Below are positions 1-64,000 of a stretch of DNA of 64,000 nt, piece after piece. Origin of the DNA: Vicugna vicugna (taxonomy: Eukaryota); contig MU057809.1 of assembly GCA_013265495.1 (NCBI GenBank), forward strand, positions 1,169,062-1,233,061, given 5' to 3'. The position numbers and the translations under genes are program-made. Under the pieces are notes generated by a model. It saw only the letters and a program-made list of their open reading frames with translations, did not search any database and was not told where the DNA came from. Position 1 is the stretch's first letter; each line of letters begins with the position of its first letter.

Positions 1-42
1 TTTCAGAATATCATCTCTTCTTTCTCTCTTTTTTTTTTACAG

Positions 43-6437
<6,395 letters not shown>

Positions 6438-7124
6438 TCCAGCAACACTGTGGTGAGACTTCAGGCGGGGCGCGGTTCACGTCCCGTGTGTTTCTCCTCT
6501 GGGGAAGACAGCTTGTGTGAGTGGGACCCAGCTTCAGGTGGCCACATCCTTGCCCGTGAGCTGTGTGGAGTCGGGGGCAGGCCCTGGGTGTGGGAGTGGG
6601 GCTGCCCTCCGGTCCAGCAGGTTGGCCGCGGGCGAGAGGAGGGCCAGCCGTTGACGGAACGAGCCTGAGCAGGGGGAGGCTTTGCTAGGAGAAGGCCTCG
6701 GGGCGTCCAGCAGAAAGGGGGCATCCGCCGCTGCAGCGGCTGTTCTGGTCAGTTTCTGGTCAGTCCCTAGTTGGTCTGAGATGAGAGCCCCTGAAATGCC
6801 ATCAGGTGTGGCAGGAACTCAGGCTTCAGTAAGGGCAGAAGGACCGGAGGTTGCCACCTCAGAACTGGCGTGGGTGCGGGGGAGGAGGGCCAAGGCTTTG
6901 TGCGCGTTGGGGTGCCCGGCCCTGCCATCCCGCAGCGGGGAAAGGGGTGGTGGTTCCCGGCCCCGCCACAGGCGTCGGAGCAGAGCGAATCTGTGGTCCC
7001 TCCCTCCTTTACGGGGTGTGCTGTGTGCCGGCCACACCGCCCGCCTGGGCCACGTGGCTGGTGCCTGTTCCTCATGCAGCCCCGGCACCCAGGACAGGGA
7101 GTGACCATTGTCCCCTTGCTGCAG

Positions 7125-7555
7125 TGCCCCGTGTCCGTGCTGGAACCGCGGCCGTCCTTCTGCGGAAAGCCTGCACGTCCCTGAGCTCCTGCCTGTGCTC
7201 TCGCGCGTGGGGCCGAGGCCGCCCCAGAGCTCGCCGCCCCAGAGCTCGCCGCCCCCACACGTCGCCGTGCCTTTCAGCCCCTGCTGTCCACGGGGCCCAG
7301 AGGCACTGCTCTCGGTTTCCTCTTGTTTGGGTTTTAATCGCACCGCAGACTGTGCCCTGCCTTCTGCGGTCAGTGGTCCTGCCGAGACGCAGTGTCCCTC
7401 CCGGGCCCCTGGACGCCGGCAGGGAGGCCTGCAGTGCTGCGGCCCCGCGCACTCGGGGCGTCGGGGCGCCATGGCACGTCCCCCGCCATTCAGGTTGTGA
7501 CAGATTCTCTCAGTGGGCTAAACGTGGAAATAAAAGCAAACTTGTATGAAAAAGC
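7125..7555 (+). other. EIF3B: Probable non-coding terminal (3'UTR) exon of EIF3B
   Basis: ccccttgctgcAG acceptor ending at 7124; AATAAA at 7529 followed by a pyrimidine/GU-rich tract; both exon ends are approximate. Confidence 0.6.
7529..7534 (+). terminator. Proximal polyadenylation signal AATAAA (EIF3B)
   Basis: ggaAATAAAagc, then tctttctcctctctttgagtgtagt. Confidence 0.75.
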
Positions 7556-8354
7556 CGTCTTTCTCCTCTCTTTGAGTGTAGTTAGTGGCCTTGAACTTGG
7601 TGCCTGTGCCCTCAGTTCATGCCTTGCGCTGCGAGCTCACGTGGCGAGGAAGGGACGTCACCCTCCTCGGAGTCTCCTGCTTGTCAGTTCACCTGATGAG
7701 GACGATCCCTTCCTTCCTCGGTTGCACAGGTGTGAAGACGTACCTTGATGGTTGTCACTGAAGCCACTAGTGTGTGGTTCTCTTGAGTGTGTAGCTCTGT
7801 CCCCTGAGGAGGGAGTGAGCACGTCCATGAAGCTCCAGCCCTTGTAACCTGCAGTGCCTGCTGCCCGTTGGCGCCTTGTGAAACGGCCGTTTCTTCCTCC
7901 CCTTTTCTGTCCTGGACCCTGAAGCTTAGTTTAGAAAGCAGTGCAACGTGGAACAGACACACTTGGCGTTCACAGCTGTGACCGTGACCTGGACCACATC
8001 CGGGCCGGCGGGGGCCTTCTGGGGTTGGAGGCCCAGCTGCACCCGTGGGGAGGAGGACAGGCCAACACCCGCCCTGTGGCTCGGCCGGCGGGCCCCCCGT
8101 GGGCCTGCGCCCCGCGCTCTCCCCTCTGTGGCTCTCAGCTTGGCGGGCCCCCTCACGTTGTGGCCACAGCGGCCCTTGTGTCCGCTTCTGTGCTTTTAAC
8201 CGCAGTGTGCGAGCCCTGGTTCTCCTACTTTGTGGCTTTAAGAAGGGACAGGCACACGGTTCTGTTGTATTAACAGGTTTTTAGCAGAGCTTTTGAAAAG
8301 TTAACTTTTCACTGTTACAAATTTGCTAGTTCTAACTGTTTTGCATAGTTTGTA

Positions 8355-8360
8355 AATAAA
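8355..8360 (+). terminator. Distal polyadenylation signal AATAAA (EIF3B long 3'UTR)
   Basis: TGTA directly upstream, U-rich block at 8270-8350, tgtgctgatctgtcttctgt downstream. Confidence 0.6.
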
Positions 8361-9566
8361 ATAATTTCCAAGCACTTGTGCTGATCTGTCTTCTGTCGAC
8401 CGGGTTCCCCAGGCCTGGCCCATCACAGAGGACTTTCCTGACCCGTCCCAAGGGTGTGGGGGTGCAGTGTCCCCAGTGTCCTGCTTGGGCATAGGGGTGG
8501 GCGCCCGGCCCCCTGCGCAGTCCTGGTGTCCGGTGTGTCTCCAGAGCAGTCAGGATGGGAGGGGCTTGCCCTCCGGTCGGAGCCTGGAGGCGGGCTCTCC
8601 AGCAAGTCCTTGGTGGGTCAAGAGGCCGGGCCTTCATGGGAGGGGCCCTCTCCTCCCCTGGCCTCGCTCACGTGGCTGAGAGGCCCTGGAGCCCAGCATT
8701 GACCTGGACGCCAAGGGTGAGAACATGGGCGCGACCAGCACAACCCTGCCCGAGATGAGCGAGTGAGCGAGCGTATGTGGCCAGTGACTGCTGCGGGGCC
8801 AGACGAAGCCACGGTGACCCCGTAGTCACTCAACTTCAGACACAACCCCCCTCGTGTGGGTGGGCCTCTGGCGCCTTCCCTCTCGGTGGCTGGAATCGCT
8901 AAGTTGGATTTCTCAGGCCTGAGCTCCGTGGGTCCAGTCTCGTGGTTTACGCCAAAGGCCGCAGCGGTTCTCTGTCCTGGTAGCAGCCCCTGTGTCCCTG
9001 GCGGGAACAGGGCCCTGGGCACCTGGCACGCCGGTTGGCTGCGCGACCTGGCAGGTGCAGCCTGCTTGGGTCACGGCCCAGTGACTTCCTTGGGGACTGC
9101 AGTGGAAAAGTTGAGCGCAGCGTTTAAGCAGTAAACATGCCTGGTGGTTAACGCGAGTCGGGCCCTGGGTGTGGGGCAGGCAGCGTGGGAAAGGGGCCTA
9201 AAACCACATCCTAATCAGAAACCTGTGGGTCGTTGGCAAGGTTGACTTAGAAACGTGCCTTTGAGGAGAGAAGTATTTTGAGGAAATTATTTAAATATTA
9301 GCTGCTAGCTTTCTGCACCAGGCCTGGGGTAGGTCTCTGATGGGCTCACCTACAGACCAGGTGAGGCCTGAGAGCACCCCGGGGTTGCCACAGCGTTAGG
9401 TGAGGGCCCCACCTGAACCACATGGGCCGGCCCTGAGTTGCTGAGACACGGGACTAGCTGGGCTCCTGGGGCCCTGCTGCTGTCACAGGGCTGGGGCGGG
9501 GCTGACTGCAGCCAGGTGTCTCCAGCTGGATAGCAGGGAGCCAGGAGCTCTTGTCCCCGGCCAGCC

Positions 9567-9653
9567 ATGCCCTCCCGCCCTGCTGCCGGCTCCTCGCCGG
9601 CCCGGGGCAGCCCCGCCGTGGGGGAGGTGGAGCCCAAGGACCAGCAGGTCATG
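9567..9653 (+). CDS. KIF19B: KIF19-like exon 1 ([29 protein letters not shown])
   Basis: gccATG context; KDQQVM matches the KIF19 N-terminal KDQQLM; ATG|GTGAGC donor. Missed by the ORF track. Confidence 0.8.
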
Positions 9654-12600
9654 GTGAGCGTCCTCCCCCGAGTGCCTAGACTGTCCCTGGGCCGCCTCCT
9701 CCCTGCCCTGGCCTCCTGACCCACTGCCCCCAGTGCCCGCATGTCATAGGTCAGGCCTCTGCCGTCAGCCCGGGTCCCCATACGGGTCCTGCCCCTGGCC
9801 GCTTAGCCCTCCCTCACAGGGACCTAGCGACCCCCTGCTTCTCACCTCACCCCAACCCCCACCCCATCAAGCTGGGCCTGATCAGGCCTGTGTCCCGGGT
9901 GACGTGAGGCCCGTTAGGCAGTGCGGTGAGCGGGGACCAGGGGCTTGCCGCCAACCTGCAGGCTAGTCACAGAGCCCTCGTGTTCGGGTCCCCGTTTAGG
10001 TGGCAGGGGAGCCACAGCTACCGTTCCTGCCAGGAGGAACCTTCCCCCATTACAGACCGGGCAGCAGAGGCCCAGAAGCACTGCACTGGCTCACTGGGCC
10101 CACGGCTCCTGAGTGGCCAAGGAGGTTGGAGGCCTGGGTCAGTGCCACCCCAGAGGGTGCCCTGCAGAACTGTCTTAGAACCAGGGGGTGAGGCGGGCCG
10201 AGAATGGTGGGCAGCAGGGCTCTGAGCGTGCCCGCAGCCCGCATGAAGGTCAGGTCCCTCGGGGGTGGGTAGGAAGCGGGGCGCAGCGGTAAGACCCCGC
10301 AGCAGCTGTGTGACCCTGGCAAGTTACTTTGGCTCTCTGGGCCTCAGTCGCCCCGGCTCAGACCAGGGAGGGTCACCGCGTTCACAAGGCTCCTCTCAGC
10401 CCCGTCGTGCGGCTGAGCAAGCTCAGGCTCTGCGTGAGGAGGTTCCTGCCCGGCCAGGCTCTAAGGCTTCACCGGGAGTGGGAGGCTCTTAGGAGGTGAG
10501 GGGAGGTTGGGCAGGCGTCTCTGCACTGGAAGGACCGGGGGCTCCCTCGTTGGGGCCTTGGAAGGCAGCCTCGCGGTGTCCTGCCCACAGGTGGCGCTCC
10601 GGATCCGCCCTCTCAATGACTTGGAACTGGAGGATGGGGCCACCGTCATCGCCCACAAGGTGGGTGACCAGGTGAGGCTGCGTCGTGGGGTCAGAGCCCC
10701 CCACCCTCCCACGTGTGCTCACCCACCTCGCTCCCTCCCTTCCAGAATCAGTAAGGTCAGTGCTCAGTGACCGGCGCTCCAGACACTGGCGTGAGGGAAC
10801 CCAGGGCCTGCCGCGTCTCCCCCAGCTCACTTCCTAGTGGGGTGGGGTGGGGTGGGGGTCAAACGGGATAAACGCAGAACACTGGGGAGCTGAGTGCGCA
10901 GAGAACAGAGTGGACAGAGGAGGACACAAACGTCCTCACCCTCCCGGGAGCCGGGAGGGCGGGGGCGGGGGCGGGCAGGAGGAAGGCCGCCCGGATGTGC
11001 GGCTGTGACGGGCCCGGTGACCGCAGCCCCCAGCCCGGGGCGGCACGCTGCCCCGGACCCCTGCTCCTTGGAAGCTGGCTCGGAAGCTGCGCCATCCGTG
11101 CAGCTTAGGCGTGGTGGTGCCCGGGGTCCTCACTGACCGGAACACATGCCAAAGTTGGGGTCCAACAAAACGTGGTTCCCCAACTGGATTCCCCCATTTG
11201 TCCCCGAAAGGCCGCTCTGACCGGGATGCTCCCAGGGTGTGTTTGTTCTTGAGGCAAAGGACCCCGACGGAGGGGAGGCCGGCTGGGGCTTGCCCACGGG
11301 GTGGGGGTGACGCGAGGGGAGAGGAACCGGGGGTGTAAACAGGCGAGACGGGGTTAAACTGCGGGGAACGGAGGCTTACAGGAGGGGCTCTGGCTCGGCT
11401 GTGGAGAGCGTTCCCACAGCCTTGACCTGGAGACAGTGCCAGGCCAACTAGGTCCATGACGTGACTGCCCTGGCAGGCAGGACTGGGGACAGGCTCAGGA
11501 CACGGTGTGGGCCCGGGCTCGGCACAGACAGGGTGACGACAGCCAAGTATCGGCTACGAGTCTGGGGCGAGCAGGGCCGGGGCGGGGGCTGCGGCCCACA
11601 GGCCCCCCGTTGTCACGCCGGGAACTGTGTGCACCACTGATCTAAGCACGCAAGTGCCAGGGAGCAGGTGGTGCCTCTGAAATAGCAGTCGAGGCAAATG
11701 GCCTGCTGGAGTCTGCAGTGGCTCTCAAAATGGTTCCAGTCTCCCCAGATCTTGGCACAGAGCTCCCAGGGGCTCTGGCCTCCCCCGGCTGAGTGGGCAG
11801 GCGGCCCGGTGGCAGGCTCTGGGCCACCCAGTTGGGCCCCTAAGACTCCACAGCTCCCCCAGGTCCCAAGCACCAGGATAAACAGCTCGGCTGGTCTCCG
11901 TTGCCCTGCCCTCCAGCCCCGGCACAGGCTCCTTTGAGCCTCGCGCCCCCAGAGGCCCCGGGACACCCTGCTCTACGAGGACGTGATTCTGTGGGAAAGG
12001 AGAGGCCCCGGCCGGGGGTGCCAGGGGGCTCGGGGGCCCAGCGCAGGGCGGCAGGGCTGGTGGGTGCAGTCCCTCCCCAGGCACCCGGGACCCCTCCTCC
12101 GTTTTCCCCTTTCCTTTGGGCAGCACAGCCCCCGGAGCAGGAGGTCACTGGGTGGGGAGGGGGTGTCCCCTGGGTTGCATGGGGAGAGTGCAGGAGTGAG
12201 GCTGCTGGCTCGGTCCACAAAGCCCCTTCCCCACCTGCAGGGCGTTGTGGCTGGCGTAGCTCTTCACGGGCCCTTGGCGCCCAGGCCCGGCACTTGGTGG
12301 GTGTCTGGGCTGCTGTCCGCGTTGGGCGCTGGTTGGGCGCTGGGATGGGTCGGCTGGAGGCAGAGCCCAGCAGGCCTCGGGGTGGAGGGGGGCCTGCGGC
12401 CCAATCCCCTGCCAACCCTGCCTCTCACTCCCCAGGTGGTGGTGCTGATGGACCCCGGGGAGGACCCCGAGGACCCGCTGCGCACACACCGGTCCCGGGA
12501 GAAGACCTTCATCTTTGACACTGTTTTCGACCAGCAGGCATCCCAGGTGCCCGCCCCTCCCCACCGCCCCATGTCCCCGCGGAGCCAGGCCCGCGTGGGT

Positions 12601-15600
12601 GTCCTCACGTGGGGGGCTTGGCAGCCATGTGGCCTCATCTACGGCGTCTCGCGAATCTCCCTGAGGATCAAGGAGGTTGGCACTTTGGGTCACCCCAGGG
12701 CAGAAGCAGAGGCCCCGTCCAGGGACGCGGGGGGCTGCCAGGTGCCCGGGCTTTATACACATTCTCACACATCCTCCGTGTGTCCGTGTGTCCGTCCACC
12801 CACCCATCCACCCAACAAAGTCCTGTCCTGTCCTGTCCTGTCCTCCACGGGGCTAGAACACACTCCCTGCCCACAGGGGCTCACATCCCAGCAAGACAGA
12901 CAGACAGACGACAGGAGACAAACGGTGATAAGCACCGTCCTGGAGACCAGCCAGGCGAGCGAAGGCCTTCCTGAGGGAGAGCGAGTCAGGCGAGGCCGGA
13001 AGGAGGAAGGAGGCCGCTGCGAGCACACAGTGGGGAGGGTCTGGCGGAGGCTGCCCGGCGCCCGCTCCACAGACGAGGAGTGGGGTCAGGCTGCGCTCCT
13101 CACCTCCGCCCTTTACGAAGGACGGAAGGCCGTCCAGCACGTCCTGACCCTCACATTACAGAGGGCGGCCCGGGCTCAGTGTGGGTGACACACGGGAAGG
13201 TGCTTACTCCTGAGCCCGGCCAAGCAGGACTTGAACCCAGCCTCTCGAGGTGGGACGGCCACGTCTCCGGGGTGGTGACGCCTGCGGGATGTTTGGCCCC
13301 AGGACAGAGCCCAGTGAGGGACGCAGGGGTCCGTGCTCACTCCCGCCCTGCACCCAAATGTCTTTCCCACAGTGCGGGGTGCCCAAGGTACCCCTGCACT
13401 CAGCACAGCCCCCTCAACTGCCAAGAAGCCACGGCTCCCACCTGTCCGCTGGCTTGCAGCGCAGCAGGGCCGAGGCTGCATACAGCCGCTCGCCACCATC
13501 CTTCGTGGCTCTTCGGGTGGATGAGGGTCAGCCGGGCAGGCCCTCCTGTGGTGCTGGGCGTTCACGTGGAGCACCGGGGTTTCCCACAGGCGGCCTCTCC
13601 ATGCAGCTTGGCCTTCCTCTCAGCATGGCGGCCCCAGAGCACAGGCGGGAAGGTGGGCGCTGCCAGGCCTCTCGGGGCCCGGCCCACCGCACCACATCTG
13701 CCACGCTTCACTGGGGGAGCGAGTCACTAGGGCTGGCCTGGACGGCCTTCTGTCTGTCCGCAGGAGGAAGTGTACCGTGCCACCACCCAGCACTTAGTGG
13801 AAGGCGTGATTTCTGGATACAATGCGACGGTGTTTGCCTACGGCCCCTCAGGTACCACCACGGGCAGTGTCCCGAGGAGGGGATGGGGCTGGTGGCAGCG
13901 GAACCCTTTCCAGCAGCACAAAGCACCTACTGTGTGCTGGCCGTGCGCTGGTCCCTCTGCATCCGCTGGCTCCTTTGGTCCTTGCAGGAGCCCCAAAAGG
14001 CAGGTAGAGCACCCCCTGCCCCGTCACAGATGAGAAAACTGAGCCTCCGAGAGGTGAGGGGACTTCCCCAAGGTCACACAGCTGGTAGGAGTGAACCTGG
14101 CACTCAGCCCAAGCCTACACTTTGCTGCCCATGGGAGCCCACAGATTTCTTCTCTGCAGTGACAGGCTGGGATCGCAAACACTGAGACGCTAAGCTGCTC
14201 TCCTAAGAACTAGAATCGCAGAGGGCCAGCGCTGGGTGAGCCCTGCGGCCCTCCCCCTGCAGGTGTGGAAACGGAGGCCCTGGGAAGCCTGGCTCAAAGC
14301 CACAGCTTGTTTATTTCATTCATTCATTCATTCAACAAACATTAGGGAGCATGTACTATGCGCTGGGCTCTAGCAAAGGAAAAGGGCCAGCTGGTCCTTG
14401 CCTCTAGGGGCGAACGGGTACAGGGTGGTGAGGCACTGCTTAGAAAGTTTAGCACGTACGTTAATTCTATTACAGAAACAATACAAACACCTTAAAGCAA
14501 ATTTGGAGCGGGGAATCCGGCCTCCCTCCGCTGACTGCGCCTTTGCTTTACGTCCTCCAGGCTCCCTGCCTGCCTAGGTGCCCTCCACACAGCGGCCATC
14601 AGGCGGCTCAGACAGGGTGGTTTTCTTTTTCCTTGTTTCCAAAATGGAAAACGAGAGTGCCAGAGAGCAGGGGCAGTTTGCTCAGTAAAGGCCGCGGGCG
14701 TGGCCAGGCTCGGGGTGGGGCCCAAGTCCAGCTCAGGAGCCCCGCCTGGATGGCGTCCTGCTCCCCTCGCAGGTGCCGGCAAGACCCACACCATGCTGGG
14801 CACGGACGCGGAGCCTGGCATCTACCTGCAGACCCTCACCCACCTCTTCCGGGCCATCGAGGAGACCCGAGACAGCGCGGACTGCAGCGTGTCCATGTCT
14901 TACCTCGAGGTGAGCCCCCCCGCCCGCCTCGGCTGCAGAGCCCCCACCTGTTACCCCAGGTGCCCCCGGCCTGTGGGAAGCCTCCGCCTTCCCGGCGTCC
15001 GCATCCCCTCTGGAGGTGCCGAGCCCCAGTGACAGGCAGGTCCCTGCACTGCTGCCTTTGCACCAAAGCTCCCGCTCCCAGCGTTTCTGTGTCATGCAGA
15101 TTTATAACGAAGCCATCCGGGATCTCCTGAACCCGTCCTCGGGGTTTCTGGACCTGAGGGAAGATGCTAGGGGCAGCATCCAGATTGCAGGCATCACGGA
15201 GGTCTCCACCTCCAACGCCCAGGAGGTGAGGCCCACGGGGGGACACTGGCAGCCACGCTGGCAGGCACCAGTCCCCACAAGGTCCCTCACGGTCAGGTTC
15301 ACAGAGCAGAGTCGGACACACAGCTCCTCCTGGGCTCAGGGAGCAGCCCACGCCCGCCCACCCCAGCCACCCTTGTCCTGCCCTCCACGCTGCGCTCAGG
15401 GCAGGCATCACCAGTGAACCACGCAGCCTTCCCTCTGTGTCCACGTGCAGGTGTGGAATCCACCTTCCTGCAGCACCCCAGGTGGGCCCCGCCGGTCAGG
15501 GTCAGCCTCACCTCTAAAAGCCGCACTGATCCTGAGTGCTGCTCCCACAGCCCTGCCCTCCAGCCTCTCCCGGTGCTGCCCTCCCACTTGCCCAGAACCC

Positions 15601-18600
15601 TTCAGCTGCTCCCTATGGCCCCCGACCCCTGGGTGACCGTGTTTTCCAGCCGTGACGGCCTCGACCCGAGACCCTGCCCTGATGGCCCGTCGCGGGCCCC
15701 GGGTTGGAGAGGAGGGCCTGTTCTGTAGGAACAACGGGCATGTCAGTCTCCCTCCACGCATGCTTTGTGGTCCTCCCCCGCTGGCACGCAGTGGGTGCCC
15801 AGCAGAGGCTCACTGGCTTGATTTCCACCGCTGGTTGCACACAAAAGGCTTTCAGACCACCCGCTAACTCCAGCAGACCCCTACAACTGCCTGGAGTTCA
15901 GTATTGAAAGGGCTCTCTGGGGAAGAGACGGGTAATCCACTGGTGATGTCTGCCACGGGCAGAGGTGGGGAAGGGCTGCTACAAGTGCGACTCCCGCTGG
16001 TTCAGTTGGCGGATTCATTAATCACTTCCTGCCGCAAACCAGAAATTGCTTCCACCAGTTGAGGCTCTGCCATCTGCAGCCGGGGGCCGGGGAAGAGGCA
16101 CCCCAAGGGGGCTCAGGGGTGCACCCTCCTTCTCTTGTTCTGGAGAGAGCGTGTAGCATGCAGGGGCCCTGACGGCCTCCCGCCTCTGCCTCGGTCCTCA
16201 GATCATGCAGCTTCTCACCAAAGGCAACCGGCAGCGCACGCAGGAGCCCACGGCCGCCAACCAGACGTCGTCCCGCTCCCACGCCGTGCTGCAGGTCACC
16301 GTGCGCCAGCGCAGCCGCGCCACTGACTTGGCGGGGGCAGTGCGCCTGGGGCGGCTCTTCATGGTGGACCTGGCGGGCTCGGAGCGGGCATCCCAGGTTC
16401 CTGGCCTCTTCGTCACAGTTCCTCCCCTTGTGTCCGTCTGCTCGCTAGTCCATGCGCAGGACACTGTCCCTCTTCGTTCAGCAGCTTCTCCAGCACCGAG
16501 ACCGGCGCCTGGCCCAGGAGAGGCGCCTGCTAACCGCGCGCTGGGGACCGGGCCGCGGAGCCAGGATTCAGGGAGGGCACCCCGTGTGGCAGGCTCCCGG
16601 GGCACCAGACACACAGAGACGAGCTGCACCCAGACCCGCCGCTGGGAGCCCGGAGCCTCTCAGGGCGGGTGGGAGGCAGATGCGTGAGCAGATAGTTACA
16701 GCACAGGAAGGCCGTGCTTTGAGATTTGGGGTCACACAGAGGCTGTGGCACCCAGGATAGTGGGGTGGTTGTGGGGCCTCAGAGCTGAGCCCGAGGAAAA
16801 GCCTGTCAGGTGGAGGGAGCCACACATGGTGGGGGGTGTTGGTCGGGAGGCCGCGCCCCGCCTGCCTGCCCCCTCGTCCCTGCTCCAGCCGTTGTGGCAC
16901 CTGTCGCTGGGAGTGAGGGTTGTGCTCACCATTGCCTGGGAGGCTGAGCGGTCCTCAGGGACACCACCCAGCCCAGCAGCAGGAACAGGGAGGGTGCTGG
17001 ATGGAGGCCGTGCCAGAACAATAATGCTACCAGCAAGGGACGCCTCTCCCATCCCTCCAAGGCACCAGCACTTAGCACTCATAAGCCCCGTAACCCCAAG
17101 TCCGTGAGGTGGGCGGCCTCACGCCTGTTTTTCCAATGCTGGGCTGAGGCTCTGGTGGTGGCGGTGTGGCCTCGCCGTGACAACGCCGTGCACAACGGGA
17201 GGGGTCCGGCCCAGAGCTCTACATTTCACGGCTGATACCCCTCCTGCAGTTTGCACAGTATGCTCTGTGTCCTCAGGGTGTGTTGGTCATTGCATCTCTT
17301 CACTCATTCACTCACCTTCCCTGTACCTGGCCCTGCCCTTGGGCCGCTGAAATGAGCAGACTGGCCAGCTAGCCTGCAGTCCGATGGGTCTGAAAGTAAC
17401 ATACTAATACAGTATGAGGCTGGAGGTGCAGTAGTCCAACACATCAGAGATGACCGCCCCGAGAAGATAGCGAGTTACTCACAGCTCCCGGACCGGGGTG
17501 GNNNNNNNNNNNNNNNNNNNNNNNNNNNNNNNNNNNNNNNNNNNNNNNNNNNNNNNNNNNNNNNNNNNNNNNNNNNNNNNNNNGGGGAACTCGTGGGCCA
17601 GAGCCTTTATTGTGGCTTCTGTGGGAAGGCAGGGTGAGCAGGCTTGGGGTCAGCTAGTTTGGGTCATTCCACTGGGCCCTGGGGCACAGGGGCTGTCCCT
17701 GCTGACGAGGGCAGGGGGACAGTGGCCCAGAGTGTGGGGGCCCCTGGAGGAGGGGGTGGGGCAGGCTCTGGGTTGGCTGGTTTGCATTTGAAGCCTGTGC
17801 TCATGGGTGAGTGGCTTGTCTCTAGGACCCGGCCATCCTGGGAGGGACAGCAGGGCCCCCCGATGACAAAGCCTCAGAATAGAGAAAATAAGAGACATGG
17901 TTGATACACAGACAGATGGGGGTGCACACAGCTTCACGTTCACGAAGCTGAGTGTGACAGAGGCCTGGGCTCTGCCTGTGCCGGCCAGACAGTGCTGTGT
18001 CCTCCGGGGCAGGTGGGGCCCGTCTCCCCTGGACTTGGTGCTGACAGAGGCCACCAGACTTAGGAGGTTGAGGCTTTGGGTCCTTGCTCTCCTTCTGCTC
18101 CAACTTGCTGTGTGCCTTTGGGCAGGCCACTGTCCCTCTCTGGGCCTTAGTTTTTAAGCTGTATACTCAGGTGGCCTAGTGCGCTGTCTTTAGGATCTGC
18201 TTGGCTCTCATGGTCTGTTGTTTCTTCAGAGAAAATTGCTCATGAAAGAGTTTGTTCCAGGGCACGAGGTCTCCAAGAAAGCCCCTTGAATCTGTGGCAC
18301 AGATACGTGATACCTGAGAAGCTGCTGTGGCCTGGGTCATGCCAGCAGCCCCAGGCCTGCCCCACACCAGCTCCCACTCAGGGACACGGCAGCTCACGTC
18401 TACCGCTCGCTTCTGTGGGCCCTGCTCTGAGCTGGTCTCTTACATGTGTTGCCCATTAAATCCTGGCTGTGACCCGGGGCGACTGCCCCTTTTGTAAATA
18501 AGGAGACTGAGACAGGTTGGGAGATCCGTCCAGGATAAGTCATTTAAGCTATTCTCAAACTGCGCCCCAAACTGGCTCTAAACCCGTGCCCTTAAAATGT

Positions 18601-21600
18601 CATTCTTCTTCCTGATTTCAAATGTAGTAAAACTCAGCACAGAAAGTACGGAAAATGCGGTTAAGCCGAAGGAAGAAAATCAACATCCCCACAATGGCTG
18701 CACGGAGGGGAAGTCATCCCGACAGCCGTTTGGCGGGTGTCCTCCTAAGGCCCCTTCATGCATCTCCACGCATTTGCTCCACACACAGCCATTGAGCCCC
18801 ACTGTGGGCCAGACACCCACCAGTGTCTGGGCTCTGGGGACACAGGGCCAACTCATGGGGCTTATGTCCTGTGGGGAGCAATTAAGGAAATATCAAATGT
18901 GTAAGAGATTTGAAGGAAATATACAGGGTGATGTGGTCTCCCCTGCAGAGAGTGAGGTCGGGCAGGCGCTCCCACAGGAGGACCAAGCTGAGACTGGCAT
19001 GGGTGTTGCCTCATGAAGACACACACATTCATATTTTTATTATAAAAGTGGATTGTTCTGCACAGACATCCCTCTGACCCAATTTTTATCTCATTTAATA
19101 GTGAGTGTCTTTTCAACATTGGTAAATAGCTCTACCCCATCCCTTTTACTGGCTGTGTAGTATTCCACATCAGAATCCAGTGTTTTTTCTGTCACTGGCC
19201 CCAGTGCTACAGCAGTGCATCCATCCTGAGCCTCCTGGGGTGGGGCGGGGTTATTGCACCCTCCAGACCTCGGTCCCCTCCCCTTGGGCCCGGGGTTGGG
19301 GGACGGCAAGCAAGGGAAAGACCACCTCCCCGTCAGCCTGGCCTCTCCTCACGCAGACCCAGAACCGAGGCGTGAGGATGAAGGAGGGCGCCCACATCAA
19401 CCGCTCCCTGCTGGCACTGGGCAACTGCATCAACGCTCTCAGCGAGAAGGGTGGCAGCCGGGCGCAGTACGTGAACTTCCGGGACAGCAAACTCACACGC
19501 CTGCTAAAGGTATGAGCCCCAGGCCCGAGCGGGGCACGGCTGCCTCTGACCGCAACTTTCAGGATTTACTGGATCTGAGGGCCCTTCCAGGAACCCCCGA
19601 AGGCAGGAAAATCGCTGTTTTCTCTGTAGAAACCATATCTAGTCTCTGTTTGACTCCTCCATCCACCCAAGTGTGGTCCCACCCACGCTTGCGTACTCCC
19701 AGGGACAGGGCACTGACTCCTTTGCCGGGCCACCTGTCCCATCCTGACAGTTTGACCAAGACAATTTCTCTTCATTCTGAGCTGAGTGCTGTCAGCTCTG
19801 TTCCACAGCGAGGCGGGGTGCAAGCAGACAAAGGGGCCAAGCAGCAAATCCATGTCTGCACGTCTGACCTCGGTCCAATCTGCCCGTGTCAGAGCACCAG
19901 TCAGACGGGCGGCCCTGCAGTGGTGCCACCTCGTCCGAGCGTCACCCCAACCGCTGGCCCCTTGGTCCCCAGCTGCCTTCTCAGGGTCTGGAGTAGGAGC
20001 CTCAGACAGGAGGGTCCGAAGAGCTGGGGACGGGTGGGGGAGGGGCGGCGCCGCCGGGCAGGTGGGGGTCTGAATCCCACCCCCGACTGTCGCTGTCCTC
20101 GGAGCAGGACGCCCTGGGCGGGAACAGCCGGACGGTGATGATCGCCCACGTCAGCCCGGCCAGCACGCACTTCGAGGAGTCGCGGTCCACCCTGCTGTAC
20201 GCCTACCGCGCAAAGAACATCAAGACGAGGGTGAGGCCCTCCCTCCCTCTTGCTCACCCAACGGCTCTGAATCCCACGGCTCTGCCGGCAGAGGCTGGAG
20301 GGGAGGGCCCTTCCAGCTCCCGTGGCTTCTGGCACCCCGCCTGTGTCCGCGTCCCTCCAGATTCTGCTACTTTCGGAGCCTCCTCCCCCGCTTTGTGTCT
20401 CCCCTTCTCCTCCCGTGTTGATTGTAGGGCCCTCTTGCTCCGGCATGATCTCATCTCAAGATCCCTAATTACATCTGCAAAGACCCCTTCCCCCCAAATG
20501 AGGCCATTCGCGGGGCTCAGGCTGCTTAGGTGGGGACTTACCCGTGGGCCCTGGCTCCCGGTGGGAGTTAATGCAGCTCTCAGTGACCCTCTCCCTAGGA
20601 AGCAGGTCCTATCAGCCCATTTTACAGACTAAGCCACTGAAGCAGAGAGGCAAAGCAACTTCTCCAGCCTCCCACGGCTGGAGCAGAGCTGGTGTGGGAC
20701 CCAGAGAGCCTGGCTCTGGAGTCCATGCCTTCGACCTCTGTGACATGAGATGAGCTCCCCTGGTGCCCGGCTCTGAGCTAGGCGCCTTGATGAAAATTAA
20801 AAAAAAAAGATAGATGGAGCTTCTGCTCCCACGGGAACCCTGAGCATAGCAGCGGGGGTGGCAGACTCACATGAACTCACACAGACGCAGGCATCGTTTC
20901 CAGTTGCGGCAAGTGCTCTCAATGAGACCCCCAGGCCACTGCAAGGAAGAGGAGCAGAGGAGGCCGAATCGAGAGGGGTCTTCCGCTGAGGGGGACCCGG
21001 CAAGGGAGCGGGGCCCCAGGGATAAAGACTGTCCGTGCAGACACGGGGCCACCCAGCACATCCAGTAAAACTCACAGAGTGCGTGTGCCCTGCAGCAGGT
21101 CCCCTCTGAGTCTCCCAGAGAAACACGGACCCACGTGCTCAGGGAAGTCGTGTCACAGGAAAGCCCCAAAGTGCCCACGGAGGGGACGGGACAAGCCCTC
21201 GGTGTGTCCCTCCCAAGGCCCGCTCTGCAGCTGTGACAGAGAACAGGGTAGACAGAGAACGTGCGGACAGACGGCCTCTAAGACACATCGCTGGAAGAGA
21301 AAAATGGTCAAAATCATAGCAGCTCCACTAATATAATTTACATCAAAGTCTGGTGCCAAACCTACATCCAGAGACTCCCCAGAGGTCTCTCTCTGGGTAC
21401 GTTTGTATGTACGTTCAAAATGACACAGAAAGCAATCCAGGAGGATGCACGCCAACGTGGTAGCAGTGGTTCCCCAGGGGGCGGGTTTTCAAAAACTTCT
21501 GGGTTGTTTGAAAATTTCTGGCAAAATATACATAACAAAATCCACCGCTTTAACCATTTTAAATGTGACAGTTCAGTGGCATTGAGCATATCGCCTTGTG

Positions 21601-24600
21601 CAACCATCACCACAGTCCTTCTCCAGAATTCTCCATCTTCCCAGCCTGACACCCTGTCCCCCTCCGCCAGCCCCTGGCCCCCACCCTCTGCTGTCTGTCT
21701 CTGGGACCCTGGCTCTCCGGGGACCTCGTAGAAGTGGAATCACAGAGCCTGTCCTTCTGTGTCTGGTTTATTTCTCTGAGCACCGTGTCCTCGAGGTCCC
21801 GCCACGCTGTAACAGGTGTCAGAGTCTCTTTCCTTTTTACGGCCGAGTGGTGCTGATGTGAATTTTTGTGACAAAATGTGCTTGCGTGTTTCTGGCGTAA
21901 ACCCTTCACGGGAAAGGGGTCCTCCGCGGGGCAGCCGCCTGGCCCTGACCTTGGCCGCGTCCTGCCCCCAGGTCAAGCGCAACCTGCTGAAGGTGTCCTA
22001 CCACATCGCGCAGTACACGGACATCATCTCCGACCTGCGCAGGGAGATCGAGCGCCTCCAGTGTAAGGTCGAGAAGCAGGAGGAACAGGAGCAAAGTGAG
22101 CCTGGTGTCCAGGACGCTCCAGGTACGGCCGAGCACATGCCTGGCGCCTCCTGCCCCGCCTGGCGCGGGGTCCGCGCCGAGCGTCCCGCCCGGGGCCCCG
22201 GCACCGTCCCCGCTCCCAGCCCCGTCAGGCCTCCCGGGGTGACCGGGCCAGCGCCCGCCTTGGCTCTGACTGTGAGCCAGCTATCTTCCCCCACCTCACC
22301 TGATCCCTTCCTCCTGTATCTCTTTGCTGCTTTTCTTCTTTCCCATCTACTTTTTTTTTTCTTCCCAAGTCAGATTTTTATTTTTTTAAGTAACTTTTCA
22401 GGGGGAAGGGTACAGCTCAGTGGTAGAGCACGTGCGTAGCATGCATGGGGCCCTACGTTTGACCCCCAGCACCTCCATTAAAATAAATATACAACCTAAG
22501 TGCCCCTCCCCCAAATAACCTTTCCATTTTGGAATAATTTTAAACCTACAGAAAAGCTGCAGATGGTCTAGAGCGCCCAGCTCCCCCAACGTCGGCATCT
22601 AGTGCCTTTAAAAAAGTTCACTGCAGCAAAGCTCACAGAACATGAAGTTCACCACCTTAGAGTGAACGGTTCCCCAGCAGATCCACTGTGCTGGGCAGCC
22701 CCGGCCTCTGTCTCCTTCCAGAACGCCTCCACCCCACCGAGTGGAACCCACACCCACTGGGTGGCTTCCCTCATTCCTCCCGTCTCCCCAGATCAGTGGG
22801 CTGTCGGCCTCCTTTTGTGGGACAGCACACCACAACTTTACCCTAAAATGATCAAAGTAATCAATAAGTTAAAAAGGTGCTCCTAAAAAATACCTGTGAC
22901 AGGCGGGGAGGGGTAAATTGGGAGCTTTCGGGATTTGCAGCTACAAACTGTTATACGTAAGGTACATAAACAATAAGGTCCTACTGTGCAGCACAGGGAA
23001 CTACATTCAAGATCTTGTAGTAACTCAATATGTGTGTGTGTGTGTTTATAACTGAATCACCATGCTACACTCCAGAGACTTACACAACACTGTAGACCAA
23101 CTATACTTCAATTAAAAAAAAAACCTGTTGGGGGAGGGTGTTGCTCAAGTGGTAGAGTGTGTGCTTAGCAGGCACGAGGTCTGGGGTTCAATCCCCAGTC
23201 CCTCCATTAAAAATAAATAAACCTAATTATCTCCCTCCCCTGCCAAAAAAAAACAACCTGTAACAAAGTCTGGCTAAGTGCACACACGTGCACACACACA
23301 CACGCACATGTGCTTTTGGCTATTAAGACAAGCTTTGCCGTGGTAAATAAAGGACTTTAGAAAATCAATAAGAAAGAGCAAACAGCCCAATTTAAAAAAT
23401 ACGAGGAAATGAGGAAATGAATAGGCAGTTCAGAGGGTTTCCAGTGGCCATAAACACAGGGAAAGACTCTCAGTCCACGAGGAAATAGAGATGCAAGTTG
23501 AGCCAGTTTTCACTTACTGGACTGGCTGACGCTGAGATGCCGGGCACTATTAAGCGGCTCACGTACAACAAGGTGTGGGAACGGCAGCCCCAAACACAGC
23601 TACTGGGAGCCTAACTTAACGCGTCTCCTTGGAGGCTGATCTGCAGCGTCTGCTCACACTTGACCTGCACCGTGTTCTGTGCCCCAGCAACTTCCCCCAC
23701 AACCACCATGCGGCGCACGTGCTCTCGTGCCCAAGGGTGCTGTGCGACGAGACAGCGCCCATCAAGGAGGGTGGGACAAGCTAGTGGTGGTCCCTCCTGT
23801 GGACCGCCCTGCAGGTGTTACAGAGACGGGGAAGACCCACCTGCGCAGACAGACGGCCTCCAAGACAGGCTGCTGGGCGGGAAAGCAAGTTAAAGAGTGC
23901 TGCCCACAGCCTGATACAACTCTCCCACCCAAACTCCAGACATCTCCTTAGACGCACATGCATGCACAACACCGCACAGAAAAAGCTCGGGGGGGGGGAC
24001 ACACCAAAATGCCAGCGGTGGTCTCCTGGGGGTGGGGGACTGGGATGGGCGAGCAGGCGATCAGAGAGACGTCAAGGGGTCTTTAAGTCTTGCGGTGTTA
24101 CTCGAATATTTATCACAAAAGCTTGTTCCCGTGTTCCCTGTGTAAATACATCATATTTAGAGACGTTCCTGATTATAAGGGTGATGGACATTTATCCCTC
24201 AAAGCCCGGAGCTGACAGCAAAGTGTAAGAAGAAGAAAAGATAAGCCGCCCACGACCCCACAACTTGAAGATGCCGCAGTTAGCATTTAGCCATTTCCTT
24301 CTGGGCCCCTGGACAAACCAGCCATGCACGCACAGCAAAATCAGAGTCAGGGTCGTGCTCTTTTGCACATTTCTTGGGTGCCTACTGTGTAGCAGGTGCA
24401 GATCAGCATTGGGGGTGCAGGGGGAGTGAGGTCTGGGGGGCCTTGCCCGCAAGAAGGTACGTTCTCAAAGGAGGAGGATACAGTGGGCAGGGGACAGAGG
24501 GCGGGAGGAGGGGAGGGCGCTGCGTACGCTGAGTGGGTGGAAAGGCCTCGCCGGGGAGGCCGCACTTCAGGGAGGGAGGGCAGAGCCGTGCCCAGATCCG

Positions 24601-27600
24601 GGTCAGAGGAGCTGCCTGTGCAGAGGCCCTGGGGTGGGGGTGGGTTTGATGAGTTCCGGGGCAGATGGCAGCCGACGTGGCTGGCACACGTGGTGGGAGA
24701 CGAGGCTGGAAAGACGTGGAAAGGGGCCTGGGTTTACCCTGAGCGTAACGGGAGGCCGAGGAGGGAGTGAGCCGGACAGTGGCGTGCGGGGGCCCCCCGG
24801 GATGTGCAGCTGTGAAGCAGGTGGGAGCCACTCAGCAGAGCTGGGCTTTTCCTAAGGCCGTTGTGGGGCAGGTGGAGGGTTCTCCACGGCTGGGGTTTTG
24901 CCTGCAGACCAGGACGGGAGTTGAGGGAGGAGGCTGGGTGACGGCCGAGGTCAGCTGTGAACGAGGGAGAAGAAAACGCCCCTGCTTCTGATACGGGGAA
25001 CTTCCAGTCCGCACGGAAGGAGACAGAACAGTCCAGCGACGCTCGTGAGCCCCACGCCCCCGCCTGTGTCCTTCCCCGTCCGTCCGCGCACTTCCCTCAT
25101 CCTACCATCCTGAAGCAAACCCCAGACATCGTAGCATTTTACTCATAAACGGGTCAGCCTATAACCCCTAAAAAATCAAGGCTCTTTACAAAAACGTAAC
25201 TACAGTGTCACTTCCACACCTTAAAGAACGTTAACGGTAACTTGGGCACATCATCCGAGAGCCGGCAGTCTGAGCGATGCCACAAATCTCTCTTGTTGTT
25301 GAACTAAGCTCCTAAGAGAGTCCACATCCTGAGTCTGGCTGATAAATCTTAATCTTTTATGTCTCTTTTGCTCTGTGGGCTTCCCCGCCCCCCTTCGAAT
25401 TCTTCTGGAGGAAACTGGGCCGTGGGTCCTGCGGCGTTTCTTCCCGTCTGCTTGTGCGTTTGCAGGTTCCTCTGGGCTCTGTATTTCTACGTGTTTCCAT
25501 CTAAAGGCTGGAAAGAGGAAGATTTGAAAATTAAAAAAAGAACATAACAGAATTGAGAGCATGTGGTTCTTAGGGTGAGGGCAACACCCCGGGCACGGCG
25601 GAGTCGGTGGACTGGACACTTCTGGGGCCGGAGGGGCTGACAGAGCGGGAGGCGGGTGGGGGGCCTGCAGCCGTGCGGACGGCCGGCCCAGGGCTGGGCT
25701 GGGGGGCGCTGGTCAGGGGAGGGAGGGCAGCAGGTCCAGAGGACAGGAGGTCAAGGAACGAAGGCCCTTGGGTGGTGGCTGGATTGTCTGAGGATTTTGG
25801 AGTCACCAGGAGTGATGAGAGAGAAGTGGGAGGAGACACTCAGAAGGCTGGTGTGGAGACCGTCCATGCAGAAGGGGGAGCGGGCTGCGCCCGAGGGGGT
25901 GCTGGCGGTGGGCCGCGGGCACTGCCTTCAGGGGCGCCGGCGGTGGGCTGAGGGCTGCACCCGAGGGTGCGACGGCAGTGGGCTGCGAGCACTGCCTTCA
26001 GGGGCGCTGGCGGTGGGCACTGGGCCGCGGGCACTGCCTTCTGAGAACAACACTGGGGAGAACACACGCCCCGAGGGGCCGGGAGGAGCCTCAGCCTCAG
26101 CGGTCAGAGGGGACAGGAGAGAGGACAGCCGCCCCGGGGAGGACCGTCCTGAGAGCCTGAGATGCCACACCGTCATTCGTTTCCAGCCTTACTGAGACGT
26201 GACTGACAGCTTTTGTGACATCTGGGATTTTCTATGCGTAAAATCGCGTCGCTGGCAAACAGACAGGTTTGCTTCTTCCGCTCTGATCTGGGGCCTCTTC
26301 TCTTCCCTCCCGGCTGCTCTGCGGGGGCTGCCAGTACGTGTTCGATGTGGGGGTGAGGGTGGGCGCCCCGGGCGTGCTCCTGACCTGAGAGGAAAAGACG
26401 TCAGCCCGTCACCACTGAGTGTGACGTTAGCCGTGGGCGTGTCACATGTGGCCCTTGTCATGTTGAGGTGCGTTCCTCCCACACCTACTTTGTTGACAGT
26501 TTTCTGTCATGAAAGGACTCTGGGTTTTCTCAAACACTTTCCCTGCATCTGTTGAGTTGATCGTATGATTTTTGTCTTCCATCCTGTCCGCGTGGGGCAT
26601 CACCATCACTGCCCTGCGTACGTGGAACCGTCCTTGCACCCACGTGCCCATGGTGTGTGGTGTTCTGAGCTGCCGCGGGATTCGGGCCGCTAGTGTTCTG
26701 TTGAGACTTCTGTGCATCTGTATCAGTGAGAGATACTGGCCTGTACTTTCTTTTCTTGTAGTGTCCTTGTCTGGTTTTGGTACCAGGGGAATGCTGGCTT
26801 TGTAAAATGACTTTGGGAGTATCCCCTCCTCTTCAACTTTTTGGATGAGTTTGAGGATTGGTGTTAATCGTTCTTTGAATGTTTGGCAGAATTCACCCGT
26901 GCAGACGTCAGGCCCTGGGCTTTTCTTTGTCGAGAGGTTTCCGGCCACTGATTGAATCACTGTGCTCATTGCTGGTCTGCTTAGATCTTCGGTTTCTCCA
27001 TGATGAAGGCTTGATAGGTTGTATGTTTCTAGGAATTTATCCCTTTCTTCTTGACCAGCCGGCTTGCTGGTGTGTAGTTGATCATGGTAACCACGATTCT
27101 CTGTATTTCTGTGGTACCAGTTGTAATGGCTCCTCTTTCATCTGTGATCTTATTTATCTGAGTCTCTCTCTCTCTTTCTCTCTTGGTCAGTCTGGCTAAA
27201 GGCTTGTCTGTTTGGTTTATCTTTCCAAGAAGCCAGCTCGTAGCCTCGTTGCTCCTTCCCGTCGTTTTCGTGCGTCTCTGCTCCGCCCTTGCTCCCCCTC
27301 CTCCAGCTATATTTGGGTTGTTTGTTCTTTTTCTAATTCCTCAAGGTCACTGCTATCGCTTTGATGTGCACCTTCCTGGGCCTTTTCCTGTGCAGCGCTG
27401 TGGACACAACTGCACCCAGAGAGGCGCACGGTTTGCCTGCATGCATGTCCACGGGGGTGGCCGGCGCTGGCTCTACGCATGAATGACGTCGGACTATCGT
27501 AGCTGTTCTTCTTTAACTTGCTTCTCTCGTCCAAGGATGAGCCTTGGAGGCCGTCCAGCAGCACGTGTGGGGCCACCTCATCCCTGTGACAGCTGCAGAG

Positions 27601-30600
27601 TGCCCATAGGATGGCCGTGCTGCGATGGGCACTTCGGGGCTTTCCAGGCACACAGCCTCCTGGCGCACACGGATGCCTCTTTCTTGGTGGTAGATTTGGG
27701 GCTCAGATTTCTGGTGGAGCAAAAGGGTGAAGGAAACTTTCAAAGAAAAGGGGCCGTGGTTGATGACAGATGGCGTCCCCTGGGGCCAGCAGAGGGTCTG
27801 GGGGGCTGGAGGGGGCTGTTGTAGAAAATCTATGAAGCTAGGTGACGACCAGGAAGCTTGGGCTTCTTCGGGGTCAGGGGTCAACAGGGATGCATGCCGT
27901 AACGGCTCTCACCCTGCTGGCCTCTTAGTTATTGGGACTCGTCTTGATGGGCCTAATGGAGAAGCTGGGCAGTGCCACGGAGGGAAGGGGGTCTCATGGT
28001 GAGCCCTGAGGGCATGACAGGCTCCCCCTGGGTCCTGCTGTGGCAAGCCTCGGGCGGCAGCGGGGTGCTGGTGTGCGGGGCTCTGCTGGGATCACTACTG
28101 GGGTACCGTGTACTCCCCCGAAGCTTTGTTTTAATGCCTGCAGTGATTTGGTCATCCGGATGGACCATAATTTATTTCACCAATCCCAGATTGCTTGACG
28201 TTTAGGGAAAAGGGACCCCTTGACCACCGATGTCAAGGCTGGGAACACCGAGACACGTGACCACAGTGGCACGTTCTACCAGGGCAGGCGGGGAAAGCCA
28301 TTGACTAATTACCCGAGAACTGTTAGGAGGAACTCCCCATGGGGACAGAAAGACAAGACTAGTGTTGTTCTGTGGAACTGACATTCCAGCAGGAAAGGCA
28401 GGTACCGAACATTTACCACACAATGTTACCTAGTTATCAATATGCAGAGGACCTGCAAGGAGAAGGTGAGATGTTATCAGAGGAAGGATGGACCCAGACT
28501 GAGAGTCCAGAAGTGTTTCCCTGAGGAAGTGAGGTCTGAGGCGAGATGGCTAGCCCAGCCCCACTCCTCCTTGGATTCCTGAGACTCAAATCCAGGCCAC
28601 CTGACCCCAACCCAGGCAAAGAGAGTCTAGCTCCGTCTAAATTATCCACCCATTTATTCACCCATCCATCCATCATCTACTCATTCATTCATCCAGCCAC
28701 CCACCTACCTATCCATCCATCCATCCACCCAGCCATCTGTCCATCCATTCATTATCCATCCATCCATCCATCATCTACCCATCCATCCATCCACCCACCC
28801 ACCCTCCACCCTTCGTCCACCCAGCCATCCACACTGTATATAAAGCCCCTCCCTGGGCCGGATCCTTTGCTGATGGGCAAGCGTGGAGTCAACCCTGGCC
28901 TGGGTGGCCCTGTTCCCGGTGCAGCTGGCTCTCTTCCTGCCCCCAGCCACGATCCCCCCTCCTGACGCAGAGGAGGATAGCCGCCTGCAGATGAACAAGC
29001 TCCGGGCACAGCTCATCGGAGCCTTCAAGGAGCAGCTGGAGATGAGGCGCAGCCTGCTGGAGCTGGAGAACACCAGCGTCGAGCTGCACATAGACACGTC
29101 CCGCCACCTGCTGACCATCGCAGAGTGAGCCAGCCCGCCCAGCCCGGGGAGGGGAGGCCAGTGGGGCCGGGGGCGGGGAAGCTCCGAGGGGACCTCCTTC
29201 TTTGGCTGTTGTCCAGCCTCCCTCTACTGCCTTCAGGTCCCCAAGGGGGACTTCGGCCAAGGCAGAGTCCAGGGCCAGCCCTGGCGGGTTAGGGTTAATC
29301 CCATTTTGCGGCGAGGATACTGAGGTCAGACGGGATGCAGGTTTGCCCGAGGTTGTGCGCCCACTAGGCTGGAGCTCTCTCCCCGAGTCCACACTCACTC
29401 AAGGGTCATACCCCCTGTGAATAACTGACCATGTGCAGAGGGACTGGCCGTGCAATTTACCGTCCAGACCAGGACGCACTGGGGGGTGAAGGGTGCTGTT
29501 AGCAATCACACTGGGATGACAGGTGTCACCGGGATCCCCTGACAAACGAGGACGCATGGCCACCCTATTCACGGGCCCCAGCACTGTGACTTCCATTTCT
29601 CCTCCTCCTTTCTGCTCATTTTCTTAACTACACACTCGGCGTGGCCCGCACTGCAGGAATTCGGGTAGAAGTATGTGCCACTGCTCCCAGCCCTGCCCCC
29701 TCAGGGGCTCCCCCCCCACCAGTTTCCACACAATCCTCATTGTACTTTGGGTTGGATCTGGCGCCCGATGCGCAGCTTTGGAGGTGTTGCCCTGAGCCGG
29801 GTGACCCCAGGCAGTCCTCCCAGAGCCCCAGGTGTGCTGTTGTCATCGAGTTTCACAGCTGAGGGAACCGGGGCGTGTGTACCTGGCAGGTGGCCGTGGA
29901 CGCCTGGGTGCCCCGGCCCCGTCTGGGGCTGGAGGTGGGGAGGCCTGGCTGCAAGGTCCTGAGCTCGGTCCCTCGGCGACCCCACCGCAAGTGTTTGCTG
30001 CTTCTTTACTTCCTCCCAGTTCGTGTTCACGCCTTCTTGTTTTTCATAAGCAGAGAAGAGATCGGATAGCAGGCCCAGTTCTGCCCCATTTTCATGCCCA
30101 CGCCTGCAAGTAGCCCAGCGGGGGGCCAAGAGGGACTCGGGAAAGGGAGCCGCCGGGACTCCCAGCCCGGGCGGCTCGCCCTCTGACCCTGACCACTCTG
30201 CTGTGGCTGCAGCTGGGAGCGAGAGAGGACCCACCACCTCGTGCGCAGGGCCCGCACACCCGGGAGGGACCAGGAGCCCGTGGAGGCCGAGGCAGACGGG
30301 GGCGAGGGCGAGTCTGCAGAGCCACACGAGGTGGTCCTGGCCAGAGAGGAGGTCAGCATGCTTTTGGCCGAGCAGCGGAGAACGGCGGCCCTCAAGGTAG
30401 GGGAGAGGGACCGGGCATGTCCACGGTCGCAGCAGTGTGGTGACAGCTACTAATACCGATGGCAGCCAGTGCGCTGGCCCTCTGACAGTAGTCACTTGTG
30501 TACAGCCAATCACAACCATTCTATAAATGTGAACGACGGGGCTCAGGGGGATGAGATAAATTGTCCCAAACCCCCAGAGAGCAGGCGGAGCAGAGTTGGG

Positions 30601-33600
30601 ACCTGACCTGAGCCTGACTCCAAAGTCCATGCCCCTTCCAGCTAGAGTTACGGCTACACTGCGGGGCTGGGCACAGGGCAGGAGGCGGCAGAAATGGGGC
30701 AGGATGGTGGTGTGGTGTCCACTGAGACCCCTATCTGCCCGTCTGGGGACGGCAGGCCGCCTCCTCCCCCTGGAAGGGCAAAGCCTCCCGCTCCGAGCGG
30801 CCCTGCAGTCCCGCCACGTGGGCGGGCACTTTAATCCCGCTCGGCGCCCTCGGTCAGCGTCCCCCAAGTCCTCCGGAGTCTGGTCTCCGGCACGTGGCAC
30901 AGGGCCGAGGAACGTGGCCAGAGGGGTCCCAGACTCCGGGGTCCCATCTGGAGGGGGCCTCCTCACAGTTCCGTTTCCTGAGAAGGGCTGGCTGCTTACA
31001 GGAGCTGCTTTCACAGCCGCTAGAGATCTGGTGGCCTCCCTGCAGGCAGTGATGGGCTGGGCGCGCCACGGAGAGTTTGGGGAAAACACCAGTGTATCTG
31101 GCTACTACTTCAGCCCCTTAGTCAAACATCAGCAGGAGTATTTTCGGGCAGGCGGAGAAGGCGTCTGATGATGTCATGTTGCTAAAAGCAGGCAGCATTT
31201 ATTTCACTTGCAAGCTATTTGCCAAACCAAAGACCTTTTAATATTGTTGCATCTGCCTGCAGCAATCTGGAGATTACCTGATCTCACTTCAAAAATCCTC
31301 CAACATTTAAAAATAAGAAAAATGCCTTTTTCTCAAACCGATGGTGTGCCTCAGCGAAGAGCAGGGCCCTCAAGAGCCAAATCTAGACATCGGGATGCGA
31401 GGTAGCGTGAGGATGTGGGTCCATTAGTGAATCAAGCCGACAAGCGATCAGCCAGCCAGTGGCAAATCGGTGTTTTAAGAGCCCAGTCGAACGCCAGGCC
31501 CAGAGGACGGAAAACCGTGTAAGACGCCCTCTGCAACTTAGGCTGTCAGGCTCCCGGGAAGAGACCCAAACACGGCCAGTCACAATTCAGTACGGCAGCC
31601 GGATGGCAGCCGGCGGACGGGGAGCTGGGGAGCTGGCCGAGGGGCAGCTGATTCGGCCGGGGACTCGGGCAGGACCCCCGGGAGGAGAGCAGGGTCTTGC
31701 TGGGGGAGCGGAGCCGACTCCCCCCAGAGCGGTCCCGTCTCGATCCCAGGGGGTGAAGGACCAAAGGCAGGGGCACGTCCTCGTGGGCTGCACCGGACTG
31801 TTATCCCACCTGCTCCTGGGGACGTGATCTGGGGGCTGGGCGCGCAGGCAGCTCCAGCCCGAGAGTTACTGTCTGAGCGCCTGGGTATCTTTACGTGGGG
31901 TGGTGGTGACTTTTTTTGCCAGCTTGGCCCGGCCAGGGCACCCAGTGATTTGATCAAATGTGAATCGAGGTGCAGCTGGGAAGGAGTTTGGCAGGGCGGC
32001 CGACACCAGTGCTCAGTCGGCTGTAAGTGAAGAGCACCCCGGTGGTGTGCCCGGGCCTCGCCCAGTCAGCTGCAAGGCCTTGCCGGCTAAAACTCAGCTT
32101 TCCCAGAGAAGGTAGGATTCTGCCTCAAGACTGTAGCATCAGCTCCTGCCTGAGTTTCCAACCTACTGGCCTATCCTATGCGATTTGGACTCACCAGCCC
32201 CAGTTCTTTAAAAGAATTCTCTGTGTGTGTGTATGTGTGTGTGTATACATGTGCGCGTACACAAATGTGTACGTGCATATATTATCTCACATAAACGTAC
32301 ATAGACACACATATACTCAAGCAGACGTGAAGACATATACACGTGTGCTTCTCTCTCCTGTTGCTTCTGTCTCTCCGGAGCCCTGACTGACGCACTGAGT
32401 GAGGTGAAGGGCCCGGGCAGGTCTCCCAGGCCCCCCGCTGGTGGGGAGCAGTCCCCGGGGCGGTAGTGGGCGAGCTGGGCCCATCCTGCTCCTTCTCATG
32501 TCCTGCTTTGGCTCAAGAGAGCCAGGACCTGAGGTGCAGGCGAGAGGGCTGCCACACGGGGCTGCAAGGGCACTGCCTCAGAGAAGACTCTGAGGACCAG
32601 AAGCGGCTTACGAAGGCTTCATAGTGTGAAAACGGGCAGCACCGGTTTCCCACGGCAGAGCAGACCCAGTGGTGAGGGGCGGGCCCAGGGAGTGTGTTCT
32701 AAAACGTCACATGTGTTAACAGGACATTCGAGGTGCGATAATGTCCGCCGGTCAGGAGATGATGCCATTGGAGAGACGGTGTGTCGCTCACAGCTCCCCA
32801 GAGGACGGGGCACGGGGTGCCGTGCACCGGGGTGGGTCAGGAGGCGGAGGGTGGGGCGTCGTGGCTTCTGCAGAAGGAATGGACAGGGCAGAGTGAGCAG
32901 GCTTGGGGCCAGCTAGTTTGGGTCATTCCAGCAGGCTCTGGGGCACAGGGGCTGTCCCTGGTGACGAGGGCAGGGGGACAGTGGCCTGGAATGTGGGAGC
33001 CCAGGGAGGAGGGGGTGGGGGGCGGGCTCTGGGTTGGCTGGTTTGCATTTGAAAGCATGCCTGAGGGAGCGGGGTTCACTGTCTGTAGGACTTGGACACC
33101 CCCAGGAGAAGGAGTCCCTGCAGGGTCAGCAGGGCCCAGATGCGAAAGTGTCAGAACAGAAAGTAACCAGCATGGTTAATGCAGGGTGATGGCCTCGTGG
33201 CCTCAGAGCCAATCCTGTGTGTTTCCCTGAATGTAGTTTGCAAATCCCAGCCCGTGAGAACGCGCAGCGGGGGAACAGAGACCCTGGGCACCCGCCCTGA
33301 ATGCTGTCTCCCCGCCAGGCTGGGCTGGAGCAGCGTCTGGCCAACGCCAAGAAGAAGGTCTCGCAGATGGAGAAGCTGCTGCCCGCGCAGGTCGTCAGCG
33401 AGGACCAGCGGGAGGTGCTGCGGCTGCTGTGCAGGGCCCACGAGCTGGAGGTGGAGAACACGGAGCTGCAGGCCAGCAGCCTGTGCAGGAAGAACCTGCT
33501 CTGCCAGAAGGACTTCGTGATCCAGCGCTACCACCAGCACCGGCTGCTCTGCGAGCAGATCATCCAGGACCAGCGGCAGCTGCTGCAGGGTGAGCCAGCC

Positions 33601-36600
33601 CGCCCCGCACCCGGCCCGAGGCTGATTTCTATTACTGCGAGTTTCTGGAAAGAGGAGGCAGTGTACATGGTCCAAAAAAAGTCACATCCTAGATGGCTTG
33701 CCGGGAGACACCTGTCTCCCTTCCGTCCCAACCCAGTCTCTGCCCACCACGCCCAGCCACCTGCACGTCCGCCACAGAGGGTCTGTGCGGTGCGTGTGCG
33801 TGTGCGTGTAAACAGATTTCTTACACCGGCAGGACCGGACCACACACTCCATGCTGTGCACTCCTCACTTACGGGTAGAAACTGTGCTGAGTGGAATCTG
33901 CCTCGTCTGCGGAACGCACCATGATTTGTTTATCCATCTCTGCTGATGAATATCTAGATTTTTTCGCAGCTGTATGTTGTTATGGCATTTCCCACCTCTT
34001 CTTTAGTGTTCAGGCCCCATGTGTAGTGGGCAACCCTGCTCCTGGCCAGCACCTGTGCAGGCAGTGACCCCTTGTCTTTCCTGTTGCCTCTTAGCTCTGC
34101 CCCATCACCACCATCACCACCATCATCGCCATCATCACCATCACCACCACCATCATACCATCACCACCATCATCACCATCACCACCACCATCATCACCAT
34201 CGCCACCACTATCTTACCATCACCACCATCACCACCATCACCACCATCATCGCCATCATCGCCATCATCACCATCACCACCCACATCACCACCACCACCA
34301 TCATCACCATCATCATCATCACCACCATCAAAAGCACCATAATCACCACCACCATCACCACCATCTTGTTTTTAAGGTCAACACTGATTTAAGCTGGATA
34401 ATGAGTTTTTCCCTTTGGGGAAGCATCTCACAGTTCCTTTTATAACGGGAAAAAGGCACTTTATTTAAAAACAGTGTAATAACATTAAGGAAAGTTTTGG
34501 AAGAGAAATCAGGTTATCTATAACCCAACTCCTTTCCAGCCCCTGCCTGTAAGCAGTCAAATTTTGTCAAAGCCATAATTATGCTGTCTTTTAATTTCTT
34601 ACTTTAATTTTTTAAATTGAGGTAAAATTTCCGTGGCATAAAATTCATCATCTTAAAGTATACGATGTGCAGCCATCACCTCTAGACCCAAAACATTTCT
34701 GCTAGTCCATGGAAGGCCCAGTCCCCATCAGCAGCTCTCCATCCCCCACTCCCCCAGCCCCTGGAAACACTCCTCTACTTTCTGTTTCTACGGCTCTGCC
34801 TTTTCTGGACATTTCCTGTGAGGGAAATCCCATGGCGTGTGGCCTTTTGTGTCTGGCTTCTTCGGCTTAGCATAGTGTTTTGGAGGCACATCCACATTAC
34901 AGCAGATGTTTGAACTTCTTTCCTTTAGGAGATGAATAACATTCCACTGACACATCACGTTTTGTTTCTCTGTTCGTCGGTTGGCGGATACGAGGGTTGT
35001 TTCCACCCTCTGGTTAATGTGAATGGTGCTGCTGTGACCATTCATGTTCAAGTCTTTGTTTGAACACCTGTTTTCAATTCTTTTGAGTATACACCTAGGA
35101 GTGGTTCTTCAACTTTTTTTTTCTAGTGGAGGTGCTGGGAGTATAACCCAGGACCTCACGCACGCTAAGCACACGCTCTACCTCTGAGCTCTACCCACCC
35201 AGCTCTTTCACTTTTAAATTAAATTTTATCTATACTTTGGAATTGTTAATAATATTATTTTATGATTAGAAGGCAATACATGAACATAATAGAAAACCTT
35301 TAAGCTAGGAACATAAATAAGACGATCGATAGAAACCCCACTCTCTAGGAAAATCTTTTATCAGGTTGGAACATTTGCCTTCAAACCTCCAAAAGAGACA
35401 CTGTCTTTTTAACGAGTGGCAGATGTTTCGCCCAATCCTGCCCTCCCCAACTCCTGCAGATGGCGGCATCGCCGTGCCAGAGCCGCTGGACCAGCGGCTC
35501 CGCCTCTACTCCCAGGAGCTGGGCGCGGGCACATTGAACCGCCTGCTGCTGCTGCACGCTGTGATGTCCAGCTCTCTGCAGGTGAGTCCGCCTCGGCCTC
35601 CACCTCAGGGCGCCAGCCCTGGAGGGGACCAGCCCCGGTAAAGGGAGGAGGAAACTGGGAAACCCCATGAATCAGGCTGCCTGGGGCCGTGCCACGGGCC
35701 GGGGTCCAGGCAGCTTTCTGGGAAGGCATCCCTGTTTGGGGGGGCCTGTGTGCTGCTCCCACGGTGGGTGACCCTTGGCTGTTGCAAGGATCCCTTGTGG
35801 GAGACGAAAGGCCGGAGGGAAGGAGCCTGAGTGTGGGGTGGACCCTGTTTCCCAGTGACACCAGAAAGGCGTCTTCTGGGGAACCTCAGAGAGATTTTTA
35901 GGGCTTGTTGGTTCTCTGGGGAGAAGTGCCTCCAGGGTCCTGCTTGAGGATGGCCTCTGGTGTGGATTCTGGGGACTCACTAGGGAGGAAGGGCTAGTGG
36001 CGGGGTGGCTCTGTGTTCTTTATTTAGACAAACAGGGCTGTCACAAGCCCTCCTTGTGCCCTCAACGAGGCCTGGTCCCCCCGCCTCCCGCCCACCTTCT
36101 CAGTATTAGAAAGGATAAACTCTCAGCCAGAGTGGGTGAGGGGCAGATGCCCAGAAGTGTGGTGTGAGGGAGGGATCCAGGGATCTGACTGTATCTCAAG
36201 CTGCCCCCAACCCCCCGTTACAGAGGACCAGGTCCCGACATTGTAACTTCGGGCGCGGTGCCGCGTGGGTCTGGGTAGTTCCCGGCTATGGCCACTGGTG
36301 GGGCTGGCTTTCCTGCACCAGCTGGTTCAGTCCCCGCTGATACGTCTGGCGTCCGCCTGCAGAATGTGCTTGCTGTGTGCTGTCCTCTCCCCTTCCTCCC
36401 ACACATGTGTCTGTGTTAAAACAATCCTTGTCCTCTGGTAAGTGTCGGGGACCCCAAGACCACCCTCAGGCTCAGTTCACCAGGAGGCCTCACAGAACTC
36501 AGGAAGGCTGATGTACCAGACTGAGACTCTGTCCCTGTTAACCACGGGCTCCTCTCCGCAGCCCCCCCAGCCCCTCTCCCCACCCTCTGCTTTCTCTGTG

Positions 36601-39600
36601 ACTCTGAGCCCTCCAGGGACTCACAGGAGCGGAATCACAGTGTCTGTCCTCTGTGCCTGGCTTATGTCACTGAGCACCGTGTCCTCAAGGTCCCTCCACG
36701 GTGCGGCAGGCGTCAGAGTCTCCGTGCCTTTCAAGGCTGAGTCACAGCCCACCGTGTGAGTGGGCCGCATTGTGTTTACCCTCATCCATCGATGGCACTT
36801 GCGTCGTTCCACCTTTGGGCTGTTGTGAATAAGGCTGCTCTGAATGTGGGCGTACAAGTGTCTGTCCGAGTCCTGCTTTGAATTCTGCTGGCTGCAGACC
36901 TGGGAGTGGGATTGCTGGGTCCTATGGTGATTCTGTGTGTGATTTTCAAGGCCCTACCGGCTTGCAAGGGCACTCTGACCATGAGCATGCCCCTCAGGCA
37001 CTGTTCTGCTCTGGGGTCAAGGCCGTACCCGGTGGTCCCTGGGCACTCGGCCTTGCACAGACCTCCTTTCTGTCTGTGGCGGGAGGGGCAGCAGAGAACT
37101 GAAGGTTCCCTCATGCGGTGGTGGCCGAGGGAACAGGACCTTCCTGTGGTCCCTCGAGGCCTCTGCTGGACAACCCAGCTCACTGTGTCTGTGGTCCCTG
37201 CTACCTCACCCCGCTCCTCTGTCTGGTCCCAGGACAGCTCTGTTCTGAACACATCCCCGCTGCCAGAGGAGCCCAGCCAAGACCAGCCAGACGACAGGAA
37301 GGACCTCCCGTGGGGGGCCCAGTTCAAGCTGCCGCCCATGCTGCTGGAGACCGACAGGTAAGGGAGTGAGGCGGGGCCGGGGCCAGGAGCTGGAGGCCGG
37401 CCGGCAGGAGCCCGGCCAGTGCAGAGGACTCGTGACCCTGGGCATGTCTTAGAGGCCCCGCTCCTCTCAAGAAGGGCGGCTCCTGTCCCCGTCTCTGCGG
37501 GGTCGTTTTAAGGAGAATAAATACGGCCTAGGAGGTGCTCGCCACACAGAGCAGGTATGAGGCTGGAGTTTGATGCTAGAAGGACAGCTTCACCCCTGTG
37601 TGGTTTCTGTTTCCTGTGAGCCCCTCCTCCCAACCTTGATGCTTTCCGCCTTTTTTACTTCTCTGTTGGTGTTTCCTGCCCACCTAGACGTAGACTAGTA
37701 AATTGAGCAGTGCAGACTCATCGCCTAGATTTAACAGATGACGTTTTCCCAGTTGGTGTCCCTGTCCTAGCTCAGGCTGCTGAAACAAAATGCCACAGGC
37801 CGGCTGACTCAGACAACAGAGATTATTTTCTCATAGCACCGGGGGCTGGACACCCGAAGCCAGGGTGCCAGCAGGTGGTCTGTCCAAGGTGGCCTGACGG
37901 TGGGCCTTTTGCTGGTCGCGGTGAACGCCCAGATGCTGCGTGCGGCTGCAGGGCGCCCGCCTGATCCAGGCCCTTTGGGGCGATGAAAACGCAGGGCTCC
38001 AGGCAGAGGGACAGCTGGTCCCCTTCGTGCGCTCATGCCTGCATCTGTGTGCACGTGTGTACAAGTGTGTGCACATGCCCGCACATGTGTTTGTGTGTGC
38101 GTGTACGTGTGAGCGTGCATGTTGCATGTGCTCACGGGTTCATATGCTTCACAAGGGTGCATGTGCGTGTGTGTGCCTGTGTGCTTGTGTGTGTACACGT
38201 GTATACAAAACAAAGTGCCCCCAACTCCCCCAGTCAGACCGGATGCCTCTCCCTCCTGCTCTGGGTAATAAGCCCGAGACCACAACCAGGGAGCCTGGGT
38301 TTGGTGCCTGACGCTTCGCTTTTGCACCATCACCGATGACCTGGCTTGAAGGAAAGCTGCTAGGAATGTCCCGTCCTTTTGACGACACAACAGAAAGACT
38401 AGAAAATTATAGCTGTGAGGTTGTCAGAGGTCCCTTCCTCTCCAACGGCCGAGGTCACCCACACAAGTTCCTGTGCAAACCCCCGTCTCCATGCTGTGCC
38501 CTGAATGTGCTCAGCTGGCTCCTGCCCCGGGGCCTTTGCCCGTGCTGTCCGCCCGCCTGGGATGCTCTTCCTCCGGCACCTGCCGTGGCCTTTCACTCTG
38601 ATTCTTGGGCTTTGGCCCGGACGTTTCTCCCACAGCTGGTCTCACCACCAGGGGTGGTGCAGCTCTGTGTCGGCACTAACTGTGCAGAGTTGGCCATCAG
38701 ATGCCACCAGTTGAGGGCTCCATTCTCCACAGAGAGATGAGGGTGTCCTCAGCTCTGTGCCCCCATGTCAGATGCCAGCTGCAAATGGGATCCCAAGGCC
38801 CCCGGCCCTCCTGTCCGGCTGAGTGCAACTTTGGGGGGTTCTACAACCCCGTCTTGTTTGATAGCTCCCTAGAATGACCCAGAGGACTCACTGAAGCACT
38901 AAACTAGGGCCCCAGTTGTGCTATGTAGCACACACATGGGGCAAGGTCTGGAGGGGCCCGGGGGGCAAGGCACCCGCTCTCCCCCTGGAGTCAGGGCACC
39001 TCGGCCTCCCTGCACATACCCATGGTCACCAGCAGGCAGCTCCACCGAGCCTCAGTGTCCAGAGTTTTCATTACGTAGCACGACTGGTTACATCACTGGC
39101 CACATAACTGACCCAGAGTTCCCCTCCTCGAGCCACTGGGCTGGGCTCTGTGGTGAGCACCCCTGTCATGACATCTAGGGAATGCCACAGTCACCTTTCT
39201 GTCTCGGAAATTCCAAGGGGACCTCAAGGTCGGCGCCAGGACTGGGGACAAAGACCGCTAGGTTCTCCATCGTGCTGGCCCCTCAGTGAGGTCGGCTCCG
39301 GCCGCCCATTCTCGTCAGAGCGAGTGTCACCGCCTGCCCCGCCGTCCACATGTCCATTGGCTCAGAACACAGGGTGATCAGGGCAGGGCTGCATCTACTG
39401 GGACCCAGGGCCCCCCGGCTGTCGGTTTGCGATGGCAGGTGCTCAGATGCATGAGGGGGTGGGTGAATGAGCCAGCCGGGCCCCAAACCACAGCAGCTCA
39501 ACCTCCGTGTGAGCCGCCGTGGCTGGAGGGCCAGGCTCTGGTCCTCCCCCAGCCGCGATGGAGGACCCGGGGCCCCTGGCAGCTGGCCCTGCTGAGGCCT

Positions 39601-42600
39601 TGGTGTTTCACCCTCAGCGATGGTTACAAGTCATCAGAAGTGACGCCATCTAGGAAGCTGGGAAAGCAGGACTCTCTCCTCCCTCCGCCATCCCTGCGCA
39701 TCCTGCTGACCCCTCCCATCCGCGAGGTTGGTGTGTGCGGGGCTCGCGGCACCCGGCTCTGGGGAGCTCAGGGGCGGGCACGGGAGCAGCTTCCGGAAGG
39801 AGGCCTCTGCTTAAGCAGCTGTCGCAATGGCGGCGACCGTGTCCTGAGCCCGCTGGTGTCGCCATGTTAGTGTCCCGGGGTGGGGCGGGACAAGGCGCCA
39901 CAGACTAGCTGAAACCACAGGCGTTCGTTGTCTCCGGTTCTGGAGGCCAAGCCCACCATCAGCTGTCCCTCCCGGGGCTCTGAAGGCGGGTCCCTCCTGC
40001 CTGGTCCAGGCCTGGCGGCCCTGGGCGCCCCTTGGCCACGTCCTCCATCTCTGCCTCTGTCCTCACAGACCTCCTCTCTGTGTGGCTCTGGGCCCCTCCT
40101 CTTGTAGGACGCCCACCCGTCACTGGACAGAGGGCCCACCCTCAATCTAGGGTGTTCTGATCCCGAGACCCTCAGCTTAATTACATCTGCAAAGACCCTG
40201 TCTCCAAAGGGCACACTCTGAGGTCCCAGGTGGACATGGATTTGGGGGACACCATTCACCCCACTGCAAACGCTCCCCCCAGCCATGCATGAGGCAGGGG
40301 TGGTCATTACCCTCGATTTATAAGCAACACATGAGACTCAGAAGTCAGGTGGCTGCTCACCCTGCTGCTGGTTCCTGGTAGCTCGGCTGGGCCTTGCTGT
40401 GCTCATCTGTGGGTGGGGGGTAACCCCACCCACCTCACAGGATTAAATGAGTGAATGAGTTAAAGAGCACAGCTTCCCCTCCTCCAGAGTGTGGGCGCTG
40501 TGGGGGCTCAGAATAGTCCAATTGCTGAGAGGTTGGGCTCAGGCATCAGTCTGGTTAGCCCTGGGATCAAGTCCCCACTTTGTCCCTTGCTAGCTGTGTG
40601 ACTTTGGGCAAGTTGCTTCATGTCTCTGAGCCCCTATTTCTCCACCTGTAAAATGACGAATCCAGGAGCCTCAGAACGGTGCTAAACTCAAAGAAACATG
40701 GGGTAACAACCAAAAGGAAAAGTCCAATTCCTTCCTCTGGGAGACCCTCGAAGAGGCCCGTCCACCGTCCCCTGAGAGGCTCAGTGACCCTCTGCCCAGC
40801 CCCTATGCCCCACCCCGGAGTGCCCCTCCACGCAGAGTGAACTGCATTCCTGCCTCCCCTCCCCACTTCCTCCCACCGCTTCCACTTCCTCGTGTAAGCA
40901 GCCTGGCCCTCTCCCAGGTGGCACGAAGGCTCCCCTCCCCTTGTGGGAGGGGGCGGGAGGTGGGGAGCCGAATGGCAGGTGCGAGGCGCCCTTGGGCAGA
41001 CAGGCGAGCTGGGAGCGCGGGAGGAGGCCTAGGACACCCACAGGCTGGCCGCCTTGGCCCTTGCTTGTGAGCTGCTGTCGCGAAGCCGGAGCCCTCGTCA
41101 GTACTAGTGATGCTGTAAGTGCGCGGCCCCGACGCTTCTGGCCTCCACCGCCGGGGCGTCTGTGCTGAGGATGCCCCCTGCCAGGGAGCCAGCTGCCCTT
41201 GCTGGGGTCCTGGGGAGTTAGGATCTCGTGGGAGGAGCCCCCAGGAGTGACTCCGGGAGTGCTGTGTAAACATCCCGTACCCCTCGGCCCTGGGGTGTGG
41301 ACCCTGATGCCCCAGCGCTGCTCTGCCTCACAGGGCGTCCCCTGTCAGGAACTGGCTCCATCACACGGCTTCCCCGGCCCTCGTCCCACCCCCAACAGTC
41401 TTGCCCCCAAATAAACTGCTGTCCTGGGTCTGCTTCTGGGGGCCCCACTTGGGGCCACAGGGATGGCCCGGTGACCTCTGACCGCTGCTCTGCCCTTTCC
41501 CGCAGAAGTCGAGCTCCCTGAACGTGAGCAGTTTGGTCTCCAAGCTGTGCTCCCCGGTGAGCCTGGAGCCAGGCACCCCCACCCCGAGGCCGGAGGCCCA
41601 GGCCAGGCTGAGCGCCCAGGCCCTCGAGGAGATGGCCGCAAGCACCAAGAGCATCGCTCTCATCGCGGCCACGCGGCGCTCCTGGGTGCAGGACCGCGAG
41701 GGCGGCAGCGGCCGCTCCTCCCTCCACCCTCCAGAGGTAGCCCTCGACTCCAGGGACCCCAAGCCCTGTGTCACCCCGGAGGCCAGCCCAACACACAAGA
41801 GGTGGCCCCACGCCAGCCCTGGCAGGGGCCGCTCCATGGAGAGGAAGGCCAGGAGGATGTGGTCGCCCTCCCGCACCTGGAGCGGGCAGCCGGTGGGTGG
41901 ACGCTGGCCGGGTGCTCCAGTCCCAGGGGTCCAGCCGGAGAAGCAGAGGGACTGACCTGGACAAAGTCGTGGTGGGGGTGGGTGTGGGAGGGCCCGAGAC
42001 GTGAGGAAGAGCGGAGAGCCAGGCCCCACCCTCACCTCCTCTGGGACCATCTCCCTCCTGCCCAACCTGAAGCCACGTGTCCACACCAGTGCGTGGGCAT
42101 CACCCCCGGGAGATACAGTTTCATGACCTGAGTTTCTCCCCTTAACGTGATTCCATAAATTCTCACGTGCCTACGTGGTGTTTGTGCTTTAATGTAAGGA
42201 AAGTCTGATGACTAGACTCTAAAACATAAACAACAAGGGCGTGAGAGGCGAGCTGTTAAGCACAGACCACCGCGAGGCTTGCCCCTCCGCCCCGCGTCTG
42301 GCGCCGGGTCCTCCATCAATACCTGCCGAGGGCCGACCGGCCACACGCGGTTCCTTCGTGGCCCCCTGAGGCTGTCTGTTCCCTGTTAAAGGGCCACGAA
42401 GGTGCCTTGCATTTTTGACTGTCACGCATGATGCCTACGCATCCCTATGGGAATAGTAGTGTTCATTTTGACTGACTTTCTTGGGATATTGGACAGTGTC
42501 GACATGAGCAAAAGTCTCAGGGAAACAGGATTGAGCAAAAGTCTCAGGGAAACAGGATTAAGCAAAAGCAGAGAGCACGTGCAGTTAAGGTGACCACAAT

Positions 42601-45600
42601 GGTGTGGGACCATGTCTGCGTGGGGGAGGCGGAGCCCCGGGTTCACACGGTGACAGTCTTCCCCGAGGGGGCTGCCTTGTCGCCGTCCGCCGGTCAGACA
42701 GACCCAGGGAGACGAGACAGCAGGCTGCCCCCGGGCGCCGTCTGCCAGAGCCCCTGTCTGCCTCTGCCGGCCAGCCCCCGGGCCGCGCTGGGCACACAGT
42801 GGGCGCTGCTGATTCAAGCAGAAATGGCCCTGGTCACCACTCAGTGGAACCAAAGGTGGGACAGTGGCAGGGAGCAGAAGGTGGGTGTACTAATCAGGGT
42901 TTTCGCAAGAAACAGAACCAAAAGAAAATGTGTGTGTGTCTACACGCACGCCAGCCAGCAAGCTGGACATCCGTGGGAGCCGAAGTTTCAGTTCAAGTCC
43001 AAAGGCAGGAAAAAGCCGATGTCCCAGCTGAAGGCAGCCAGGCAGGGAGGGTCTCTCTCACTCACAGGAGAGTCAGCCTTTTTTGTTCTATTTGAGCCGT
43101 CAGCTGATTGGGTGAGGTCCACCTCATTGGGGAGAGCAATCTGCTTCACCCAGTCTATGGATTTAAAGGTTAACCATCACAGGGGGTTTAGGTGAGAACT
43201 AAACCATGGGGGCAGGTGATTGAGAAGGGAAAAGGAGGGGGCAAAAAGCCAGGAGACCATCATTCGTTCATTCATTCACTGCTCTTTGGGGGTCGAAGGT
43301 GAATGTCAGCAGCAGTTCTGACCGTCGTGTTCACCGAGGTACCCACGTGCCTGCAGGGGTCTGGCACGTGTAGGTGTTTAACAATCAGCACGTGGCTTCA
43401 GCTCAGAGTGACCCTGACTTTTCATTCCGCCCCCATTTGCTCCCCACGCCCTGTGACTTTTCCCCTGCAGGTGACGGAGAAACTTCAGCCGCCCTCGGCC
43501 GAGCACATGGCTGAGAGCCAGCTGCCCTCCGCACTCCTTCCGCCGTCCAAGTCCTCGGGAAAGAGCATTTTCCCTGCGGTGCCTGCAGCCTCGAAGACAA
43601 AACCCAGCCTCAGTGTCCATGCAGGTACAGGGTCGAAAAAGGAAAAGAGAACGGTGAGATGTTTCTTCCGTATCTTAAGACTCCGCCCGTTCTCCCACGT
43701 GTAAATCTTTGGAAGGCGAGACAGTCTGGCCTGCTATCAGCTGCCTGTTCCTTGGTGTGCGTGCGTTTCAGGTTCCTTGGGCAGTGAGCCAGCCAAAGCC
43801 ACTGGCTGTGTGAACAGACATACTTGCAGGAGTGCTTCGTTTGGCCTCTGGCCTGCCTGACATATCAGTAGAGTTTAAGGAAACGATTGAAATTGGGCAC
43901 ATACGGCTGGCTGCCCATACTCAGTCCTGACCCTTGGCCCCTACGACTCCTTACAGTGCAGGTTTGAATCCAGCCTCCTGTGGTGGTGGCTGTTACAAAG
44001 CAACATACACTCATTGTGAAGACTTTGGAATACAGACAAAATTATAAGTAGCAAACCGCTCGTCCGCCCGCCACCCCATCCCTGTGAGACAGCGTCCTTG
44101 CAGGGGCACTGTGCCATGAACATCTGCCCCCTACCAGGGATGTGAGGGTGGTGTCCAGGTTACCAGAGTTGTGGCAGCAGGCCCGTGGATGTCCGGGCTC
44201 CTCGGAGGGGGCACACCAGCTGTTCCTGACCTGCAGCCAGAGGGGTGAGGCGCAGAGACCGAGCGTTCAGGGAGGAGCCCGCGGGCGATGAGACAGCACC
44301 CTGACTTGTCAACAGCCTGGACTCTTCCCGGTTTCATTTAACTTTCCCAGTGATTTGGTTTTTTTATATTCGCAAAAGTATCAGCCCAATATAGACTGAA
44401 AACCAGACAGGCAAGCTCTTGGGCGGTCGAGAGCCTTGGCCTCTATCGCTGGTTATATGATAGCAGCTCACAGGTACTGAGCACCTACTATGTGCTGGGC
44501 CTTCCCTCAGGGAACGACTGTTATCCCCATGATACAGATGAGTAAACTGAGGCACAGAGGAGTTAAGGAATTTACCCAAGTGGAAGAGTCGGGGTTCAAT
44601 GTCAGATAGGCTGGTCCCTGGGTAGGCTCCTAACCCTGCTTCCAGACGTCTTTTCCTTATTTTGTTTTATTAAGAGTATTCTTAGTGGGCCAAAGGGCGG
44701 GTGCATTTTTAGGGTGCTGGATACCACAGTTCAAAGACAGCGGAGGCAGTGTACACACTCTCTGTCTTGCTGGCAGATGTGCGCCTTGGCACAACCGGAT
44801 TCATATACACGTCTTCAAGGGCTTTTCAGAAGTTCAGTCTTGACAAAATTCAGATTTATTTGTGATTTCTCAACTCAGCTTCTGCAATTGCCAGAAACCA
44901 CACAGGCCTGCAGTAGCACCTAAGAAACTGAAAACCACCGAAAGTGTTCTTTATTCTTACAGAATTTTTTGCTTCCCAAAGTGTTTAATTTTGTGTGTGT
45001 GTTTAGATGGTCATAGAACAATAAAACGTCACAGAGAAGGGTCCCAGTGCAGGCGGCTGGGCCAGCTGTCCACCCCTCCCTCCCCGCAGGTTCTCCACCT
45101 GGAGGAGGTGGGGACGCAGCACCTGCCTGGGGGAGGGGAGCCACAGGAAGTAACAGGTATGGTGCTGAGAGGGGACTGGATTTCACTGCTAAGCCAGGAG
45201 GCTGAGTATCCCGGGGCCACCCCTCCCTCACTCCAGTCGCTGGGGATGGTGTTTATATCTCCTCTGGAGATAAGCCCCTTGGAATGAGTTTGTATAGATG
45301 ATTTTAAAAAGGAGTTTGCTTTCCCAGCGTTTTGTGCTGAAATTCCTGACATACAGAAGCAGAGTCAGCGTCAGAGCCTCCGGGGCAGCCGGCGTCGCCT
45401 GCAGTACTTTGGAGATTTTGTTTTGAGGTCTTTGCACATTCTCATTGTTGGTGTGTTATCTGCTTTCCTGGAGGTATTTCAAGAAAACCCTGGATCATGT
45501 CGCTTCACCCATAAGTATTTCACGAGCTCTTGCTAATGGACAAGAGTGTTTGCTGCACTTCACAGCTAGAGAACTTCAGAGCAATTCCCCAGTATCATCT

Positions 45601-48002
45601 GGTGCCCAGTCCACACCCAGGAGAGATCAGCCTTTGTCAGTGAGAACCAGTACTGGCCCTCTCAGGTGGCCGGAGAGGGCCCACGTCCCGTCTTTGCTGG
45701 GACCAGGCTGAGCCCGCTGCAGGGAGGGGCCGAGCCCTCCTTCCTGGGACCCCCTTCTCTCAACTGTGTCTGCAGAGGCCCCGTTGGGGGCAGAGGTTCT
45801 CAGCTCTACAACTATGTGTTCCTGTGATGGAAAAGTCGATGATCCTTCAAGATCCGTAGCCCAAGTGGTTCAGACGGGTAAACTGAGGCCTGGAGAGGGG
45901 AAGTGAGATCTCTGGGATCACAATGTGCATTGGTGGCACAGCCGGGATTGGGGCCTCCAGGTCCCTCTCTCTGAGCCTGCTCCCTCTTTTTGGAGAAAGA
46001 ACACATTTAGACTTGACAGGTGGGCAGTGAGGGCCTGCAGGTCACGGAGGTGCACCGGGTACCCCCCTTCTCTGGCGGGGCCGTGCAGGACAGTGTGAAA
46101 ACAGGCCTTCCCAGCACACACTCATTGTTTGCAGAGGCCGGGGCTCCCCCGGCTGAGAGGTCCAGGGGCTCCCATTGTTCACAGCGAGGGCCCTGGTGGG
46201 TCTTGTGTCCAGGGGTGCAGTGCTGAGCCACAGCCCACACGTCCGAGAGGAGGGGGAGGAGCCCACACTTACAGGCCAGCAGATGCGGGGGGTGGGGTGC
46301 CGGTGCACCGCCTCACTCATCACCCACAACAGCCCGCCCAAACGGGTGCCGATTTCACAGAGTGATCAATGCAGAGCGGAGGGGAGGTCGGGGCTCGCAG
46401 GGCAGCCCAGCCCGGCTCCTGGTCTCCCTGGGTGTTCCCGCACCTTCTCTATCTGTCCCATCCTGGGCCAAGGGCAGGACAGTCTCCCCTTATGTCCACC
46501 CAGCTCGTTCGGGGAGGGGAAACCATTCTAAAACCCTCCTGAAAAGTGGTTCAGTTCCTCTACATGAGGAATTCCTTCCCCCTGATTAAGAGCAACTTAT
46601 TAACATCCAGAACAGCTTAGAACTTTCCTTCCTATGGCAGAGATCACAGACCAAACCAGCCCCGAGTGTGGGAGAGCCCGGCTGACCAGCAGCACATTTT
46701 CAGATAATGTGAAAAGCCAGATTGCACACAAAATTCCAAAGTCCGGCTTCTTTTACAAGAGGAAGGTCTGGAGACAGACAGCTCCCTCCTCCCCACCTTC
46801 AGATCCTGACTCAGCACTGCTGTCCCCGCCAGGCGCCATTTCTAACTGGGCCCACAGCGCGGGTCCCCAGTGAGAGGACTGCAGCTGGAGCTCACGTTTT
46901 TGTTCACTGTCTTCCCGCCAAGTCGGGGGCTCCGTGCGCGCAGGGATGTTTGTGGGTCTCAGCCACCGCCATGTGCCCAATAATTACAGCAGACGCTCCG
47001 TAAACAGCAGTCAAAGGGGGAGGGGACAGCTCAGCAGAAGGGCACGTGCTTAGCATGCACGAGGTCCCGGGTTCAATCCCCAGTGTCTCCATTAAGAAGA
47101 AATAAAAATTAATTTTAAGAAATGTTTTAAAAAACTAATCACCTCCCTCCACCAAAAAATAAAAATAAAAATAAATAAATAGGAGTTGAGTGGGTGAATG
47201 AGTGAATGAGTGGGGGTGACCTTGTGCAGGTTGGGGGGAGGCAGGCCCCGCCCCACCCCTGGAAGAGACCCGTTTCTCTCCCCCAAACCCCCTCTTTGCT
47301 TCTCTTCCTGTTTGATGACGATGTCGGGTTAAGCTGCTCTATCAGCCCAGGAAGTGCTCTCACCGCCACGGCCATGTCCTGCGGCTCAGAGCAAGGAGGG
47401 AGCAGACGGAAGGAGGCAAGAGCTTGGCTGAGGCGAAGGGAGAGGAACCAAAGCCAGAGGAGGGGCCAGTTCTAGAAAGGTCAGACTCAGACAGGGGCTC
47501 TCGTGAAAACAGCCACCACTGGCTGGGGGCGCACAGGCCCTGCGACTTCCGGAGAGAGCAGCAGGGTGGGTCCTGATCTGGCACGTCACCCAGTCCTCAC
47601 CCGTTTACCCCCAGGACTCCTTGGAGGACCCCTGGAAATCTCAGCGTTCCTTCCCTCCTGTTCACTGTCCAGATGAGGCCGCGCCCCGCAGGCCGGAGGT
47701 CAGCCGCTCCTTCCCCAGCGCCACCCGGGAGAGCAGCAGCGAGGCTCCCCTCCTGCCCCGGGGCATCCGAGGTGAGCCCGCCTCCCCGCCCATACCCCCT
47801 GTGCATCCTCCCGGTCAGGTCAGGTCGGGGACAGAGCCGGGCCCCCGGACCTGCCCAGGCGTCCCCGGCCCCGCACCCACTGGGGGAAGGACAGCGTAGG
47901 ACTCGGCCTCGGCCCTGACCCTCACCGCTCGTCCCCACGCTGACGAGGCTGTGTCCCTCAGACGAGACCGCTCGCAGCGACCCTCCCCAGAGCGGGCCGT
48001 GA
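9567..48002 (+). CDS. KIF19B: Kinesin-8 family KIF19-like motor protein (probable KIF19B), 22-exon model of ~1066 aa
   Basis: join(9567-9653,10591-10671,12436-12546,13764-13851,14773-14909,15100-15225,16202-16396,19357-19509,20108-20230,21972-22122,28947-29124,30213-30396,33319-33589,35460-35581,37233-37357,39618-39726,41506-41892,43471-43653,45090-45156,46641-46765,47615-47771,47962-48002) = 3201 nt, all GT-AG and phase-compatible. P-loop GPSGAGKT, switch I SSRSH, switch II DLAGSE, plus a KIF19-type stalk. The B-paralog assignment rests on recalled synteny with EIF3B. Confidence 0.85.
10591..10671 (+). CDS. KIF19B: KIF19-like exon 2 ([27 protein letters not shown])
   Basis: Kinesin VxxRxRP motif; cacAG / CAG|GTGAGG. 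Confidence 0.92.
12436..12546 (+). CDS. KIF19B: KIF19-like exon 3, loop 2 ([37 protein letters not shown])
   Basis: FxFDxVF motif; cccAG / CAG|GTGCCC. Confidence 0.92.
13764..13851 (+). CDS. KIF19B: KIF19-like exon 4 ([29 protein letters not shown])
   Basis: [10 protein letters not shown] kinesin motif; cgcAG / G|GTACCA. Confidence 0.93.
14025..14120. mobile_element. MIR SINE remnant
   Basis: cagatgagaaaactgag...cccaaggtcacacagctggtagg MIR core. Confidence 0.7.
14773..14909 (+). CDS. KIF19B: KIF19-like exon 5 ([46 protein letters not shown])
   Basis: P-loop GKT; cgcAG / GAG|GTGAGC. Confidence 0.93.
15100..15225 (+). CDS. KIF19B: KIF19-like exon 6 ([42 protein letters not shown])
   Basis: IYNExIRDLL motif; tgcAG / GAG|GTGAGG. 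Confidence 0.93.
16202..16396 (+). CDS. KIF19B: KIF19-like exon 7 ([32 protein letters not shown]...[14 protein letters not shown])
   Basis: Switch I and switch II motifs; ctcAG / CAG|GTTCCT. Confidence 0.93.
17427..17908. mobile_element. LTR-type element copy 1 (TG...CA), contains the assembly gap
   Basis: Similar along its length to 32734-33183; ends catggttgataca. Confidence 0.6.
17502..17583. other. Assembly gap (82 N)
   Basis: Run of N. Confidence 1.
19357..19509 (+). CDS. KIF19B: KIF19-like exon 8 ([51 protein letters not shown])
   Basis: INxSLLALG and RDSKLTRLL motifs; cgcAG / AAG|GTATGA. Confidence 0.94.
20108..20230 (+). CDS. KIF19B: KIF19-like exon 9 ([41 protein letters not shown])
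   Basis: LGGNSRT and RAKNI at the motor end; gagcAG / AGG|GTGAGG. Confidence 0.94.
20270..20540. mobile_element. MLT1 (ERVL-MaLR) LTR fragment
   Basis: gatctcatctcaagatccctaattacatctgcaaagaccc typical MLT1 text, also seen at ~40170. Confidence 0.55.
21520..21860 (-). mobile_element. Old L1M 3'-end fragment
   Basis: ttaaccattttaaatgtgacagttcagtggcatt...gtggaatcacag...tctggtttatttc. Confidence 0.65.
21972..22122 (+). CDS. KIF19B: KIF19-like exon 10, neck coil ([50 protein letters not shown])
   Basis: VSYHIAQYT matches the KIF19 neck; cccAG / CAG|GTACGG (alternative donor after 22095). Confidence 0.88.
22401..22518 (+). mobile_element. tRNA-derived SINE (Vic-1-like)
   Basis: ggggaagggtacagctcagtggtagagc A-box head, degenerate B box, ctccattaaaataaat tail. 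Confidence 0.75.
22900..23122 (+). mobile_element. 5'-truncated L1 3' end with poly(A)
   Basis: aaggtcctactgt..agcacagggaactacattcaa...ataactgaatcac...caactatacttcaattaaaaaaa. Confidence 0.75.
23130..23253 (+). mobile_element. tRNA-derived SINE (Vic-1-like)
   Basis: ggggagggtgttgctcaagtggtagag...ggttcaatcccc (B box)...aataaacctaattatctccc, A tail, aacctgt target-site duplication. Confidence 0.85.
25900..26042. repeat. Imperfect GC-rich local repeat (3x GCACTGCCTTC core)
   Basis: gggccgcgggcactgccttc-type unit at ~25910, ~25980 and ~26022. Confidence 0.65.
26190..27345 (-). mobile_element. Degraded L1 ORF2 fragment (region leading into the reverse transcriptase)
   Basis: Minus-strand translation [60 protein letters not shown]...[10 protein letters not shown]. 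Confidence 0.9.
28645..28832. repeat. (CCAT)n-type simple repeat
   Basis: catccatccatc runs. Confidence 0.9.
28947..29124 (+). CDS. KIF19B: KIF19-like exon 11 (...[45 protein letters not shown])
   Basis: LLELEN and [11 protein letters not shown] match the KIF19 stalk; cccAG / GA|GTGAGC. Confidence 0.9.
30213..30396 (+). CDS. KIF19B: KIF19-like exon 12 (DWERERTHH...[26 protein letters not shown])
   Basis: Phase 2 in, phase 0 out; EPxEVxxARE resembles KIF19; tgcAG / AAG|GTAGGG. Confidence 0.85.
31890..32390. mobile_element. MLT2 (ERVL) LTR remnant with internal (GT)n
   Basis: ggattctgcctcaagactg...cctgcctgagtttcca...tctcctgttgcttctgtctctccggagccctgact. Confidence 0.55.
32734..33183. mobile_element. 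LTR-type element copy 2 (TG...CA)
   Basis: Similar to 17427-17908; ends catggttaatgca. Confidence 0.6.
33319..33589 (+). CDS. KIF19B: KIF19-like exon 13 ([51 protein letters not shown]...[14 protein letters not shown])
   Basis: [20 protein letters not shown] is a KIF19 signature; gccAG / G|GTGAGC. Confidence 0.92.
34102..34365. repeat. (CAC/CAT)n trinucleotide low-complexity repeat
   Basis: catcaccaccatcacc... about 260 bp. Confidence 0.95.
34605..35105 (-). mobile_element. Old L1M 3'-end fragment
   Basis: aattgaggtaaaattt...tgtggccttttgtgtctggcttctt...tgagtatacacctaggagtgg. Confidence 0.7.
35114..35201 (-). mobile_element. tRNA-derived SINE (Vic-1-like), short
   Basis: tggaggtgctgggagtataacccaggacctcacgcacgctaagcacacgctctacctctgagct. 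Confidence 0.75.
35460..35581 (+). CDS. KIF19B: KIF19-like exon 14 ([41 protein letters not shown])
   Basis: Phase 1/0; AVP...Y..EL pattern like KIF19; tgcAG / CAG|GTGAGT. Confidence 0.85.
36520..36990 (-). mobile_element. Old L1M 3'-end fragment
   Basis: ggaatcacagtgtctgtcc...ttccacctttgggctgttgtgaataaggctgct...gggattgctgggtcctatgg. Confidence 0.7.
37233..37357 (+). CDS. KIF19B: KIF19-like exon 15 ([41 protein letters not shown])
   Basis: DSS...LPP pattern like KIF19; cccAG / AG|GTAAGG. Confidence 0.78.
38040..38205. repeat. Degenerate (GT/GC/AT)n purine-pyrimidine repeat
   Basis: gtgtgcacgtgtgtacaagtgtgtgcacatg... Confidence 0.8.
39618..39726 (+). CDS. KIF19B: KIF19-like exon 16 ([37 protein letters not shown])
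   Basis: Phase 2 in, phase 0 out, needed to bridge exons 15 and 17; ccctcAG / GAG|GTTGGT. Confidence 0.65.
39865..40270. mobile_element. MLT1 (ERVL-MaLR) LTR
   Basis: gttctggaggccaagccc...cttaattacatctgcaaagaccct...tggatttgggggacaccattca. Confidence 0.7.
41506..41892 (+). CDS. KIF19B: KIF19-like exon 17 (KSSSLNVSS...[21 protein letters not shown]...[20 protein letters not shown])
   Basis: [13 protein letters not shown] resembles the KIF19 tail motif TKCIWVKAARRRS; cccgcAG / CCG|GTGGGT. Confidence 0.7.
42505..42568. repeat. 27-bp tandem duplication (2 perfect copies plus a partial)
   Basis: TGAGCAAAAGTCTCAGGGAAACAGGAT x2, then TAAGCAAAAG. Confidence 0.9.
42885..43180. mobile_element. MLT2-like LTR fragment
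   Basis: aggcaggaaaaagccgatgtcccagctgaaggcag...gattgggtgaggtccacc...aatctgcttcacccagtcta. Confidence 0.6.
43471..43653 (+). CDS. KIF19B: KIF19-like exon 18 ([19 protein letters not shown]...[14 protein letters not shown])
   Basis: Strong ttttcccctgcAG acceptor; ACG|GTGAGA donor in phase 0 (alternative phase-1 donor after 43624). Confidence 0.55.
44470..44635. mobile_element. MIR SINE remnant
   Basis: tactgagcacctactatgtgc...cagatgagtaaactgaggcacagaggagttaagg. Confidence 0.7.
45090..45156 (+). CDS. Candidate KIF19-like exon 19 ([22 protein letters not shown])
   Basis: cctccctccccgcAG / CAG|GTATGG, phase 0/1; supported only by splice signals and phase. Confidence 0.45.
46641..46765 (+). CDS. 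Candidate KIF19-like exon 20 ([42 protein letters not shown])
   Basis: tttccttcctatggcAG / AAG|GTCTGG, phase 1/0. Confidence 0.45.
47016..47180 (+). mobile_element. tRNA-derived SINE (Vic-1-like)
   Basis: ggggaggggacagctcag...gcttagcatgcacgaggtcccgggttcaatcccc...ctaatcacctccc, A-rich tail. Confidence 0.8.
47615..47771 (+). CDS. Candidate KIF19-like exon 21 ([52 protein letters not shown])
   Basis: tttacccccAG / GAG|GTGAGC, phase 0/1. Confidence 0.45.
47962..48002 (+). CDS. Candidate terminal coding exon 22 ([13 protein letters not shown])
   Basis: gtgtccctcAG acceptor, phase 1, TGA at 48000-48002; no canonical AATAAA nearby. Confidence 0.35.
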
Positions 48003-48479
48003 CAGTGGAGCCTGTGCATCAGACGTGACCAGTCGACTGCCCCTCACCCACGAGGGAAGGGCAGCCGAGCACCCAACCTCGGACCTGAGCAACCACCACG
48101 CGTCTCCTCACCCTGGGAGGCTGTCCCTTCAGGGCACGTGTCCCCCACACCAGGTCCCGCTCCACAAGCTCCCTCCCCTTGGGGGCTGTGCCCGCAGTGC
48201 CTCTTCTCCTGTGCATGCCGGGACAGCAGGGCACGTGCCCAGATGTGACCGCACCTCGTTCTGGGCTCGGTGGCCCTCTCGGTCCCTGACTACTCAACTG
48301 GACTACAGGGCCTAGATCGTGACCAACCCTTCCACCCATGTTCTCTCTCTCGGGAGCAGGTTTGCTGCTCTGTTCAAGTAACTTCTTGCCAACCCTCTTC
48401 CCAGAAATGTGTAATTCTGCACATTCATTAGCCTTATGATGAAGTGACAAGTTTACTGTAAAATTGTCCTGTCCTGTGT

Positions 48480-48707
48480 ATTTTGGGTGGGGAGAGGCAA
48501 TTAGGTTTATTTATTAATTTGGAGTAAAAGTAGATTTATTCAGAGAGATACATGCTCCATAGACAGAGTGCAGGCCATCTCGGACGGCAAGAGAAACAGC
48601 CAGCTTTACTTATTCATGTGTTTATTTTTTTAACAGCAGTGCTGGGGACTAAACGCAGGGCTCGTGCGTGCTAAGCATGCGCTCTACCCCTGAGCCATAC
48701 CCTCCCC
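48480..48707 (-). mobile_element. tRNA-derived SINE (Vic-1-like) interrupted by an ~80-bp insert
   Basis: Tail aattaggtttatttatt at ~48500; head gtgctaagcatgcgctctacccctgagccataccctcccc at ~48670. Confidence 0.7.
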
Positions 48708-51700
48708 GTCTGTGTACTAATCTTAGAACACGAGACACAAGTTTGTTTGTGTGCCAATGCCCCTTCACTTCTTCCTCACCCCCTCCTTCTCTTGTCCAGT
48801 TTTTGTATCTCGAGGCGGAACACTCATGTGTCTGAGCGTCTGCTGAACCCCGGGGGCTCTCTAAGTCACTCTGGCACCCACGTCCACGTCACCCTCACCC
48901 CAGCTGTGAGGCCCACGCTGCACGCATCCTTTCTGGGGGCAGGAGACTCCCTGATGCCGTGGCACTGTTCTCTCGCTGCTGAACCGACACGCTGCCAAGC
49001 TGTCTCTAAGGATGCTTGTAAATCCACAACAGGCTTAAACCCACCAGGAAGGGCTGGGCCCGTGCAGGAAGTTCTTCCTTGTATCTAGCCCTGGTCCCTC
49101 CTGCTGCACCTGTAAGCCATTCCCTCGATTACTGGTTCAGAAAGGTTTAGGAGCCTCTCGTCACCACGCCTTTCTTTTTGACGGTTCTTGGGGGCAGTGT
49201 GTCACAGGTGCTCACTGGCCACAGCCTTGGGGCAGAAGCTCCCAGACGGGCACAGTCTGAGCAACGGCCAGCTGTGCACTGCGGCTCAGACATCGGGTCT
49301 CTAAACGTGAGGGGTGGGGCTTCTCCACGAGGACTCCCCGTCCCTGTCCTGACGGCATGTGTCCACCATAGTGGAGGGCGTGGCTGAGGGGGTCTGGGGG
49401 GCAGGCCTGGTGCTTTGAGAGGAGCAGAGGCCAGGAAAGACTCGGAAGCAAGGCCCCAAGTCAGGCAGGTGAGGTCCCACAGGGCCCAGAGGGTGGCTGG
49501 GGCACGGGCAGGACCGGAACGGGGAGAAGAGTCCACGCTGCTCTGGGACTGAGTCTGGCAGGAGGCCGAGGCCAGGGCGAGGGCACCCCCCCCCCCAGGC
49601 TTGGGCTCTGGCTTTGCCGGAGTTCGCCTTGACCACAGACAAAAATCTTCCCGTCCCCTCCAGGATCTGCAGATGGTGGAGGCCAGCACCACAGCCCGCT
49701 GCCCCCGAGCCACCCCTGCAGGCACCAGGGCGGCAGCACCAGGAGGCCAAGAAGACCAAAGTAAAGACGGCGGCAGCCGAGCCAGCACACGGGCAGGGGG
49801 AGGCTGGAGACGCTGATCTCAGAGCCAGAGTCTCCCACCCAGAAGCTGGATTTCAGAGACGGGGGCTCTTGTAGCAACGCTTCGGGGGCCGCCTGCGCCA
49901 GGCGCAGCCTCCTGCAGCCCTTTACACCAGACCTGGTGGCTCCCTCACCAACCGCCTTCAGAAGAGGGCCATCCGGAGTATCAGAGCTCTTCCCAGGGAC
50001 CTCACGGGGAGCCTCAGGCCTTTTTTGAATCATTCCTGATCGTGGGCGCTCCCCCAGGGTCACCGCAGGCCACGGCTTCTGCGCTGGGACAGCTCTCCGT
50101 GGGCTGGAACACCAGGCTGTCACCCTCCAGGTCAGGCTCAGGCTGAGGGAGCCACTGGGGACACCTGTGAGTGGGGTAGTTGCCCCAGCGTCCGGGGAGG
50201 GGCCGACCCCTCCTGCGTCACCGCACACCACGCGCACCCACGTCTGAAACGGAACAGACCCCAGCAGTGAGGCTGGGGCAGGGCTGGGGCACACGAGCGC
50301 AGGCTGACCGGTCCGGTGCCTCCGGCCGGCCGTCTCTTGGGTTTTCTCGTCACCTGAGGAGAAGGTGAGCTGACTTTGCAATTCTCACACTTCTCCTTCT
50401 CCGTCCCCTTCTTGTTTCTCACCCTGTCGATGCTCACGTGGATCGTGTGGTCGGCGTCTCCCCGCTGCCTCTCACAGGAGCAGCTGACATCTCCTGGCCC
50501 AAGACATAGTTGCTTCTATCTTTCTCTGCTGCAAAGCTGGTTGTGAAAGCAGAAATAGTTGTCTTCGGCACAGGACATAACTCAATTTAAATAACTCAAA
50601 TTAACTCAATAACTCAAATTAAAACGTGGAGACTGGGCCAGGCTGTGGTCAGTCCTGTGGAAACTGCAGCCTTTGTTCAGGGGCCTAGGGGCCCTGAAGG
50701 TGGGGAAAGATGGCCAGCTGGGGTCCACCTGCTTGGAGAAGCTTGGGGACTGGAAGGCGGGGGGCATGAGCGTCACAGTAGGGGGAGGGAACATCGCTGG
50801 GGCAGAGCTGGTCCGTTCACAGGTCCCTCACAGCAGGTGCCCTCCGGTCAAGGAGATCGCTGGAGGGCAGTGGACCTCGGGCTCTGGAGTCCCAGATTTG
50901 GCTTCTGTTCCCAGCTCTTCCACTTACACAGCTGTGTGCCTGTGGCTGGTTGGCTAACGTCTCTGAGCTTCTGCTACTCTCTGAATGAGGAGCAAACACG
51001 TAGCTATTTCAGAGAGCGTATGTAAAAGTGTAGGCTGCTAATGTGAGAACTGGTTTTGGGGTTTTATTCTCAACTGAGGTGAAACTGACACAAGATAAAA
51101 TCAACCCTTCCCAGCGAACGCTTCAGTGGCATTTAGTACATTCGCGATGTTGGGCAACCACCACCTCTACCTGGTTCCAAAACATGTCGTCACCCCAGAA
51201 GGGGGCCTGGTCCATTCTGCAGCTGCTCCCAGTCCTTCTCACCCCCAGGGGGGGGAGGTCTCTGTCTCAGCTCCTGGTCCTGTGGGCCAAGACCCCTGCC
51301 CTGCTTGCTGAGCCTGAGTCCTGGCACTCACTGAACAGCCTTGCTGCTTCGTTCCAACTCCCAAGAAGGCTTCTGCAGTGTGAGATTCTGGCTCCCGGGC
51401 ACCTGAACACTTACTTAATTCAAATAAACCTTCAGCAACACCCCCAGGGGCTGAGCCTGGGTAACTCACAGGGAAACTCTTTACAATTTACAACAGGCTT
51501 TATCCTGGCAAAGGGTCTGAGAAGTATGGCTGCAATTAAACATTTAAAACTTTATTTCCTGTATCCCACTCTTATTTGACCAGGGAATCCTTTCATCTCA
51601 TCCAGAGGACGCCCAGAACCCCCTCTGCTGGCTGCCATTTCAGGGGGTACTCTGGGAAGCGTTGACCTAGAGCAAACATTAACCAGGCGCCTCTGAATGC

Positions 51701-51811
51701 GGGTCCGCGGGTCCTCGGGTCCGCAGCGTAAGTGGTTTCGTTTCATCTGCATGATGCACCACTTCTTCATAATCAGCAAAATCTCAGCTGGGGGAAATTA
51801 CGTTTAAAAAG

Positions 51812-52520
51812 GTTTTTTTTAAGTGGAGGTATAATTTACATATAAGACAAAAATGCATCCTTCTGAGTGTAGTTTTAGGAATTTTGACAAATGCATATAG
51901 TCATGTAACCGCCACCACCACCACAATCCAGATAGAAGACGGTTCCACCACCGCGATACCTCCCCATGGCCCCTGCAGCCACCCCTCCCGGAACCACAGG
52001 CTCCAGGAAGCACCTGTCCCTGCGGTTCTGCCTCTTCCAGAAGGTCATCTGAATGGACTCGCACCAGATGTGCTGTTTTGAGACTGGCTTCTTTTGCTCA
52101 GCATGACACACCGGAGTGGCTCTGTGCTGCTGTGGGCACCGGCGGCTTGCTCCTTTCACTGCTGAGTCGTACTCCCGTGTGTGGCTGTGCCCCAGTGTGT
52201 TTGTTCCCTTGCCAGTTGGAGGATTTGGGAGTTATTCCCAGTTTCTGGCAGTTATGAATAAAGCTGCTAAAAACACTTGCGTACAGGTTTTGCTGCAGAT
52301 CTAAGCCTTCATTTCTCTAGGTCAATGCCGAGCAGTGGGTTTGCTGGGTTGTATGGTAGATTTACGTTTCACTTTTTAAGAAACTGCTAAACTGTCTTGC
52401 AAAGGAGCTGTGCCATTTTGCCTCCCCACCGGCAACGCAGGGGAGTTCCAGCCACTCTGCACCTTCACCGGCACTGGGTGTCGTCAGGGCTTAAAAACGT
52501 ACTTGAACTGTCCTCATGGG
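51812..52520 (-). mobile_element. Old L1M 3'-end fragment
   Basis: aagtggaggtataatttacat...gaattttgacaaatgcat...aagaaactgctaaactgt. Confidence 0.75.
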
Positions 52521-52577
52521 TAGGGAATAGGGAGTAACACTGCAAACCAGCTTGTTATGTAATTTTTGATAAATACG

Positions 52578-52978
52578 GTTATGGGCTAAATTGTGTTCCC
52601 CTCAACAGAAGACATCCTGGAGTCCTGCCTGCCCCCGAGTACCTCGGAGTGTTGGCCTTATTTGCAGATAGGATCTTTACAGAGGAACTCAAGTTAAAAT
52701 GAGGTCATTAGGGTAGGCACTAATCCAGTGTGGCTGTGTCCTTATAAAAAGGGGGAAATTTCGACACAGAGACTGATACTCAAAGAGGGAAGTGAACGTG
52801 AAGAAACACAGAGAAGACAGCCATCTACAAGGCACAGAGAGAGGTCTCAGAAGGAAGTGACCCTGGTGGCGTCTTGATCTTGGACTTCCAGCCTCCACGC
52901 TGAGAGAGATTAAATCTCTGTTGTTTAAGCCGCTCAGCTTGGGAGTCTTTGTTGTGGCAGCCACAGGAAGCTAGCACA
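52578..52978. mobile_element. MLT1 LTR
   Basis: ttatgggctaaattgtgttcccc...aagttaaaatgaggtcattaggg...tcttggacttccagcctcc...tgttgtttaagcc. Confidence 0.8.
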
Positions 52979-53023
52979 CAGACAAAACACCACAGATGAT
53001 ATATCTAACTTTTGAATCCTATT

Positions 53024-53531
53024 TGTGAACGAAAAATATTGCCAGCCATATCAGTAAACAAAGGATGCTGCGGCCATCAAGTCATCAGCCGATACCGCCA
53101 CCCCTGACAGTGAGCAGAGGGAACTCAGGATGCAGACAAGCAGGCAGCCTGGTCTCTGCAGCTTCCCCTAACGGTGCCCCCGAGGGGACTCAGGCTGGGA
53201 GAGAACAGGACACTGGCCCTAGACAGCTAGGTGCACATCAAAGGAATGATATCATTGAGCCCAGACTTTTGCACCTTCCCATACGTGGAAAAGTGCTAGC
53301 TTCCTTAACTTGCAACACCCAGTTTTCTTTCATTAATGGTAATCCTTTGATGTTCCGACTACCTGGCCTTTGTTGCAAAAACTCATATATCCTGGCTTCT
53401 ACCTTGCCACTTTGGAACAGTCCCTCAGAGCCATCTGAGAGACTGTCATCCCAGGCTTGAGTCCCTAAAAACGTACGCCGAATAAAACATAACTGTCAAC
53501 TTTTAGGCTGTGTATTTTATTTCAGTCTACA
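53024..53531 (+). mobile_element. Solo ERV LTR with 4-bp TSD
   Basis: TATT|TG...CA|TATT; TATA-like catatat at ~53384; AATAAA at 53481-53486. Confidence 0.75.
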
Positions 53532-54229
53532 TATTAATCAGCTGACCGACCTGTCACCTCCCACCCGATGGCAGAACTGGAATGTGAGCAGCATCTTTGC
53601 ATCTCCCTGAGCCCTCCTGCCCTTGCCAAGCTGGGATGCCTGCCGGCAAGGGGCAGCCTCTGTCCAGGGAAATGGAGGGTGTGGAAAGAGGTCGCTGCTT
53701 TGAGAGGTTAGCTGGGAAGGGGCTCCCTGCAGGGGTAAGGGTATGGGTGTGGTTTTTGCTTTTAAAACAGGACAGGCCTGACGGTGGTTCATGCTAAAGC
53801 AGGCACCCAGCGGAAAGGAGGGTTTGGTAAACGGTCAGTTTGTTGTCTCCTTTCTAGAGTAGAGGCCCAGCTGTGACTGAATGGAGACGTGGCTTTCCAT
53901 CGGAAGGAACCACGTAAAACTTCATTGACTGAAGGAGTTGTGCAGACAGGCAGTGGAGACGGTTGCACAAAACGTGAATGTACTTAATGCCCCTGAATGG
54001 TACACTTAAAAATGGTTAAGATGTCAAATTTTATGCTATGTGTATTTGACCACCACTTAAAAGAACCACTGACAGTAAGAACAACGGCGCATCCGGCATC
54101 TTAGCGCTTTACACGCACCCTCTCATGTGGGTCTCACCAGCTCCCTGCAGGGCGAAGTCACGACCCCACTGATGGACTCAGAGACAGACACCTCAGAGAG
54201 GTTCAGTCACTTGCCCAAGGCCACACAGC

Positions 54230-55410
54230 GAGCCCCAGGGCCCGGCATCAAGAAGGGTCCTCTGCAGGCAGGGAGCTCGTGAACAGGCGGGGTAGACAGC
54301 AGGCGCTGCGTAAATGCTGGTCGCGGGACCCGACCGCTGCGCCAGCCGCGGGCGCCGACAGCACAGGATTGGCTGCCGGGAAGGGGGCGGGGCTCCCGGC
54401 GGCCGGGGGCGGGGTCGCCCCGGGACGTAAATACGGCGCCACATGGCACTGGCTGGGGAGGCCCGGGGCGGTCGGAGGGCGCAGGCGCGGTGAGGGGGGC
54501 GCGACTCGGCGTCCTTGGCCCCTCCGCCGGCCGCGACGTCTCGCGAGAAGGGGAGCGGGAGGCGGGGCGCCGGCGCCGGGGGCGGGGCCAGCGGAGGGGC
54601 GGTCTCGGGAGGGTCCGCGGGTCGCGAGGCGGCTGCGGCGGCGGCAGCGCGAGGTGAGCTGAGGGGAGCGCCAGGTGAGGCGAGGGGCGCGCCAGGTGAG
54701 GCGAGGGGCGCGGGGCGAGGTGCGGGGCGTGGGGCGAAGGGAGGCGCGGGGCGGGGTCCCGGCGGCCCCCGGCGGGTCCTGCCCCCTCAGCCGCCGCGAC
54801 AGGTCCGGCGTGGCCCCGGGCCGAGCCCCCGCGCCGCCGCTGTGTGACCTTGGCCCGGCTCGCGCCGTCTCTGAGCCCCAGGGCTGGCGGCGTGCGGGAG
54901 CCCGGACGGGGCGTGGGGCGCCCGCCGCGCCGCCCGTCCTCGGGGAGGCTCGGGGCTGTGGTCGGCTCCGCCGTCGGGGCCGGTCCCCGCCGCCTCTGGC
55001 CGCCCTGCGTCGGCCCTGCAGGCGGGCCGGCGGGGGTCCTCCCCGCACGCTTGTCGGCCCCGCGCTCCCCGCTCCGGCTGGTCGCGAGCGTGGAGGGAGA
55101 AGCAGGCGCGCCCGTGGGCGGACGGCCCGGGCGCACGCGCCCCTCCGCCAGCGCCTCGCACGGGGAGCCCCCGCCCGGTGCCCGGCCTCCGAGGCCGCGG
55201 GCATCCCCGTCTGCTGACCGCAGACCCGCGGGCGCAGGCGGGTCCTGGAAGAGTGCCGCTCGCACGAACCTCTGCTCCAGAAGCAGCGAAAGGAAGCTAT
55301 GCGTTGGTCGCTAACAGTGGGGCTTAATCTTCCATTTGGGCTCCTGGCCACCAGGACATCACAGGCGGACCGTTGGCTCGAGCCGAGGTTCCGTCTGGCG
55401 CGGAGCACAA
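54230..55410 (+). promoter_or_regulatory. CHST12: CpG-island promoter and non-coding first exon (first donor after 54653), probably CHST12
   Basis: Very high CpG density; ATTGG (CCAAT box) at 54368; GGGGCGGGG boxes at ~54384, ~54406 and ~54579; TCTCGCGAGA at 54539; GAG|GTGAGC donor. Gene name from recalled EIF3B-CHST12 synteny only; no CHST12 coding sequence is in the window. Confidence 0.6.
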
Positions 55411-57789
55411 CAAGCCGCAGTGTTTCCGTGATTATTGAATTATTTATTTTATAATTCGACGCCAGAGTGGGGGGACTCAGGAGACCCGGGATGAAGGAGA
55501 ATGTGGGTTGTGGGCAGAACGGTGGCAAGCGCCTCTTTAGGGGTGCTGTCCCCTGAGGTGTGGGCCCAGTGGGAGAGGCTGGGAGAAGGCGCAGCTGGTC
55601 CCCACCTGCCCCCAAACCGGGACACAGTTCAGCCCTTCTCTGTCAGCATCTGGTGTTGAGGATGTGAGGCAGGGCCGGTGTCTGGGTGACAAAGGAGATA
55701 CTAGGAAAACAAATGTTTTAATTGGAGTATAATTGACAACTGTGTAAATTTTAAGGTGTACAAAGAGTTGATTTGATACCCTTACATATTGCAACGTGAT
55801 TACCGCGGTGGTGTCAGCTAACACCTAGGAAATTGTTATGTGAGCATTTAGAGAGCGCCTGCGTGGAACTGCATGGATGTTTGCTTTCCTTGCCAGTTGG
55901 TTTGTAAGACTTTGGGCGGGTGTCTTCTGGCCAGCAACACTGCTCTCCATTACTCAGTGTGCACCTACTTAATCAACTCCGCAAACACCGAGCCTCGCGT
56001 CATTTGTAATATGCCAGGTTGGGCTGCATGCTGGTGACATGGTTCGCCTGGCTATAATACCGTGTGATTGGTGCTGTCAGCTAGACGTTTACGAAGTGTG
56101 AAGAAGGAGGGAGCAGCTAAACTTGTTTCTTGGTGTTGGAGAAGTTTTCCACAGTGGAGACAACATATGAACTGGGAGAACGTTCCAGGTGAAGGCCTCC
56201 AGGTGTGCGGAGATGGAAACGTGAATGAGACATTTGGGGGTGGGGAGCAGTGAGTCCTTGTATTCCTTGTGGGATGGGGTTTGAGGATTGTAATGGAAGC
56301 TAAGGCTGGACAGAGGTTTCTGACTGAAGGGCCTTGAATGCTCTGCCCCGGAGTCTGGACTTTTATCCTGTTGGTGAGGCGTGGTCAGGGTTTTGGGTGG
56401 GATGTGAAAGATGTGTTTGAGAGAAGTAGCACTAGTGAGAGCGGAGGACAGATCCAGAGATGGGAGTTGGTGACGGAGCCGGGTGCAGTTGCAGGGGGCA
56501 CGGGCCAGGACAGTGGCGGAGGGTGGAGAAGGGCGTCAGGTAGAAACAAGCAGGAGAACCCACAGTGCAGGGGCACTCACTCTGTGGGCTGGTCAGAGGA
56601 AACGGAGGAAGGCAGAAGGAAGTGGGATTTCTCACTTGGGTGCTGAGGACAGGGCTGGTACCTGAGAGAAGGGGTGTGGGAGTGGCTTTGGAGAAGGAAC
56701 GGGCTAAAACACATTTGACTTTCAGACTTGTAGGATTTGCAGTACATGTGGGCCATCCTGGATGAGATGTGCTTTTAGAGAGAAAGTGAGTCCTGGCACG
56801 GAATTGTGGGGAATACCAGCAGGAAAGGGGGCCGTGGCGGAAGAGAGCGTGCTGGCTGACAGTGGACACGCAGTCGTGGTGGTTACTGCACGTTCACCAA
56901 GGCTGGTGGGTGATTCTCTTCTAGAAGGATCTCAAGGTTGAAGCGCCGTTCCTGGATGAGAGACTGGTTATTGAGAATACTGAAACAGATGCTGCTAGTT
57001 TGTAATGGCTTTAAAACTCACATCTTCAGTTTCAATTTTTAGGTTGTTTTCTTTCTCTTTTTCTTCAGAAAGCAGTGGTTGCTCTGTGGCAGCAGCTAGG
57101 GCTGGTGGTTCTCCAGTCATTTGCCAGCAGATGTCCTTAATGATAACTGACTCGGTAACTCAGTACTTCCTGTAGTTAACCATCCTGTAGGTGACGGTTT
57201 CTGTCACTGTTTAGAGCATTTTTAAGTATGTCAGAGAGGAGTAGGAAACGCTGGGCATAGCTGACTGGGGAAGGGGGTGCACCACTCTGCAGAACACAAC
57301 AGGGTGAAGTGAATGGAGCGTGCCTGGCTCCCAGGACACTACCAGCTGGCACTTTCCCCTCCAGGCAGGAGAATGGAAGAATCTTTGGGGAAAATGAGTA
57401 GCCTGGGAAAGGACCTAAAAATAGTGACAGTCAGAGGCCCCAGGTAAGGGGGCCCAGCTGGGTAATCCGCTAATGAAGCTCATAATTAATAACCCCTTTC
57501 TACGGTCCAGAGCTTCCAAATTCTTTTAATCCCCCATCCCTTAAATAGGAACAGACAACCAAGGACATGTGGAGATAGGAACCATAACACACACTTGGAA
57601 GCAATAGAGAGTAAGCAGGAAGAAAACTTAAAAAGCATCCTGTCGTTAATACACACATGGAGAGAAGAGAAAAATTGCAAGCAAGAGACCAAAGCAGGAT
57701 GCTTAAATACATAAACAAACAAACAAACAAACAAATAGAGGAACATTTAGCAAAAAACCAAGAAGAGAACTCATAGATATAAACAATAC

Positions 57790-58560
57790 AATGGAAGAAA
57801 TTAAAAAAAAAAAACACCTCTGGGTGAATAAGTTGAGAACTCAGTAAATAGAACAGAAAGGCACAGAGATAGAAAATGAGAGAAAAAAGAACATTAAAGG
57901 ATCAGATTAGACAACTGACAGCAGGATAATAAGAGTTTCAGTAAGAAAGAAAATGGGATAAAATCATCCACAAAATGATATAAGGTAATTTCCTAGAACC
58001 AAAACTTTCTGCATTGAAGGGGCCCACTGAGTGACTAGCACTGTGGATGAGATCACAGGTTTCCTTCACTCCCCTTCTGTTCAGTAAGCGATTTGGACAT
58101 TTCGAGTGTAGGGGCAGGTTTGGGTAGTGAGGGATGCTGAGTGTCTCCCAGTGACTAGTGAGAGTTTTGGAAGCAAGGGATTTATTTGGAAGCGCATCTG
58201 AGGAAATCGGTTCCAGAATTTGGATAATGAGAGTTCAGATGTAGAGAGACAAGGTGCACCCTTTCCAAGGCACGTTGCTGTGAAATTTCAGAACTCTGGG
58301 ACAGAGAACTTGTGCTAGCTTCTAGAGAAAGAAGAAAAGCGGGCCACCAACAGTCTTTCACAGGGTGAAGCAGAATGGCTCGGGGACCCATCCACAGCAG
58401 CCTCGGAAGCTAGGAGATGCGAGAGCTTTGCTTTCAGAATTCTGAAGGAAAATATTTTCCACCTTTAATTCTAAACTCAGGCAATGGAGGATAGAATAAA
58501 GATATTTTCAGGCATACTCCGCAAATTTTGTCTCTCATGTATTTTTAGGAAGTGACTGGC
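57790..58560 (+). mobile_element. Highly degraded ancient L1 ORF1-like remnant
   Basis: A-rich strand with ataataagagtttcag, aatttcctagaac, gtgaaatttcagaactctggg, cagaattctgaaggaaaat, aataaagatattttcag. Confidence 0.45.
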
Positions 58561-61500
58561 AGGCACACTCTCCCTCAGTGAGGTGGTGAGTCTGGAGGGA
58601 CCGAGCTAGAGGAGACAGGATTGTCCTCAGAGGAGAGGTGAGAGGAAGCTGCTGGATGAGGTGAAGAGGCTTGGACGCCAGCCAGGGCAGGCACCCGTCG
58701 TGGAGAGCTGGTGAGAAGGTTCCTCAAAGAGATGGGGGGGGGATGAAATTGACAGGGTACCTGATGTGCTGGAACATCTGGAGGGGAGATTTAGGCATTT
58801 GGCAGGGTTGGGGCTGGATTAGTGGTAAGTACATAGAAAACAAAGCAATGAAAACACAATACTGTTACCTAGTTCTAGCGAAAATAAGCCGTTGTACAGG
58901 AAAAAAAATAATTACAGTGCTTGAGAGGCTCAGCTGTGGATAGCCTCTGCTCGATGATGATAATTTACGTAAACATCGAATATTGCTCTGATTGAAATGA
59001 TGATATGCCTGTCTGGAGGAGGCGTGGGGCTAAGCAGGGCATGGTTGTTTGAAGGACCGAGGGGAGGAAAGAGAGACTGCGTTTCTGCCTACTGCCTGCC
59101 ACCGTATTGGGAAGTGGATAGGCGATGCCCAAGGGGAACCAATGGTTATCGCCCAAGGCTGTTACTTAGAGGCAGGTGGAGACACCACAAGGTTCAGCTA
59201 AAAAGAACTAGGAAGGTTGGAGGCAGGTGATGAAAGGCAGGAACTGGGGGCTGTGTTTGTAATAAACTCCTGGGACGATTTAGTCCTTGGACGTGTACAC
59301 ATAACGTGGATCAAAATAAAGACAAAGCAGTAGGCTTCCAACTCCACTGAAGGAGAGGCCAGACTGTCACCACCAGGCATCACTCACCAGGCCCTCCTGC
59401 TCGCCGGGGAGAGTTGACCTGTTCTCATTTCCTGTGCATTATTGTCATTGTTCTCTGTGTCCTGTCCTTGGCTGTGGTCTCACACCAGAGATTTGGTGCT
59501 TTCTTTAGTTTTTTTTTTTTTTAATTTGTTACGAAATGATTTTTAAAACATAGCCAAAAGTAGAGGGTGTTATGAACTCTTGTCACCCAGTTTCAGAAAT
59601 TATGAAATCAGGGTCAGCTGTGTTTATCTGTTTTTGTGAGCATAACAACTTCTTTTTTTTTCAAACTGCAGCACCTTTGTTCACAGTATAGGCTTCACAA
59701 AGAGATAGGTTGTCACTTCCTGCCGGGGATCATGAGCTCTCTAGGACACCCTCTGCCTCTCCATTGCATAACAACTCTTTATTGTGTACCTACTGTATGC
59801 TAAGCACTGTTTGTAGCCTTGAGGCTGCAGCTGTGCAGCTGTGACAAACTGTGAGGGGTCAAGTACTTCCCTTCTAATGTTTATACTCTAGTGCAGATAG
59901 ACCATGAGCAAATAAACTGGTGAATATGTGATACTGGAGGTGATGACAAATGACAGAGAAGAAGCAGGTGGGAGGGCGGACTTGCAGGGTGAGGCGTCCT
60001 CAGGGGAGACCTCACTAATGAGGCGAACTTTGAACAGAGATCAGAAGGAAGTGCCGAATTGAGCCACAGGATTCCCGGTGTGAGCAGTCCACCCAGATGC
60101 AGATGAACATGGGCCAGACAGTGGGAGTCTGGCTGGTGCAGGTGATGAACAAGAAGGGGGACTTTGTGGCTAGAGTGGGGCCAGTGATGAGGAGGGGAAG
60201 GGGAAGGGAAGAGCGTGTGGGATCCCAGTCACGAAGGGCCAATGTAAGGACTGGAAATGGGAAGCCATTGGACTCCAGTGATTGGAGGGTTTTGAGCAGA
60301 GCTGTGACGTGATCTGACTTTTAGCAGAATAAGCATAGCTGCTAGGTTTAAAGTGGATTATATGGTCTTGAGAGCAGAGGCAGGGAGACCAGGTCAGAGG
60401 CTGTTGCAGTAATGCAGGTGGGAGCTGTCGATGGGTTAGACTAGGGTTGAGGGTAGAGGAGGTGGGGCAGGTTCTTAAACTAATCTTGGTGAAATTTATC
60501 ATCATTATTTTCCCTTGAAATAATTTCTTTGAGTCGACTTAACTCTGGGAAATGAGTTATTATTTGGATTCCAGCGTCAGTTACCATGCAACAAATATTT
60601 GCATCTTGTGAGGAATATAGAAGATATAGTAGATGTGGTCCCTGTCTTCTAGGAAGCTGAAATCTAGTTTGGGAACGTGGGACTGGTGTGCCTGCCCTAA
60701 TATCCTGTCTGCTTGTGAGACGCTGGCTGGGGCTTCGAGACCAGGGACTCAGAGACCAGTGTGAGCGGATACCCATCTGTGCTGTGGGCCAACTCTGTGG
60801 GAAGTTACTTTACTTCAAAGGCCAAGTTTGGGCTCAGTTTTCGTTGAGGTCTTCAGGAACATACATCAACCTTTCATTCTCATCAGTGTGACCATTTATT
60901 ACTTATTTTTTTATTTGGATGCACTGTCAGATTTACTTCTCAGGGTTAACTGAATACAAATGGAGTAATTTTATAAGCAAATAAACCCCAGTGCTGGTGG
61001 CACAAGTGAAAATCTGCCTTGCAGCGGGGGTTTTAATCCAGCACCAAAGCATCAGTTGCAGGGCTGGGCGACACAGGGTGCAGAGAGTGAGTGTTGAGAC
61101 CACTGATAAACTACAGATTTCTGTTGACTGCAGCGATGGGAGCCGCAGTGGATTATTTGCCTTCTATAGTGTTTGCAAAGCTGGAAAAAACATAGGTAGT
61201 TTCTGGTCTTTTTGCCAGTAGCATAAATAAATAAAACTTGAACATTCTTGGACTTCTTAATGAAGGTCATGTCACTTGATTTCATGCTCAGAAGTTGGTC
61301 ATCTGGACAAGGAGAAGACATAAAGTTAATAAAAATCTGAGTGTCTAGAAAAAGCAACCAATTCTGCATTAAATATCTACTGGAGAGGCTGTTAGAGGGA
61401 AGTGGTTGGGAAGTTAAGCTCTCAAATCAGTTGTTCAGATGCCCGCCCTGATCCGTTGTAGCTGTGTATACTTGGGCAAGTTGCCCGACTGTTTTGCCCC

Positions 61501-62084
61501 AATTTTATCACAATTACTGAAGATTAAATAAATTAAGATATGCAAGGCTTTACAACAGCACTTTGGAAAACATATTAGCTCTTGTTATTATAAAATTATT
61601 TGGAAACATACATTATTCTTGGCGACAACTGGCCACTGGTAGAAAGCATGAGTGCTAATAAGAGTAACAAGTTGTATTTCTGTAATACAACATCTGAGAG
61701 TCTGGTGGAGCAGGAAGGTACATGAGGCCCTGGCGTGGTCCACAGAGCGTGCCTTGCTGTGTGTACAGCACTTAGCTGCTACTTTCTCACTTTCCTGCTC
61801 AGTAGCTCTGGTTTGCAGAGGGCTTTGATTGTTCTCGTTTTGTAGAGAAAGAACAGGCGCTCAGACTCAAAGTGATACCCCAGGCCACGCAGCAGAGGTT
61901 GGACTTGACCTCGGAATGCCTTTCTCCCTCTGATCTCTGGAAGTCCGTGCAGGACTTCAGTGCTGGTGTTTTTATCCTGTATTGTAGAAACCGGTGACAG
62001 CTGATTAGTTCATGGCATTCATGCTGAAGACAAAAGTTTTAGCTTCTGGAGGCTGACTTATGAGACTGCTCACATTTCTTTTTC

Positions 62085-63860
62085 TTGAAATCAAGCGTAT
62101 TGAGGTGTAATTTACATGCAGTAAAAGGCCCTCATTTTTTAAAAATTGAAGTGTACTCGGTTTACAGTGTTGTGTCAATTTCTGGTGCACAGCACAATGC
62201 TTCAGTCATACATGAACATTCATACATTCGTTTTCATATTCTTTTTCACCGTAAACTACTACAAGGTACCGGATATAGTTCCCTGTGCTATACAGTATGA
62301 ACTTGTTTTATCTGTTTTATATATACCAGTCAGTATCTGCAAATCTCAAACTCCAAGTTTATCCCTTCCCACCCCCTTCCCCTCTGGTAACCATAAGTTT
62401 GTTCTCTATGTCTGTGAGTCTGTTTCTGTTTTATATATAAATTCATTTGTCTTTTTTTTTTAGATTCCACATATCAGAATGCACGCATTTTAAGTGTAAG
62501 ATTTAACAAATGTGGACAGAAATATCCACCTATGTGACTACCACTAAAACAGTATCAGAACATTCCCATCACCCAAATTTCCTCCTGCCTGTTTGCATTC
62601 TATGATTTCTGTCACCATTTTGCCTTTTAAAAAACTTCCTATGAATCAAATCATGTATGTACTCTTGTTTCCTGGGTTCTTACGTGTAGTGTAATATCCG
62701 TTGAGAGTCATCCGTGTTGTTGCATGTACTGATGTGTGACTCAGTGGTTCATTTTTTTTTATTGCTAGGTAGCTTTCCACTGAGTGAGTACACCGCAGTT
62801 TATTTGTCCACTTGTTTATGGACCTCTGGGTTGTTTTTTGGTTTGTTGCTATTTTAAATAAAGCCACAGTGAGCATTCTTGTACAGATCTTTGTGTGGAC
62901 AATTATTTCATTCATGGATAGTGTCTTTTGTGTTGTTTCTAAAAGGCATCACCGTATGCAGCGCCACCTGGGTTCTCTCCTTTGTTACCGTCGAGGAGTA
63001 TTATAGTTTTGCTTTTTACATTTGGATCTGTGATCCAGTTTTAGTTAATTTTTGTCAAGGGAATAAGGTCTGTGCCTAGATTTTTTTTTTTAATTTTGGG
63101 TGTAGGTAATTAGGTTTATTTATTTATTAATGGAAGTACTGGGGATTGAACCCAGGGCTTTGTGCATGCTAAGCAGGCACTCTGCCCAGCTGTACCCTCC
63201 TCTGCTAGATTCTTTTTTTTTACTGTCTGAGTGTCCAGTTGTTCCAATACCATTTATTGAAGTGACAGACTGTCTTTACTCCATTGTATTTTTTTTGCTC
63301 CTTTGTTAAAAATCAGTTGACTATATTTATGTGGATCTACTTCTGGGCTCTCTGTTCTGTTCCACTGATCTGTTTTTCTTTTCTTTGCCAATGCCATGCC
63401 ATCTTGATTACTGTAGCTTTATATAAGTCTTGAAGTCGGGTAGCATCAGTCTTCCAACTTGGTTCTCCTTCAGTATTGTGTTGGCTCTTCTAGGTCTTTT
63501 GCCTCTATGTATAAACTTCAGAAACAGTTTGTTGCTATCCACAAAATAACTTGCTGGGATTTTGATTGGATTAATCTGTGGATTAAGTTGGGAAGAATTG
63601 ACATCTTGACAATATTGAGTCTTCCTGTCCTAGAGCACTTTGAACGTGGAATCTCGACATTTATTTAGTTATTCTTTGATTTCATCCATCAGAACATTGT
63701 AGTTTTCCTCATAAAGATCTTATGCATATTTTGTAGATTCATATCTAAGTGTTTCATTTTAGGGGGCACTTATAAAAGGAGTTGTGTTTTTAATTTCAAA
63801 TTCCACTTGCTCATTGCTGATATATAGGAAAGTGGTTGACTTTTGTGTATTAACCTTGTA
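62085..63860 (-). mobile_element. Cluster of antisense L1 fragments (younger 3' end at ~62140-62470, older 3' end and ORF2 C-terminal region)
   Basis: tacagtgttgtgtcaatttctggtg...gatatagttccctgtgctatacag; gtccagttgttccaataccatttattgaa; ttgggaagaattgacatcttgacaatattgagtcttcc. Confidence 0.8.
63081..63200 (-). mobile_element. tRNA-derived SINE (Vic-1-like) inserted in L1
   Basis: ggtaattaggtttatt...ctggggattgaacccaggg...catgctaagcaggcactct; ctagatt flanks both sides. Confidence 0.8.
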
Positions 63861-64000
63861 TCCTGCAAACTTGCTGTAACTTGAGCCCTTAAAATTTTAT
63901 ATTTGAAAAATGATTGATAATCTAAGATGCGTATATCATATTTTGATGGTCTGTTTGATTGGCCTTTATTACATAGAATCCCTAAAGCTGTTTTGTAGAA

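Follow-up and report, generated by a model that had tools for sequence, protein, structure and literature searches.

An intact KIF19B gene between EIF3B and CHST12 in the vicuna genome

The EIF3B-KIF19B-CHST12 locus and its gene model

Within the window, a stretch of 64,000 nucleotides of vicuna DNA, we found a multi-exon gene of the KIF19 type on the plus strand, starting with an ATG at 9567 and free of internal stops (Table 1). Phylogenetic placement, described below, assigns it to KIF19B. The gene order is EIF3B, KIF19B, CHST12, and the position between these two neighbours, proposed in an earlier note on this DNA, is borne out by EIF3B exons on the left and a CHST12 open reading frame on the right. 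The EIF3B exons are 88-100% identical to the EIF3B part of a squirrel gene model (P0054; seven of eight matches), and their identity is also backed by a Pfam eIF2A match. The CHST12 reading frame (L012:7736-8992) lies ~7.7 kb beyond the window end and is identical to 'carbohydrate sulfotransferase 12 [Vicugna pacos]'; a CpG island within the window is likely to be its promoter. CHST12 and KIF19 also carry consecutive locus tags in sheep and argali.

The boundary between EIF3B and KIF19B is compact. Two AATAAA signals, at 7529 and 8355 and thus ~830 bp apart, suggest alternative 3' ends for EIF3B, and the KIF19B ATG lies just 1.2 kb past the distal signal (8355-9567). There is no CpG island at the KIF19B start (CpG o/e 0.46), and camel RefSeq models use other first exons (8636-8716 and 8886-9080). 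Fused EIF3B-KIF19 gene models are found in squirrel and wild camel, so EIF3B read-through into KIF19B may occur. Scanning upstream of KIF19B for RFX X-boxes revealed no excess (one palindromic match; null P=0.23); the KIF19A control region yielded none in the same scan, which is therefore uninformative. Among repeats, copies of a tRNA-derived SINE lie at 23132-23206, 47026-47110 and 63115-63175, the first of which ARAGORN called as tRNA-Ala(AGC), most likely falsely. Introns also hold tandem repeats, namely (CCA/CAT)n, (ATCC)n and a 27-bp unit in 2.4 copies (34102-34365, 28644-28831 and 42505-42568).

The supported KIF19B model comprises 20 exons (9567-49764; 2982 nt, 993 aa) with 19 GT-AG introns and one terminal stop; exons 1-16 (9567-39726) by themselves join through GT-AG introns into 747 stop-free codons. 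All 38 splice dinucleotides are intact, insertions and deletions relative to orthologs are whole codons only, and we found no stop, frameshift or broken splice site in the 20 exons. An 82-base run of N in intron 7 (17502-17583) touches no exon, and none is missing across the gap. Exon 13, which is 97-98% identical to Camelus and 77-91% identical to other amniotes, served as a query that returned 194 proteins, of which the best 120 were listed and nearly all are named 'kinesin-like protein KIF19'. Ten orthologs were additionally aligned against the window with our own implementation of spliced alignment.

An intact KIF19-type gene beginning at 9567 had been claimed before, and that part stands; its proposed 3' end at 48002 gives way to an actual end at 49764. 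The earlier reconstruction joined 22 exons into 3201 nt, the last segments of which are unmatched by orthologs. Among the best 120 of 194 homologues, none matches 47615-47672 or 47962-48002, the latter spanning only 13 codons and so providing a weak test, and none of the ten aligned orthologs uses 47962-48002. Seven of these ten stop exactly at 49761, with TAA next. The earlier note listed no exons; keeping exons 1-18 in place along with the 47615 and 47962 segments, none of the two-exon bridges passing our own splice filter between 43.7 and 47.6 kb gave a total of 3201 nt. Another 42 two-exon bridges of other lengths were open in this GC-rich stretch, so open joins there easily arise by chance. 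Candidate exons at 45090-45156 and 42775-42880 were rejected, each matched by none of the best 120 of 194 homologues. Exon 19, as corrected, is diverged in the vicuna and carries a three-residue deletion.

Upstream of exon 19 lies a candidate alternative last exon that has no non-camelid match among the best 120 of 194 homologues. It is followed by a tRNA-derived SINE whose A-rich tail places four AATAAA motifs ~230-300 bp downstream of the candidate exon. These might provide a poly(A) site within the intron, yielding a form that would lack the conserved basic C-terminus.

Table 1 Features of the KIF19B locus in the window. Counts over 120 refer to the best 120 of 194 homologues retrieved with exon 13; counts over 10 refer to orthologs in spliced alignment.
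Feature	Position	Strand	Support
EIF3B 3' exons (left neighbour)	40..6437	+	Exon identity, Pfam eIF2A
Exon 1, ATG at 9567	9567..9653	+	5/10 orthologs start here; 8/10 use the 9653 donor
Exon 2, start of motor domain	10591..10671	+	Stop-free join, spliced alignment
Exon 3, loop L2 (acidic-hydrophobic-basic; KIF19A L55, R56, H58, R59, R61 kept)	12436..12546	+	
Exon 4, first half of P-loop	13764..13851	+	
Exon 5, second half of P-loop	14773..14909	+	
Exon 6	15100..15225	+	
Exon 7, switch I and switch II	16202..16396	+	
Exon 8, helix alpha4, loop L12 with two basic residues, Asn equivalent to KIF19A N297	19357..19509	+	
Exon 9, helix alpha6 (Tyr versus mouse KIF19A G341)	20108..20230	+	
Exon 10, neck linker and neck helix	21972..22122	+	Helix in mouse ortholog model
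Exon 11, stalk helix	28947..29124	+	Helix in mouse ortholog model
Exon 12, stalk	30213..30396	+	
Exon 13, stalk; first search query	33319..33589	+	Amniote matches
Exon 14, end of stalk	35460..35581	+	10/10 orthologs
Exon 15, start of disordered tail	37233..37357	+	9/10 orthologs with same ends
Exon 16	39618..39726	+	10/10 orthologs
Exon 17, tail helix common to KIF19A	41506..41892	+	93/120 homologues in frame
Exon 18	43471..43624	+	79/120 homologues
Candidate alternative last exon, 77 codons, open in vicuna too	46641..46873	+	Used by 4/7 Camelus models
tRNA-derived SINE, A-rich tail with four AATAAA (47101-47175)	47026..47190	+	Just downstream of alternative exon
Exon 19, acceptor at 47673 (not 47615)	47673..47771	+	37/120 homologues; 6/10 orthologs exact
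Exon 20, stop TAA after the conserved basic C-terminus; overlooked in the earlier note	49664..49764	+	45/120 homologues in one frame; 7/10 orthologs end here
CpG island (probable CHST12 promoter)	54200..55400 (about)	.	Position relative to CHST12

Predicted protein, expression and likely activity

The predicted protein is laid out as a motor domain (residues 30-368), a neck, a helical stalk (~430-670), a mostly disordered tail and a conserved basic end. The window encodes an intact P-loop, switch I and switch II, in agreement with the earlier reading of the catalytic motifs. When ortholog proteins were scanned, Pfam PF00225 scored above cut-off for camel and dog (E 6e-105 and 3e-109), and the best PDB match of the Bactrian camel ortholog was KIF19 (E 3e-161), followed by other kinesin-8s (E 1e-84 to 1e-106). 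The structure model is that of the mouse ortholog and was used for the stalk helices and disordered tail only: mean pLDDT is low in the motor (55) and ~77-93 in most stalk blocks, and the tail is disordered save for a helix at 781-807.

We compared the motor with the residues on which KIF19A depends for depolymerising microtubules. Loop L2 of KIF19A has an acidic-hydrophobic-basic order, and mutation has shown the roles of L2, L12 and N297; the L55A substitution lowers the depolymerisation rate from 10.9 to 2.5 nm/s, and KIF18A has Pro where KIF19 has N297 (all as described in PMC5045296). The vicuna model keeps L55, R56, H58, R59, R61, K290, the second basic residue of L12 and N297, the L12 basics and Asn being K306, R310 and N315 in its own numbering. 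Asn occupies the 297 position in 75 of 77 KIF19B rows of the alignment and all 30 KIF19A rows. At the position of KIF19A G341, the vicuna and 71 of 77 KIF19B rows have Tyr; Gly is found in only 24 of 30 KIF19A rows and thus marks part of the KIF19A clade, not the KIF19 subfamily.

The C-terminus encoded by exon 20 is basic, with at least four K/R in the last 16 residues in all 31 KIF19B rows (of 78) that have an exon-20-type end. Tails of kinesin-8s set localisation and can bind importin-alpha or microtubules, according to PMC6359247. Single gene models carry changes in catalytic motifs, namely switch I Arg to Cys in squirrel (P0052), switch II Gly to Ser in white rhino (P0043) and P-loop Gly to Val in serow (P0117); these are possibly further losses or sequencing errors. 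Within the vicuna KIF19B model there is no canonical RVxF match, and four SxLP strings are present. Exon 18 encodes the region (residues ~915-925) of a K-x-K-F/Y motif kept by paddlefish, caecilian, reptiles, platypus and marsupials, the aromatic residue of which has been lost in placentals; we take the motif to resemble a PP1-docking RVxF site.

Indirect evidence of transcription comes from orthologs in relatives. Mouse RefSeq NP_001365608.1 spans all 19 junctions, and three rodent-type Logan proteins from contigs of 1.1-1.8 kb span six, including that of exons 19-20. A camel-type Logan protein on a 2039-nt contig has exons 2-7 spliced together across 6175 bp of genome; the two ends of the contig lie in introns 1 and 7, so that it reflects partly spliced RNA, not finished mRNA. 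Searching sequencing runs retrieved part of exon 17 in 18 rows from nine studies, which we did not count as expression; 12 of the 14 RNA-like rows were assigned to RNA by guess, with shares of 0.15-0.36. In mouse retina, Kif19b mRNA is reported to fall together with other cilia genes upon Wdr34 knockout (PMC12810420), and Kif19b appears in a differentially expressed gene list in PMC12800911.

Judged from its sequence, the gene likely encodes a functional plus-end depolymerising kinesin-8 that is probably ciliary. The components of this reading differ in strength. We are highly confident that it is an intact, selected ortholog of KIF19B, and analogy with KIF19A gives good grounds to expect a depolymerising motor; for a role at the ciliary tip, suggested by the same analogy, we put the chances at about even, which makes it the likeliest single reading. 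If it works as KIF19A does, KIF19B would dimerise through its neck and stalk, walk slowly to microtubule plus ends and be held on the microtubule by the basic loops L2 and L12. The hydrophobic tip of L2, with a loose switch II region of the N297 type, would then stabilise curved tubulin such that the microtubule shortens. More speculatively, KIF19B might act at the tips of only some kinds of cilia, where KIF19A would be the less dispensable of the two partners, and its basic C-terminus might provide a second site for microtubule binding or import. The sister gene KIF19A is described as ciliary (PMC10787775). Kif19a-null mice are reported to have long cilia despite having Kif19b (PMC9083010), so KIF19B is no general backup for KIF19A.

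This missing redundancy in the cells of Kif19a-null mice also suits a different, rather unlikely scenario, in which KIF19B is a functional kinesin-8 that does not regulate ciliary length. It would instead act on cytoplasmic or spindle microtubules or modulate KIF19A, for example as a heterodimer, with the C-terminus as a nuclear import signal. Its neck is 71% identical to that of KIF19A, which could suit such a partnership; KIF19A ends differently from the basic terminus shared by all 31 exon-20-type KIF19B rows, and kinesin-8 tails are, as noted above, capable of binding importin-alpha as well as microtubules. Ectopic human Kif19 has been placed on peripheral microtubules, under a section heading that also names the nucleus (bioRxiv 10.1101/2020.09.04.282657). 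What tips us towards a ciliary depolymerase is that the motor keeps the KIF19-specific loops, that the sole tissue statement we found, the retinal one, groups Kif19b with cilia genes, and that the characterised sister is ciliary.

Constraint in the vicuna lineage and apparent decay elsewhere

Selection was gauged at the protein level, in place of dN/dS, as the share of amino-acid changes that fall at conserved sites. Our reference comprised 587 sites, 348 (59%) of which are at least 95% conserved in 61 mammals, camelids and apes excluded. On the camelid stem, 4 of 48 changes lie at conserved sites versus the neutral expectation of 59% (P=2e-13), or 3 of 39 away from exon junctions (P=2e-10). 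On the vicuna branch the share is 1 of 9, with 5.3 expected under neutrality (P=0.004), or 1 of 7 away from junctions (P=0.03); this test is among eight done on branches once the data had been seen, and it draws on just 7-9 substitutions. These shares show purifying selection on the camelid stem and in the vicuna lineage. A pairwise version of the measure is biased low for densely sampled clades, as close kin remain in the reference set, and we used only the camelid and ape branch tests, for which those taxa had been left out of the reference.

The nine substitutions on the vicuna branch are mostly conservative, and the core motor differs at 3 of 228 sites, within the range of other mammals. 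Vicuna and dog KIF19B are 91% identical over the motor, 83% over the stalk and 69% over the tail. Compared with KIF19A, KIF19B is under clearly weaker constraint and evolves several-fold faster, as seen in motor identity to dog (91% vs 99%) and in branch length along the camelid stem (0.12 vs 0.017).

In Old World camels, the nearest relatives, KIF19B appears free of constraint. In Camelus, 13 of 23 changes fall at conserved sites, where neutrality predicts 13.6, and 9 of 14 do so away from junctions; the share differs from that of the vicuna branch (Fisher P=0.044) and from that of the camelid stem (2e-5). Bactrian and dromedary KIF19B differ at 17 of 584 sites, and KIF19A of dromedary and wild camel at 2 of 585. 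Many of the Camelus changes (P0002-P0006, P0479-P0481) replace Arg with Cys, Gln, His or Trp, and they reach the L2 basic cluster, with R56C in six of eight Bactrian-type records and R61Q in dromedary. None of the seven Camelus models ends in the conserved C-terminus, four of them using the alternative last exon. In one Camelus model (P0003) the reading frame shifts within the exon-19 region; at the level of a protein model, this suggests a frameshifting deletion in camels.

Apes show related signs. The L55 position of KIF19A is occupied by Ala in all four ape records (P0046, P0050, P0066, P0068), a natural copy of the L55A mutant, in which KIF19A depolymerises about fourfold more slowly. Of the L12 basic residues, K290 is lost in siamang and the second in orangutans. 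In orangutans 17 of 29 changes lie at conserved sites, the 29 including six at one mis-modelled junction; away from junctions the share is 6 of 12, a pattern that looks neutral. The siamang departs from neutrality (3 of 17, and 3 of 15 away from junctions) and still looks constrained, an argument against a single loss common to apes. In the best 120 of 353 matches retrieved with the siamang protein, the primates are lemurs, loris, siamang and orangutans only, with no B-type protein from human, chimpanzee, gorilla or monkeys; whale B-type proteins are likewise absent from these hits and from the best 120 of 194 exon-13 matches. Such absences among predicted proteins do not establish loss. Gene-model errors can mimic relaxation, since on a whole-lineage measure golden mole (0.20), oryx (0.23) and Molossus (0.30) score at least as high as camels (0.16-0.20).

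From these predicted proteins, KIF19B seems to be in decay in camels and some apes and to remain constrained in the vicuna lineage. We tentatively raise a broader scenario, which predicted proteins and absence among best-scoring matches would make possible at most: a second ciliary-tip depolymerase for one class of cilia, independently lost or relaxed in the human and African ape line, monkeys, orangutans, Old World camels and whales, the L55A change having first weakened the motor in apes. If this were true, llamas and alpacas set against camels would amount to a recent natural knockout, and a loss pattern matched to a ciliary trait could name the function of one of the last unstudied vertebrate kinesins. 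We considered whether the losses are tied to loss of the vomeronasal organ and dropped the idea because manatee and several bats, presumably lacking that organ, have B-type models.

A bleaker possibility for the vicuna copy is that selection was relaxed recently in all camelids and that the frame has so far stayed intact by chance. With assumed rates, the probability of finding no lesion on the terminal branch under neutrality is 0.13-0.24, so the intactness of the frame does not in itself argue against a recent loss of constraint; the neutral share of Camelus changes at conserved sites, the Camelus hits on the L2 basic cluster, the diverged exon 19 of the vicuna with its three-residue deletion and the start without a CpG island all fit such a dying gene. 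We nevertheless hold it to be improbable, as eight of the nine changes on the vicuna branch avoid conserved sites, a share that sets this branch apart from Camelus, and every functional residue and splice dinucleotide is intact.

Orthology and comparison with known kinesins

To place the gene, we built a maximum-likelihood tree (LG+G4; 38 rows, 902 columns, with 13 further rows left out and no KIF18 row). The vicuna model groups in a KIF19B clade that runs from paddlefish to mouse (support 100/99) and includes mouse NP_001365608.1, dog, horse, manatee, siamang, lemur, koala, platypus, turtle, lizard, amphibians and paddlefish. A separate KIF19A clade (100/100) holds human KIF19, hamster Kif19a, lungfish and a second locus of the vicuna genome, and camel, dog, lemur, koala, Emydura and Elgaria are represented in both clades. 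With paddlefish inside the KIF19B clade and amphioxus outside both, the duplication is older than the split of ray-finned and lobe-finned fishes; it may have come from vertebrate genome duplication.

The vicuna's own KIF19A lies on another contig, C6509 (G000:C6509:3360000-3384000, L009-L011), on the minus strand, with 20 exons and no internal stop, and it differs from camel KIF19A at 4 of 585 compared sites. The two genes have 15 of 19 introns in common in place and phase. Identity of KIF19B to KIF19A falls from 76-78% in the motor through the 71% of the neck to 43% in the stalk and 28% in the tail. The separate clade and the separate KIF19A locus support the earlier proposal of a second KIF19 paralog distinct from KIF19A. 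That the gene might be orthologous to KIF19A, or a copy of KIF19A that arose recently within camelids, as the database name 'kinesin-like protein KIF19' borne by both genes and the similar motors could suggest, is refuted by the tree and virtually without a chance, given an intact KIF19A that groups with camel KIF19A elsewhere in the genome and an overall identity of 51% to KIF19A vs 75-80% to the B-type proteins of mouse, horse and dog.

B-type models are found in placentals, marsupials, platypus, turtles, lizards, gharial, amphibians and paddlefish, and the mouse ortholog has a curated RefSeq entry. Retention of KIF19B, as far as these predicted proteins tell, is the norm and loss the exception. 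The earlier idea that this lineage keeps a functional second motor therefore survives as regards an intact and constrained gene; the lineage is not unusual in having it, and the use in motile cilia or sperm flagella suggested there would be a possibility.

KIF19B is already known by name and predicted in many genomes, and an intact camelid copy is expected. It is listed in kinesin tables (PMC12439720, PMC9083010) and given as 'not annotated' in a human cancer survey (PMC4559828), and the symbol KIF19BP has appeared in print (PMC12388004). Our literature search, whose scope left subscription journals and most supplements outside, found no functional or evolutionary study of KIF19B, a name that occurs once each in seven of the papers covered; neither the main text of PMC2864566 nor one supplement of PMC10195156 mentions kif19 or kinesin. 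What the present analysis adds is a revised 3' end that encodes a conserved basic C-terminus, a motor with every residue that KIF19A needs for microtubule shortening, and signs that the gene has decayed repeatedly, in camels and in apes, beside constrained sister lineages. If the decay holds at the DNA level, these species offer natural contrasts for asking which cilia need KIF19B and why humans manage without it.

Set against known systems, KIF19B stands between distant and very close relatives. KIF18A/KIF18B, Kip3 and Plasmodium kinesin-8B are fellow kinesin-8s, the next best solved matches, and were not among the rows of our tree. Human KIF19BP (ENSG00000230914), which we take to lie between EIF3B and CHST12, is the presumed ortholog and bears a pseudogene symbol; the pseudogene status given in the earlier note is supported to the extent that this symbol exists and that the best 120 of 353 siamang hits include no human B-type protein. 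KIF19A is the best solved match (mouse motor, PDB 5GSY/5GSZ; human KIF19). It shares with KIF19B the L2 and L12 basic clusters, L55, N297, the common introns and one tail helix, and KIF19B differs in clade and locus, in an L12 longer by two residues, in Ser for the P-loop Thr, in Tyr for G341 and in its basic C-terminus; KIF19A is the characterised member of the pair, and its paralog is the one that evolves several-fold faster. Closest of all is mouse NP_001365608.1, presumably the product of the Kif19b gene (alias, we believe, Gm4869), although the record itself says 'Kinesin-like protein KIF19'. It falls in the same clade, is 75% identical, aligns over residues 1-993, spans all 19 junctions and shares the basic C-terminus, and it departs from the vicuna protein by species-level divergence, the three-residue deletion in camelid exon 19 and perhaps the alternative last exon.
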